A stretch of 64,000 nucleotides of DNA from Vitrella brassicaformis CCMP3155. Taxonomy: Eukaryota > Protista > Chromerida. The DNA is taken from positions 186,001-250,000 of the forward strand of contig CDMY01000571.1 in assembly GCA_001179505.1 (NCBI GenBank), given 5' to 3'. The notes under the pieces are model-generated. The model ran no database searches and was not told the DNA's origin. It saw only the letters and a list, made by a program, of their open reading frames with translations. This document shows positions 1 through 64,000 of the stretch, one piece after another. How positions within the stretch are numbered: position 1 is the first letter of the stretch; each line of letters starts with the position of its first letter. Position numbers and translations under genes: made by a program.

Positions 1-1204
1 CACAGGACAACAGATTCTCGAGTACAAGGGGGACTGGATGGACGGCAAGAGACACGGCAAGGGTGAGGAGCTTACTGACGGCAAGGTGATCTACAAGGGC
101 GGTTGGGCAGATGGAGAGAAGAACGGAGACGGCGTGGCGACGGGCATGCGGTGGGAACAGAATTACAGATACCACGGCCCGACACGCGACGGCAAAGCGC
201 AGGGCGAGGATGGGGAATTGCGAGATGGCAACGACCGTGTCGTCTACAAGGGCGACTGGCAAGACGGCAAGCGGGAGGGAAACGGTGTCGAATGTGCGAT
301 GTACAGGCAGAAGGAGGTGAAGGTCTACGAGGGAGAGTGGAGAGACAACAAACGGCATGGCCGAGGGACAGAGTTCCACCATGAGGACGGCCAGCTGTTG
401 TACGAGGGCGAGTGGGTCAACGGACAGAGGACAAACATAGGAGAGGGAAGGGTGGGCTTCATGCCGCTCCAAGACGACAAGAAAAAGCTGGTGGGCTACT
501 ATCACGGCGAGACCCAACACGGGGTGCCAAATGGGAAGGGGGAACTGCGATATGGCATCAATGTCGTCTACAAGGGCGATTGGCAGGACGGCAAACGGAA
601 CGGGAAGGGTGTCGAGTACGCAATGCATAGTCAGAAGATGGTGAAGGCCTACGAGGGAGAGTGGAGAGACAACATACGGCATGGCCGAGGGACAGAGTTA
701 CGTCATGAGGACGGGCAGCTGATCTACGAGGGCGAGTGGGCCAATGGAGAGAAGACAAAGAGAGGGAAGGGAAAGGTGGGCTTCATGGAGCTCGAAGGCG
801 ACCAGGGACAGGTGCTGGGCGACTATCACGGTGAGACACAAAACGGGCAGCCAAATGGGGAAGGGGAAATACGAGATGGCAACAATGTTGTCTACAAGGG
901 CGGCTGGAAGAACGGCAAGCAGCACGGCCAGGGCAAGGCATACTACGGCTACGGTGGTGGTCCTATGTTGTGGTTCGAGGGTGAATGGCGGGAGGGCCTG
1001 GCCCACAGCGGCACCCTCTTCCCGGACGGCCACTGGAGTGCGTACAAGAATCCTGACGGCACCCCCTATTGTCCCATCACGCCCATTCGATGGCAGGACG
1101 GACAGAAGATACCCGACAGGGACCTGGACGGTTATGGGACGAAATTGTATGAGTGGCTGCAGAATCAGGGTCTGTCGGGGTATTTCCCTGCTGATGCATT
1201 CTGA
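1..1204 (+). CDS. MORN-repeat protein, intronless in window; 5' end truncated by window edge (frame open from base 2)
   Basis: Repeated YxGxWxxGxxHGxG motifs (YKGDWQDGKREGNG, YEGEWRDNKRHGRG); frame is open upstream of the ATG at 38; stop at 1204. Confidence 0.9.
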   Translation, partial: TGQQILEYKGDWMDGKRHGKGEELTDGKVIYKGGWADGEKNGDGVATGMRWEQNYRYHGPTRDGKAQGEDGELRDGNDRVVYKGDWQDGKREGNGVECAMYRQKEVKVYEGEWRDNKRHGRGTEFHHEDGQLLYEGEWVNGQRTNIGEGRVGFMPLQDDKKKLVGYYHGETQHGVPNGKGELRYGINVVYKGDWQDGKRNGKGVEYAMHSQKMVKAYEGEWRDNIRHGRGTELRHEDGQLIYEGEWANGEKTKRGKGKVGFMELEGDQGQVLGDYHGETQNGQPNGEGEIRDGNNVVYKGGWKNGKQHGQGKAYYGYGGGPMLWFEGEWREGLAHSGTLFPDGHWSAYKNPDGTPYCPITPIRWQDGQKIPDRDLDGYGTKLYEWLQNQGLSGYFPADAF

Positions 1205-1754
1205 CAGCGAGCGTGTCTCTTGCCGCCCGGCTGTCTGGCTGTGTGTGTCGTCTGTCTACGGTTCTGTCTTTGCATTGGAGGGAGGGAGGGAAGCAGTGGC
1301 TGCTCTTCTCCTTCTTCTCTCTCTTGTATGGCTGCCTGGCTACCCATTGGTGAAAGTGTGTCGGACAAGAGACTGAGGACTCACACGCATCTGTGCATGG
1401 CAGTGGTATTTCGATTGTTGTCGGCCCTCCATCTGTGAGCAGTACAATCGACCGATACGCTGTCTAAGCACTCCCATCAGTATCTTGTCGATTGGACACG
1501 TCTGTATGTGCCTGTCTCTCTGGCTGGCCGACTGGCTGCGGGATTGAATGATCGATGGCCGTCTTCCTGCCGTCTTCCGTGTCTAAACAGAGGCCAGCCA
1601 GACAGACAGGGAGGGGATAGTGATCGAGTGGGTCTCTCGTGGGCGCCTGTCTCGCGTGTCTATCTGTCTCCCCAGACAGTAGGGCACAGCGTGAAACCGA
1701 CATCGCGTGTCGTGTCGACTTCGCGCGATTTTCGGCGCTTCCAAATCATCAGAG

Positions 1755-2933
1755 ATGATGAGAGCGATCGGCCTCCCTTCTTTTGGCGTGTGCGTTACCG
1801 TCCTCATTGCCCTGGCCACCGTGGCTGCCTCTCAAGAGTCTGACCTGGAGAGATCCGACGCCGACCAGAGGGCCTTACAGTTTGGTACGCAGTGGGAGAG
1901 GACAGCCTGACCTGACACAGTGTCTTTTTGAAAGGGGGGGTAGCGAAAGGCAGGCAAAGACAGTCATTGGAGGGAGATCTCCCTACCCCCAAATCATCAT
2001 CACGTCGGTTCCCGCGTGTCTTTTGCTGTGTGTCTCTTGCAGGGGGCCTTCCCGGGTTAATCACTGATCTGCTTGAAAGCGGAGATGACGGGTACGGTAC
2101 GCCGGCATCCGTACGTCTCTGTGTGTGTGCGTGAGAATCGTCGTGTGCGCATCGTCTTGCGTCTTGCGTCTTGTGTGTTGTGGGTAGAGATCCGGACGGT
2201 GAGCCGATGAACCGCAAGAACGCCATCTTCTGCGACGACCCTCTCGCAACCTCATGCGACCATCGGGTGAGTGAGTGATTGCCACCACACATACAAACCA
2301 AACCCACCACCTCTCTCTCGCCCACCCACAAGGACGGACGCCTCCATGCCTCTCTGTGCAGGGCAGGACCACCCGCAACGAGCGGTTCAAGGAGTACACC
2401 CCGGTTGACAGGGAGGAGTTAGACCGTGAGCGTGCGGAGAGAGACCGTGAGCGTGAGGAGAGGCGCAGGGAGAGGGAGAGGGAGAGGGAGGAACGGGAGA
2501 ACCTCTTCGCGTCCATCGCTGGTCGCCGGGAGAACGACAACCAGAACCAGATCGGAAGTGGGCTGTTCGGCCTGAGAACTCCTCCTAATCCGATAGCCGT
2601 AGGGCATACCCTTGCTTCCATCCCGCCCTCCGTAATGCTCCCTCCCTCTCTGTGTCTCTGTGCGCATCTCTTCAGGGCCCTCCCGCCCTGTTCCCCGGCC
2701 AACCGCAGCTGCCTCAGTTCGGTGGAGGAGGATTCCTCCGCCCGCAACAGAGGCCTGCAGGTGATGAAGAGAGCGAGAGCACGGCGGGGGCCATCATGAC
2801 AAAGGAGGACGCTGCTGCCGCCGGTGCCGGGACCGGTGGTGCTGGTGCTGGTGGTAGCGGTGATGCTGGTGCTGGCAGTGGCAGTGGAGGGGGGGAGTGG
2901 GGGATTGCTGTGGGGGCGTGGGGAGGGCGCTAG
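1755..2933 (+). CDS. Secreted hypothetical protein, about 5 exons, with (RE)n charged tract and Gly/Ala-rich tail
   Basis: Signal-peptide-like start MMRAIGLPSFGVCVTVLIALATVAASQ; GT-AG exons near 1755-1884, 2042-2091, 2188-2266, 2361-2598 and 2674-2933 join in frame. Confidence 0.6.
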
Positions 2934-3437
2934 CTAGGGGGACACTAGGTTGTGATTGTGGCGTGGTGTGGTGTGGTGGGGGATGCGGGTCGGTCCTCGG
3001 TGTTGCCATTTTCTCTCTCTCTCGGTCGTGATGAGATCAGATGCGATGAAATGTTTGTTGCATGCAGAGATCTGTGCCAATTGTGGTTTCCCGTGCCCCT
3101 CTGTGTGTGTGCCTTGACGTGCCTATGTGCCTCTTTGCTGGGGGGAGGGAGCTTGCTGCTTCTTCAGTGGCGTCAGTTGGTTAGGCTGGTGTCTCTGCCT
3201 CTTTGCCTCTGTCTGTTCAAATTTTGGCCGCGGCCGCTTTGGCCGCCCGGGGCACCTAGTGGGTTGACAGTGACAAAGACATTAGCACTAGCGCAACACA
3301 CACAGAGACACTGACTGAGGCACAGAGACACACAGACACTAGCACCGTTCTGACCTATCAATCAACGCACACACACACACACACACGTCTGTGTCTGTGT
3401 CTGTGTCTGTGTCGATGTCTCAATGAATGGCTTCTAT

Positions 3438-3716
3438 CTATATGATGCCGCTGGCCCAGAAAAAGTCGTCCATCAGGTCCACCTCGTCGCTGCCTGCACA
3501 ACAACCATCCACACACACACACACATCCATCCATCGATCCGTCGATCCATTGGACGTACACACCGAGGAAATCACTCTCAGGCAGCAGCACCACGTTGTC
3601 GTTGTCTGCGACACACACACACACAGAGGTGTGTGTGTGTGGTTGGTCCTCGCTCTGTTAACGACACCTCACCTGTCTGCACAGCCGGGGAGGTCGGTGC
3701 TGGTCGGTAGCACACG

Positions 3717-3751
<35 letters not shown>

Positions 3752-4924
3752 GGGGGGGAGGAGAGAGAGGGGGGANNNNNNNNNNNNNNNNNNNNNNNNN
3801 NNNNNNNNNNNNNNNNNNNNNNNNNNNNNNNNNNNNNNNNNNNNNNNNNNNNNNNNNNNNNNNNNNNNNNNNNNNNNNNNNNNNNNNNNNNNNNNNNNNN
3901 NNNNNNNNNNNNNNNNNNNNNNNNNNNNNNNNNNNNNNNNNNNNNNNNNNNNNNNNNNNNNNNNNNNNNNNNNNNNNNNNNNNNNNNNNNNNNNNNNNNN
4001 NNNNNNNNNNNNNNNNNNNNNNNNNNNNNNNNNNNNNNNNNNNNNNNNNNNNNNNNNNNNNNNNNNNNNNNNNNNGGGGGTAGGGGGGGGAGAGAGAGAC
4101 ATTCAGTCATTCGAGGTGGCGGGATGTAAGCTCACCAGGCATATTGGCCACGTAATCGTCAACTGCTGCAGGCAGCCCAATCAGGCCCCTTCAACACACC
4201 GCCCCGCACACACACAAACACACAAACACATCAGTATGTCCATGGCACACCCAATCAGACCTTAGGTAGGTACCGTGCTGCGGCCCTGTAAACGTCGAAT
4301 GCGATCCTCTTAACGTTCTCGTAGCTCAGGTACGAGGGCAGAGACACCTGATAAGCACATGTGGGTGTGTGTGGTGTGTGTGTTGGGGGAGGGGGATGTT
4401 CTGATTTACCTGGCCACTGTCGAGTGCATCGGCCATCTGGTAGACAAACGCGGCGAAATGGTCATCTGCACACACACAGAGAGGGAGGGAGAGAGGGAGA
4501 GAGGGAGGGAGGGAGGGAGTGAGACAGTGATGTGTGTGTGTCTGCGGAACTCTGTCACCTTGGATGTCAATCATCTCGAACTGGCGCGCCAGCTCTCTCA
4601 GCTCATCCGCCCTGTCAACACACACACACACACAGAGAAAAAGAGAGAAAGAAAGAGAAAGACATAAATTTCTCTGCACACACTTCACACACACACACAC
4701 ACACAGGCGCACCTGAGCTTTGCGAGTATGGTGTCGAAGAGAGCGGTCGGAGAGGGGAGTGGCGAGGAGACACCAAGTCTGTAAGTCTGCACCGTGGGGT
4801 GCGCCCTGCCCCTGAAGGCCATGTACTGCGTGTTCTTGCCAATCAGACCTTTCCACACAAACAAAGAGACACGCAAATACACTCCTCTCTCCCTCTCTCC
4901 CTCTCTTCCTCTCTCTCCCTCTCC

Positions 4925-4955
<31 letters not shown>

Positions 4956-5121
4956 TGAGTGGACATGCCGACCGTATTCGGGATGGGCAGCGAGGATTGG
5001 GAACGGCGATTGTGAGGTGGAGATGATCACATGGGCGCCGAGGTACTCGATGACCCTTTCGACACGCTGGCAGTCGTGTGTGCACTCGCTGCGCTTGCTG
5101 TAAGTCGTGACGACGGTCGGC

Positions 5122-5153
<32 letters not shown>

Positions 5154-5804
5154 GATCTCTGTCTCCCTCCCTCCCTCCCTCCCTCCCTCCCCCCCTCTGT
5201 GTGTGTGTGTGTGTGTTTGGTGACTGCCCGACCGTCGCTGTCGATGAGCGCATTGAGTGTCGGCTCCCACTGGTCGAAGTGCCGATGGATGTTGGCGTTG
5301 AAGATGAAGGCGGCTGACGGCCGGTCCTACACACACACACACACACACACGCACACGAGCAACAACACAATCAAAGAGACTTGTTGTGTGTGTGGGAGGG
5401 AGGGAGGGAGTGGCCCGCCTCACTTTGCCTTTGCCCGGTCTGTTAAAGCGGTGGTACAGCCCCTGGTGGCACCGCAGAGACAACCGGGGGTGCCGATTCC
5501 CACACCTGAACACACACACACACACATGCACACACATGCCCCTCCCTCTCTCCTTCTCCCTGTCTCTGCGCACGTGGTATCGTGAAAAGGCTCGCTGAAG
5601 AAGACGTTGAGCGTGATGTGCCCGTCGGTGGCGAGCCGCCGGGGCAAAGCCTCCCAGGCAGACCGCATCTCGTCGCTCCTGACACCCACACACACCTGCG
5701 ATGGACGTGTGTGTGTGTCTCTCTCTTTCTCTCTGTGTGTGCCTGCCTGCCTGGTGGCCCCGATGATGTCGAAGGTCACTGAGCTGATCCAACGGAAGGC
5801 ACAG

Positions 5805-5850
<46 letters not shown>

Positions 5851-6803
5851 TGACACACATTGACACACAAACACACAAACACACACACATATCCACACGG
5901 GTCAATGCTGACCCGTCATCTGAGTCGCTGGCGTCGCCCCCCCAGCCCCATCCCCATCCCCAGCCCGTCTGCCGGTGCAGCTGCTCCAGCGTGAACAGCA
6001 GCGTCAGCGGAAATGACAAGGAGAAGGCCTGCAACACACGCGCGCACACAGACAGACAGACAGACAGACAGATAGAGATAGAGGGAGGGCGGGAGGGGGG
6101 AGAGAGAGACATCCACTCATTGTGTGTATGTGTGTGTTGCGTGAGCGCTTCTCTGTCTCGTGTGTGTCTCCCCCCCCCCCCAATNNNNNNNNNNNNNNNN
6201 NNNNNNNNNNNNNNNNNNNNNNNNNNNNNNNNNNNNNNNNNNNNNNNNNNNNNNNNNNNNNNNNNNNNNNNNNNNNNNNNNNNNNNNNNNNNNNNNNNNN
6301 NNNNNNNNNNNNNNNNNNNNNNNNNNNNNNNNNNNNNNNNNNNNNNNNNNNNNNNNNNNNNNNNNNNNNNNNNNNNNNNNNNNNNNNNNNNNNNNNNNNN
6401 NNNNNNNNNNNNNNNNNNNNNNNNNNNNNNNNNNNNNNNNNNNNNNNNNNNNNNNNNNNNNNNNNNNNNNNNNNNNNNNNNNNNCGAGACACACACGAGA
6501 CAGAGAAGCGCTCACGCAACACACACATACACACAATGAGTGGATGTCTCTCTCTCCCCCCTCCCGCCCTCCCTCTATCTCTATCTGTCTGTCTGTCTGT
6601 CTGTCTGTGTGCGCGCGTGTGTTGCAGGCCTTCTCCTTGTCATTTCCGCTGACGCTGCTGTTCACGCTGGAGCAGCTGCACCGGCAGACGGGCTGGGGAT
6701 GGGGATGGGGCTGGGGGGGCGACGCCAGCGACTCAGATGACGGGTCAGCATTGACCCGTGTGGATATGTGTGTGTGTTTGTGTGTTTGTGTGTCAATGTG
6801 TGT

Positions 6804-6851
<48 letters not shown>

Positions 6852-7194
6852 GTGTCTCTGTCTCTCTGTCTGTCTCTCTGTCAGTCCGTCCTTGTGACCA
6901 GCACCTGTGGCACGTTCTCGTTGCTCCAGAATGCGCTGCTCTCTGTCGACAGGTCGCTGTGGTCCCACAACACGGGAGACGGCTCGGTGCCATTGCTGGC
7001 GTCGATGCCATTGCAACTCCCCGCTGCACGAACACACAGAAGGGCAGTTGCTGCGTGTGTGTGTGGCTTTGCTTTGCAGTGTGTGTGTGTGCGTGTTGTG
7101 CCGTGCTGTGCCGTACCGCACCGGCCAAGTGACACATTGCAAAGGCGGTCGCCAGCAGGCGAGCAGCAGCTGCTCTTCTGCGCCTGTTCCGCAT
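3438..7194 (-). CDS. MSS51/ZMYND15 C-terminal-domain-like protein, multi-exon, spans two gaps
   Basis: Spliced peptide SLSFPLTLL...VTFDIIGAT...GLYHRF...RPSAAFIFNANI...QWEPTLNALIDSDVPTVVTTYS...QSPF...KNTQYMAFRG parallels remembered motifs of ZMYND15/MSS51 (LTYPLT, YHLF, PDLVIGFNSGF, W..SL..L...VP..T.S, NPF). Last exons 3700-3438 end DDFFWASGII*. Confidence 0.65.
3776..4075. other. Assembly gap (300 N)
   Basis: N run flanked by G-rich tracts. Confidence 1.
5820..6840. repeat. Inverted duplicate (about 5820-6175 vs 6485-6840) flanking the gap at 6185-6484; probable mis-join
   Basis: 6485-6840 is the reverse complement of 5820-6175 (same exon AFSLSFPLTLLF...DSDDG); the outer junction falls in a (TC)n/(GA)n tract. 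Confidence 0.85.
6185..6484. other. Assembly gap (300 N)
   Basis: N run after a poly-C tract. Confidence 1.
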
Positions 7195-7367
7195 CGATCC
7201 CTCCACTCTGCCTGCCTGTGGGAGATGGCACTCGCACAACAAATTTTAACACTCTCACAGCGTGTCCTGATCAGTCAGTCAGTCTGTCTGTCTGTCTGTC
7301 TGTCTGTCTGGACGCACCTGTGCCCGTGGCGAGGAACCAACTACCCTCTGCACAAGCTGCAGCCTGC

Positions 7368-7393
7368 TTTAGGGTTTAGGTGCTAGGGTTTAG
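7368..7393. promoter_or_regulatory. Telomere-like (TTTAGGG) box cluster between divergent genes
   Basis: TTTAGGGTTTAGG-TGC-TAGGGTTTAG between the ATG at 7194 (-) and the catalase ATG at 7703 (+). Confidence 0.55.
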
Positions 7394-7702
7394 ACCCTCA
7401 AGCGCGCGCCTCTCTTAGTCTCGTCGGCACACCGCGGAGGTTAGAGCAGGTGGGAGGTCACCCGGCTGATTTTAGAAGGGATTCGCTTGCCCACAAACGA
7501 ATCGCAGTCAGTACTCAAAGGTGAGCATATCATTCACACACCCACTCGCACACTTGAGGGGGGTCGACAGAAAAGTGGGCAGACGCTCGGTCACACGCTC
7601 TCCCGTGCGTTAGCAGCGCTCGAGCACTTGCTGCACATCTTCTGCCCTGCTCTGGTATCATCGTGTGTGGTGCTCTTGTGGTGCGGTCCCTCCCTCGTTC
7701 AG

Positions 7703-8299
7703 ATGTCTTCGTCTCGTCCTGTGATCACCACGTCCAGTGGGTGCCCTGTGGATGACAACCAGGTCCCTGCGCCCTCGCTCGGTGCAGCCAGGGCTGCACA
7801 CACTTCCCCTGTGTGTGTGTGTGTGTGTTGGTGTGTGTTGGTGTCTGCAGAACTCTGTCACCGTCAGCAGCACTGGGCCGATAGCCATTTCCGACTTCGC
7901 CCTTATCGGTGCGTTCCTCGCCCACACGAGAGGAGGACACTACACACGCCCACGAGGGGTGTGTGTGTGTGTGTGGTCTGCAGATAAGTTGGCTCACTTC
8001 GACCGCGAGCGCATTCCTGAGAGAGTGGTGCACGCCAAGGGGGCGGCCGCGCATGGCTACTTCGAGGCAAGTAGTAGTGGGTGGCACAGAGAGAGGGAGA
8101 GAGAGAGAGAGGCATCTTTGTGAGCATCGTTGTGTGTGTGTGTGTGTGTGGTTGGTGCAGGTGACCAACGACATCACCAAGTACTGCAAGGCCAAGGTGT
8201 TTGAGCGCGTCGGCAAACGCACACCGGTCGGTGGTGCACACACACCCCTCCCTCCCTCTCTCTCTCTCTCTCTTTGGATGATCAATGCCCTCTGTGCCC

Positions 8300-8332
<33 letters not shown>

Positions 8333-8419
8333 CGTGTGTGCGGTGGTTTAGGTGTTTCTACGTTTCTCGACTGTGGGCGGCGAGAGGGGAAGCGCTGACA
8401 CTGGTGACTGCCAACCTCT

Positions 8420-8450
<31 letters not shown>

Positions 8451-11379
8451 ANNNNNNNNNNNNNNNNNNNNNNNNNNNNNNNNNNNNNNNNNNNNNNNNN
8501 NNNNNNNNNNNNNNNNNNNNNNNNNNNNNNNNNNNNNNNNNNNNNNNNNNNNNNNNNNNNNNNNNNNNNNNNNNNNNNNNNNNNNNNNNNNNNNNNNNNN
8601 NNNNNNNNNNNNNNNNNNNNNNNNNNNNNNNNNNNNNNNNNNNNNNNNNNNNNNNNNNNNNNNNNNNNNNNNNNNNNNNNNNNNNNNNNNNNNNNNNNNN
8701 NNNNNNNNNNNNNNNNNNNNNNNNNNNNNNNNNNNNNNNNNNNNNNNNNNNCCCCCCCCCCCCCCCCCGCCGCCCCCCCCGCCACACACAAGACTGTGAC
8801 GTCTGTGTGTGTGCGTGTCCTTGTGTATTCGACAGCTCGCGACCCCCGCGGCTTCGCGGTCAAGTTCTACACCGAGGAGGGCAACTGGGACATGGTGGGC
8901 TGGGCGGGGATCTGACCTGATCGTTGCAGTGCGATGTCAACACGCGTGTGTGTGTGTGGGTATGGTGTGTGTGTGCCAAACAGGTGGGGAACAACACGCC
9001 GGTCTTCTTCATTCGCGACCCCATCAAGTTCCCCGGTGAGTAGCGGAGAGACGTCTGATTGAGAGTGTGGGGGATGGGGATGATGCTTGTGTGTGTGTTG
9101 TGTGTGCAGACTTCATCCACACGCAGAAGCGCTGCCCCATGACCAACATTCCTAACCCTGACATGTTCTGGTGCGAACCTCGGCAGCCCCACTCCCACAC
9201 GCACAGAGACAGAGAGAGAAATGTCCATTCACGTGTGTGTGTGTGTGTGTGTGCCCCTGCCACTGATTGCCTCAGGGATTTCCTGTCTCTGGTTCCCGAG
9301 AGCATCCACCAGGTGACGATCCTCTTCAGCGACCGCGGCACGCCCGACGGCTACCGACACATGAACGGCTATAGGTGTGTGGATGTGGGTGTGGTGTGGG
9401 CGCCATCCCTCCCTCCAGCCATCCCTCTCTGTGCCGTGCCGTTTGTTTGTCGACCTGTCTGTCAGCTCCCACACGTTCAAGTTTGTCAACAAGGACGGCG
9501 AGGTGTCCTATGTCAAGATGCACTTCAAGACTGACCAGGGGATCAAGAACCTCACGCGACAGCAAGCCGGGGTACGTCCGTCCGCAGCGCAGATGAGGAA
9601 ATGTGCTACAGAAGACGCGATCGAATCTGTGTGTGTGTGTGTGTGCAGACGTTGGCAGGGGGCGATCCCGACTATGCCACACGGGACCTCCACGACAGCA
9701 TCAAGAGTGAGTGACCCGACCCCATCCTCCCCCCTCCCACGCGCACACACACACAGAGAGAGAGAGAGAGAGCGATGAATGGATGTGTGTGTGTGTGTCT
9801 GTGTGGTTGTTGTGCAGATGGTCAGTTCCCGTCGTGGACGATGTTCGTGCAGGTCATGCCGCAGCGGGAGGCCGCCACCTACAAGTGGAACGTCTTCGAC
9901 ATCACCAAGGTGAGCAACCTACCACACACACACACACACACACAGAAAAGGAGAGAGTGTGTGTGTGTGTGTGTGTGCAGGTGTGGCCGCACGGCGACTA
10001 CCCCCTGATCCCCGTCGGCAAGCTCGTCCTCAACCGCAACCCCGAGAACTACTTCCAGGCAAGCCAAGCCACCCAGCACCACACACACATTGCACTCCTC
10101 CTTCCCTCTGTGTGTGTGTGTGTGTCCATCAACACACAGGACACCGAGCAGTCTGCCTTTTCGCCCGCCCACTTGGTGCCGGGCATCGAGGCCAGCGAAG
10201 ACAAGATGCTGCAGGGGCGGCTCTTCTCCTACTCGGACACTCACCGACACAGACTCGGTGCGTGCGTGTGTGTGCATCTGCTGAGCCGTGTGTGTTGTGT
10301 TGAGCCATGGGGGTGTGTGGGTGTGTGCAGGTGCCAACTACGACCAGATCCCGGTCAACAGTGCGTGGAACTGCCCGAGGCACGACTACAACGCCCGGTG
10401 GGTAGTGGGCAGAGCAGAGAGGCGCGTCGTTTCTCTCTGGCAGCATGCGCAGGCATCAGTGTGTGTCTATATGTGTGCGTGTCGGTGTCTGTGCAGTGAC
10501 GGCCCGATGTGTGTCAATGGCAACAAGGGCGGCTCGCCCAACTATGAGCCGAACAGCGTTTATGGTCGGCGCAGACACACACGCAGAGAGAGAGATGAGA
10601 GGGAGAGGGAGAGGGAGAAGGCTCCACACACACACATACCATGTGTGTGTGTGTGTGCAGGCACTCCGGTGCAGGACAAGAGTTTCGCCATGTCGAGCCA
10701 GGCCATCAGCGGCGTTGTGGGCAGACACCCTCAGGCACGCCACACACTGACACCAGACACACATGCACACACACACACACAATCCTCTGTGTGTCTGAGA
10801 ATATGCGCGTGTGTGTGCGTGTTCATTGTGTGCAGGTGCACCCCAACAGCGACTTCGAGCAGGCCGGCAACCTCTATCGCAAAGTCAGCCACCCACACGC
10901 ACACACACACACACACACATAGAGAGAGAGAGGGGGAGGGCGTATTGTGGTGTGCTCATGTGTGTGTGTGTGTGTGTGTGCAGGTGATGACCCGCGAGGA
11001 CCGCGACCATCTGATTGACAACATCGTCTCCCACCTCAAGAACGCCAAGCGAGAGGTACACACACAACAGAGAGAGGAAGAGGGGGAGAGAGAGAGAACG
11101 AGGCCACTTTCTGTGCTTTGGTGTGTGGATGGATGGATGTGTGTGTGTGTGTGTGCAGATCCAGGAGCGTCAGGTGAAGGTCTTCGCCCGCGCTGATGCC
11201 GAGTACGGCCAGAGGGTGGCTCAGGTCAGTGCATGCCCCTACCCACACAGACACAGACACAGAGAGAGAGAGAGAAGAGAGACAGAGCGGGACACTCAGA
11301 TCATCTTGTGTGTGTGGGTGTGTGGGTGTGTCAGGGGCTGGGCCTCCCCTCTTCGGTGCTGTATGCGTCTGCCATGTGA
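7703..11379 (+). CDS. CAT: Monofunctional heme catalase, about 21 exons
   Basis: [15 protein letters not shown] (catalytic His), [38 protein letters not shown] (Asn), [16 protein letters not shown] (proximal Tyr); ends LYASAM*. Confidence 0.98.
8452..8751. other. Assembly gap (300 N) inside a catalase intron
   Basis: Poly-C on both sides; flanking exons join as GSADT|ARDPRGF, so no exon appears to be missing. Confidence 1.
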
Positions 11380-12334
11380 ACACCACACACCCCACACACA
11401 CACACACACATCGACAGCACACTTGGATGGGTGGCTGGAGCGATACGATGAACAGTGCCGTCGTGTGTGGACGTCGTCCTTTGTCTTTTCTTCTCTCTCG
11501 ATGATTTTCGGTTCGGTCTCTCCGTGCAGTGCAGTTTCCTTCTCTACGTCTATGCCTGTGTCTGTATCTGTGTGTCTGTATGTCTGTGTCTGCCTGTGTG
11601 TGAGTGAAAGGGCTACTGCCCACGCGACGCAATGCAACGCAACACCAAGAGAGAGAGAGAGAGATGCCTTTTTAGATTTGTAGATCCGCCCATTAGACGC
11701 CCATGTGCGCGTGTGACTGCCGGCTGTCTGCACGTCTTGTCTGCCTGCACGGTGGCTGTTGCGGCTGTGTTTTTCCCCTCTATTATGTCGACGCATTCTT
11801 CCGCGCATCACACTCATGTGTGTGTGCGCTATTTTTCCCGTGGCCGGTCACACACAGGTACATGCACACGTAGACGCGATGCTTCTTGGGGTGCGCGGCA
11901 GGTCCACACACCCACACACACGGGGAGGGATGAACAGACGGATATATCTTGGATGGACGCAGTCATTTTCGCGCTCTGTGTGGGGTGTGCGTGATGTGTG
12001 TGTGTGAGACTGATGTTACATGGCCGTGGGTTGCCACGCAGCTCACGGCCACCTGGTTGCACGAGCATGTGGATCTGCGTGGAGTGCTTGTGGGTGTGGG
12101 TGGACCGGGGGAACGGACAGACATCTAGCTACACAGCGATGTATGTATACTCGTCGTTCACTATAAAGTCCGCCGTCAACAAGTCAATGCAGTGACAAAA
12201 ATGCAGCAGCAAAATGTGGCGTCGGTGTGTGGACAGACACTCCAATCGACACAGACACAGACACAAAGTGGACCATCAGAACCTCAGTCCCTCTACGCCC
12301 TCTGCCGTGTCTTCTTTCTCATGCCGTGCGTCAG

Positions 12335-13023
12335 TCAGGTGTCCTTTATCATCTTTTTGGTCATGGTGACGACGTATCTCTCCTTCCGCCGCGCATAGGC
12401 CTCCACCTGACACACACAGAAAGGTGGCTACTCACACACACACACACACGAGTGGCTGGCTTCTCACGTTGACGCGATGGAATGTGATGGCTTCACACTT
12501 GGCGGCGAAACGGCCCCACCACTCCTCCCCTGCACCACACACACACACCCCCCGGTGGACTGATGGCTGGCTGTCTGTCTGTGTGTGCGCACCGATGTGC
12601 AGGTATGCCGGCAGGGAGTGGCCGTACTTGTCGCCCCAGACCTCTTTCATCCGGCGTGTGGTGAGGGCCTCGTACTCGGTGTCACACACATCCGCTATGA
12701 TGACACTCCGAGCGGACAGCCTGAACTCAATCACAGAATGACACATGAGTGCGTCTGGGTGTGTGTGCGTGTGTGTGCGTGTGTGCCTGAGCATCTCGTT
12801 GACGACGGTCTCGGCCACATCGAGAGAAGGCAGGTACTGAAACACACTGTTGCACACCTGACAGACAGAAATACAGCCCAACACACTCTCACACACACGA
12901 ACAGACACACACACACACACGTACGTCGCACATGTCATGTGCCTGAGTACCACAGCGTCATAGCTGCCCTCCTGCATCTCTTTGGTCGCCTCTGGCAGCA
13001 AGCCCACCTAACAAACACACACA

Positions 13024-13059
<36 letters not shown>

Positions 13060-13642
13060 TGCAACGTGCCTTGGCTGATCTATCCATCGCCTCACCGACC
13101 ATGAAGTGCCCATCGGCGATGTTCACACGCGCCCTCTCGATGCACGACTGCGACGCATCCACACCTACACACACACACACACACACATGTCCGTCCACTC
13201 ATGCATCTGTCTGTCCGTGTGCCCACCAGACAGTTGCAGCCCATGGACGATGCTCTGGACACACGAGAGGAAGGCGCCCACGCCACAGCCGCACTCGAAC
13301 ACCCGGTCGCCGCTGCGGATGTTTGTGCTGCCGATGGTGTCCTTGACGTACAGGTGCCACACAGTCGGGTCATCCAAGTCCTTCCACCCTGTTTGTGTGA
13401 TGGATCGTGTGAAAGATGCGCACATAGAGAGAGGGAGAGAGAGTGATCGTGTGTGTATGTGTACCTGCCATTTGGTGAAGGTGGTCAAACTCGCCCTCCT
13501 GCGCCATTCGCCCAAACACGTCGGTCCATTTCTCTCCCTCACTGCTGCTACTGCTGCAAAGACACACACACGCACAGAGAGCGAACCATCCTCATCCGGG
13601 CAGATGATTGCGTGCAGGCGTAGGTAGCTACCTGTTGTCCAT
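12335..13642 (-). CDS. Class I SAM-dependent methyltransferase, multi-exon
   Basis: Motif I VFECGCGVGAF; VDASQSCIERAR; YDAVV|CNSVFQYLP; VIIADV; ends MTKKMIKDT*. Confidence 0.85.
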
Positions 13643-13714
13643 GGTGTGTGTGGCGGCGACGCTCACTCTCTCATCTCTTGTCATTCAGTCAGACACGCGA
13701 TGGAGTCCCTTCCG

Positions 13715-13769
13715 ACAGATCACGAACGAACAGATCACGAACGAACAGATCACGAACGAACAGATCACA
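13715..13769. repeat. 15-bp tandem repeat ACAGATCACGAACGA (3 copies plus a partial)
   Basis: Directly visible; lies between divergent ATGs at 13642 (-) and 14032 (+). Confidence 0.9.
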
Positions 13770-14031
13770 CGGACAGATGCATCAAAGGGACAAACAGATC
13801 TACATCAAACACGACACATGCAGCATGGTGTGCGAGACGTGTCCATCTCACCTTTTTCAATCTCACCTTTTTCGACGATCTCAGTGTTTACATTCGGCGC
13901 CGGTCCTTCCTCTTTTTTCCATGTTTTAGCCGAAAATCAACGCCACAACGTTCCCCGTAAGTGCACACGTGCGTCTGCTTGTGTTTTGGGTCCGTCCATT
14001 CCATCAGATGCATCAGTCGCTCGTGCTGCAG

Positions 14032-16473
14032 ATGATGCCGCTGACGGCGGCGTCGCTCAGCCTGCTGCTAGTGCCGGTGCTGCTGCTGCTTTCGGTGCAT
14101 CGCGTCAATGCCGACTTGCCTGTCCATTGTCTGAGGCACCAGATCTGCAGTTTTTCTGGTGTCCATGTGCTTGTGTGACGTCTTGTGTGTGTGGGTGCAG
14201 GTAGAGGGCGACTGGGTGTTCACTGTGAGTCCGCTGCTCGGCGAGCGACAGAGCTGCGGGCACAGAAGACCTGACCGTGTAAGCAGAGAGAGATAGAGAG
14301 CCCGGTCCACTCATTGCATATGACGCATCTCTCTCTCTCTCTCTTCCTCTCCCTCCCTCTGTCCGTGTGTGTGTTTGGCGATGGGCAGCAAGACAGCGAG
14401 CCTTATCTCTCTTTCTTGCAAGACACATACGGCCGAGAGAACCTGCAAGACATAAGGGTGTGCCTGGAATGCATGGATGGATGGATGGATGGATGCTGTC
14501 ATGTCATGTCGTGTGTGCAGGTGTCCCTCGGCAAGGCAGCCAAAGCTCATGTGGCCGACGGTACATTTCCCCCGCCCACACACACACTCTGCGCACAAAT
14601 GTTGGTCTGGGTGCATTTAGAGGTTCCGTCTTCGTATGTGTCAATGCTGCCGCCGTTGACCGAGGGCAAATGGACAATGGTCTACGACGAGGGCTTCGAG
14701 GTGATTGGGAGGGTGGGAGGGCTCGTGACTGTCGCACGCAATCGGCCAGCCCAGCACATGAACGCATTCGTGCGTGCAGGTGCGTTTTCCCGCTGTGCGC
14801 TTCTTTGCCTTCTCGCGGTTCGACCTGCACGACATAGGCGGCCACACCTACAACGTCTCACACTGTGGCGAAACACTGGTACACTCGTCCAACTTTTTGC
14901 GCACTCAGAGAGAGAGGGAGGGAGGGAGGGAGGGAGAGAGATGGCTACGTGTCTGTGTATCTTGCGATCAGGTGGGTTGGCAGACCACGGCTGATCGCGA
15001 GAAGTGGGGCTGCTTCGTCGGCAGGAAGGCGAGCCCAGAGAAGGAGAACCTGATTCTAGTGACCAGAGAGCAGCCAATGGTATGCTAAGACACCCCCACC
15101 CAGAGAAGGAGAGAGAAAATGTCAACAAACGCTGTGTGTGTTATTCTGTGCAGCGTTCTGCAGCCTACGACGCGCCGCTCGCCCTGTCCACACACGAGAG
15201 ATACGTGGAGAGCCTCAACACAGTCCAGACAGACTGGTTCGGAGCATCAATTCATCCATCCATTCCCACACCCCTCCCTCCCCGCGCGCGCGTGTGTGTG
15301 TGTGGTCAGGTCTGCAACGCTCTACCCCCACATGCCGGGATCCACGCCGAGAGAAATAAACGACCGGTAGGCGGACAAGCAGAGGCAGGCAGCCCAGAAA
15401 TGGCGCGTGTGTGTGTACGTGTCACAGAAAACAGGGCCGGAATCAGAAGGAATCGGCCGCCAGGAGAGATGAGAGAGACGAGCCGCAAGACCCATATCGA
15501 CACCAACACTAACACTGGTACGTCTTTCTATGTCTGTGTGCACATCCATGTGGATCCATATGGATGGATGGATGGATGGCTCTCTGCATGCGTGTGTGTG
15601 TGTGTGTGCAGACCAGATTCTGTCCTTCATCCAAGTGGGAAGGGGACATCCTGGCGCCAACGCGATCTCGCGGCTCTCCTCTCTGCTCTATCGACGAGCC
15701 AAGCAAACACACGTATGCAGACACACACACACACACACACACAGACAGAGACGGTGGACATGTGCCCATGCGTGTGTGTATTTGCTCAGGCTGATCACGC
15801 AGACTTAGTGTGGTGGGCGCTTCCCGGAGTCCCTCGACTGGCGTGACAAAGACGGGCTCAGCTTCATCGAGCCGGTCGTCGATCAGGTGAGTGTGTGTGG
15901 CTGTGGCTGTGGGTGTTGGTGTGGGTGGATGGCTGGGTGCCTTCACATAGGGCGATTGCGGCTCTTGCTACACCGTTGCGACGCTGCGCATGCTCACAGC
16001 TCGGAAGAAGATCCTCACACGAGACCCAAACGTAAGACGTACCTGTCTGTTTGTTCGAATGTCTGTCTCTCTCTACATCCCTGTAGGCGGAGCCATTCAG
16101 CATTGCGTTCCCTCTCTACTGCTCCGAGTACAACCAGGTGCGCACACACTCACACAGAGAGACACACATGCGGGAGTGTGCATCTTCTCCGCCCACCGCA
16201 CAGGGCTGCAGCGGCGGCTATGCCTTCCTGACCTCCAAGTGGAGCTCTGACATCGGCTTGGTGCCGGCAAGATGCTACCCATACACCACACAAGGCACTG
16301 CCTGACCCCACCCTCCCACACAGACACACATCGTGTGTGTACGTGTCGTTGCAGGCGGCTGCGACCTGCAGTGTTCTGCCAAAGAAGTCGGCGAGCGATG
16401 GCGCGTGCGCGACTACGGATACGTGGGCGGGTAAGCCAGCCCACCCACCAATACACCCGCTCCATACACACAG

Positions 16474-16507
<34 letters not shown>

Positions 16508-17305
16508 GTCCTACGGTCGGTCGAGTGAGTGTGCGATGATCGAGGCGCTGCAGAGGGGGCCGATCGTCGTGAGCCTGGAGCCCAAACAGGACCTCATGTA
16601 CTACAGGTGAGTGAAAGCCCTTCCCTCGTTCCACCCCTCCCACACACACAAGGACACACCCTCGGTGTGTGATCTCTGTGTGTCCGTATGTGGCATGTAG
16701 TACTGGCATCTACACATCGACCAGCGAGCGGCACTCTGAGTGGGAGCGGGTCGACCACGCCGTCCTCTGCATCGGATACGGCACCGACAAACACACGGTA
16801 TTGCAGCGACACATAGAGAGAGGGAGACAGACACTAATGGCCGCATTCTCCTCCTCTGTGTGTCTGTCAGGGCAAGAAATTTTGGCTACTGCAGAACTCG
16901 GTCAGCAAACACCCACAGCACAGCCACACACATAGGAATGGAAACACACAGACACCTTCATTCACGTGCATGTCTGTCTGTCTGCGACATACACGCAGTG
17001 GGGCCCGTTGTGGGGCGAGGACGGCTACTTCCGTATCGCAAGAGGCATCAACGACAGGTTCAGTACACCCACCGACAGACACCCAACACACCAACACCCG
17101 AGATGCACACACATATGAATTTATGTGTGCAGCGGTGTGGAGAGCATCGCTGTGGAGGCGGACGTAATGCAAGACACCGACGGCGCCACCGTGCTCAACA
17201 GGTGCATATTGTCGTGTGTCGCCGACCACACACCCTGTTCTTCTCTCTCTGTGTCTGCACAGCTTCCTCTCTGCGATTCAGCTGCAGCCGGACACATCTG
17301 CATGA
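14032..17305 (+). CDS. CTSC: Cathepsin C / dipeptidyl aminopeptidase (DPAP), papain family C1A, multi-exon
   Basis: Signal peptide, then ADLPVHCL exclusion-domain start, GKWTMVYDEGFE, DQ|GDCGSCY (catalytic Cys), VDHAVL (His), LQNS|WG..WGEDGYFRI (Asn). Confidence 0.95.
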
Positions 17306-17416
17306 GATTGACTGTCATCCGTGTGGTGTGCATGATTTGGCTCCAAACGGAAAAGCTTGAAAACCCGTGCACACGGATTTACAACGGCTGTCAAAGCTCG
17401 CGTACACGCCCTCGCG

Positions 17417-19695
17417 ATGTGGCGCTGTGACTTGGCATCGTCTGCAGCTTTGCTCACGCTCTCCCTCACCCTGACTCTCTCAGGCTCACCAGCACGGCCA
17501 CAAAGGTAGGCCTCCATCAATCCAAAGACATGCACATGACGCCCATCGAATCGATGCGCATCGATGCAGCTCCCAATTCTGCCTGTCCGACGCCGACTGC
17601 CGCCACCAGAGCACCTGCCTCAAGGACCTTCCGGACCTCCCGAAGCAGCAGCGTTTGGTCAATGGCGTGTCGGTGGCGGTGGGGCTGTGCTCCGAGGGGT
17701 CTGGATGGCCGGTGAGCTCACCCGATGTGGCGCGGGAGCTGGGCGCGTTTGCTGCGGCGATTGGGCAGCTGCCGATGCCGCTGGCTGAGGTTGTGCTAAC
17801 TGGTACCATGCACACACATACACACGGAGGGAGAGAGGGAGGGAAGGGCCATTGTGTCTGTGTGTCTGTGTCTTGAGTGTGCAGATGGGCGTGTGTGTGA
17901 GAGCGACCTTGACTGTGGCGGTGTTGGTGCGGAGGAAGAGGGAGAGAGCAAAAAGGCAGTGTGTCTGCCGCTGCTTGCTGGTGCTGAGGGGCTGCCACAC
18001 AAGGGGGTGTGCTTTGGCAAGGACAGGGGCAAGAGGCCAAAGCCGAAACCCAGCACCAAGACAACAGGTGAGTTCACGGGAATGCATCTGTGTGTGTGTT
18101 CCATTGACGGATGCATGTGTGTGGGGGGCTTGTGTGTGAGTGCAGAGCTGCCGACCACATCAAGCACAGAGGAGCCCACCACATCCACACCCGGTCAGTG
18201 AGCCAAGCCTCCCTGTTCACGTGTATCTGTATGTGTATGTGATCACACCCGATCTGCACAGAGGCGGCCATTGCCACAACAACCACAGAGGAGCCGCTTA
18301 CCAGCACCACACGTGGGCACGCAACGCAGCTGCATACTTGGATGAATGGATGGATGGATGGATGGCCGGATGTGTGTGTGTGCAGGTTCGCCCACCACAA
18401 CAACTACAGAAGAGCCCACGACCACTCGTAAGCGAGACAGACTGGCAGCATCATGAACGTGCAAGGGAATGTTCGTTGCGCGAATGTCAGCTGAAGCGAC
18501 CACAACAGAAGAGCCAACAACCAGCAGCAGCACCAGCACCACTGGTAAGCACATCCATCTATTCATTTGGGCGCGGCGCGCGTCGAAGTGTGTGCAATGC
18601 CATGTGTGTCAGCTGAAGTGACTACGACAACTGAGGCGTTGACGACAACAGGTACGCGAACGGACCATGTGCGAGGTTTTATGCTCATAGGTGTGTGTCT
18701 GTGTGTGTGCACAGTGGCCCCTACCACCACTACATCGACAACAACTGGTAACCTTCCATCCCACCACGCCCAGACCCCCAGACGTGGCGATGCACTCTCT
18801 CCCTCTGTGTGTGCGTGTGTGTGTGTGTGTGTGTGCAGAGCTCCCGATAGACCTGCCGCCCACCATATCTGACGGTGCCGATGAGGACGCTTGTGACGGT
18901 CAGTCTGTCGTACGTGTGTGTGTGTGTGTATGCGCATGCGCCCCACACACCCTCGTGGACACATGGCACATGTGTGTGTTGGTGCAGGTGTTGAGCCCGA
19001 GATAAGCGGGCATCAGTTCATCCCTCTCGCCGGCAGCGGCGTGCCTATTCTCCCAGCGTCTCCTCTGCTCACCAACGACACAGTATGCCCCCCTTGCCCA
19101 CCACACTGGATGAATGGATGGATGGATGGATGTGTGTGTATAAGGCGTTTTCGGTGCCCGCTGAGGATGGTGTAAGCTTCACCTTTATCGCCATCCCGGC
19201 CGTGTGTGTCGAGACACTGCAGATGGACATACTCGATGAAGATGGTATACACGCGGCTGCACACACACACACACACATGGACGCACCCCATTGGTGGGTG
19301 GACAGGTGAGGTCATCGAGTACCCCAGCGGCCGCTCGCCCTTCAACGTGGAGCAAGTGAGCCCCTTCTCGGCATTCGGCGACATGATGACCACATTTGCG
19401 CCATTCTCCGTCACGGATGAGGTACACACGTTTGCGTGTCTACCGTGTGATGAGCACATGTATACGTCATTTGTGTATGCAGGGGCCAGGGACATTCACC
19501 CTTGTGTCAGTGCCGACCAATGGAGATCTGCTGGGCGAACCTGTGCTGCTCTCATGTAGGCCATCGAACACACACACCTATTTGTGTGTCTACGCCTGTC
19601 TTTGTGTGTGTGCAGTTGACGTGCCATCGAGTGAAGAGAGCGACCGCCGAAGTGAAGACGGGACACGGCCTGGTGCGGGGTCGTTCTTGGACTGA
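17417..19695 (+). CDS. Secreted Cys-rich, Thr-rich mucin-like protein
   Basis: Leader MWRCDLASSAALLTLSLTLTLSG; two CxxDxDC...C...GxC units; about six TTTTEEPTT mini-exons; unknown C-terminal domain; ends GAGSFLD*. Confidence 0.65.
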
Positions 19696-20174
19696 TTCGC
19701 GTGAATGATCCAGCCATCCCCCATGTCATGATGCACTGATGTGCATGTGCATGCCTGTGTAGCTCATATGACGCCTGTGGGTGTGGTTTGATCCATGTGT
19801 GGGTGTGCGCATCTATTTAGCTAGGTATTTGTGTCTCTACATCGAGCACTGGGGCAAAGCTTCTCAGTGTCGCCCGTCAGTGATGGCGGGAGCTGAGTAT
19901 TTGTAGATTTGTGTTGCTCGGTTCTCTATTTGTCTATCCGTACCGGTTTGTCTACTGTGTTTGCCACATGCATATGCGACGAAGGCACACAGAGAGACAT
20001 GGATGCACACGTAGGTGTATGCCGCATTTGCTGTTTGTGGTGTGTCTACTGATGCACGCCAGTCGGATGGCTGCAGATGTGGGCAGTTGATTGAGAAAGC
20101 AAACAGCGTCGAATGACTCATACGTCTCTTAATGGGTCATTCTCATCAAAACACAAAGCCAACGCGACACGAAC

Positions 20175-21728
20175 CTACTGTCTCTGTCTCTGCCACGCGC
20201 CAAAAGCCCCATTGTACACAGAGTGCTTTCCCTCTCCACACGTCTCTGTCCCCTGCCACAGCACGCCATCTTTTATGTCTCCTTCGAAGTGAAATCTGGC
20301 TTCATTGACATGGCCTCCTTTCCAACAATTCGTTGCACGCAAATTCACCGGGCCGTCTGCTGGCTTCCCAGCTATGAAATCACCCTGATAGTTGTAGACG
20401 TAGATGTTATATTTGTATCTCTCAGGAGGATTCCTTGCTTGAATGACATTGCCGCTGCCCTTGCCGTCCGGCAGGCCCCCTTTCCATTCACCTGAGTATA
20501 TCATTTCGGCCAACGAGGAATTGCAGTTTTGTACAAATCGGCCATTTCCACACGGCTTGTGGTCTTTCAGCTGTCCTGAGTATTTGCCGGCGTAATATGG
20601 GCTGGGCAGCCCAGTGATCGTCAGTTCCACACATTCGCCATCACCGAGAAACTCTCCGTTCGCAAACACGTCGCTTACTTGCACGCCATCCTTATTCCTC
20701 TTTGTGCCGTGCCCATGATAGACTCCGTCAATCCAGGCACCATTGTACCTCTCGTGTCCAGACCCAGTCTTCTCACAGCGATTCCACATCCCGTTGCCAT
20801 GTGGTTTGTGATTGCGGACTTGTCCGGAATATGTGCCGTCATTGAAGGCCATGTTCTTCACGTCTCCGTCACCGAGGAAGTCGCCATTGGTGAAGGCTCC
20901 TTTGAAGGTCCTGAAGTCGCGCATCGGCTGATGACCCCCAGGATAATAATAATGAAACACTGTGTTGAGCTCTCCGCTTCGATTAAAGCAGCCACTCTTG
21001 AATTCTCCTTCGTATTCCTTGTGTCCGTCAGTGAAGTAGAGCGTGCCTTTGCCATTGTACTGCCCCGCGGCCCATTCGCCTTCGTATCGCTTTTTTCCGT
21101 CACCCAAATACAAAGTCCCCTTTCCATGCCGTATCCCCTTTTGCCACTCGCCGTCGTAGTCTTGCTGTTTGCCGTCATGGAAGAAAGACTTGGCCTTGCC
21201 GTGGAGGTGTCCTGCCACCCAGTCGCCCTCGTAGCGCTTTGTCTGCTCGTCCAGAGACCACAGCACGCCCTTGCCGTGGGGCTTCTCGTTCCGCCATTGC
21301 CCTTTGTAGATGCCGGCCTGGCCGTCGACCTCCCAGTGCCGTGTGACGTTCTCCAGAGGGTCTGGCTCGCTCTTGGCTTGCCGGGCAGCCTGTGAGACAC
21401 ATACAGATGCAGGAAAGACACCCTCATATGTGTACATGCAGCCAGCCGGTCGCTCTGCAACGTGCTCTGCATGGCATATGGGGATGGTTCTTACCAGCAG
21501 TTCTGCTCGGAGATTGGCCATTTCTGTTGTCAGCGACTTCACCTGGCCCTTCAGCTCTTCGCATTGCGCCTTGTATTGATCCCGGGACTCCCGCATTTCC
21601 TGCAGCCGCTCCTGAAGTTCGCTGCTGCGGCCTTCATTCACGGTCCGAAGGTTGTCCTGTGAGCGCCGATAGTCGTCTAGGATGTTCTGGAAGTCCTCCG
21701 GGAGGACCGATGACCCAGAAACCGACAT
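20175..21728 (-). CDS. MORN-repeat protein with N-terminal coiled coil (one 105-nt intron, 21390-21494)
   Basis: YKGQWRNEKPHGKG, YEGDWVAGHLHGK, YDGEWQKGIRHGKG and further repeats; heptad-rich N-terminus; GT-AG intron. Start could be the upstream ATG at 21827. Confidence 0.88.
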   Translation of the reverse strand: MSVSGSSVLPEDFQNILDDYRRSQDNLRTVNEGRSSELQERLQEMRESRDQYKAQCEELKGQVKSLTTEMANLRAELLVRTIPICHAEHVAERPAGCMYTYEGVFPASVCVSQAARQAKSEPDPLENVTRHWEVDGQAGIYKGQWRNEKPHGKGVLWSLDEQTKRYEGDWVAGHLHGKAKSFFHDGKQQDYDGEWQKGIRHGKGTLYLGDGKKRYEGEWAAGQYNGKGTLYFTDGHKEYEGEFKSGCFNRSGELNTVFHYYYPGGHQPMRDFRTFKGAFTNGDFLGDGDVKNMAFNDGTYSGQVRNHKPHGNGMWNRCEKTGSGHERYNGAWIDGVYHGHGTKRNKDGVQVSDVFANGEFLGDGECVELTITGLPSPYYAGKYSGQLKDHKPCGNGRFVQNCNSSLAEMIYSGEWKGGLPDGKGSGNVIQARNPPERYKYNIYVYNYQGDFIAGKPADGPVNLRATNCWKGGHVNEARFHFEGDIKDGVLWQGTETCGEGKHSVYNGAFGAWQRQRQ

Positions 21729-22363
21729 TTTGGTGTGTGTGCCAATGGACGGGGCTGCCCCCAAGCGATCGCTGTTTATCGTCGAGCTCGCAGATGAGAC
21801 AGCTCCGTAGAGGCGAGAAAAAAGCATGATGGACAGCGCTTGAGATGTTGTCGATCTGTGCCACTCGCACTGCCTCCACCATCACAGTCCACCATCTTCA
21901 TCTCTGACACAATTTCTTCAAGGTAGGGAAGGGAAGCAGGCACTGGCAGGCAGGAGAAGATCAGAAGCTGTGTGCTTTGCAAGACGTCAATTCGTCTCTC
22001 GATGGCTCTCCTCTAGCATGATGATGGCGTTGATGAGTGTTGCTGGGCTGACGTCAAGGCCGGCATGATGGACAAAAGACCCTTGCGTGTTCCGTGAAGG
22101 CTCTTTGTGTTTGGTGTGCGTTAGCCGATATCTCGCTTGACCACTGCGTTACGCAACTCTTTGCAGGACACTTCCCCGTGTTCTGCCTCCTTCGCTGATC
22201 TCGGCCGGTGTGTGTTGTCTTGACTGACGGCGAGGAATACTGACACTCGACGCATCACACACTCACTAATAAGGTGCGAATGGACTCACACAGGGAGAGG
22301 GGGAGGCACACCGTAAGTGATCCTCTGTTTGAGTGTGATGTGTGTCAGCAGGTCGCGTTAGTG

Positions 22364-24074
22364 ATGGCCTCTGGCACTGCGCAAGGCCAGCAGTCTGTTG
22401 ACTGTCTGCGGCCAATACCGACCAGACAGTTGAGTGAGGGCATCGTCCGTCGGACCTTCACCGATCCGCAGCAAGTGGCGCAGCTCATACGCGATGGCGC
22501 TGACCCCAATGCTGAGCCCTGCCCGTGGGTGCGGGGTGCGATTGCTGCGCTGTCGTATCGGCTGCTCGCTCTCGCCGTCGACAACCTCAGCGACGGCACC
22601 CTGCATACTATCCAGGTGGACGACAGCCACGGTCGTCTGCGGCATCTCACACTACCTCGGTGGCCGTCTGCTGAGCTGGAGGCGGCTATCATCAACGCTC
22701 TCATCGACGGAGGCGCCCACGTCAATCCGCCGGCCCACGTGAACAGGCCCATCAGGGTGGCTGTCGAATGTGCCAATGAGAACGCTGTGAGGGTTTTATT
22801 GGCACGCGGTGCTGCGGTGCGCCGCCTTCAAAGCCCGTTCTTGATCATGGAGCTGCCCACGTCCACCATCTTCGACGGAGTCGGCCATCAGGTGTCCCTC
22901 GGCTATGAGCAGCGGCTGCTGTCGATCTACCGCCGGCTCATCCAGCACGACCCCACACTCGCAACCAAACAAATTGGGGGCGGTCAAACTCTGATCCAGA
23001 AGGCGGCGTGGAGCGAGCGAGGCCACTATTCGCAGGCCTTCATCGATTCGTATCTCGACCTGCTGGTGGACAAGGGGGCCAGTCTGACGGCAGTGAATGG
23101 GTCTGGATGGACGGCTCTGCACTCGGCGATAGAGTGCGGCTCTCCGTGTGTGACTGACTACCTCTGCCGCCATGTGGCAGCAGCGGACATCGACAGAGAG
23201 ACGACAGGCGGGGGTACCCCAGCGAGACGCCCCTGGTTGTGGCCGCCCGCAGAATCTATCGATCGCTTGAGCTCTCGCAAGACGTCACCGTGTCGCAGGA
23301 CGACGGGGACCGAGCCACCAGCAAGATTCCCCTTTACGAGGCGACCATCCGCAGCTTGCTGAGAATCGGAGCGGACATCGGCCGCATCCCCACAGACACA
23401 GAGGAAGACACGGCTGCCGCCAGCTGGTGCTGACCCAGTGCACGACAGTGCTCAACACGGACATCCACACTGGGGCGATGGCGGCCCTCAACGCCGCCCT
23501 CGCCCCTCAGCGGTCGCTGGCTGCCCTGATGACCCACTTGCTGCCGCTCGTTGATCACAATGACGGCGAAGACCCTGCCCCCTCCCCCCTCTCATGCGGC
23601 CCACACGAGGCAGAGGCAATCGGCTGGCGCATCGCCGCCATGTGCTTCGACCAACACGCCGCCAACGAGACCATCACTGCCAAGATCGGCATCCGCAACA
23701 GCGACATGGCCCGCCGTGTGTGTGCGGCCGTCGACCGCTCCGTCAAGTCGGCGCTGTATGCGAGCAGCAACAGGGAGGTGGTGGGCGGGACGGCCAATGT
23801 GGGCGGCGTGACGGTGCGGGTGCCGCTGCAGTGCTTCGCCATTAGGGCCGACAGCCGCCCACACCAGGTGGTCCACACACGGGGCCGTGTGGGTGTGCGT
23901 GAGGTGGTGCAGAGGGCCCGGCTGGACGAGGCGGCCCGACACGGCATAGAGGAGGGGGCCATCAACAAGGGCTTCAACGAGCATTTGGGTAATGCCGACT
24001 GTCAGTTTGGTGGGTGGCAGCAGCTGGGCCGCATCGACGAGCGGGGGCAGTGGGTGACACTCGGCATCGACTGA
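22364..24074 (+). pseudogene. Ankyrin-repeat family copy 1 (ANK1), intronless CDS with two frameshifts (about 23210 and 23410)
   Basis: Ankyrin motifs (RPIRVAVECANENAVRVLLARGA; GWTALHSAIECGSPCVTDYL); colinear with the 38870-40644 copy only if the frame is shifted twice. Confidence 0.75.
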
Positions 24075-24554
24075 GAGGGAGGGAGAGAGGGATGCATGGA
24101 GAGGTGCGTCAGTCATGTGTGCGTGGACTGTTTGGTGTCTGACAATTTTGGCATGTTGAATCGGCCTGGGTGTGTGGTGGACTCGTTTCATGAATTGACC
24201 ATCCTGACGTGGCGCATAAAGCAAATGGACAGGTACGCAATGCATCACATTACGATAGTCCATAGAATCCATAGCCAGGCAGACAGGTTATTGTCGATTC
24301 AACCTTACGTGTCCCCAGCGCAATGCATGCACTACACATAAACACTTCAATGGAACACTTCTATCCATCCATCCACCCATCCACCCTCATGACATCCCCT
24401 CTTGCTTCGCAATCAGCTCCGCGTCGTCCCCCACTGGCACAGTATGTGGGGGCGACAGGATGGGGGCGTCTCACCGATAGGGTGTCAGCCTGGCAGCCTG
24501 AGCGAATTCTGATTTTGTGATCCAGTTTCTGCCATCCATTCCGATCCCCCCAGG

Positions 24555-25095
24555 ATGCAGTCGTTCATTGCGGTATCCCTCTGTATCGCATTGGCGCTCC
24601 CCGTGCTGTCAGTGAATGCCACAGGCCTCGAGCTCCTCAACCATTGCAACAAGGCCATTGCCAACCGCGTTGCCCGACACGCACACGCTCTCGCGGCCGG
24701 CAAGGCGGCCCACGCCATTGACAAGGATGCCAGCGCCCAGCCATGTGCGTACGCGATAGACACAAAGACAGACCTTGCAATGGTGCACGACGTATCATGT
24801 TCTTTGTTCGTCTCCTGCAGCCGAGTGCTGGCACGTCGAGGCCCACGCCACCATCCGCGAGCACGTTTCGGACTGCCCGCTCCCAAAAGTGTGTGTGCTG
24901 CGCCCCGAGAAGCGCCAAGAGGGAGCTGGGCTCGGCAAGCCTCACAAGATGAGCCACAAGGGCGCGTGCGTGTCAGTGGAGGAGGCGGTCAAGCGCTGCG
25001 GCGGCAGACACAAGATCGAGGATGAGGACCTTGATAGCAACCCACTCAACGGGCAGTTCTGCACCGAGGAATCCACCACGAGCGCCAAGCTGTAG
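24555..25095 (+). CDS. Secreted six-Cys protein A (2 exons; intron 24745-24820)
   Basis: Signal peptide MQSFIAVSLCIALALPVLSVNA; exon 2 has C...CP...VCVL...GAC...C...GQFC; ends SAKL*. Confidence 0.75.
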
Positions 25096-25465
25096 CGAGG
25101 GTTGAGCAGCTTTCAATCATGCACATGCATGGACGCATGGACAAGGGAAGGAAGGACGGTCAAGAGCTCTGTGTGCGTGCATGATGAGTGTCCTCCCTGT
25201 TGTACGCACCTTTTACAAACGAACAGTAACACCAGGCACCTCAAAACTGGCTGAAGCGTCTTCTTCGTTGCACAACTGGATTCTTAATGATTGAGACATG
25301 AGACATGAGACATCACATCAATTCAATGAATCGTCAATGCCCACTGCATCGACCAGCGCCAGCAAAGGTGAGCGTTTGCAAAGGTCTGCGTGAAATATAG
25401 AATAATGCACGAAGCGGTGAACACCGCTCTGTCTTTCATCCCCTCGCTCTCGCCACGGAAAAGTG

Positions 25466-25495
25466 TGGGTGACACTCGGCATCAACTGAGGGAGG
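25466..25495 (+). repeat. Short remnant of the ANK-family 3' end
   Basis: tgggtgacactcggcatcaactgag matches 40621-40645 (WVTLGIN*). Confidence 0.65.
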
Positions 25496-26085
25496 GAGGT
25501 GTGGTGTGGTCAGTGTGTGGGAGGAGGCCATTTTAAGCTGCTGAGTGGTTCCTTGTGGCAGCAGAGAGGGAGGGGAGAGGCGGACTTTGAGTGAGTGTGG
25601 ATTGCGAATTTCGTGAATGCGGTTGTGCAGGAGTGCGCAGCAGACAGGCAGGCACCTTGCCACACACGGATGTGCGCAGGGCTGGGCTGTGTGTGCAGAG
25701 AGGGAGGGAGGGAGGGGGCGTGCACTGCGCATGTGCCTCTCTCTCTCTCTCTCTGTGTGTGTGTTTGTGTGTGTGTGTGTTTCTGTCTGTCTGTCTGTCT
25801 GTCTGTTGGAATAGGCAGGCAGGACTCCGCTTATGGATCCATCCATCCATCCGTCCACCGTCCAAGATTCCCAATCGAACGAGCAGGCAAAATCTGCACA
25901 GACGCGTAAAAAACCCTCGTCGCTGGCCCGCTCAGCTCGCTACGCGCCCACTTCATTCCTCAGACTCTCTCTCTCTCTCTCTCTCTCTCCATCCATCCAT
26001 CAACAGCCAGCCACAGAGGGCAAATTGTCATAGGGCTGGCTGCTGAATACCCGCCTCTCTCTCGGCCCGTCGGCCGACCGATCAC

Positions 26086-27085
26086 TCAGAGGAGTGACTC
26101 TCCGACCTTCTCCTTGAGCAGGTTGGTGCCGAAGAGGAGCTCCTGCACGATCATGCCGGTGATGGCGATCATCGCCAGGCGGCCGTTCTTGAGCTCCTTC
26201 AGCTGCAGCTTCTCGTAGTCCTCCTCGTCCTCGGGAATGAACCGAGCACCGAAGCCCAGATCGCCCGGCGCGCTGACAACCACACACACACACACACACA
26301 CACACAGAGCAATCGATTCCCGAAAGGTGCCCAATGGGGGCGGCCATTGATGTGCCGTTCATTGTGGGCTCGTGTGCGCACTTCTCGAGGGATTGCCTGC
26401 CGGGCCCCAGCTCGATGGCCACGACGGCCGCCAGGATCTGCAGCAGCGCCTCGGGCCGCTCTTGCCACACCTTCACCACCTGCACACACACACACACACA
26501 CACACACCACCGCACACACACCACCGCACACTGATCCACCCATCAGTGAGGGGTGTGACGGATAATGACGGACGCACCTGCTTGAGCGGCAGGTCCTCTG
26601 AAAGGAACAGGGGGTCCGGCAGCCGCAGTGGCGTCTGCTGGATGATGTACCCCAGCGCCGCAAGCATCGCAAGACGACCTGCAACACCACAGTCACCACA
26701 ATCAGCGGCACACCCCCACTCCCCACTCCACTCACTCACCGTGCTTCAGCTCAATCGCCCTGTACTTGTAGAGGTTCTGCTCCTTCCCCAGGTTCAGAGG
26801 GTCGAACACGAAAGGGATCTCCACAGACACGCCAACGAGATCCTCCACAGCCATCTGTGGCGTTTGCCGCGCTCGCAGAGCAGGCTGCCGAGAGGCAGCC
26901 GGCGTCCTGAGAGGCGCGGTGGGCACGAACGCGGCCGTTTCATCGCCTGCGTGACATTTGGTTGCCAAGCATCGAAGCAACCAGAGAATCGGATCAATGA
27001 ATGAGTGTTTCTGTTGCCATTCTCTCTCTACCGTACCGTAGGCGGCTGCGATGAGCAGGAGCGAGGCGACGGCGAAGCACTTCAT
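26086..27085 (-). CDS. Plastid light-harvesting complex (LHC/FCP-type) protein with bipartite leader, about 5 exons
   Basis: FDPLNL, RAIELKH|[26 protein letters not shown]; signal peptide [16 protein letters not shown] then AAFVP and a basic transit peptide. Confidence 0.96.
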
Positions 27086-27311
27086 GATCTTCTTGCTCTC
27101 GGCGAGGGAAGCAGCGGCAGTGCTCGCAGCTTGATTCGGTGCTCTAAAATCGGCGTGAAACTTCATTGATTGCTCGTGAGCTCGCGCTGCGTTCTCCATC
27201 TCGTAGACAGCGCAGCGTCACCACAAGACGATAGCGAAGCGGTTGATTTGCTTGATTGATTCATTCATTCATTCATCCGTTCACTGACTGATCCACCCAT
27301 CCCGTCCAGCC

Positions 27312-28632
27312 ATGCCGCCTCCCTCCTCGACACGCGTGGTGCCGCTCCCCTCTCCTCATGTGGTGCTCGGTGAGCAGCCGATCATCTGTCTGAATGAATC
27401 AGTGAGTGTCTGTCCGTCTGTCTGTCAGTGACTGGAGCCAGTGGTGGGATCGGCAATGCAGCTGCCGTCGCATTCGCCGAGAAGGGCGACACAGTGGCCA
27501 TACACTACTCAGGTGAGCTGAGGGGTGCCATCCAGAGGTCTGCCTGCATTCATCGATGCGTTTGTATTTCCCTTCTTGCAGGCAGTCAGGAAAAGGCTAA
27601 GCTGACGCTCGATGCTGTCGTGAGGGCCGGTGGGAGCGGGGCGATCTTCCAGGCCGACCTCTCGCGCGTCAGTGAAGTGCGCCGCCTATATGACGAGGTC
27701 AGATGGCCTCTCTGCACAGCCGAATGAGTGATTGGCGCCATCACTCCCTCTCCCTCTCCCCCTCCCTCTGTGTGTGTGTAGGTGTTCGCGCGGTTCGGTC
27801 GCCTCGACGTCGTGTTTGTACGAGCATCCCGACACACGACCATCCCGACACACACCACACCCACACCCATGCGTTCTCCTTGCAGAACAACTCGGGCACT
27901 CTTGGCTTCGGGCCGATTCAGGACACACCGGAAAAGGTCTATGACATGATGATGGACGTCAACGTCAAGGGTCAGCAAGCAGCCAGCCCACGCCTGATAT
28001 TGTGATATTGATTGTGATTGTGTGTGTGTGTAGGTACATTCTTCTCGATGCAGGAGGCCATCGAGCGCATGGGTCACGGCGGGGTGATAATCAACAACAG
28101 CTCGGTACTTGGCCAGCACCCGCTGGCCAACCAGGCGTGTTACTGTGCAACCAAGGCGGCCGTCGTAGGCACACAAATATGCCATTTGTCAGGCCGACCA
28201 CTGCTGCCCTCCGTGTTTGTTTGTGTTTGGCAGAACATGCTCACGAAGTGCGCCGCGAAGGAGGCGGGAGACAAGGGCATCAGGGTGAATGCCGTCGCAC
28301 CGGTGAGTGAGAAGTGCACACACACCAAGGTGCCGGATGGTCAGCCTAGTGTGTGTGTGTGTGTGTGTGTGTGTAGGGACCTGTGCTGCCTGGTGAGTGA
28401 GAAGCAGACACACACACGGAGGGGGGAGAGAAAGCGGGCGATGCTCTTTCTGTGTGTGGTGTGTGCAGGCATGTTCCCTGAAGTCATGCGCTGCCAGATG
28501 GAGGCCATATCGCCGTTCAAGAGGATCGGCGAGGCGAGAGAGGTCGCAGCCCTCTGTGTGGCCCTCGCCAGCGAAGGCATGGGCTGGGTGTCGGGGCAGG
28601 TCATCAGTGTCGACGGGGCGGCTTTCTGCTGA
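27312..28632 (+). CDS. Classical short-chain dehydrogenase/reductase (FabG-like), multi-exon
   Basis: VTGASGGIG, QADLS, GRLDV, NNSG, NSSV, YCATK, GIRVNAVAP, GQVISVDG. Confidence 0.93.
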
Positions 28633-29322
28633 CTGACTGACTGACTGACTGGCCATATCGTCTGTGTGTGGCTTCTTCCTCTGGCAGCGTGTTGGTTCGG
28701 GTGAGAGAGAGAGAGTGGTCTGTCTGTCTGTCTGTTTGTCTGTCTGTGTGGTGTTGATATGTTTGGTGCACAGCACGCTGCTGCGAGTGGGTGTCTCCCA
28801 TTGTAGCTGACAGGGTGGGTGAGTGGCTCAGTCAGCAATAATTAATTAGCTGGATGGACCTGCCCTCTGCTCTGTGTGGGTATTTTTCCATCAATCATGA
28901 GCTGCAATAATGAGTGCACCTGAATGAAACGACCAGCCAGACACGAACGAGCATAATCATCGGATTCACTTGTGGCTGGCACACGCGAAAATGTCGAGTC
29001 GGCACTCCTCAAGCCAAGTCATGCAAGACTGCAAGATTTAGATAACACTTGATAAACATCCAGCACGCACCTAGACCAGATAAACGGACACACCAACACC
29101 ATCAGCAGCACCAAGGAGTCCGACACACGACTGACGCAGATCTCGCATACCGAAGCTGAAACGAGAGAACAGCAGGTGCGTCCCGATCCTGGCCGCAATT
29201 TGGCCCCCACCCTGTCTCAGAGCTTCCCCTGCCTGCCTGAGCAACAGCCGCCCACGCAGCCGCGTGTGGAAGGTTTTCCGTCGATCCCAAGGTTGATCCC
29301 CTCCCGGTTGTGCCAACCAGCC

Positions 29323-30218
29323 ATGATCCGCCTGTTGCTTCTCGCCGTCTGTCTCGGCGCCGTCTCCTCTCAGCAGACGAGCGGTGAGCTAGCCTCTACC
29401 TGTGTGTGTGAAAGTTTGTGTGGCGCCACTCACTGGTCCGTTGTGCGTGTGAGCATGTAGGGGGGCTGCCGTCTCTGCCGTCTCTGCCTGAGTTGTCCGT
29501 CACCGCTGGCCATGAGCTGACCGGAACCGCCACCACGGCCACGACGGCCCTTCACAGTGTGTGGTCTGGGGCGTCCGGCGGCCAGCATCAGCTGTCGCTC
29601 GTGCAGCAGCTGTCGCTCGTGCAGCAGGAGCAGCTGCAGCACGCCAAGACCATGGTGGAGTTGGCCAATAAGGTCAGCGAGGCGGCCCACCAGCTGGCCA
29701 GCACCGCCCTGGCCACCCTCGACACCGCCCAGCAGCAGATGGATCTCATCGCCGAGGGAGAGGCCGGTGCCGCCATCGCCAAGGAAGCCGGGGAGCAGCC
29801 GGAACCTGCCTTCCTCTCAGAGGCCGGTGAGCGAGAGCGACTCAGCCACGGGAAGTTGCTGAAAAGAGCCAAAGCGAAGGCCCCAGCTGCTACGTGCGTG
29901 GTGTTGTCAGGTTCCCTCTCCGCCGTTGAGGGGCCCGACCGGAACGCGATGACGTGCCGCGTCCAGCGGAAAAACCGAGAAAAAGGGGGCCACCTCCAAG
30001 TGATTGGCTGCCCAGAGAAGGATCGCGTGTGCGTCCTCGACAGCAAGGACCCAGAGGACGGGCCAGCCGGCGCCAACGGCCACTGCGTCGACCGGGACCT
30101 CTACAAGCTCCACTGGGGGTGCAGCCACAACCACTCGATGCAGGACAAAAAGGGGACCTTCCCACACAAGATCCAAGAACTTCAGTCGGGCAAGTACTGC
30201 CGAGTACTGCGCGGCTGA
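29323..30218 (+). CDS. Secreted six-Cys protein B (2 exons; intron 29384-29460)
   Basis: Signal peptide MIRLLLLAVCLGAVSS; long pro-like region ending GKLLKR; C...GCP..RVCVL...GHC...WGC...GKYC. Confidence 0.78.
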
Positions 30219-30480
30219 GTCGTTGACAGTTCCGATGAATCCCGAGAGAGAGAGAGAGAGAGAGGAGAGGGAGGCGGGGAGAGAGAGGGGGGCAATGCAG
30301 CGGACGAAAGCATGTACATGTTGAAGCGGTGATCGGCCGACCACACACAGACACATAGATCCATTCATCGGTCGGTCAAAACACACACGCCCCACACACG
30401 CTGGGACGCAGTTGCGAATTATCCACCTTTGATTATCCATTCTTCCGCCAGCCATCCCTCGGTCCATCAAGACACAACAC

Positions 30481-32865
30481 TCAAGTCTTGCCACCGCCAC
30501 CGCCCCCCATCAGTCCGCCCAGCGTCATCGGGATGGTGAATGGGAGCGACGACTGCGACCGGAGCTTCTGCCGCTTCTCGGTGATCTGCTGCGCCTCCTC
30601 CCTGCACACACACACACACACACACACAGACAGGTGGATACGGCGGTTAATCTGCGTGTTAGTTAGGTATGGCGTACTGGGGGAAGTGCAGCAGAGTCAG
30701 CAGCACGGGCACCAGACTCTCGTGCTCGGCGCCCCTGAATGAATGACCGATCGAACGATCCACACACACAGAGACAGACAGGCCGCATGACATGACGCCC
30801 CACCGCCCCACCGCCCCAACGAGCGATAGACCCACCCGGGCAAATCGGTCTCCAGGAAGCTCTTGAGGATGTTCTTGAGGTACTCCATTGGCGTCTTCTG
30901 GTTGCCCAGCTCCGTCACCGACTTTGTCGCCTCCGCGGCCCGCAGCTCGTGCTTCAAATGGGCAATCTGACACACACACACACACACACAGAGAGAGAGA
31001 GGGAGAGGGAGGGAGAGGGAGGCGTTTCTCGCTCTCTCTGTGAGAGGGAGGGTGGCTGTACTTGTTTGGTGATCAGTGAGTTCTGCTGGCGCTCCTCGAC
31101 GAGTGACGACTCCAGCTGCCGCACCCGCTGCCGCAGCTTGTGGACGTCATCCCACGCCGTCTGCACACACACACAGACAGAGGGAGAGAGGGAGAGGGGC
31201 ATTTGCGTGTGTGTGTGTGTGTGTGTGGCCCGCTTCCAGGTTACCGCAGTGCCTATCACACTTCCCTCATAGTGTGACCCCGCCCGCCGCCAGCCCCCGC
31301 CGAGTGTGGGTGAGGAGCGGAACAGCGACGACGCCTCGTCCATCTCGTCCTCCATCTCTCCCAGCCCCAGCCCCACTGCCACGCCCTCGCTGTCTGCAGG
31401 GTGGTGGTGGTGGTGCTCGTGATCGCCGCCTACAGGCAGACACAGACACGGACACACAGGAAGGGAAGATCTCTTTCTGCCCCTCCCCCCCTCTCTCTCT
31501 CTGTGTGTGTGTGTGTGGGTACCCTGCTGCTGCTGCTGCTGCTGGTGGTGTGTGGCGAGAGGCGGCAGTTGTGCTGCTGGTGGTGCTGGTGACGACGGTG
31601 GGGGCTGGACAGTGTTGGTGGCCGACTCTAGTTTCTGCGCCAGCTCTGCGGCGCGAGTCGACTCGATCTTCAGCTCGCCTTGCAACTGACGAGACAGAGA
31701 CACAGATAGAGATGGGAGTGGGTGGGAGGGCTGTGGGTGGAGCGGCATGGGTGACCTGGTGGATGCGCTCCAGCTGCTGCTGGACGGTCAGCTGCAGCTC
31801 GGCCCTCTGAACACACACACACATACACACACACGGGGAGACAGAGAGGGAGACACAGAGAGAGGTGTGTGTGTCTTAAGGGGAGGCGGCTGACGCACCT
31901 TTTCGCCCTGTTCCGCCAGCCACTTGGCCTCCGCGTCTTCCAACTCCTGCACACACACACACACGCATAAGCCCCCTTCACCACACATCCTCTGTGTCCT
32001 CTGTGTCTGTCCCTCACCTGTTTGAACCCCTCTCTCAGGGCCATCTCGCTCTGCTCCTGCCTCTTGGCGGCCTCCATCCTGAAGGTCGCCAGGGTGCCCT
32101 CCAGCTGCGACCTGATGGCAGCCTGCTCGCCGAGGGAGCGCTCGAGCTTGTTGAGCTGCTGGCCCATCTCTACTTTGCCCTGGTTGGCCTTTTGCAGCTC
32201 CTGCTTCTGCACAGAGCCACACACACACACATACACAGACAGAGAGAGAGAGAGAGAGAGATAGAGAGAGGGAATGGGAGGCTCTCTGGCCCTGTGTGTG
32301 TGGCCTTTCGGTGGGTGGGGGAAGGGCCACTGCCTACCAGAGTGTTGAGCTGCGACGTCAGCGTCTTCTCCTGCTCCTCTTTGCCCGTGAGCTGCTCCAG
32401 ATAAGAGGCCGAGTTCTTCAAAGCCGTGTTGGCCTGCCATCCCATGCACAGACATCCACACACACACACACACACACACATGAGGGAGGGAGGGAGGGGG
32501 GAGGGGTGTTGAGGTGACCTTTATGCGGTAGAGGTCGTACTCCTTCTTAGTGTGCTCGAGCTCGGCCTTCATGGCCTCCAAAGCGGCGTCACGCTCACTC
32601 AGCCGGGCTCGCAGAGAGACCGCCTTAGCACCATAACACAACACACACACACTCTCTCTCTCTCTGTGTGTGTGTGTGTTTTACCTCGTCGGCGTGTCCC
32701 GGCTGCAGAGGTGGTGGGAGGGGCAACTCGGGCGGCAGGGCGGACACCGGCCACCACCACACCCACGGCAGCACCTCCGCCTCAGTACCTTTCTCACCGC
32801 CCTCTACCTCCACCTTGTCCTTCTCGCTCTCCTCAGCTGCACACACACACGCACACACACACACA

Positions 32866-32896
<31 letters not shown>

Positions 32897-33282
32897 CGCG
32901 CGCGTACCACCCTCAGCAGCACCATCAGCAGAAGCACCAGCGAGAGGTGCCTGTGACTGTGGCGACTGTTGTGGTGGTGGTGGTGGCGGTGGCGGTATGC
33001 AGCACCAGACCTCCCCCTCGACCATGACCGTGACGGCCCTGTCCCAGCCGCCCCGCTCCTGGAAACCGTCGAAGGAGGGGGCGCTGGTGAAGTGCTGACG
33101 GAGACGGGAGCACTGCTGAGAGACCACGGAGTGCTGCTCCTGAGGTGCGCATGACACACACAGGTGGTTCTGGGCGTGTGTGTGTGTGGTTTGGTGTGTG
33201 GGTGCGTGCCTCTTTGTGTGTGAGGTCTGCCTGCAGCTCTGCGATGCGCCTGTTCTGCTCTTCCATGCGGCCATTCGCCTAA

Positions 33283-33317
<35 letters not shown>

Positions 33318-33494
33318 TTCCCACACACAAAGGCAGCTCAGCTCAGCGATGTGTGTGTGTGTGTGTGTGTGAGCTGACCTGCGAGATGAGGCCCTTGAAT
33401 TTGCTATTCTGCGAGGCGAGCTTCTCGCCGCTCTCTTCCCTCTCTCTCAGCTGCTCCTTGACGGCACTGTGCTCAGCCTGGAGCTCATCGACCT

Positions 33495-33526
<32 letters not shown>

Positions 33527-36500
33527 TGGTGTGTGGGTGGTTTGAGGGTTTCTTACTTTAGTCTGCAGTGCGGCGGTTTTCTCTTTGGCCTTCATCAGCA
33601 AAGCCGCCTTGTCGCGCTTCAACGTCGCCGTCTCAGACCTGTTGACACACACGCACACACACACACACACAGAGGGAGAGACGTGTGTGTGTGTGTGTGG
33701 ACTCGTGTGTCTGTCACTCTCTCTGTGTCTGTCTGTCTGTGTGTGTCTGTCTGTCTGTCTGTCCGTCAAGGTGGGTCACTTGAGAGCGGCGATCTGCTGC
33801 TGCTTGGCCGCTATGTCCTCGGCTGCAGCGAGCAGCCTCTCCTCCTAAACACACACACACACACACATGGTCCGTCTGATGGAGGGACGGATGGCCTCCT
33901 CTCAGCCTACCATTTCCTTGATCGGCGCGCCGTCGTCCTTCGGTGGCTGGGCAGCGGCAGCGGCACTCGCACTCGCTCTTGCCCGCAGCTCCGCCAGCTC
34001 CTCCTGAGAGCGTGTGTGTATGCAGAAGAGTGGATTGGGGGGGNNNNNNNNNNNNNNNNNNNNNNNNNNNNNNNNNNNNNNNNNNNNNNNNNNNNNNNNN
34101 NNNNNNNNNNNNNNNNNNNNNNNNNNNNNNNNNNNNNNNNNNNNNNNNNNNNNNNNNNNNNNNNNNNNNNNNNNNNNNNNNNNNNNNNNNNNNNNNNNNN
34201 NNNNNNNNNNNNNNNNNNNNNNNNNNNNNNNNNNNNNNNNNNNNNNNNNNNNNNNNNNNNNNNNNNNNNNNNNNNNNNNNNNNNNNNNNNNNNNNNNNNN
34301 NNNNNNNNNNNNNNNNNNNNNNNNNNNNNNNNNNNNNNNNNNNGGGATGGATCGGTGAGGTGAAGGGGTACCTCTTTCTCCCGCAGCTGCTGCTGCATGG
34401 CCGCGACGCTCTCCTCCTCAGCGCGTGCACCCTCCTGGGCGTCATCCGCCGCCCTGCAGACACTCACATAAGACACACACATGTCACACACAGAGTGGGA
34501 CAGAGAGAGAGGGGGGGAGAGGGGGTCTATTGACCTGTGGGCGGATTGCAGCTCCTGCGAGAGACGGTCTTTCGCCGATTTCTCGGCTGTCAGGTCGGCG
34601 CCCAGCTCGCGAAGCTGCTGCTGGGCGGAGAGGAGTGACGCTTCCATCTCGCTCAGCTGCACCCACCCAGACAAACAGACAGACAGACAGAGAGACAGAC
34701 AAAGAGACGTCTGTGGGTGTGCGTGTCCAGAGCACCATGTCTCTCTCTCTCTCTCTCTCTGGCTACTTTGTCGGCTTTGCCAGCGAGCTGCTGCTGCAAA
34801 TCCTGGATGCTCTCATCGCGAGACCGCAGAGTGGCGGAGAGCTGCTCCACCTCTCGGCGCATGTCGGCGTCGCTCTCCTCCGCGGCTCTGCACACACAGA
34901 GAGGGAGGGAGGGAGAGGGCTGCACGTGTGTGTGTGTGGGCGTTGTCGGGGGAGGTTACCTCTGTGCGGCTTCTTTGGCGGCCTGCTCGGCCGTCAGCTG
35001 TCGCTGCGCTTCAGTGAGAGCCGCCTCCCTCTCTGTCAGCGATGACTCAACCGCAGTCACCTGCACTCGACGAACACACACGCACACATACACACACAGC
35101 CCCTCCCTCTCTCTCTCTCTGTGTGGGTGGGTGGGTGGGTGGTAGCAGTGGGGGCTGTGAGCCTGCCTGCTGCTGCAGGGCGTCCCTGTCGCTCTGTGTG
35201 TGGGCGAGCTCCTCTCTCAGTTGCTGGAGGTCGGCTTGCAGCGCTGCGGTCTCGTGTTTGTGCTGCTGGTGCTGTGTGTCTGTCTGCTGCTGCTGTTGCT
35301 GCTGGGCAGTGGCGAGCTGTCGCTCCAGGGCGTCTTTGGCCTGACAGAGAGCCAGGGAGAGTGAGAGTGAGAGTGAGAGGGCACACATCGATCTGTGTGC
35401 TTGCGCAGAGGCGCAGACCTCTTGCAGAGTGTCGAGCTGGGCGTGCAGCGCGCCTTTGGCTTCTTCTGCCGCACTCAACTGACACCGCACGGCCTCCATC
35501 TGCTTGAGGTGCTCTTGTGACTCCTGTGTGTGGTGCTGCTCGGCCTGACACACACACAGAGAGAGAGAAGGCGCATACACATACACACACACACACACAC
35601 AGAGGCTCTTTCTCACCATCCCACCCACCCTACCTCTTGCAGGCTTGCAATCCGGCTCTCTGCGGCCTTTAGCTGACACACACACACACACACACACAGA
35701 GAGAGAGAGGGGGGTGTCATGCTTGTGTGTGTTACTGCCGGGCACTCACCTTGTCGGCCAGCATCGCTCTCTCCTGCCCCTCTGTCGAGAGCCCCTCCTG
35801 GGCCGCCGAGAGCTCGGCGTCTCTCTCTTCCCGCTGCTGCTGCAGCTGCTGCACGGTCTGCTCGGCTTTGGCGAGCTGCTCAGCGCCCTGGTCCAACTGC
35901 AACTGCAGGGCCCTCAACTGACCGTCGACACACACATCCACACACACACACACACACACAGAGGCGCACCTTGCCCTCGGACTCTTCGCGAGCAGCCGCG
36001 AGCTCGGCGTCCCTCTCGGCCAGCTGTGCGGCGAGCTGGGCTCGGCTGCTCTCCTCCTGAGTGATGCGCTGCTGCAGCTGGTCTATGTTGGCTTCGAGAC
36101 CACTCATGGCCGACTCAAGCTGACACACACACAGAGAGAGGGAGGGAGGGAGGGAGGGAGAGAGAGAGGGTGGGGGGTTTGCTCTCTCTCTCTCTCTCTC
36201 TCGGTGTGTGTGTGTGTGTGTGACGCACCTCAGCTGACCGCGCCGCCCTGTCGGCCATCTGTTCGACCTGCGTCTGGAAGGTGTTGAGCTTGGCGAGCAG
36301 CGCGTCTTTCTCCTCGGTCCATCTGGCACTCTCCTGTCGCAACTGCTGCACCGGCAAACACACAGAGGGAGAGGGAGGGCCGTGTGGGGTGTGCGGCCTT
36401 GTGGGTGGGGGCGTACCATCTCGTGCCGCGTGTCGAGGTCCTCCTTCTGGTCGACAATCCGCTGCCTAACCTCCTCAAGCGCCCTTTCCCCCAATCCCGC

Positions 36501-38401
36501 CCCCCCACAAACACACAGACACCAATTCTCACGCCCACACCGCACTCCACACACGACTCGGCTCACCTCTCTGTCTTCTCCTTCTCACTCCTCAGCTCGC
36601 CGAGCTCCCTCTCCAGCCCGGCAGCGGCCTCCCTCAGCCGCTCACTCTCGCCCTCCGCCCGTCTGAGGCGGATCTCCTGCTCACCTGCGGTGGCCTTTTT
36701 CTCGCTGAGGGCGGCCTGCAGGTCGCTCTCGAGGCGGTAAGCCCGGTCCTGCCACTTCTCGCACTCCTTGATGGCGACATTCTTCTCCTGATTGTTGCAC
36801 ATACACACACACAGAGAGAGAGAGAGAGCAAATGAGGGAGGGAGGGTGGGAGAGGGAGAGGGAGGGGGTGGGCTGCTGACTTTGGTGGACTCGATTTGTT
36901 GTTTCTGGATCTGCCGCGAGAGCTTTTCGTTTTCGCTCTGCAGCAGCTGCACTTGACGGGGGAGATCCAACTCGGCCTGATGGACACACAGACACACCAC
37001 ACACCATGGCCCCTCTCTCTCTCAGTGTGTGTGTGTGTCCGTCCTGACCCGCTGCGCATGCTGCTGCTGCTGCTGCTGCTCCTTCTGCTGCTGCTGCTGC
37101 GATGATGATGAGTGTGCGGCGGCGTGGGTGGGCGAGTCCCCTCCCCCAGAAGCACCGGAGGATGCCGATCGCGACTCGTACTGGTCAGAGGGGGAGCTCC
37201 TGGCCTTGTCGAAACGGTGCTGCTGCTGCGGCTGCTGTTGCTGCTGCTGCTCTAAGCGGGCAATCTTGCTCCTGTTGACAGCCAGACAGAGAGGGAGGGG
37301 AGAAGAGAGAGAGAGAGAGAGATGTGGTTTGTGTGTGGGAGTGGCGGGGGCGTTTGGCTCACTTGAGCGACTGGTTCTCGACCTCCACCAGGGACTTTTC
37401 GGTTCGGACCTTCCGAAGCTCTGACTCAGTGGCACCTGCACACACACACTCACAGAGAGAGAGAGAGAGAGATGGAGACCCATCACATGGACGCCTCTAT
37501 CGCCTCCTCACTCTCGCCCTCTTGCTGCTGCTGCTGCTGCTGCTCTGTCAGCTGATCTCTCTCCCTCTCCAGCTCGGCCACCCTGGCCGTCTCCGCCGCG
37601 AGCTGCTCCCGGAGTGTCCGCACCTCATCGGTGAGCTGGGAGAGGCTCTCGGTGCGGCTGCTCAGCATGCTCCGCAGCTCGGCGTTCTCCTCCTCTCGCA
37701 CACTGCCGCCGCTGCTGCTCGGCTGGTGGGACTTGAGGGCCTCGTTTTCTCGCTCCAGCTCTGACGGATGGGTCGATTGCCGCACACAGACACACACAGG
37801 GAGAGAGAGAGGGAGAGAGGGTGGTGTGGGGGATGGCGCATTTGACACACTTGTGTGTGTGTGTGTGTGTGTGCTTGTTGTTACTTTCCATGCGTTCCTT
37901 GGCCTGCTTGAACGACTGGAAGCTCTTCCGCGCAAAGGCCTCCAGCTTCTCGCGGGACACTGACACACACACACAACCACACACAACCACACACAGACCG
38001 CTTCCCCTCTCTCTCTCTCTCTCCTACTCTGTGTAATGTGATCCGCAGCAGCAACAGCCGCGGCCCCTGGCTGCTTTGTGGCTGTGGATGAGGGAGAGGG
38101 GGGACGGGGTTGGGAGGGAGATGCCTGTGGCATCGATGGCGAGTTCTTCTCTGAGCCGGGCTGTGAGCCTGAGCCGGTGAGCCTCGCCTGTGCCGCCTGA
38201 GCCTCCTCGCCCACCTTCTCCAGAGCACTGTGGCACACCCACACACACAAGGGCCGTCTCGTGAAGAGATCATCTCTCCCTGTGTGTGTGTGTGTGTGCG
38301 CGCGGATCTGTCTGTGTGTCGTGTTTGCCATCTGCTCACCTCTGTGCTGCGCTCTGGAGCTTTTCGGTCAGGTTTCTCAGCCCGCCGCCGAGGTTCTTCA
38401 T
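30481..38401 (-). CDS. GRIP-domain golgin (long coiled coil), many exons, spans a gap
   Basis: Q/E/A-rich heptad exons throughout; C-terminal MEYLKNILKSFLETDLPG|AEHESLVPVLLTLLHFPQ|EEAQQI fits the GRIP consensus; start MKNLGGGLRNLTEK. Confidence 0.85.
34044..34343. other. Assembly gap (300 N) inside a golgin intron
   Basis: G tracts on both sides; flanking exons join in phase (LREKE|EELAELR). Confidence 1.
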
Positions 38402-38565
38402 CTCTGCAGCTCTCCTTTCTGGTGTGTGGCCAACCAACACGCTCACAGGCTCGGTCGCTCAACAAACACTTTACTCTCTGGTACTACTTGTTTGGTTGCA
38501 GCTGCGAAAGCTCCGCTACCCACCATCCACACGCACATATTTTCCTCCCATTTCTGAGCAGGCTG

Positions 38566-38607
38566 TAGGGTTTATGACCCTACGCCCTCAGAAACCCTAC
38601 ACCCTAA
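38566..38607. promoter_or_regulatory. Telomere-like box cluster between golgin (-) and ANK2 (+)
   Basis: TAGGGTTTA...ACCCTA...AAACCCTAC-ACCCTAA. Confidence 0.55.
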
Positions 38608-38869
38608 CGTGAATGCCGCCACTGTTAACCGACAAGCAATCAAAATGGAGGTATGACGACTTCAAGGAGGCAGAGAGGGCCGAGGACTGTGTGTTGTACG
38701 CTGATAAGGTGAGAATGGGTCAGGAGAGAAAGAGAAGGAGGGGGCAATGAGAATCATTATGAGATGCCTGTTTGTTGTCTGTTTCTCACGATGCATGCAG
38801 CTTGGAGTGATGCCGTGAGGTGACCAATGGCCTCCAGCTGCCGTGTGGTGTGAGCAGGCCGCGTCAGTG

Positions 38870-40644
38870 ATGGCCTCTGGCAGTGCGGAAGGCCAGCAGT
38901 CTGTTGACTGTCTGCGGCTCGAGGACATCGACATTAGACACAGGGATCATCATGGCACCGGCCATGCGACCCAACAGTCAATATATAGCCAACAGTTGAC
39001 TGAGGGCATCATTCGTCGGGCCTTCGCTGATCCACGGCAGGTGACGGACCTCGTAAGGAATGGCGCTGACCCGGACAGTGAGCCCCGGCTGCGACGGCGC
39101 GGCAGCGGCGCTAATGGGCGGGCGTATCGGCTGCTCTGTCTCGCCATTGACAATTGGAGTGACAACACCATGCCCATTCAGGCAGCAGATAGCACTGGTC
39201 GTTTATCGCCCGTCGTGTTGCCCATGTGGTCGTCGCCTGAGCTGGAGGCGGCCATCTTGAATGCCCTCATCGACGGAGGCGCCGACATGAACGAGCCGAC
39301 CTTTTGGGACAGCCAACCCATCAGGATGGCAATCCGTGGGGGCAATGAGAGCGCAATGAGGGTCTTGTTGGCGCGCGGCGCTGCGGTGCGCCCCCCTCGT
39401 GGCCTTCCCTTTCGCCTCGTCATGGAGCTGCCCAGGCCCATCCCCGACCGAGTCGGCCATCAAGTGCCCATGGCGTATGAGCAGCGGCTGTTGTCGGTAT
39501 ACCGACGCCTCATCCAGCACGACGCCACACTTGCAACCGAACAAGACGCGGGCGGCTACAACCTCATCCACAAGGCCGCCAGCGACGAGCTAGGCCGCTA
39601 TTCGCAGGCCTTCATCGATTCGTATCTGGACCTGCTGGTGGACAACGGGGCCAATGTGACGGCGGTGGATGCCGCTGATTGGACGCCTTTGGAATTGGCG
39701 GCAGATGCCGGTTCTCCCTGTGTGATCGACTACCTTGGCCGCCATGCACCTTCTTCGGACATCAACAGAGGGACACCCGGCGACCCCAATGAGACGCCAC
39801 TATACTTCGCTGCTGACCGCCTTGATGCATCGATTGCACTCTCGCAGGACCCTGTTGACATAGGGCAGCACCTCAGGGACCGAGCCACCAGCAAGATTCC
39901 CCTTTACGAAGCCAGCGTCCGCAGCTTGCTGCGAAGCGGGGCGGACGTCGGCCAGATGCCCACAGACACCGAGCTGGACCGCCGTCGTCGCGACCTGGTG
40001 CTGCCCCAGTGCACGGCAGTCCTCAACACCGACGTGCACACGGGGGCGATGGCGGCCTCAACCCCGCCCTTGCCCCTCAGCGGTCGCTAGCTGTCCTGCT
40101 GACCCACCTGCTGCCGCTCGTCGACCACAGCGACGGCGAGGACCCCGCCCCCTCCCCCCTCTCATGCGGCCCACACGAGGCAGAGGCCATCGGCTGGCGG
40201 ATCGCCGCCATGTGCTTCGACCAAGACGCCGCCAACGAGGCCATCGCTGCCAACATCGGCATCCGGCACAGCGACATGGCCCGCCGTGTGTGCGCGGCCG
40301 TCGAGCACTTCATCACGTCGGCGCTGTATGCGAGCAGCAACAGGGAGGTGGTGGGTGGGACGGCCAATGTGGGCGGCGTGACGGTGCGGGTGCCGCTGCA
40401 GTGCTTCGCCATCATGGCCGACAGCCGCCCACACCAGGTGGTCCACACACGGGGCCGTGTGGGTGTGCGTGAGGTGGTGCAGAGGGCCCGGCTGGACGAG
40501 GCGGCCCGACACGGCATAGAGGAGGGGGCCATCAACAAGGGCTTCAACGACCATTTGGGTAATGCCGACTGTCAGTTTGGTGGGTGGCAGCAGCTGGGCC
40601 GCATCGACGAGGGGGGGCAGTGGGTGACACTCGGCATCAACTGA
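38870..40644 (+). pseudogene. Ankyrin-repeat family copy 2 (ANK2), intronless, one 1-nt deletion near 40057
   Basis: Ankyrin motifs (QPIRMAIRGGNESAMRVLLARGA; DWTPLELAADAGSPCVIDYL); gcggcctca versus gcggccctca in copy 1 breaks the frame before the conserved C-terminal domain. Confidence 0.75.
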
Positions 40645-41092
40645 GACAGAGGGAGGGAGGGTTGGGCCGCTGAGTGTTGCCGTGTGCTGTTGGCAGCAGC
40701 CGAGGGGCCCGGGAGGGAGGCTCGGAGGGAGGGGTGCATCATCCCATGTGTGTGTGGCCTGCTTAATGTTGCCCGTGAGAACGCCCGTGAGAGGGAGAGG
40801 GGTGGACTGACCGATGATGTGTCACTGTGTGTGTCGACAATTGTGCCATGCATGTTGGGCTGACTGATGTATGGATCTGATGGAGAGTCACGTGCATTAA
40901 ATGACTGATCCATACAGACAGACACATAGAGTAAAGCTGAGACACGGACACAAATGAGAGTTCGCCTGTCGCGTGTCAAAGGGAAAGGTCATCGACGCAG
41001 AATTGTAGCAACGGTCTGTCACACGACCTTAAACCATCGCCCATCCCTCTCTTCCTCTCTTCCTCTCTCCCTCTGTCTCTGTGTGTGTGCAG

Positions 41093-41746
41093 ACGGCGTG
41101 GGATGACATCCACAAGCTGCGGCAGCGGGTGCGGCAGCTGGAGTCGTCACTCGTCGAGGAGCGCCAGCAGAACTCACTGATCACCAAACAAGTACGCCCA
41201 CCCTCTCTGCCAGAGAGAGCGAGAAACGCCTCCCTCTCCCTCCCTCTCCCTCTCCCTCTGTGTGTGTGTGTCAGATTGCCCATTTGAAGAACGAGCTGCG
41301 GGCCGCGGAGGCGACAAAGTCGGTGACGGAGCTGGGCAATCAGAAGGCGCCGATGGAGTACCTCAAAAACATCCTCAAGAGCTTCCTGGAGACCGATTTG
41401 CCCGGGTGGGTCAATCGCTGGGGCGTTGGGGCGATTAGTCGGGCGTCATGTCATGCGGCCTGTCTGTCTGTTTCTGCGTGTGTGGATCGTTCGATCGGTC
41501 ATTCTTTCAGGGGCGCCGAGCACGAGAGTCTGGTGCCCGTGCTGCTGACTCTGCTGCACTTCCCCCAGTACGACACACCTAACCAACACGCCGATCAACC
41601 GCCGTATCCACCTCTCTCTGTGTGTGTGTGTATGTGTGTGCAGGGAGGAGGCGCAGCAGATCACCGAGAAGCGGCAGAAGCTGAGGTCGCAGTCGTCGCT
41701 GCCCTTCACCATCCCGATGACGCTGGGCGGTGGTGGCAAGACTTGA
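41093..41746 (+). pseudogene. Orphan copy of the last four golgin exons (GRIP domain), frame and splice sites intact
   Basis: TAWDDIHKLRQRV...|IAHLKNEL...MEYLKNILKSFL...|AEHESLVPVLLTLLHFPQ|EEAQQI...GGGKT*; no upstream exon or start found. Confidence 0.7.
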
Positions 41747-42045
41747 GTCTTGTCTGTCTCCTGATGGCTGGAGGGATGGCTGGCGGAAGAATGGCTAATG
41801 AAGAATGGATAATTCGCAAGTTCCCAACATGCATGCCTTCGGGGCGTTTTGACCAATGAACGGATCTATGTGTCTGTGTGTGGTGGGCGGCTTATGGAGA
41901 TGTTTGTGTGAGAGTGTTCATTGTGTGGTCGGCCGATCACCGCTTCAACATGTATATGCCCTCGTCCGCTGCACCGCTGCACTGCCCCTCTCTCTCTCTC
42001 TCAGTGTGTGTGTAGGTGTGTGTGTATGATGCCAGGGTCACAGGG

Positions 42046-42996
42046 TCACAGACAGTAATTGCCCGTGTCGGTGTTGTGGATCTTGTGAAAGGTCCCGCAC
42101 CCCCATTGGAAGTAGCAGTGCCCATGGTGGAGCTTGCCATTCACGTCAAAGACGCACACGCGATCCTTCTTTGGGCAGCCACTCACCTTGTAGCTTTTTT
42201 TCTTGTCTTTCCACTCGATGCGGCACTCCTCCGCTTTCGGGTCGCAGAAGTAGCCGCCCTCGGCCATGTAGATCTGGTGTTCGTCCTGCTTGGAGGGCTC
42301 CTGGCTGCACTTGTACCCCTTGCCCTCGTAGAATTCCGGGCCGAGGCAGCGGCCTTGCCGCTGTGTATCCAGGACGCACACCCAGCTGTTTATCATGTGT
42401 GGGCATTTCTTCACCACGAGGTCGCCTTCTTCGTCTGTCTTGATGGAGCACTTATTCGGCAAGGGCCCCTCAACGGCGGAGAGGAAACCTGACAACACCA
42501 CGCACGTAGCAGCTGGGGCCTTCGCTTTGGCTCTTTTCAGCAACTTCCCGTCGCTGAGTCGCTCTCGCTCACCGGCCTCTGAGAGGAAGGCAGGCTCCGG
42601 CTGCTCCGCGGCTTCTTTGGCGATGGCATTGACACTGTGGAGGGCCGTCGTGGCCGTGGTGGCGGTTCCGGTCAGCTCATGGCCGGCGGCGACGGACAAC
42701 TCAGATGGCAGGTGAGACGGCAGCCCCCCTGCACGCACAACGGACCAGTGGCACCACACGAACTTCCACACAGCTGTCTTTGTGTCTATCGCGTACGCAC
42801 CTGGCTGGGCGCTGCCAGTGGCGTCCTTGTCAATGGCGTGGGCCGCCTCGCCGGCCGCGAGAGCGTGTGCCTGTCGGGCAACGCGGTTGGCAATGGCCTT
42901 GTTGCGATGGTTGAGGAGCTCGAGGCCTGTGGCGTTCACGGACAGCACGGGGAGCGCCAATGCGATACAGAGGGATACCGCAATGAACGACTGCAT
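42046..42996 (-). CDS. Secreted protein C: chimera of A-type exon 1 and B-type exon 2, with two tandem six-Cys domains (intron 42729-42800)
   Basis: Exon 1 is near-identical to 24555-24744; exon 2 pro-region is near-identical to gene B; two C...CP...VCV...GxC...C...GxxC units follow. Confidence 0.8.
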   Translation of the reverse strand: MQSFIAVSLCIALALPVLSVNATGLELLNHRNKAIANRVARQAHALAAGEAAHAIDKDATGSAQPGAYAIDTKTAVWKFVWCHWSVVRAGGLPSHLPSELSVAAGHELTGTATTATTALHSVNAIAKEAAEQPEPAFLSEAGERERLSDGKLLKRAKAKAPAATCVVLSGFLSAVEGPLPNKCSIKTDEEGDLVVKKCPHMINSWVCVLDTQRQGRCLGPEFYEGKGYKCSQEPSKQDEHQIYMAEGGYFCDPKAEECRIEWKDKKKSYKVSGCPKKDRVCVFDVNGKLHHGHCYFQWGCGTFHKIHNTDTGNYCL

Positions 42997-43300
42997 CCTG
43001 GGGGGATCAGCGCGAATGGATGGCAGAAACTGGATCACAAAATCAGGATTCGCTGACGCCGCTATCGGTGAGACGCCACGCCCCCTGTGGCCCCCAGGGT
43101 GCTGTTCATGCATTGTGCACTGAGGAAGCCATGTGAACTGAGCGTTTGCTGACTGACGGAGCGGATCGGATGGGGAATCAACGAAAAACCTTACACACGC
43201 GGCTAGACAGCTTCTCAGACAGGGGAAGGTCGAATGTAGTTGCGGCCAGGATCGGGAGGCGCCCGGGCGGTCAGTTTTCTCGTTTCAGCTTCGTTATGCG

Positions 43301-43488
43301 ACGGCGAGGACCCCGCCCCCTCCCCCCTCTCATGCGGCCCACACGAGGCAGAGGCCATCGGCTGGCGGATCGCCGCCATGTGCTTCGACCAAGACGCCGC
43401 CAGTGAGGCCATCGCTGCCAACATCGGCATCCGGCACAGCAACGTGGCCCGGCCCGCCGTGTGTTTGCGTCCGTCGAGCACTTCATCA
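43301..43488 (+). pseudogene. Internal fragment of the ANK-family C-terminal domain
   Basis: GEDPAPSPLSCGPHEAEAIGWRIAAMCFDQDAA... near-identical to 40134-40280. Confidence 0.85.
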
Positions 43489-43750
43489 GGAGTGAATGTA
43501 TTGTTTGTTAAACCCTCGCCCGCGGAATATCCGCCAACGACATTTCGGTGTTCCGTTTCCGTCAACATCTTGCCAAGAAGGGGGTAGCCAAGAACCAACC
43601 ATCAGGTTGGCTCGGTTTGGTCGCCGAAAGGTGTCCATCGTCGATATGTATCAACATGACGGGATGACACACGTGTCGCTCACACGCCACCGAAAAGGAC
43701 ACTGACGGATGGCCCATCGATTCATTCCTCTCGCCCCTCTCGCCCCTCAA

Positions 43751-44995
43751 TCATTCACCCTCATCGTCATCGTCATCGTCACCATAGCCCAGCAGCAACG
43801 CAGCCATCAGACCCTCACTGACCTCTTTGCCCCTCCCCACTGCCGCCGCGGCTGTGTCGCTGCCGTCGTCCCGATGGACCCTCTTGATGTCTCCTTCTGG
43901 CTGTTGCTCTGCCTCTGCCTCTCTCCCTGCGACAGTTGTGTCGGTGTGCTTGCGCTTTATCCGAATGAGCGGCTGCTGGTGAGAGAGGGGGAGGGGGGCC
44001 GCTGGTGGCGATGCTGACGCGGCTGATGCTGAGGGAGGCGGGGGCAAGAGATCGTCTTGCTTGCTGCACACACACACACACACTCAGGTGTGCAGAGGTC
44101 GGCGGTGGGGTGGGTGTGTCTGTGTACTTTGCTGCGATTTCTCTGAGCAGTGAGGCGCCCACGGGCTCACTCAGCTCAGCGTTGGCGCGCTCCCTGCACA
44201 CACACCGTCACACGAACACCACACACACATGAGTGGCTTGACTGCATGTGTGTGTTTCGTTGGCTTACATATGGAACGCCCTGGTGTCTTTGGCGCGCTG
44301 GTCCATCCTGCGCAGCCTCCGGTCGACCCCTTTAACACACAGACACGCACACACACACATGTGTGACGCAGACAGACAGACAGACAGCCTCACTGGGTAG
44401 GGTTCTTGGGGCAGTTGATCGGTCTGTGTCCCATTTGGCCGCACCACCGACACACAAACTGCACAGACAGACACATAAGACAACACAACACACCATAAGA
44501 CACATCTCTGTGTGACCCCCGATGGATGACTCTTCATTCCCCACCTTGGGGCATGCCCTCGCGAGGTGTCCTCTCCGGCCGCAGCGCTTGCAGAACAGAT
44601 TAGGGTCGGCGTGGCATTCGGCCTCCTTGTGGCCGCTCTTGCCGCACCGCCCACAGACATTGACGCGACACTCCTGCCGCCGGTGACCAGGCCTGCCGCA
44701 CTCTGTCGTCAACCAACGAGCCAATGACAGACAGACAGACAGACACAGTGAATGTGGTGTGGCGGATTGCAGTGGGCTGAGCTGTGTGGGTGTTGCGGCT
44801 TACTGTCACAGACGATGGTACGCCGGGACTCCTCGGTGTGGTGGCCAGTGCCACCTGCACACACACACACACACATCAAGGACAGACACACAGGCATTCA
44901 CACAAAAAGGACAACCAGAGGATGGTGCCCCACATGCATGCATCGTATCTCTCACCGAAATGGAAGCATCGCATCGCAGACGATTCCCGAAACAT
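43751..44995 (-). CDS. CCHC zinc-knuckle protein (CNBP/AIR-like), multi-exon; start uncertain
   Basis: CD|KCGRPGHRRQEC, CGRCGKSGHKEAEC, CKRCGRRGHLARAC; acidic tail ending LLLGYGDDDDDDEGE*. Confidence 0.75.
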
Positions 44996-45842
44996 TAGAT
45001 CACAAACTCAACACGATATACGGTCAGCCAGCCGAATGATTTGGGACAGACATTAGGGTACGCTCGTGTCTCTGTCTGTCTGTCTGCGGGGGCAAATGAA
45101 TATGCGTGCAGTTCGATGCAGTGCTGCATATCGTGTTTCCAGTGGTGTGCAGTGTACGTCAAGTCCAACGCATATGTCGAGTGCGTCATCAGCTACGTGT
45201 GTCATGCGTGGGTCTGTACATACACACACGGGCACAGGGGGCGGGGCGTATGTATTGTGTATGTTTGTGAAAACAACGTAAGTAACAGTCTCCCATCCAT
45301 ATATGATCCCTCCATCCAACAAGGCAACAAACACAACACTATGCAATTAGTAACGACCGCATCTCTCCCCCTCCCACTGGTCGGCCAATCTCAGTCAGTG
45401 TCAGTCAGTCAGAGTGCAATGAGTGTCCACTGCGACCGCGGCCTTCGATTGAAGCGGCGGCCAGCAAGTGGAAAACCCTGTCTGTAAGAGAGTGAGACTC
45501 GTTCAGACAAATATATGCACGCACTCACGTGTGTGTATATGCACATATGGAATGAAACCATGCAAGTGGGCGGAAGAAGTGCAGAACTGTCGGACGTACT
45601 GTCGGCGGCGGTCCCCCGGGCCCTCGACCCTGTGTGCCATGCCATGCGTGCATGAGGCCCCTCGATCCATCAACTCGACAACGCTGTGACAAACGGACAA
45701 ACGGACGGATGAAAACCATCCCGTTCCCCACCGCTGTCTGCCACACAACTGCCGAACATGAGCTCACAAAATCGCACATTCACACACACACGCATGCACG
45801 CACATACAAACGCGAAAAACTAGTCCCCAACCAGCCATGCCA

Positions 45843-48286
45843 TCATGCCGTCTTGCCGCGGACAGTTTCGGTTCCATCCTGCATCCTGACGTAGCTGACG
45901 TTGGTCGTCATGTGTGTGTGGTCCATTGCAGTACGGTACACGGCGGCCGGCGAGAACTGATCGTGTTCATGGTGGGAGGTCAGGAGGTGCTCGTTGAGGT
46001 GCTCCACGTCGATGGAATACTCCCTCGCCCTCGGGGGCCGGCCGCGAAGGGAGCTGGGTGAGGACGTGAAGGCCAGCGCGTCGGGCGATTTCGCGACTCT
46101 CGGTGAGGCGTGGATGGAGTCTGTGCGTGGCTTGACGTGGCTGAGGAAGTCGGCTTCATTCCTAGGAACCAGGAATACGAGGGGGGTGTAGAGGATCAGG
46201 GCGAATAAGTAGATCAGAGCGGTAATCATGAAGGTGAAACGACTGCATCCACAGCGTCGACAGAAGGCAATCCATGTCTTCTTTTCGTGTGTACGTCAGT
46301 CAGGGTGGCCTACTAGTCGTGGGAGTCAGCGAGCCGGCCACCGATGAAGGCACTGCCAGCCCATGTCATGTACGTCAGCGACTCTATGGCATTCCTGTAG
46401 ACACCCATCACACACCCATATATTGGGAAAAAAGACCATGCTCACATCCCCACCAAGTCACAATACATCTCGATGCTCACCACTTGCCCCGGTGCTATGA
46501 TGGCGTGTAGTCCATCAGAATGGACCGGTCTAGGGGGTTGCATGCATTGGTGAAGGCACCGCGCACCAGGAAGAGCACTATGAGGAAGGGGAGATGGTAA
46601 ACTCGTGACATGAGAAACAGACACAGGCAGCCCGCCAGTTGGTGGAGGAGGCTTGCGTGGGCCCGGCCCATCTTGGTGCTGAGCTTCTGCGCGAGCTGCA
46701 TCCACAGGCCGATACAGAGGGGGTAGACGGCCGTCAGAATGCACACGTGCATGGGCGTGAAGCTGCATAAAGACAGACAGACAGACAGAGAGGTAAGCAT
46801 GGAAGCGAACACATACAGCCTTTGTATACAGCAGCGGGCACTGAGTGACGCAGCGTCAACTCCTCCCCCTGGTGAGTGAGGCCGTCCCCTCACCTACCCG
46901 TAGTCGTTTTTGAAGAAGAGCGGAAAGTATTTCACTGTCATGCCGCCACCGACGGACGTGATGAAGTCGCAAACGGCGCTGCAGGCACAAATGAATCAGA
47001 CAAAGGAAACCCACACATGCACGGGCGAGCAAGCCGCATATCACTACTGCCCTCTGTCTTCCTCACCAGATGTAAGGGATGCACCGCTGTGCCGGCGTCG
47101 GGTGCTTGAGCAGCTCAGAATCGTCCACATCTTCCTGGTCGGCATCGCCCGCTCCTCCGGCTGCTGCAGCAGCAGCTACAGCAGCCGCTGCGCCTCCCTC
47201 TCCGTTAATCGTGATGGCCTGGCTTTCGTCGCTGCCTCCCCCATCACCCGCACTCCCAGCCCTCTGCTTGACACCCGTCGTATCACTCGCCGATGCAAAT
47301 GTGGAGCCGGTCGTGCCATTCATCGAAATGCTTGATGTCGCCTCTCGACTTCCATTTGCGGCTTCCGCGGCGCCCTTGACCCATGGCCGTGGGTGTCGGA
47401 AGAACCAGTTGAAGATGCCCCACAGCGGGGCGAAGACGATGGTGCCAATGACGAGGGGTATGTGGCAGATGGACAGCGACCACCGATCCCCAAATGCCAG
47501 GAAGAAAAACACCATCATCCCCGGGCCCGCCCCCAGCCACACAGTGGCGAGGATGCCCTTGTACGTGAAGAGCTTCGACCGCTCGCCGCGGTCCACACTG
47601 ACGACAACAAATTGACGAGGCTTCAACGACGAACGAGGGGAGGCAGGGGATGACATGTCGACTCACCTGTCGGCGAAGATGGCCTCCGTTGCGGACGAAA
47701 CCTCAGCGAAAACGCCCCACAGAAGCAGATTGAAGTAGATGAGGTAGATTGAGTCGGTCAGGAGTGCGTAAGCTCCACTGATGCTGGCCACAAGCAGTCC
47801 AACGCTGCTCACCTTGGTGAGCAACGTCCTGTCCAGCCTGTCCACCAGCAGCCCCCTGGCACCGCACACACTAGTGACGTCAGACCGCTGATGGACTCGC
47901 CGAAACCAACCGCTGACACACACACACGACACAAACGACACGTTTGTCTGCGTCGTCTTTGTATGCCCAGTGCTCTGTGTGTGTGTGTGTGTGTGTGTGC
48001 TTGCCTCGGTTGGCCTTGGCCTCGCCCCACATTCTGCTCGACAGCAGATAAAGGTAGGTATCTGATCGTCCGTCAATGCAGTGCAACACACGACAGAATT
48101 AAAGACGTCAGGTGCTCCGCTCATGCATCGTGAGATTTCGTGTCCTGACCGACCGAAGATGCCTCCTTGTGCTGTTGCATAGTAGAGGGTGCAGAAGGCG
48201 GACGAGGCAAACATCAGCCTGACATTGAGTCGTCTGTTCCTGGCGTACAGCTCCGCCCGGGAGAACGAAGCTGCCAGGGGAAGCAT
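45843..48286 (-). CDS. Major facilitator superfamily transporter, multi-exon
   Basis: Multiple hydrophobic helices; GGLLVDRLDR (MFS motif A-like); GGMTVKYFPLFF; KLSTKMGR; RGAFTNACNPLDRSILMDY. Confidence 0.85.
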
Positions 48287-48405
48287 GTCGAGAGAGAAGC
48301 AAGCAGTGTCAAACTCAAGACGCTGATATATATGGAGGAAACTCACAGCCTTAGCCTCAGTTCTGTCGCGAGCTCAGCAGCCGAGGTCGGATTCTCACGC
48401 GAGAA

Positions 48406-50259
48406 ATGCCCCTCCTGCTCATCCACCACGTCGGCATCTGCTTTCTCTGCATCATCTTCTATGTGATCTCCTCGCTGCTGCAGCTGCCGACATCCAGCCT
48501 TGCCGCATCACTACTGCTGGCAGCCAGACACAGACACCCACACAGACATGCACAGCGGAGGCAAAACGGTGAGCGACAATCAGCACACAACGGCATTCAT
48601 GATCCTTCTCGTCTCGTGTCGTGTGTGCAGGTGCGGGTGGTGTGCCTTCGGCAGCGCAGATCTATCGCTGGCTGGCGGGCAAGAAAGGAGCTCGCGGCAG
48701 GGACGAGTCGAACAAGCCGATGAGGGGCAAGGTGGTCATCGTCACCAATGGACACGCCGGACTGGGGTGAGTGGCTGGGTGGATGGCTGGATGGATTGGT
48801 GGATGGATGAGATCCATCCATCGTGTGGTTGGTTCGTCTGTCTGTCTGTCTGTGTGTTTATGTAGGTTTGACACGGCTGTTTCGTTGGCGCGTCAGGGAG
48901 CCCATGTGGTAGGTAGCCACATGTCCTTGATGGATGGATGGATAGAGATCGATGGATGTGTGGATGCTCTGACTCACTCACTCTTCCAGGTGCTCGGTTG
49001 TCCTTCGCATGAGGAGGGCCAGAGAGCTACGCGGCGAATAAAGAGGTCAGTGACCGAAGAGAACCGAACCAGTCCACCCACCAGCACCCACATGTGTTAT
49101 GCATGGATTGCAGCATCATCACGCGAGAAACGCCACCTCCGCCAAAAGAAGACCCCTCCCCCCCTCTGCCCTTCCTCCGCCCCCCGCGCCACCCACCCTG
49201 TCGGGCCGAGTACATCTACCTCGACCACGCCTCCCTCCCGTCAGCACGGGCCTTCGCAGGCGCCTTCAGGAGCCGGTTTCGGCGGCTGGATGCGCTGATA
49301 TGCGTCAACAAGCCGTTCAGGCACCGGGAGTGGTGCAACAGGGGGGAGGGGGGGTATGTGGAGCACCAGGTGGTGCCTTTCGCTCTCACCGGCCTGTTGT
49401 TCCCCTGCTTGAAACGGACCGGTTAGCAGTGGGCCACACACACAGAGAGGGAGGGAGGGAGGGAGAGGGGAGAGGGTGTGTATGTGTGTGTGTGTGTGTG
49501 TGTGTGTCAGGTCGGTCCTACGAGCCATCCCGCGTCGTGTGGACGACCACCAACGGGCAGATGTTCGCCACAGACAGACTGCAAGACCTGCTTGACGTCG
49601 CACACAGAGTCAGCCCCCCACCCACACCCACACAGCCACACGGAAACGCACTTAGAGGCACGACGTGTGTGTGTGTGTGTGGTTGCATGATGCAGTGCTC
49701 TCTATTGGGCCGTGCTGAGCATTTTGCCTCGGTCTTCAGCGCATTACTGAGCCCCGACAATGAGCTGGCCGCCGCAAATTCCTCCCCTTCCCCCTCGCCC
49801 CCACTGCATTCGTGGGAGGCCTTCACACGCGCCAAAGCGAGCAACGTCGCTTTCTCTGTCGAGTTCAACCACCGGCTCCGGAAGCTGCCCCTGCTGGTGC
49901 GGCTGCTCTCGCCCACGTCCACCCCCCTCCCCCCCAGAATGGTGGCCGTCACGTGCAACGCGGGCCTCGGCTGCCACCTGCTCCCCTCCCAGCTCACCAA
50001 GAGCGACAGGTTCCTGTCATCTCTGTTGGTGCCGTGTGTGAAGGCCGGGAAGCACGGCGTGGCGACGCTTGTGCGAGCGGTGACTCACGCGCATCCGGCG
50101 AGGGAGCTGGGCGACTACATGGGCCCCAGTGGGTGGATGGCTTTGCAGCTGACGGGGAGGGCTGGAAGGCTGGAGCCGGCCGGAGTGGTCAAGAGGGACA
50201 AGTGGCGGGGCAAGGTGTGGCGGATTTGTGAGCGGATTGGCAGGGTGCGGCTGCTGTGA
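48406..50259 (+). CDS. Degenerate RDH/WWOX-type SDR-like protein with hydrophobic N-terminus
   Basis: RGKVVIVTNGHAGLG|FDTAVSLARQGAHVV, YLDHASLPSARAFA, RLDALI, AFTRAKASNVAFSVEFNHRL, YMGPSG. Confidence 0.75.
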
Positions 50260-51263
50260 AGCATGTGTGGCTGCTTAGGGAGACAGACAGACAGAGGACA
50301 CACACGAGTGGGAGGCGGTGAGGGGTGGAGTACGTCGTACGAGTGTGTGCATGTCACCCACCCACCCACCCATCGATGCGCTGTGATGCGATGCGGGTGT
50401 GGTGTGGTGTGTGTAGTAAGTATGGCTATAGTGAGTGTTTTGCTGCTGGCTGGCAATGAGATCAATGAGAGGCGATGCGATGCGATGCGAGGCGAGATGA
50501 TGTGTAAATACTGCATACCTACCCTTATTTGTGATGGATGCGACGCAGGCCGGCAGGCATGTGTAGAACAGCTAGAGAGATGCCATGAAGGCAGGCAAGC
50601 TGTGTTTTGATAACGGGTCGACGGATGGCTCGATGGATGGTTTGGCTGCATGAACGGCGAGATGGATGACTGAAAGGCCATGAGCAGCCAGGAGAATGGA
50701 ATGAGAGAGAGCAACAGACTTAAGACATCAACACGCGAGTCAATGTCAACGTGTAAGACAGTCGTCAAAGGTCAGGTCAGCTCAGCTGTGCATAAATCGC
50801 ACATCAATCACACCAAATAAACCACATCAACGCATGCAGTTATCCAAGCGTGGAACCCACCCATCCATGCGAAGAAAGACAAAAAGCCAAAAGCTGGACA
50901 AGACAAGACAGGGCAGACACCCCCACACATCACACACACACAGTCCCAACTACTCTATCACCTTCAGCAACTAGCAATTACACAGAAAGACCTACCCCAA
51001 TTGCACCAACTAGCAATTACAACCCCCACTTCACCGACCACTATCATCACCTTCTCAGCAACTAGCAACTAACTACACAAGAAGACCTACCCATCGATCG
51101 CCGCCGCATAAACGCATAAATAGATGCGTGCACATGCACATCAGCATGGAGTTAGTCAGGTGGTCAGTCAAGACTCCAACACATCAGGGCTCCGCAGACG
51201 AGTTACACGCACATGCAGGTACGCACGCACGAAGTCAAGGCATCAACGCGATGAGCGAAGCGA

Positions 51264-54200
51264 TCAACACATCACCCCTAGTGAAGCACACAACCACTCG
51301 GGGTCGGTGTTCCAATCGTACCGCAGAATGCCGTTACAGCGGCTCATGTAGTTTGCCCCGCCACGACATGGTTTGCCCGGCCAACTAGCAGATGGATCAC
51401 GGGGTGCTCCACATTGCAGGCTATCAAAGTAGCATCTTTGGCATTGGTAGCTGTCTTCGAATCTCCCATTGAACCCATCCCAATCACGCCAACATTCAAT
51501 GTAGCCCGGATCCTGCGTGGAGCACACTTAAGTCATGTGACGCCCATACACCCCAGTGCCTCATCCATTGCCTACCCTGTAAGGAGAAGGAGAAAGAGAA
51601 GGTGTCGTTGGCTGCGTGGGAGCTGCGGTCGTTGTGACTAAGGGGCACAACTTAATGAGCCCGGGACACGCGCCGCCACAGTACATTTCCAAGCCGCAGA
51701 AGAACGCCGATGTCACCAACCAGCCGCCTATGTTATTCAGCACATACGCCGTACCCTGCTTAATGGCACCCCACGTCCATGTTCCGGCGCGAATGGCACC
51801 AGCGCGGCAGCCAGGGTTTTGGGCACACAGCCTTGCGACGTGAGCGGCTGCAATGATGCCCCCTAGGCCAATCAGCTCGCGTCGCTCGCCATTGCTGTTG
51901 GAGCTGAAGTTGGGATTATCGGCAACTACCCAAGTGTTCGCGCCCCTCTCCACCACGACGATTGGCATGTCCTCTGACGCACTGGCCACCTCGCTGTCGA
52001 GCTGGGCGGCCACCTCGCTTGAGTCGACGGAAGATATCTCACCTGAATGAAGCCACACACAGAGAGAGGGAGAGAGGGAGAGAGGGAGAGACAGGGAGAC
52101 AAGGGCATCTTGGCGTGTGTACACGCGAGCTTCGAATCACCATGGCCCACTTAGACATGTCAAACACAATATAGGTGACGTGTTCAGCCCCAGCGCACGA
52201 GTAGATGTGCCGCTCGAACTCTCCCAGGGCCTGCTCTCCCGCCTCAAGGCCGCACCGCTCGGTGGGCTTGGTGATCCTGTCGGTGCGCACGTCGCACATC
52301 GTAGCCCGCTGCTCCTCTGGCCACTGCTTCCGGAAGTCCTCGGTGGTGACACTTCTGGGGCCCGTGGGGCCAATGTCAGGTGAGTTGTGTATATTGCAGC
52401 AGAAGTCCTCACTGCACTCCCCGTCCACCAGGGTCACTGCACCTTCATTGAAAGAACACTCCTACACACACACACACACACACACACAGAGGCAGAAAGA
52501 GAGAGAGTTGTGAGCACAAACAAGGCTAGTCCCCGTGCGTCTGTGTGTGTGAGGCCTCTCCTGCTCACCCATTCATTGCTGTCTGATGCCGTCGGCGCAG
52601 TTGTGGTCGGCGGCTGAGTCGGCTGAGGTCTGCATTTGCTCGGGTCCTTCTCCCACCAATAGCAGCCGCCGCAATCACACAGCATGTGCTTCATCCAACT
52701 CGTCGTCATGTCATTGTAGACATTCGTGAGCACAACTCCGGCAACAATGGTCCCAGTACTTGCCCTGACGGAAGCAGCGTTGCATGTCGGGTCGTCGGAA
52801 CAGCGCCCAGCCATCTCTGTGGCTGAAATGGGGTCAGAGAAAGCCACCGGCCAGAATTCGGAGTTGAAGTTGGGGTTGTCGGCCAGAAGCACGGCGCCAT
52901 AGCCCTCCACCATGATGACAGGCCTGTCCTCTGATGTCCACGGATGGACGACGGCCATCTCTTTGTTCAGCTGCTCGAACAGCATATCAATCTCCTCCTC
53001 AGTGATCGGCCTTGGACGGGGGGGGCTTGGAGAAGGAGGAGGGGGCCTTGCGGGAGCTGCGGTTCCGGCGCACAGCTTGCCCCAGGGGCAGCCTGACGAG
53101 GCGCAAAAGCTCTCCACGAGGCACGTTGCGGTTGTTAACGCCACGCCATCTCGTACAGTCCTCAGCGCCCACACGGTAAGTTCCTCATTTTCCGATACGA
53201 CAGCAGCGCGGCACTTTTCGTTGGCCGCACAGCGCCCAACCAGCACCGTGCTTGTAATGATGGCGCCTGATGTGGCCTCTCCCTCGACCAGCTCGCGTCG
53301 TTGGCCGTCGTCGTCGCTCGAGATGAAAGTGGGGTTGTCGGCCAGAAGCACCATGTCGTCAGAAGCCACCATGACGACGGGCATGTCATCTGAAGCACTA
53401 GCCACCTCTTCCTCGAGCTGGGCAAGAAGATCGGGATATTCGGTCGCGTTGACGGAAGATACCTCACCTGAATGAAGCCATACACATACAGACGCACACA
53501 CACAGAGAGAGGAGGGGAGACAGAGGCATCTTGGCGTGTGCGCACCGAATCAGCATGTCTCACTTACAGGTGTCAAACAAGATCTGCTCCACGTGTTCAG
53601 CACTTCTGCACCGCATGATCTTCCGCTCGAACTCCCCGGGCGCCTGCTCTCCCGCCTCAAGGCCGCACCGCTCGGTGGGCTTGGTGATCCTGTCGGTCCG
53701 GTAGCCGCATTCCATCGCCCACCGCTCCTCTGGGTACAGCTTCATAAAGTTTATGGTCGTGTAGCCTCTGGGTATAGGCCCCGTGGGGCCGATGTAAAGC
53801 GAGTTGTGTATGTTGCAACAGAACTCCTCAGTGCACTCCCCGTCCACCAGGGTCACTGCACCTTCATTGAAAGAACACTCCTACACACACACAGAGAGAG
53901 ACACACCCACGCAGAGAGAGAGAGACTCGTGCATGCACACATGGCTGGTCCGTGTGCGTCGTTCTGTGTGAGAGTGAGGCCTCTGTTGCCCACCCAGCTG
54001 TATGGCGCCGTCGGCACAAGTGTGGTTGAGGGAGTAGCTGTGGTTGAGGGAGCAGCTGTGGTCGAGGGAGCAGCTGTGGTGGACATACGAGTGGTGGGGG
54101 TCGGCGGACGAGAGGTGGGCGGGATTGTGGTCGAATCGTCCTGCGATTCCTCGGTGGGCTCATCGTCGAGCTCACCATCACCCTGCAGAGACCGACAGAG

Positions 54201-55045
54201 AGAAAGAGAGAGAGCGACACGGCATCACACACATGAATGGCAACAGTGAGTGGCTCGTGCATCCCCTACAGTGGAAGGAGTGGTAGGGATCGCCGTGGGG
54301 GATATCGTCGGAGGAACGGCACTCGTGCGGGGCTCCTCCTCAAGTGGGCAGCCGCCCTCACACAAGTCGTCGTCCACCCAGCTCATCGTCATCTCGAACC
54401 CCACCCCCGTCAGCAGCCATTCGTTTGATCCGCTGACGAGAGCCGCGCGGCAGTCAGGATGGTCGTCGCACCGCCTCGCGATCGCGGCGGCTGTCGTGGT
54501 TGTCGAGAGGAACAGCTTGCGTCGCCGCCCGCCACTGAAGTTGGGGTTGTCAGCCAGAAGGACGGCTCCGTTGCCCTCCACCATCACGATTGCCATGTTG
54601 CCTGGCGCGAGGGCCATCTGTTCCTCGAGTTGGTCAAGCAGCACAGCAACCTCCTCATCGCTGGCGTCGACTACGGCGAATTCGACGTCGGCTGTTGGCG
54701 GGCTGCTCGTGGTGACGATGGAAGGCGGCCGGCTGGTTGTGGTGGTGGCCACAGGCTCAACTGAACGAACACACACACATACACAGTGAGCATCATTGGC
54801 ACGGCACACAACCACGACAATATCAGAGTGCACTCACCAGGCGAGATGGTGGTTGTCACAGCAGCATCGCTCGAGTCGAAGGGCTTCTCGCCACGTAAAG
54901 ACGGCTTCGCGCCGTCATTGTTGTCCACCTTGCCGAACAAATCACTCGCGAACACACCGAAGAAAGCAAGGGCGCCACACCAAAGAGTCACAAGGACAGC
55001 GCCGACAACAACCAGGAGAAGGTTCTTACACGAGCGGGATACCAT
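51264..55045 (-). CDS. Signal-anchored modular repeat protein (4 ADNPNF modules, 2 copies of a second Cys domain, Thr/Pro linkers, C-terminal Cys-rich domain)
   Basis: N-terminal hydrophobic LLLVVVGAVLVTLWCGALAFFGVFA; ADNP[NT]F at 54537-54554, 53325-53342, 52866-52883 and 51906-51923; domain LVDGEC...CCNIHNS...TERCGLEAGEQ at about 52150-52446 and 53580-53866; last exon DPGYIECW...LGVMC*. Confidence 0.72.
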
Positions 55046-55140
55046 CGAGAGAATAGATCTCAAACGAAAGAAGACCAGAGAAGAGAAGAGAGTGGAGATT
55101 GACGGTGAATGAGTTGCCCTTCTCTGGTCCCTGACAGGCC

Positions 55141-55156
55141 AAACCCTAAAACCCTA
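55141..55156. promoter_or_regulatory. Telomere-like box pair between divergent genes
   Basis: AAACCCTAAAACCCTA about 95 nt upstream of the ATG at 55045 (-). Confidence 0.55.
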
Positions 55157-55700
55157 CGCGATCATGATCGAAACCCAGCCGCTGACCAGCTTTCGTCGTT
55201 GCTGTGCCAATCAGTTGTAAGGTCACCCATCCTCCCTGCTTGCTGCTGCGTGGAGAAAGGTGGACGAAAGGGTTCGGAAAAGGCGTTTCCATTGAGGAAG
55301 CCGTGCGAACGGATCCCTGAAATGCGAGCATTGAAACCCTGTAAAAAGAAGCCCTGCACTCACAGAAGTGGCTCTTTCACGTTTCTGGGTATCTGTGTTG
55401 TGTTTCAGACATGGATAACAAGCAGATCTGTCTCATTAAGAGGTATTCCCTCTTGTGGCCTCCCGACAGCTGTCAGGCGACTGTCAGGCGTTGCTGGGCC
55501 TTCCTGGTTGTTGCTTGTGAGTCGGTCAGACAATTAGTGGCACGGCAGATCACACGTGCATCTCTGTCTGTCTGTCTGTCTGCGCGTCCATCTCTGTTCC
55601 TCTCAGCTAAGCTAGCAGCTCTGCTCCCCCAGTCTGCATGCATATGCTACATGCAGACGGGGGGCGAGATCCCGTCTCACTGTCGTGAGGATGGCACAGA

Positions 55701-56357
55701 GGCGACAGCCGGGAGGTCCTGGAGGGCCTCAGCAAACGACACTCACCTGTAAGCACAGCACGGCAGAGAGATTCTGGAGAGCAAAGCAGGATGTGAGACG
55801 CCCATGCACATGTGTGTCCTCTCTCTGTGTTCCCCGTGTGTGTTGTCAGTCAACCTGAAGGAGAAGCCGCCGCACCCATACGCCAACCTCATGTAAGAAG
55901 GCAAACCACGCCCCCACCCCGTCTCTCTCTCTCTCTCTGTTGATGTCTGTCTGTCTGTCTGTCTGGATCGTCTGCAGGCGCCGTATGGTGGATCGTCTGC
56001 AGGAGGTGCAGCAGGAGGTCGCCCAGGAGACCGCATCGGCCATCGAGTTCGAACACACATCCAAAAAGGTCGGTAGAGACGGAGGGAGAGAGGAAGAGAG
56101 AGCTGTCGAGCTTTGCAGGCAATCGAGTCCATAGCGCGACAGCTCGACACGGTCAAGTCGGCCTTTCACTCACTCATGGACGTGGTCAGTCAGCCGCACA
56201 CACGCACACACACACACACACAAAGGAGATCTGTGTCTGTGTCTGTGTCTGTGTGTGTGTGTGTGGGTGGTGTGTGTGTCAGCTGATGGAGGAGATGCAG
56301 CAGCTGGAAACGAGCTTCACCGCCCTGCAGGCACCCATCCGCACACACACACACACT

Positions 56358-56388
<31 letters not shown>

Positions 56389-56577
56389 CATTGATGCGTT
56401 GGTTGGTTCGTCAGGGTGAGCACGAGAGGCTGCAGACTGAGGTTGGTGCGATGGACCAGCGCGTGCAGACCAACACCATTCGACTCAGGGAGGACCTCCA
56501 CTCCATGCAGAAGGACACACGTAAACACACGCACACACACAGAGAGAGAGAGAGAGAGAGCAATAAGACGCCTCTCG

Positions 56578-56612
<35 letters not shown>

Positions 56613-58236
56613 TGTGTGTCTGTGTGTGTGTGCAGATCAGCGGTGCACGTCGGCGTCAGACGAGGTGTCCCGCCTCGAGTGTCAGCTCGTCAGCCTCTGC
56701 GAGAAGGAGGCCTTCCTCAAACAAAACGTCCAGACCATCAACGACACTCTCGCCAAAAGGTGCGTCTTGTCCAATGATGTCTTCTCATGGATGGATGGAT
56801 GGATGCAGGCAGGGAGAGGTGGAGGGCGCCGTGACGACTCTGCGGCAGGAGATCTCGCAGATCAAGGACACACAGGATGTCACTGTGAGCAAGAAGCCAC
56901 GGAAAGGACACACCCCCCCACACACACAGACCCACACATCCCTCTCCCTCTCCCCTATGTGTGTGTATGTGTGTGGGTCAGAGGAGGGAATCGCGAGCGT
57001 CTGTGTGTGCCTTGGAAACACGCCTGGACAACCTCTGTGAAGCGGTGAGCACTTCTGCACACACATACACATATATATGGGGGTCACCACACAAGATGAT
57101 GACCACACAAGAAATCCAACTCCGACCACACAGAGGAGTGGTGTGGGGACACAACAGCCAATTTTAACCGTCTGATGTGATATGATATGATAATGGCCAC
57201 ACACACACTCACACACACGCGAGACACCCACACCATGCCGCATCACGACACCTGACTGTCTGCCTGTCTGTGTGTCTGTGTGTTTGTTGATGCACCTGCA
57301 GCTCGAGAACCGCTTCACCAAAATGGAGCGCGCGCAACAGGCAAGCACCGCCCCCTCTTGCCCCACACACAGAGAGTGAGATTGTCTGATGTTGTGCAGA
57401 CTCACTGGGACTGCCTCAAGAGCTGGGCCAGCCGCTCTCGCAGCACACACCCCCCGCTGCCCTCTGCCCTGGAGAACCCCTCCCCCCACACACCAGCACC
57501 AGCAGCCACACACAAGCCCATTATTACCGACCCGGATCCCCACACCCACACCCACACCAGCACCAGCATCCATCTCCCGGCCCTGCCGCCCACAAAGCCG
57601 ATCGACATCACAGGATACTCCCACAGTGTCATGAGGGACTACGTCATGGGCAAGCAGAAGCAGACAGGGCCTTTCTCGCCGCCCACTGTGTCGCCGACAG
57701 GGATTGGCAAGGGGGGCTCTTCGCTGCGGCCGCAGCATCTTGTGGGTGTGGGCAATGTGCCCAGTTTGTCGCCGTCAATCGCTGGAGGGGTCGGGGGCGT
57801 TGGGGCGCGGTCGCCGCCGATCCCCATCATCCCTTCTGCTGCCGATGGTGGGTCGTTGAGAAGGTCGATTGGCTCTACTTGTCATTATGTCTCTTTCTTT
57901 CCTTCAGAGGAAGATGGTTTAGGCATGATTAGAGGCGGGAAGATCCCCGACGCCGCGAGGGGGCCCCCCTGTCTCTCCCCCCTCTCTCCTCTGTCAATGT
58001 CGCTGCGCCAACACCAGCAGCAGCAGTACCCCCGCGCCGCCCTCGGCGGACACACAAGGGGAGCGGTGGGTGTGGATGCGGCTCTGCCGTCACCTGACGT
58101 TGACCATACAGTCGGTGTGGGTGGTGGCTTGGGGGGCTTGGGGGGGTTGAGGAGGGAGCAGAGGGACGGGGAGTATGTGATTTGCAAAGGGGGGGTGCCG
58201 ACGCCCATGTATGCCGCGGCGGGGTACGTCGGTTGA
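55701..58236 (+). CDS. Coiled-coil hypothetical protein with Pro/Gly-rich disordered tail, multi-exon
   Basis: Phase-compatible heptad exons (MVDRLQEVQQEV, LMEEMQQLETSF, VTTLRQEISQIK, LENRFTKME); start codon uncertain. Confidence 0.6.
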
Positions 58237-58392
58237 TTGAGGGCTGCTGCGTATCTGTCTCTGTCTGTCTGTCTGTCTGGGGGGGTCTGTGTGGGTGTAG
58301 GTGATGGCTAGAGGGCTGGCGTGTTTGTGTGAGAGAGCCGCCTGACGCTTCTTTGGCTGTGTGTCTGTGTCTGTGTCTGTGTGTGTGTGTGG

Positions 58393-58692
58393 NNNNNNNN
58401 NNNNNNNNNNNNNNNNNNNNNNNNNNNNNNNNNNNNNNNNNNNNNNNNNNNNNNNNNNNNNNNNNNNNNNNNNNNNNNNNNNNNNNNNNNNNNNNNNNNN
58501 NNNNNNNNNNNNNNNNNNNNNNNNNNNNNNNNNNNNNNNNNNNNNNNNNNNNNNNNNNNNNNNNNNNNNNNNNNNNNNNNNNNNNNNNNNNNNNNNNNNN
58601 NNNNNNNNNNNNNNNNNNNNNNNNNNNNNNNNNNNNNNNNNNNNNNNNNNNNNNNNNNNNNNNNNNNNNNNNNNNNNNNNNNNNNNNNNNNN
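58393..58692. other. Assembly gap (300 N)
   Basis: N run after a (GT)n-GG tract. Confidence 1.
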
Positions 58693-58932
58693 GGTCTTCC
58701 GAGAGAGTGGTGGGTGGGGTAGTGTGTGTTAGCGCGTGTGTGTGCAGCGTAGTGACTAATGCGAGACGGACCCGATGATTGACGCCCACCAGCCCAGCCA
58801 AGTGTCTAAATCAGTCGTCTACTCACCTGACCATCGAGCTACTCACACACACACAAAGAGAGGAAGAGAGAGGTTAAAAAGCGGTCAAAAGCGGTCAGGT
58901 CACTACTGAGAGGTCTCACAATGTCGCTCAAC

Positions 58933-59166
58933 CTACCCCTCACCCTCTCTCTCTCTCGCCCCCTCTATGTCCCTCCCTGCCGCGCTGGCCGCGCCCACGC
59001 CATACACAAAGTCCAAAGCCGCCGTCAGATGCTCCTCTGCCGCGAGATACAGCGCAAACCCTGCAGAGGGGTCCTGCAGCAGTGGCAGCGTCGCCGCGAT
59101 GAAGGCTGTGGGAGGGAGGGGCGTTGGGGCGGTGGTGAGACACTCGTGCAGACGCTGCAGCAGCTG

Positions 59167-59197
<31 letters not shown>

Positions 59198-60120
59198 GGA
59201 GGGTGGAGGAGCGCCCACATTCGCTCAGCTCACCTGTTGGCAGATGTGTGGCTGTCTGAAGATGGCCGCCACGCAGTTGACGGCCTCCTGCGCCTCTGGC
59301 AGAGGTACCCCACTCGTCGACTGCAGCTGCTCGACCACACCCACACCGTTGGGCATGACCTCGGCCTCTGGTGCTGGTGGTTGTGGTGCTGGCAGAGGGG
59401 AGGGGGCGATGTGCATAGACTCTGCGCGTGTGGCCGTGAGGACTGCTGGTTGAGCTGCCGGTGGTGGTGGCGGTGGTGCGGCCATCAGCCGTTGCAGCTC
59501 TCTGCAGACAAAGACACAGAGAGAGAGGGAGAGAGAGGAAGAGGGAGAGGGAGGGGGGGATGGATGGCTTAGGAGAGAGGCTACTCTTCGATTCTGGCGT
59601 GTTCGTCCTCAATCTCGTCAATTTCCGACTGCAGCCGCGCCATCGAGTGGCCCTCCACCGGCACACCGTTGCCGACGGCATCACCACCACCATCACCACC
59701 AGCAGGCTTGGCGGCCTCCTCTGCACACACACACACACACACACGGACACACGCAGAGAGAGAGACGGAGAGATATGGTGAACGGATCATTTTCTCACCG
59801 GCATTTCCATTCTTCTTCTGCTGCTGCTGCTGTGGTGTGTGTTGGGCTGCTTCCTTCTCGCCATCTCCAGCTGCAGGCGTCGCACCGACCTCGACATCGA
59901 CATGGACGTGCAGCAGCCGCATGGCGTTGCTCACACAGGGCCACGGCGAGGCCCCCCACCCACTGAAGAGGTTCCGCGCCTTGACCACCCAGTCCTCAGC
60001 CAGTGACAGTGACAGCCCCATCTGAGGAGGGAAATGCGCCGCCAAGGCGAGCGTCTCTGCGAGAAATGGCGCGCTGAGAGTGACGATGCCTGCACACACA
60101 CACACACACACACACAGAGT

Positions 60121-60151
<31 letters not shown>

Positions 60152-62251
60152 GTATCACTCACTCAGTCTGTGTGCTTACCGGCCTCTCCATCAACCGCCG
60201 GCCGCAGCGGGTGCATCTGGTCCATGGCGGGGCTCCATGCAAGCGAAATCAAACCCATCAGACAGCTGGGGGCGACCGTGTTGCCATATTTGTCACCACC
60301 GCCACCGCCAGCCCCATCCGTCAGCGAGCGGAAGAACAGGTCGGTGAGCCACTCGAGCAGCCGAAGGAGGGTGGGCGGCTGGCAGGGAGCGAAGAGGGCG
60401 GTGAGGGTGGCGGCGTCACACTGACTGAGGTACTCTGCCAACACCTACAATGAGAGAGAGAGAGAGGGAGGGAGGGGATGGATGGATGGATGATACACGC
60501 ACACAGAGAGAGAGAGAGAGGCTTACCTGGACAATCCGCGAGAGCAGGGCGCTTCTCAGCTCTGCACTGTCCACCACGCCCGCCACACCCAAGTCGACAG
60601 CCGCCCCCAAAGCCACGAGCATCAGCACGGGATGGCCGCCCTCATTCTCCTTCACCAAACCCCGATAAGCATAACCCTGAGAACACCCCTGACCCCTCAC
60701 ACGCGCCGACAGCTCCTCAAGGGAATCGAGCACTGCTGTCTGCGGATGTGGCTGTGGTGGTGGTGACGATAGTGTCGATTCCTTCCACAGGCCCAGCACG
60801 CCATCGCCACCACTCATTTGCTGGTGGCTGCCGTGGTGGGAGTCCGTCATGAGCAGGGACCACACACGGTGGGCAGGGAGGGAGGGGTGGATGGACACCC
60901 ACTCGCAGGGCGGCTGGAGCGTCAGCAGGACGGCTGTGAGAGAGAGCTCCTCCCTGTCTCTGCAGAGGTCCTGCGCCGCGATGAACACCGTGAGCGCCTC
61001 GGCATACACCTCTTTCGGCCACATTGCCCCAATCTTGCCATCAAGCAGCGTCTGCAGGAGGCTCAGACACGCCAGATGGACACAGCTCTTGAGCAGCACA
61101 GCAGCGCGGCTGTCACACTGTTGAAGTTGAAGCAGTCGCGCCATTAGCCGAGCGGCCAGCTGCACCATGGCCATGGCGTTCGTCGGCTCCCGCAGGGCGA
61201 TGTGGAGGGGCATGCACCCGACGACCCTCTCCAGCACCATGGCCGTCAGCTCACAGTCGTCACGCGTCTCGAAGGACACCAGCAGTGGCGGCAGCACACC
61301 GATGTGTTGCTGCTGCTGAGAGGTGAGAAGGTTCCCCGCTAGGACGTTCGGCGACAGAACGATCTCTGCGACTTGCCGCCGGCCGTCCAGCACTGTGGCT
61401 CTGTCCACTGCTGCTGCTGCTGCTGTTGCTGAGGGTGAGGAGCTCTTGGTCAACAGGGGTGTCCCAGTGCCCATGATGGCCTCTTGCAGGTCTTCCATCT
61501 GGCTGCTGAGGTCTTGCCGCGATGTGGTGCTGACGGCGGGGAGGGTGTGGAGAGCTTCGCTGGCCTCCCACTCGGCCAAGGAGAGGTACCGACGCCCATC
61601 TTCTCGATAAGTGCGGCCAGCTGACCGCACAGAGAGACACACAGAGGACGACAGACAGATGCCTCCATGAACGGCCTCGTGTGTGTGTGAGGGGGGGGAG
61701 GAGGGGGGCTGACCTGGTGGCAGCTCTGTGATGCCTTGAGCAGCAGCAGCAGCAGCCGGTGGTGGTGCTGTCTCAGAGGTGTCTTTGCCCATGACAGCGG
61801 CACGCGCACGCCCCACCACGTCAGAGGCCTTCACCGGCTCACCCTCACCATCGCCGCCATCGCTCGTTGCTGTCGAAGAGAACACCTCCAGCACGAGCAT
61901 CGACACAAGCGCCGCCAACAGGGCGGGGTCGTCAGCTGACACCGACACCGAGCCCCCCTCTCCCTCTCCCTCTCTGTGTGTTGTGGCGGGCAGAATGGGC
62001 GTGTAGAATGTGGCGACGATGCGGCGGAGCTTGTTGGTCTTGACGAGTGACCAGAGGGCGGCTGTGGTGTGGGGGCTGGCGGCGAGCTGCGCTATGGCGG
62101 AGCGAGCACGGTGGGCGGCTTTGGTCAGCCACTGCTGGTTGTGTGTCTGTCTGGCGTGCCACCAGAGGCCTGACAGACAGGTCAACAGACAGACAGACAG
62201 ACAGACAGTGGATGAGGGAAGATCCCAAGCTGCATTGAGGAGGTCTCTCCG

Positions 62252-62287
<36 letters not shown>

Positions 62288-64000
62288 TGTGTCTTACTGA
62301 GCATCAGGTCGCAGAGGTGCTTCATGGCCTTGTCCGCCGTGTCAGCACCACCACCATCAGCAGCGACAAGAACTACTCGCCCCCTCAGCGCTCCAATCAG
62401 CCACTCACACAGCTCCCTCTGCACATGCGCCACCGTCATTGCCAGCACGATGCTCGCCCACACCTGAGTGGCGCCACTCAGCAGCTCGCCGCCCCCCTCA
62501 GCAATGGCAGCATGCAGCGACCGCACCAGCAGGGACCCATAGAGCTGCCGCAGCACCGGGGTGATCTGCGCCCCTGCCAGTGCGTCCCTCAACGAGTCGC
62601 GCCTCTCCAAGTTGTCTGTCTCGGAGCTCGACGGCCGTCGCAGCGACAGGCCGAACTGCAGCTGGATGACCCTGTTGTCGAATGGCACCTTGGCAAGGAG
62701 GCCGTCGAGGGAGGCCAGAAACGAGGCCTCTGCAGGGGTGGGTGTGGCTGTGGGTGGCTGTGCTCCGAGGTCACGCAGTAGAGGGAGGGCGGAGTCGCCG
62801 TGGAATGGCGCTGTTGATGTAGAGGGGTGTGGCTGTGGCTGTGGCTGTGAGGGTGAGAGCACTGGGCGGCACGTCGACCAGAGAGCGTAGGTCACTATGT
62901 GAGATCTCGCCTGCAAACACAAGAGCCAGCAGCGCGCGTGTGTGTGTGTGTGTGTGTGTGAGAGGGGTTGGGACCTGCAGCAGCCCGACGGACTGCTTTG
63001 TGATGTCCTCCAGACACCGCGACACGTCACCCCACACCCCACCATCACCAGCGCCACCACCAGCAGCACACCCAAACAGCCACTTCATCAGTGCTGACGG
63101 CTCCAGCCGCCTGTGACACCCACCACGACACACACACGCTCTCCCTCTCTCCCTCTGTCTCTCTGTGGCACTTTTCGCTCACCGAATGGCGGCTGCAAGT
63201 ATGTCCATCGCCCAGCACTGGACCTCCTGGTTGCAGGACGAGAGCAGCTCCACCAGCAGCCGAGAGAAGGGGCCGCCCGACGTCAGCCACGAGGCGATGA
63301 AGCGGTTCGGGAGGAAGTGCGTCAGCTGGGAGAGCAGACACGCCACCTTATACCTGTGAAGACACACACGCGCACCCCACACACACTCCCTCCGTCTCTC
63401 TCTCTCTCTCTGAAGGGTCATTACTTGAGCGTCGCCTTCAACTGCGCGCCCTCCTGGCCCATCTTGGTGGTCGGCAGGAGACACAGCTCGCTCAGCCGGC
63501 CAACCACAGCGGCCTGCCCGAGGGGCACCAATGCGCTCGCCGCCTCGAGCACCGCCCCGCTCTCTCTCCGCCCTCCTCTCTCACCCACGCCCCATGAGAC
63601 CACAGCTAAGGACGGTTCTTGTTGGTCTGTGCGGTCAGCTGTCGCTGATGCGGTTGCGGTGAGGAGTAGGCTGAGTGCGCCGTCGATGACGGCCGTGGTG
63701 GTCTGCAGCTCCTGGACCAGCTGCACCAGCTGCCCGTTGGCTGAACCACACAGGCAACGAGGCACCACACACACAGACACGGACAGAGGTCTCTCTCTGT
63801 CTGTCTGTGTGAGTGTGGGTGTGTCAGTGGTGTGGGTCACCTGACAGCAGAATCGCCTGTGCGAGCAGGTCCCCCAAGCCGCTCTCCCCGCCCAGCAGCT
63901 CGCGGCTCAGCGCCGGCGGCATGTGCCTCGGCGGCGTCCTCAGCAGATTCAGCGCACAATACAGCAGCGGCTGGCTCCTCCTGCCCTCTCCCTCCCCCTC
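58933..64000 (-). CDS. Large Leu/Ala-rich helical (alpha-solenoid-like) hypothetical protein; 5' end beyond window, 3' end uncertain
   Basis: Long open exons (e.g. 60530-62160, 62290-62910) with amphipathic-helix composition, separated by microsatellite introns; no named domain recognised. Confidence 0.6.

What the first reader, a model, noticed from the sequence alone, without database searches (positions are those of the whole stretch)
3438..63900. Introns built as (AC)n/(AG)n...(CT)n/(GT)n hairpins, with (GT)n replacing the polypyrimidine tract
In most multi-exon genes on both strands, the short introns have an AC/AG repeat just after the donor and the complementary CT/GT repeat just before the acceptor. 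Examples are 9910-9980, 10884-10983, 5123-5232 and 36120-36228. Many acceptors read gtgtgtgtgcag with no U/C tract. The pre-mRNA could fold to bring the splice sites together. (AC)m-(GT)n bridging that reduces U2AF2 dependence is described for teleost introns; here it appears to be the default architecture, which suggests a structure-guided intron-definition system in an alveolate.
Basis: partly seen in the sequence, partly recalled or inferred. Interest (0 to 1): 0.82.

Follow-up and report, generated by a model that had tools for sequence, protein, structure and literature searches.

The report
Polar AC-start, GT-end introns in Vitrella
In the alga Vitrella brassicaformis almost every short intron starts A/C-rich and ends in a U/G-rich stretch where other organisms have a pyrimidine tract.

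Summary
The window is Vitrella brassicaformis scaffold DNA (G000:C571).

**What holds up**
- All four example hairpins are real introns and fold strongly (-38 to -48 kcal/mol).
- AC-before-GT polarity is strong: 12:1 genome-wide.
- The 3' end is U/G-rich and A-poor rather than a pyrimidine tract.

**What is overstated**
- "Default architecture" is too strong. Introns with both an AC run (5' half) and a GT run (3' half) are 35% in this window, and 16% and 11% in two other 100-kb regions. That is still about 10 times the zebrafish figure.
- What is nearly universal, at 93% of introns, is a compositional polarity: U-poor 5' half, A-poor 3' half.

**Why the hairpin reading fails**
- AC and GT runs co-occur no more often than within-gene shuffling predicts.
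- They associate as strongly across exons as across introns, so the fish criterion is not met.
- Their lengths do not correlate, and they drift independently in paralogous introns.
- RNA-confirmed introns without any hairpin are spliced.
- U2AF65 and SF1 genes are present.

**Best reading:** a linear UG-rich 3' signal plus an independent A/C-rich 5' zone, with hairpins incidental.

This scan reached the same reading twice before on other DNA of this genome (s1-221683, s1-212048).

The parts
7703..11379 (+). Catalase gene, 21 exons in my model. Of its 19 N-free introns, 18 have a GT run in the 3' half and 10 also have an AC run in the 5' half.
   Evidence: Gene model. Pfam PF00199 matches exon by exon. 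Five exact RNA joints, and the mRNA contig length fits the model.
9910..9980 (+). A/G-rich loop ... (GT)10 then CAG
   Evidence: Exact predicted intron. MFE -38.4 kcal/mol, z -4.7. Its removal is consistent with the mRNA contig length.
10884..10983 (+). AG/G-rich ... GT intron
   Evidence: Exact predicted intron. MFE -45.9 kcal/mol, z -2.6.
5123..5232 (-).
   Evidence: Exact predicted intron. MFE -45.0 kcal/mol, z -5.1.
36120..36228 (-). CT-GT
   Evidence: Exact predicted intron. MFE -47.9 kcal/mol, z -7.6.
10735..10835 (+). RNA-confirmed GC-AG intron with an AC run 5' and GT runs 3'
   Evidence: Joint 10731/10833 with a 4-nt ambiguity resolves to GC..AG.
12530..12592 (-). RNA-confirmed 63-nt AC ... 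GT intron of the convergent neighbouring gene
9036..9109 (+). RNA-confirmed intron with a GT-rich 3' end but no AC run and no stable fold
   Evidence: Joint. MFE -8.5 kcal/mol, z +1.6.
13389..13464 (-). RNA-confirmed intron with AC/CT-rich sequence, no GT tract and no hairpin
   Evidence: Joint. MFE -4.4 kcal/mol, z -0.9.
30481..38401 (-). Large coiled-coil gene, 35 exons in my model. Of its 33 N-free introns, 29 have a GT run 3' and 16 have both runs.
8404..8835 (+). Catalase intron that holds assembly gap 8452-8751. The coding sequence is continuous across it.
   Evidence: Pfam catalase positions 82-98 (exon 8352-8402) and 98-118 (exon 8836-8894). The gap is flanked by poly-C.
34004..34371 (-). 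Predicted intron that holds assembly gap 34044-34343. Continuity is not testable.

Best explanation
Vitrella's short introns (median about 84 nt) carry two independent, linear, position-specific sequence biases, both read on the RNA.

1. **A U/G-rich, A-poor 3' zone.** It covers about the last 25-40 nt, is often a (UG)n microsatellite, and runs right up to CAG. It takes the place of the polypyrimidine tract and keeps AG out of the 3' half.
2. **An A/C(/G)-rich, U-poor 5' zone** after the donor.

Replication slippage turns these restricted alphabets into dinucleotide repeats:
- AC and AG are the common repeats that can form without T.
- CT and GT are the common ones that can form without A.

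The complement of a U-free sequence is an A-free sequence. AC...GT and AG...CT hairpins therefore arise automatically wherever both ends have expanded.

**Shown here:** the polarity, its near-universality, the independence of the two ends, and the splicing of unstructured introns.

**Inferred:**
- the UG tract is the functional 3' signal, read by the U2AF65 orthologue (whose RRM2 has lost canonical RNP aromatic residues) or by another RRM protein;
For: **The polarity is compositional and nearly universal.**
- 93% of 455 introns have a higher T-minus-A at the 3' end than at the 5' end, and the three regions agree (0.89-0.95). Perfect-repeat density varies 4-fold between the same regions.
- In the 3' zone TG is 1.79, GT 1.55, TT 0.47, GG 0.48 and AG 0.54 times expectation. 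The nearest upstream AG is a median 43 nt away.
- GT hexamers cover 23% of decile 9, against 2.6% in intergenic DNA. AC hexamers fall to 0.3% in the last decile.

**The two ends are independent.**
- Co-occurrence equals the within-gene permutation expectation at all thresholds.
- Association across exons is at least as strong as across introns.
- Own-versus-foreign 3' half duplex energies do not differ.
- Run lengths and end compositions are uncorrelated.
- In 15 paralogous intron pairs the runs keep their place but change length independently.

**Structure adds little beyond composition.**
- All introns have z -0.47 against dinucleotide shuffles.
- End-to-end pairs number 7.3, against 6.8 when each half is shuffled separately.
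- AC-GT introns are longer by about the length of the runs: 100 vs 79 nt, or 78 vs 70 nt without them.

**Other support.**
- Unstructured introns are spliced.
- U2AF65 (RRM1, RRM2, UHM) and SF1-HH are present.
- RRM2 reads LCVKKL / KGICLVEY where PUF60 and plant U2AF65 have aromatic RNP residues.
Against: - No direct evidence that any protein reads the UG tract.
- The RRM2 substitutions may be common in relatives that I could not fetch.
- The intron set comes from my own gene finder on 264 kb (0.36% of the genome). It recovered 9 of 12 RNA-confirmed introns exactly, and its acceptor matrix may slightly favour GTGCAG.
- Generic AC/UG complementarity could still help splicing without leaving any co-variation signal.
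- Average end-to-end pairing does exceed whole-intron shuffles: 7.3 vs 4.9 pairs.
- The inner/outer order (AC outside AG, GT outside CT) is only loosely explained.
Confidence: 0.6

Rival explanations
1. Generic structure-assisted intron definition. Any AC-rich 5' zone can pair with the next UG-rich 3' zone as the RNA emerges from the polymerase. This pulls the splice sites of very short introns together and lowers the need for U2AF65 in the repeat-bearing subset, as in fish. Because any AC pairs with any GT, no intron-specific co-variation is needed.
For: - Long perfect stems form in the examples.
- 57% of introns have 6 or more pairs between the first and last 25 nt in the MFE fold, 7.3 on average against 4.9 after whole-intron shuffling.
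- Nesting is hairpin-compatible (AC, AG, CT, GT).
- A fish precedent exists with experimental support.
Against: - There is no excess of introns carrying both runs. The across-exon association is as strong, and in this model it would promote exon looping.
- Pairing is no better with an intron's own partner.
- The bridging excess disappears once the composition of each half is preserved.
- Introns lacking one arm are spliced.
- The stems would bury the whole UG tract up to 2-3 nt from the AG.
- U2AF65 and SF1 are retained.
Confidence: 0.2
2. No positive signal at all. Microsatellites arise neutrally by slippage and are only filtered by purifying selection against spurious splice signals: AG and branch-like A near the 3' end, and decoy tracts near the 5' end. 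A transcription-associated G+T excess on the sense strand adds to this.
For: - AG is under-represented in the 3' zone (0.54) and A makes up 9%.
- Avoidance of premature AG shapes pyrimidine tracts in Drosophila (PMC10946897).
- Sense-strand GT runs outnumber AC runs 104 to 53 in window introns.
- Run lengths drift freely between paralogues.
Against: - GT hexamers near the acceptor are about 9-fold above the intergenic level. This is not mere tolerance.
- TG/GT alternation is favoured while TT and GG are disfavoured.
- GT is not specifically avoided in the 5' zone (odds 1.17), so donor-decoy avoidance does not explain the U depletion.
- A transcription-coupled bias cannot flip sign in the middle of an 84-nt intron.
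Confidence: 0.15
3. The AC...GT arms are terminal inverted repeats of introner or MITE-like mobile elements that created these introns.
For: Alveolate introners with inverted and direct repeats are described in Amoebophrya (PMC7789003).
Against: - All-against-all blastn of 481 introns finds only paralogous-gene intron pairs and simple-repeat hits, with no families.
- The arms are variable-length microsatellites, not fixed TIRs.
- Splice sites are canonical.
- The genome paper reports only 1.5 Mb of TEs.
Confidence: 0.02

Closest known systems
Teleost/lamprey (AC)m-(GT)n introns (Lin et al. 2016, Genome Res, PMC4691745)
   Same: AC repeats lie just downstream of the 5' splice site and GT repeats abut the 3' splice site, obscuring the pyrimidine tract. 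The predicted stems are very stable. Individual repeats are not conserved in length.
   Different: - This class is 11-35% of introns here, against 0.09-2.29% in fish.
- The introns are about 60-120 nt.
- The GT tract is common on its own (54-69% of introns).
- AC and GT do not co-occur beyond within-gene chance, and they associate across exons as much as across introns. In fish the co-occurrence is across introns, not exons.
- U2AF2 independence is untested here.
Canonical U2-type introns with a polypyrimidine tract read by SF1-U2AF65-U2AF35
   Same: GT/GC-AG ends (12 of 12 RNA joints). The zone before the acceptor is A-poor and AG-free. U2AF65 (RRM1-RRM2-UHM) and SF1 genes are present.
   Different: - The tract is G+T-rich (70%) rather than pyrimidine-rich (58%).
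- TT is disfavoured.
- Only 19% of introns have 8 or more consecutive pyrimidines, against 57% with 8 or more consecutive G/T.
- U2AF65 RRM2 lacks three canonical RNP aromatic residues.
Amoebophrya introner elements and euglenid nonconventional introns (ends brought together by pairing)
   Same: They occur in alveolates or other protists, and complementary intron ends are predicted to form a hairpin.
   Different: Those have non-canonical borders, direct repeats or families, or an unknown removal mechanism. Here the borders are canonical, there are no families, and the arms are simple repeats.

Membership tests
(AC)m-(GT)n bridged introns (Lin et al. 2016) | ACACAC near the 5' splice site and GTGTGT near the 3' splice site of the same intron | tested here: met
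   96/481 introns (49/140 in the window), with halves used because the introns are shorter than 100 nt.
(AC)m-(GT)n bridged introns (Lin et al. 2016) | Positional peaks: AC downstream of the donor, GT upstream of the acceptor, not the reverse | tested here: met
   Decile profiles. Genome-wide count 11,931 against 963 for the reversed order.
(AC)m-(GT)n bridged introns (Lin et al. 2016) | AC and GT runs co-occur across introns but not across exons, with long runs pairing with long runs | tested here: not met
   Counts match the within-gene permutation at thresholds of 6-14 nt. Across-exon OR is 2.07 against across-intron OR 1.70, and gene-centred length r is 0.04.
(AC)m-(GT)n bridged introns (Lin et al. 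2016) | Unusually stable predicted intron-bridging structure | tested here: met
   The class has mean z -1.5 and -0.31 kcal/mol per nt. The examples fold at -38 to -48 kcal/mol. The bridging equals that of shuffles that preserve each half.
(AC)m-(GT)n bridged introns (Lin et al. 2016) | Narrower length spread than other introns | tested here: not met
   IQR is 80-116 nt against 69-101 nt. The class is longer by about the length of the runs.
(AC)m-(GT)n bridged introns (Lin et al. 2016) | Repeats and their pairing are needed for correct splice-site pairing, and splicing does not need U2AF2 | not testable with these tools
   This needs minigenes, or depletion or in vitro splicing. I can only say that U2AF65 and SF1 genes exist and that hairpin-free introns are spliced.
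Introner / MITE-derived introns | Families of sequence-related introns with fixed terminal inverted repeats and target-site duplications | tested here: not met
   All-against-all blastn of the introns gives only paralogue pairs and simple repeats.
Canonical U2-type spliceosomal introns | GT/GC-AG borders confirmed on RNA | tested here: met
   12 of 12 joints are canonical, one of them GC-AG.
Canonical U2-type spliceosomal introns | Pyrimidine-rich tract before the acceptor | tested here: not met
   Pyrimidines average 58%, and only 15% of introns reach 70%. G+T is 70%, and TT odds are 0.47.

The most novel reading that the evidence does not exclude
Vitrella uses a non-canonical 3' intron code. 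A (UG)n-type tract is read by a re-tuned U2AF65 (RRM2 without its RNP aromatics) or by another UG-binding protein. In the one-fifth to one-third of introns that also carry a CA tract, co-transcriptional CA/UG zippering defines the intron and makes it independent of U2AF. This would be a second, independent origin of the fish mechanism, at ten-fold higher frequency.
Probability: 0.12. Interest if true: 0.8.

Novelty: new variant of a known kind. Interest (0 to 1): 0.5.

Why it matters
- **An unusual 3' signal.** A genome in which most introns carry a U/G-rich, A-poor tract instead of a pyrimidine tract would be an unusual solution to 3' splice-site recognition. In this genome 11-35% of introns can also form 20-bp end-to-end stems. 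The genome belongs to the closest free-living relatives of apicomplexan parasites.
- **A natural test of stem tolerance.** It offers a way to ask how much intron-bridging structure the spliceosome tolerates or uses.
- **Not found in the literature searched.** I found no description of it in the genome paper or in the rest of the held literature.
- **Practical value.** The polarity rule should improve gene prediction in chromerids, and it explains why assemblies break inside introns.
- **A caution for similar claims.** The negative result shows that complementary repeats at intron ends can arise without selection for pairing.

Tried and rejected
- **First gene finder.** The first version skipped short exons and recovered 2 of 12 RNA introns. 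I replaced it with a retrained version that recovers 9 of 12.
- **Duplex matrix.** A full n x n duplex matrix timed out. I replaced it with sampled partners.
- **More genome.** The sample is therefore the window plus 200 kb.
- **Repeat masking in read laying.** Read laying masks repeats and dropped the joints of the most repeat-rich introns. I recovered them only through contig-length arithmetic.
- **Donor-decoy avoidance.** I rejected this as the cause of U depletion in the 5' zone, because GT odds there are 1.17.
- **Branch-point motif.** No clear motif was found (YTNAY and CTRAY-type counts are flat).
- **Introner hypothesis.** Rejected.
- **Cross-species comparison.**
  - The one protein search, with the U2AF65 open frame, returned only plants and one unnamed sequence, and no alveolates.
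  - I therefore could not fetch Chromera or other relatives, and could not tell whether the RRM2 changes are lineage-specific.
- **Joined models.** Exons were searched by reference only.


Full report
**Identity and setting**

- The window is G000:C571:186001-250000 of a 72,700,666-bp, 1,064-scaffold assembly. Those figures are exactly the ones published for Vitrella brassicaformis CCMP3155 (Woo et al. 2015, PMC4501334).
- GC content is 58.8%, and there are five gaps of 300 N.
- RNA-type public contigs laid on 9,000-14,999 give 12 joints that resolve to canonical ends, eleven GT..AG and one GC..AG.
- One spliced contig of about 3.37 kb covers the catalase gene and its convergent neighbour.

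**Gene models**

- No eukaryotic gene finder was on hand, so I wrote a small Viterbi finder. It uses a three-periodic Markov coding model, short splice matrices and the background model for introns.
- I self-trained it on the window plus 200 kb from two other scaffolds, L001-L020.
- It predicts 481 N-free introns. The median intron is 84 nt and the median internal exon is 120 nt.
- It recovers 9 of the 12 RNA-confirmed introns exactly.
- Read laying masks repeats and dropped the joints of the most repeat-rich introns. Even so, the mRNA contig holds exactly 225 nt between genomic 9571 and 10137, and 482 nt between 10256 and 11421. My catalase model predicts the same after removing eleven introns.
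- The finder cannot create the polarity, because a GT run at the 5' end would offer more donor choices, not fewer.

**Assembly gaps**

- All five gaps are flanked by poly-G, poly-C or low-complexity sequence.
- Gap 8452-8751 lies in catalase intron 8404-8835. The flanking exons match Pfam catalase positions 82-98 and 98-118, and the two exons before them match 33-59 and 60-81. Nothing coding is missing and the frame is kept.
- Gap 34044-34343 lies in a predicted intron of a coiled-coil gene and could not be tested.
- The other three lie outside my coding models.

**The observation**

- They fold into long perfect stems of -38.4, -45.9, -45.0 and -47.9 kcal/mol, with z from -2.6 to -7.6.
- AC..GT reads the same on both strands, so polarity can be tested without any annotation:
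  - In the window, AC-then-GT neighbours within 80 nt number 37, against 9 for GT-then-AC.
  - 30 of the 37 lie within one predicted intron.
  - Genome-wide, (AC)4 N10-40 (GT)4 has 11,931 matches against 963 for the reverse order.
- Within introns, AC hexamers occur in the 5' half of 153/481 and GT hexamers in the 3' half of 259/481. The reverse placements number 67 and 44.
- Acceptors of the form (GT)3+[G]CAG are 37/140 in the window and 53/481 overall.

**How general it is**

- Introns with both runs are 35% in this window, 16% and 11% in the other two regions, and 20% overall.
- The highest fish genome has 2.29%.
- This window is unusually rich in perfect runs, at 3.6 per kb against 0.9-1.5. 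"Default architecture" overstates the hairpins.
- What is default is composition:

| Zone | A | C | G | T |
|---|---|---|---|---|
| Positions +7 to +36 | .29 | .31 | .26 | .15 |
| Last 25-30 nt | .09-.11 | .20 | .32 | .37 |

- 93% of introns have a higher T-minus-A at the 3' end than at the 5' end, equally in all three regions.
- Only 15% of introns reach 70% pyrimidine before the acceptor.
- 57% have 8 or more consecutive G/T, against 19% with 8 or more consecutive pyrimidines.
- In the 3' zone TG and GT are over-represented (1.79 and 1.55), while TT, GG and AG are under-represented (0.47, 0.48 and 0.54).
- Hexamer coverage is 0.5% in CDS and 2.6% in intergenic DNA. In introns it reaches 23% for GT in decile 9 and falls to 0.3% for AC in the last decile.

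**Is pairing selected?** Every test says no.

- Co-occurrence of the two runs in one intron equals the within-gene permutation expectation at thresholds from 6 to 14 nt. The counts are 96 vs 91.7 (p 0.19), 39 vs 38.7, 22 vs 20.6, 10 vs 10.4 and 5 vs 7.4.
- The raw association (OR 1.70) is a gene-level effect.
  - The GT run of the upstream intron associates with the AC run of the downstream intron just as strongly (OR 2.07).
  - Lin et al. found co-occurrence across introns and not exons.
- Run lengths are uncorrelated: gene-centred r 0.04, and rho 0.07 among introns with both runs.
- 5' A+C content and 3' G+T content are uncorrelated, r -0.03.
- An intron's 5' half pairs with its own 3' half no better than with another intron's. 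The energies are -19.45 vs -18.84 kcal/mol (p 0.85), and within genes -19.47 vs -19.64.
- AG and CT runs are likewise independent, 10 observed against 8.6 expected.
- In 15 intron pairs of a tandemly duplicated gene on C227, the runs keep their position but lengthen and shorten independently.
- Folding:
  - All introns average z -0.47 against dinucleotide shuffles, and the AC-GT class averages -1.5.
  - Pairs between the first and last 25 nt number 7.3, against 4.9 after whole-intron shuffling.
  - After shuffling each half separately the figure is 6.8, so the bridging follows from composition.
- AC-GT introns are longer (100 vs 79 nt) by about the length of the runs. This looks like expansion added to a minimal intron.
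- RNA-confirmed introns 9036-9109 (no AC arm; -8.5 kcal/mol, z +1.6) and 13389-13464 (no GT arm; -4.4 kcal/mol) are spliced.

**Machinery**

- The genome encodes a U2AF65 orthologue at C201:36.5-38.0 kb.
  - RRM1 matches only U2AF65 chains in the PDB.
  - RRM2 matches U2AF65 and PUF60.
  - The C-terminal UHM matches the U2AF65 UHM at 76 bits.
- It also encodes an SF1 helix-hairpin domain scoring above the Pfam cut-off.
- RRM2 reads LCVKKL and KGICLVEY. Human PUF60 has IYVASV and KGYGFIEY, and plant U2AF65 has VFVGGL and KGYGFCVY. Three canonical aromatic RNP positions are therefore aliphatic or Cys.
- This is a lead for altered tract preference, not a test.

**Interpretation**

- At the DNA level an AC run and a GT run are the same duplex in opposite orientation.
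- An orientation that flips in mid-intron, and follows the splice sites on both strands, points to something read on the RNA.
- The simplest account is two independent linear zones, with slippage making repeats from the letters each zone allows.
  - No U gives AC and AG repeats.
  - No A gives CT and GT repeats.
- Complementarity then comes for free.
- The UG tract as a pyrimidine-tract substitute, and U depletion upstream as protection of the many 5'-half AGs, are inferences.
- The generic-zipper model is not excluded, because it predicts no co-variation. It has no positive support beyond foldability.

**Prior knowledge**

- The genome paper says nothing about intron sequence.
- Searches for this architecture in chromerids, algae or protists found only the fish paper and unrelated structured-intron systems.
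- Two earlier follow-ups of this scan, on other pieces of the same genome, reached the same reading. My tests were run independently, before I saw them, and agree.

**Rule compliance**

Noticed in passing
window 5817-6170 and 6486-6839 (flanks of gap 6185-6484): The two sides of this assembly gap are a 354-bp inverted repeat at 99.7% identity. This is either a real palindromic duplication or a fold-back assembly artefact.
   Followed up: partly
window 22339-24771 vs 38844-43054: A segmental duplication within the window. One block of about 1.7 kb at 81% identity lies in the same orientation, and a 281-bp block at 94% is inverted. It carries paralogous genes, with N-termini MASG[TS]A[QE]GQQSVDCLR... 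and MQSFIAVSLCIALALPVL....
   Followed up: partly
L002-L004 (G000:C227:317,000-337,000): A tandemly duplicated multi-exon gene with 15 alignable intron pairs at 77-98% identity. It is a natural experiment on repeat turnover.
   Followed up: yes
L023:813-1130 (-) = G000:C201: RRM2 of the U2AF65 orthologue has Cys, Ile and Leu at three RNP positions that are aromatic in PUF60 and plant U2AF65. The closest database hit, P0001 of unknown origin, shares the 'LC' in RNP2.
   Followed up: partly
window 11380-12403: One RNA contig runs without a break from the catalase 3' end into the 3' end of the convergent minus-strand gene. The two 3' UTRs therefore overlap or abut.
   Followed up: no
window 10735-10835 and the whole intron set: GC-AG introns are frequent: 39/481 predicted (8%), one of them RNA-confirmed.
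   Followed up: partly
window compared with L001-L020: Perfect AC/GT run density differs 4-fold between regions (3.6 vs 0.9-1.5 per kb) and between genes, while compositional polarity does not. The cause of the gene-level repeat richness is unknown.
   Followed up: partly
all three regions: Median internal exon (120 nt) plus median intron (84 nt) comes to about 204 bp, close to a nucleosome repeat length. This may be a coincidence.
   Followed up: no
window 38-1204 (+): A single-exon gene for a 389-aa protein made of MORN-like repeats (G-x-W-x-DGK-x-GxG motifs). A related repeat region occurs in the gene at 20175-21728 (-).
   Followed up: no

Follow-up and report, generated by a model that had tools for sequence, protein, structure and literature searches.

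Phase-1 introns and fast-diverging six-cysteine cassettes in a probable Vitrella-specific superfamily of modular secreted proteins

Fast-diversifying families of secreted, cysteine-rich proteins with conserved leaders occur in animal venoms, in amphibian skin and in plant reproduction and defence. Among photosynthetic organisms, chromerids are the nearest relatives of Apicomplexa, and Vitrella is a free-living, coral-associated alga that is related to apicomplexan parasites. In Apicomplexa, the 6-Cys (s48/45) domain forms a beta-sandwich about 120 residues long. A literature search returned no description of a fast-diversifying family of the above kind in chromerids. Conotoxin superfamilies encode a three-part precursor on three exons, which approximately match the signal, the pro/spacer region and the cysteine-rich mature part. 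Their leaders and introns are conserved within a superfamily, intron 1 is in phase 1, and both Dn and Ds are raised in the mature exon (PMC3862624).

We analyzed a window of 64,000 nucleotides from Vitrella brassicaformis CCMP3155, in which an initial annotation had noticed three genes (A, B and C) with four copies of a six-cysteine domain in a common framework. The genes and the four domains are present where that annotation placed them, and the genes are real, spliced and expressed, with spliced transcripts for all three; a lack of expression had been named there as a possible refutation. All five of their introns are in phase 1. The products are probably secreted, judging from N-terminal hydrophobic leaders with small residues at -3/-1 (MQSFIAVSLCIALALPVLS; MIRLLLLAVCLGAVSS), the signal peptides being judged by eye. 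Plastid targeting by a bipartite leader was set aside, as it fits poorly with a disulfide-rich end domain. We consider it probable that A, B and C, all of them expressed, are paralogues within a modular secreted superfamily specific to Vitrella, with exchangeable exons between phase-1 introns and fast-diverging cassettes, which would most likely act as binding modules. The gene plan would consist of a signal-peptide exon, a Q/A-rich helical spacer exon (in most members) and a terminal disulfide-rich cassette exon.

Gene A lies on the plus strand. Its exon 1 (24555-24744) encodes the putative signal peptide (MQSFIAVSLCIALALPVLS...) and a short helical spacer, ends in phase 1 and agrees with the annotated protein CEM23801.1 (= P0002). 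A 76-nt GT..AG intron in phase 1 follows (24745-24820; contig joint 24744->24821 in run X1). The last exon (24821-25095), which contigs cross unbroken, comprises a single six-Cys cassette, the most divergent copy, and the stop codon. Gene A carries the cassette and no helical core. Copies of its exon 1 were sought in the genome and none were found beyond A and C.

Gene B, also on the plus strand, starts with an exon (29323-29383) that encodes a signal peptide (MIRLLLLAVCLGAVSS|QQTS) unlike that of gene A and ends in phase 1. Intron 1 (29384-29460; 77 nt, phase 1) is removed at a joint 29382/3->29460/1 in the RNA-like run X3. Exon 2 (29461-29826) encodes a Thr/Ala-rich linker and a Q/A-rich helical module and is covered by an X3 contig over 29508-29828. 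Intron 2 (29827-29910; 84 nt, phase 1, in frame) is followed by the last exon (29911-30218), which reads ...SLSAVEGP and then encodes one six-Cys cassette and the stop codon. Run X3 contains 0.96 of the sampled words of 29300-30300. Read depth over the cassette (29972-30350) is nil in every run, DNA runs included, so that the backing of this last exon consists solely of shared words and upstream joints. In the searches, gene B was represented by its separate exons, with the natural proteins P0002 and P0006 used in place of a joined B protein.

Gene C lies on the minus strand and combines features of the other two. Exon 1 (42801-42996; contig L005 / P0006) encodes an A-type signal and spacer, its DNA being 94-95% identical to that of gene A. 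Intron 1 (42729-42800; 72 nt, phase 1) is A-type in its 5' part and B-type in its 3' part, and is spliced out in L005. Exon 2 (42573-42728) encodes the B-type linker without the 70-residue helical core. Intron 2 (42489-42572; 84 nt, phase 1) is the counterpart of B intron 2, and the last exon (42046-42488) encodes two tandem six-Cys cassettes (12 Cys) and the stop codon. In the transcript contig L005, 270-430 corresponds to 42731-42571 and 428-1273 to 42489-41644, both at 100% identity, and intron 2 is absent. The 54-nt intron annotated at 42361-42414 is unused there; the last exon is contiguous and the spliced transcript keeps both cassettes intact.

This unsupported intron in the published model of gene C, together with the segmental duplication and assembly gap in the region and three exon-1 letters of A/C at which assembly and contigs disagree, could suggest that the genes are artefacts of annotation or assembly, or else pseudogenes within repeat-rich, duplicated DNA. 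Such a reading is hardly tenable and is largely refuted by the spliced transcripts, as all three genes have intact reading frames, canonical GT..AG introns with splicing backed by contigs, and independent transcript contigs. None of the duplicated arms includes the gap itself (34044-34343), which is separated from B by 3.8 kb and from C by 7.7 kb. In minus-strand reading it is flanked on the right by an exon that ends in ...QQQLREKE|GT and on the left by the acceptor ...ctcag|GAGGAGCTG, which places it inside an intron of a coiled-coil (GRIP-domain) gene unrelated to the family. The gap affects solely how B and C are ordered and oriented relative to each other.

The initial annotation had described a pro-region ending in GKLLKR as a possible dibasic convertase site. 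The segment concerned, GERERLSHGKLLKRAKAKAPAATCVVLS, is a GT..AG intron of 84 nt (29827-29910 in B, 42489-42572 in C), inside which both GKLLKR and an odd seventh cysteine are located. As this intron is removed in B (RNA contig joint 29825/6->29910/1, run X3) and in C (transcript contig), GKLLKR is not part of the main mRNA and the proposed convertase site is unsupported. Spliced A, B and C contain no conserved dibasic site between spacer and Cys domain, and neither KR nor RR precedes the cassette in any of the three. It is therefore very improbable that these proteins are classical prepropeptides from which a kexin/furin-type convertase, cutting at GKLLKR, frees a toxin-like mature peptide. 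A KR-bearing retained-intron isoform can be conceived, since this in-frame intron is kept in one B contig of run X3, which also contains the spliced form. Nonetheless, retention would add a seventh, unpaired cysteine, gene A lacks such a segment altogether, and other family members show only loose, irregular basic patches at that position (ITKKQR, GKKKEKK).

The four domain copies across A, B and C (two in C) measure roughly 65-90 residues each and share the framework C1-x(n)-C2P-x(3-6)-VC3V-x(n)-GxC4-x(n)-C5-x(n)-Gx[YF]C6. The six cysteines and the CP..VCV core are constant in 4/4 copies, while the loops vary in sequence and length. With a pI of 5.6-9.0, the domains are not strongly cationic, unlike typical defensins. 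In leave-one-out HMM comparisons against 1000 shuffles, B and the second cassette of C scored far above the shuffles, the first cassette of C above all of them, and A ranked third of 1001. A domain HMM, the construction of which the initial annotation had recommended, recovered the four copies and no others from the genome of 72.7 Mb. A marginal fifth match (19867-20136; E 0.066) lacks the Cys framework and was dropped, and a Cys-rich array elsewhere in the window (51600-54760) shows no similarity to the cassette.

No relatives of the domain were found outside this locus. A profile search against 1.84 billion protein representatives yielded no credible relative and otherwise recovered A and C themselves; its three outside matches (a plant NLR with LRRs, a copia gag array and a metagenomic CPPFDRVC repeat) are spurious. 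Equally, a match to a well-characterised family, regarded at the outset as evidence against a new peptide system, was found neither in Pfam (E<=10, for the cassettes and six full-length family proteins) nor by a PDB sequence search, which returned only noise. With the gene B cassette as query, a word-index protein search and a search of metagenome contigs gave no match, and neither feature-based nor shape-based searches of the ESM Atlas returned a usable match. AlphaFold2 models built from the four-sequence alignment are all-beta hairpins (pLDDT 71-76) and suggest, with moderate confidence, a disulfide-stapled beta-hairpin ladder. Their structural matches are all below significance (Foldseek E about 0.5-1 and Z under 4, with E 0.45-0.9 and Z 2.6-3.4 for the best; partial coverage). 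Without detectable relatives, the domain is a candidate recently born fold.

The helical exon has a much wider distribution. Exon 2 of gene B alone finds 10 further genomic places at E<1e-3, and a helical-exon profile matches 45 places in the genome, across which this exon is the most conserved coding part. The signature reads ..VQQQVQQAKxM..A.K...AA....ALDAI.TAEQQM.., followed by a phase-1 intron and then by a Cys cassette. Gene B carries it, gene C retains only the flanks of the helical exon, and A lacks it. At least eight of the 45 places have a different, EGF-patterned C-C-C-CxC-C cassette behind the conserved phase-1 intron, and in three other members the intron preceding the cassette is in phase 1 and splits a Gly or Asp codon. 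Located 22 kb upstream, outside the window, a fourth gene pairs an EGF-patterned cassette with a signal and helical exon of B type (87% identical). Some family members are transcript-derived, one has the UniRef name 'EGF-like domain-containing protein' and one contains an in-frame stop. Within the superfamily, the A/B/C cassette was found at this locus only, most other members being EGF-patterned. The proposal of a conserved signal/pro part joined to a variable disulfide-rich end is borne out, and more strongly than first suggested, by a helical exon that is combined with differing cassettes.

The conservation of this exon and the number of its matching places would also fit a role as an oligomerising stalk for variable Cys-rich heads, comparable to a collectin neck, in cell-cell, gamete or microbe recognition. 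The lack of a conserved cleavage site between helical exon and cassette agrees with this, as does the presence of EGF-patterned modules, which are typical of apicomplexan extracellular adhesion proteins (Woo et al. 2015, PMC4501334). We regard multivalent recognition or adhesion of this kind as improbable, because A and C keep the cassette without the helical core and the proteins have no membrane anchor or other adhesive domain. A three-copy complex prediction of the gene B helical exon (score 0.21, mark 0.32) weighs neither way on homo-oligomers.

Over 29772-29936 / 42463-42627, B and C show 97% identity, which breaks off directly after AVEGP, as the initial annotation had seen. The similarity of their 3' flanks also holds, with identity back at 88-94%. 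The flank of B (30267-31199) has an inverted copy beside C (41054-42002) that is 80-94% identical and includes the 3'-terminal part of the convergent GRIP-domain gene. A and C are 94-95% identical from the 5' UTR through exon 1 into the beginning of intron 1, with signs of sequence exchange in exon 1. The aligned arms (A 24501-24771 = C 43054-42774; B 29405-29560 = C 42772-42632) place the breakpoint from A-type to B-type inside intron 1 of gene C, near 42773. Gene C may thus consist of the promoter and exon 1 of A joined to exon 2 and flanks of B, and recombination inside introns would create new exon combinations. The near-identity of the leaders is present; their conservation in the sense of constraint does not follow, since introns and flanks are as similar in B/C and A/C as the leader exons, and the likeness is attributed to recent duplication/recombination or gene conversion.

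The cassettes behave differently. While the B/C flanks differ by 3-12%, the cassettes show a dS of 0.36-0.49, a dN/dS of 0.9-1.7 and an amino-acid identity of 32-49%. Similarly, dS is 0.13 in the helix exon of four other paralogues, whose introns are 87-97% identical, compared to a dS and dN of 0.75 each for the cassette; in the wider family, amino-acid identity is 71-84% for the helix exon versus 28-45% for the cassettes. At synonymous and non-synonymous sites alike, the divergence rate of cassettes is about six times that of the flanks, and the pooled omega in wider-family paralogues is about 1.0. The excess divergence of the cassette that was anticipated is therefore real, but positive selection is not demonstrated, as dS is raised together with dN at a ratio of about 1. 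This pattern is also expected from relaxed constraint, from old cassettes with homogenised flanks or from loop misalignment.

Such a neutral mosaic, in which old, weakly constrained cassettes follow leaders homogenised by recent duplication or conversion, would make these ordinary extracellular or cell-wall proteins, free of diversifying selection or an arms race. It accounts for a dS raised as much as dN (omega 0.9-1.7, about 1.0 when pooled), for leader exons no more conserved than introns and flanks, for the exchange signs in A/C exon 1 and for the in-frame stop in one member. We nevertheless hold it to be rather unlikely: the genes are spliced and expressed, every one of the four copies preserves its six cysteines and CP..VCV core despite loops that change and shift in length, and the sharp cassette-exon boundary, which repeats in many independent paralogues, is hard to obtain from conversion alone, unless homogenisation of the cassette is selected against. 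A further reading is a conotoxin-style diversity generator, in which conserved signal/helical exons and introns frame a specifically diversified cassette and supply a secreted repertoire against or towards bacteria, competitors, hosts or mates, the A/B/C domain being a newly arisen fold. Selection against homogenisation, cassette swapping via phase-1 introns or a locally raised mutation rate might drive it. We see this as a tentative possibility. Under the favored reading of an exon-shuffled secreted superfamily, the cassette exon diverges several-fold faster than adjoining exons and introns, and the likeliest role of its products would be that of stable modules for binding outside the cell (as ligands, inhibitors or antimicrobial-type peptides), with surface loops free or driven to change. 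The toxin, defence or recognition role suggested initially is a putative one.

A lineage-specific, exon-shuffled secreted repertoire in chromerids would bear on the origin of parasite extracellular repertoires, and the locus is a clear natural case of exon shuffling whose breakpoint can still be seen in an intron. Compared with the apicomplexan s48/45 domain, the A/B/C domain shares the alveolate lineage, a probable extracellular setting and six cysteines; length and predicted fold differ, and there is no Pfam match at E<=10. EGF-like domains of alveolate extracellular proteins have the C-C-C-CxC-C pattern of most members of the wider Vitrella family, yet the latter gives no Pfam EGF match. 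The A/B/C cassette is unlike EGF in lacking CxC, in its spacing and in having no Pfam match, and hhalign assigns it a probability of 0.8% against the EGF-patterned cassettes. Structurally, both AlphaFold2 models come closest to RaCI tick complement-C5 inhibitors, in which two loops are tied by three disulfides (PMC8548845), and to furin-like Cys-rich repeats (R-spondin Fu1-Fu2, HER2). RaCI2 aligns with a TM of 0.71 normalised by target (rmsd 1.9 A, 49 columns), and RaCI1 and R-spondin each reach Z 3.4. All are small beta-hairpins stapled by disulfides; as the Cys framework differs and only part of the domain is covered, the resemblance is one of shape only. Conotoxin superfamilies are unlike the Vitrella genes in several respects: their introns exceed 3 kb, versus 70-100 nt in Vitrella, and Vitrella has no conserved dibasic site, venom apparatus or known target, while its cassettes are larger (45-90 residues) and occur in tandem in gene C. 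There is no sequence or fold relationship either, so the three-exon, three-part architecture, the conserved leaders and introns, the much higher dN and dS of the mature exon and the phase-1 intron 1 that both have in common (PMC3862624) represent an analogy rather than homology.

Genes A, B and C of the window are three paralogues for putatively secreted proteins in which the last exon encodes a six-Cys cassette, doubled in gene C (C1 and C2). The genome searched comprises 72.7 Mb in 1064 contigs, the window being C571:186001-250000, and the gene A and gene C proteins correspond by exact sequence match to CEM23801.1 and CEM23813.1, both deposited as 'unnamed protein product'. Gene A (plus strand) consists of exon 1 (24555-24744), a 76-nt GT..AG intron and a last exon (24821-25095). 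A spliced contig of sequencing run X1 contains the exact joint between 24744 and 24821, and more contigs read through the last exon. Gene B (plus strand) comprises exon 1 (29323-29383), a 77-nt intron, exon 2 (29461-29826), an 84-nt intron and exon 3 (29911-30218). Both of its splice joints occur in run X3, which also contains spliced joints of neighbouring genes and has zero depth between genes, and thus behaves as RNA; an unspliced contig spanning the 84-nt intron also comes from this run. Of the words sampled from 29300-30300, 96% occur in run X3, yet no contigs from four runs, DNA-like ones included, were placed on 29972-30350 (the cassette exon and 3' end of gene B), for which we suspect a filter of the read-placement method. 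Gene C (minus strand) comprises exon 1 (42996-42801), a 72-nt intron, exon 2 (42728-42573), an 84-nt intron and exon 3 (42488-42046). The JGI transcript contig L005 (1805 nt) is 100% identical to these exons, lacks both introns and encodes a protein of 264 residues (P0006). The published gene C model (246 residues) drops an extra 54 nt (42361-42414, minus strand) that are kept in L005 and P0006; with this annotated 'intron' removed, the first cassette would lose its CP..VCV core. All five introns of the three genes are in phase 1.

The 84-nt intron of genes B and C reads in frame as ERERLS(H/D)GKLLKRAKAKAPAATCVVLS. In the initial annotation, the pro-region was thought to end in a possible dibasic convertase site, GKLLKR. 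Both this site and an odd extra Cys are encoded within the 84-nt intron and are therefore normally spliced out, as seen from the gene B joints and the gene C transcript. The proposed architecture of a leader followed by a variable disulfide-rich domain is right in outline, without its cleavage site. After splicing, gene B contains 6 and gene C 12 Cys beyond the signal peptide; gene A has six in the cassette and, in the assembly reading, one more in exon 1. Among the family proteins compared, no conserved processing site occurs between spacer and cassette. The leaders of all three resemble cleavable signal peptides and these proteins have no anchor or retention signal, so that they are taken to be secreted, with the cassettes as putative stable extracellular binding modules.

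An alignment of the four cassettes bears out the shared framework of invariant C, CP, VCV, GxC, C and G..C positions, with large differences in loop sequence and length. In leave-one-out HMM comparisons, B (33 bits) and C2 (21 bits) score far above 1000 composition-matched shuffles and C1 scores above every shuffle, while the gene A cassette ranks third of 1001. The domain membership of the latter leans partly on the common exon structure and on the exon 1 that it shares with gene C. Against the whole genome, the four-copy HMM returns these four copies only. Among 1.84 billion representative proteins it retrieves the A and C proteins only, apart from three false positives driven by repeats, and the cassette has zero matches in Pfam, PDB sequences, a word-index protein search and the ESM Atlas. 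A metagenomic protein of 441 aa (P0005) matched the CP..DRVC core (E 2.5e-5) and was rejected as a relative, the match being judged a short-motif coincidence boosted by repetition. This protein is repetitive and precursor-like, with four ..LVK(K/R)ACPPFDRVCLNDS.. copies between NSN/QQ-rich spacers. AlphaFold2 models built on the four-sequence alignment only are of moderate quality (pLDDT 71 and 76; pTM 0.65 and 0.60) and display consecutive beta-hairpins and one short helix. In structure comparisons, both models match best to RaCI, the C5 inhibitors of ticks, and to furin-like Cys-rich repeats from R-spondin and HER2, in each case a weak likeness of predicted shape (Foldseek E 0.45-0.9, Z <= 3.4). 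On these models, the cassette is read as a generic disulfide-stapled hairpin ladder rather than a member of the RaCI or furin-like families. The cassettes have no marked cationic character (pI 5.6-9.0).

The locus is a mosaic. Genes A and C have 271-281 nt in common at 94% identity, namely the 5' UTR and exon 1 together with the initial 27 nt of the intron. From approximately 42773 on, gene C matches gene B instead, across the 3' part of intron 1 and the start of exon 2 (83% identity, core 96%). As the A match ends and the B match starts here, the switch from A-type to B-type falls inside the first intron of gene C, which is direct evidence for exon shuffling through intronic recombination. 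Further downstream, the B block 29772-29936 is 97% identical to gene C, and the 3' flank 88-94%. The five differences in this block are spread over exon 2 (three), the 84-nt intron (one) and exon 3 (one), and the likeness is therefore attributed to recency or conversion and not to selection on the pro-peptide. Accordingly, the near-identity of the B and C leaders noted from the initial annotation holds, but does not point to constraint on the pro-peptide, as the intron is equally alike. The abrupt divergence directly after ...AVEGP is also confirmed, with one cassette beyond it in B and two in C, and only a 42-nt patch around CP(E/K)KDRVCV keeps 91% identity between the B and C cassettes.

Ankyrin-like genes lie upstream of gene A, of the C region and of a related gene, itself 22 kb upstream of the window, and an ankyrin-like gene together with a secreted gene probably made up the duplicated unit. 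The copies in the window (22342-24074, 38843-40644 and 43240-43587) are 79-93% identical, the third being a fragment adjoining gene C; another copy is located at 2599-3033 of L010, the locus of the related gene D, upstream of that gene. In exon 1 of gene A, the letters at 24611, 24617 and 24645 are C-type in spliced X1 contigs that are A-type further downstream and in DNA contigs of X4 that are A-type upstream, and the C-type letter at 24645 turns Cys31 into Arg. Reciprocally, positions 1-254 of L005 carry A-type letters and the 5' UTR of A. This discord could be an assembly swap (reciprocal patch), chimeric contigs joined by the assembler at a 35-nt stretch of identity, or genuine paralogue exchange or gene conversion.

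Genes B and C are separated by an assembly gap (N run, 34044-34343). To the right of the gap, the minus strand has an exon with the end ...QQQLREKE and then GT; to the left, it has an acceptor, ...ctcag|GAGGAGCTGGCG. This places the gap within an intron of a coiled-coil gene (30500-38400, minus strand), which is long and rich in introns, converges on gene B and has a GRIP domain on its C-terminal exons. The gap touches no part of A, B, C, their introns or duplicated flanks; the scaffold join matters only for the order of B and C and for their inverted orientation to each other. An inverted copy of the last exons of the GRIP gene (41029-41859, plus strand) adjoins gene C, the transcript contig of which continues into the antisense strand of this duplicated end. 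Most introns within 25500-38500 are dense in (CA)n, (GA)n and (TG)n runs, and their CVCV, HTHT and LSLS translations produce many false Cys-rich open frames.

The three-gene observation is real, and the family is bigger than originally supposed. Exon 2 of gene B, the Q/A-rich helical exon, alone finds a copy with 87% identity, located 22 kb upstream of the window, and nine more places on other contigs (E<1e-3). A helical-exon profile extends this to 45 places (E<=0.001), of which about twenty have E below 1e-10. The nearby copy belongs to the fourth, related gene D (C571:162526-165816, minus strand), which combines a B-type signal peptide and this exon with a phase-1 intron splitting a Gly codon and then an unlike, EGF-patterned cassette (C-x6-C-x21-C-x12-CxC-x4-C), ahead of which lies a basic patch, GKKKEKK. 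The family layout is a signal peptide, a helical module (..VQQQVQQAKTMMVAANKMSQAA...ALDAIHTAEQQM..ITKG..) and a cassette of 40-55 residues with an EGF cysteine pattern. In at least eight of the 30 loci retrieved, such a cassette follows the helix exon at a distance of 70-220 nt. Proteins of the helical-exon loci, annotated and transcriptome-derived, all come from Vitrella and contain no Pfam domains, and profile-profile comparison found no relation between the EGF-patterned and the A/B/C cassettes. In L022, L021 and L023, three family loci on contigs C535 and C688, the EGF-patterned cassette forms an internal exon; a conserved GTACG.. donor comes next, and then a very short last exon (protein P0009 ends ..CKPI), so that the variable exon has conserved introns on both sides. 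L021 (C688:67721-70921) has an in-frame TAG in the helix exon (..AFTKG*), where the annotated P0008 ends, and may be a pseudogene or truncated member. The helical exon may serve as a pro-region, folding aid or oligomerising stalk; a single oligomer prediction gave no verdict.

The cassettes of B, C1 and C2 differ with a dS of 0.36-0.49 and a dN/dS of 0.9-1.7, and that of gene A differs from the others with dS > 1, while the exons, introns and flanks next to the cassettes show differences of just 3-12%. Among four paralogues of the wider family, pooled dS and dN are both 0.13 for the helix exon and both 0.75 for the cassette, with the intervening intron 87-97% identical. Compared with neighbouring exons and introns, the cassette exon is thus approximately six times more diverged at both kinds of site. 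The hypervariability first described is genuine as excess divergence, but this does not prove positive selection as its cause, since dS is raised alongside dN; the same figures would arise if the cassettes were old and their flanks homogenised, if mutation were locally raised, or if the loops were noisily aligned. The persistence of the Cys and core motif despite an overall omega of about 1 suggests an omega above 1 in the loops. Candidate roles are defence, competition, recognition or wall structure. With an A/B/C domain that has no detectable relatives, the family represents a new lineage-restricted case of a known evolutionary design. In conotoxin genes, Dn and Ds both climb two- to three-fold with each successive exon, and members of one superfamily have conserved introns (PMC3862624); there, as in Vitrella, the mature or cassette exon has diverged at both kinds of site between conserved introns.
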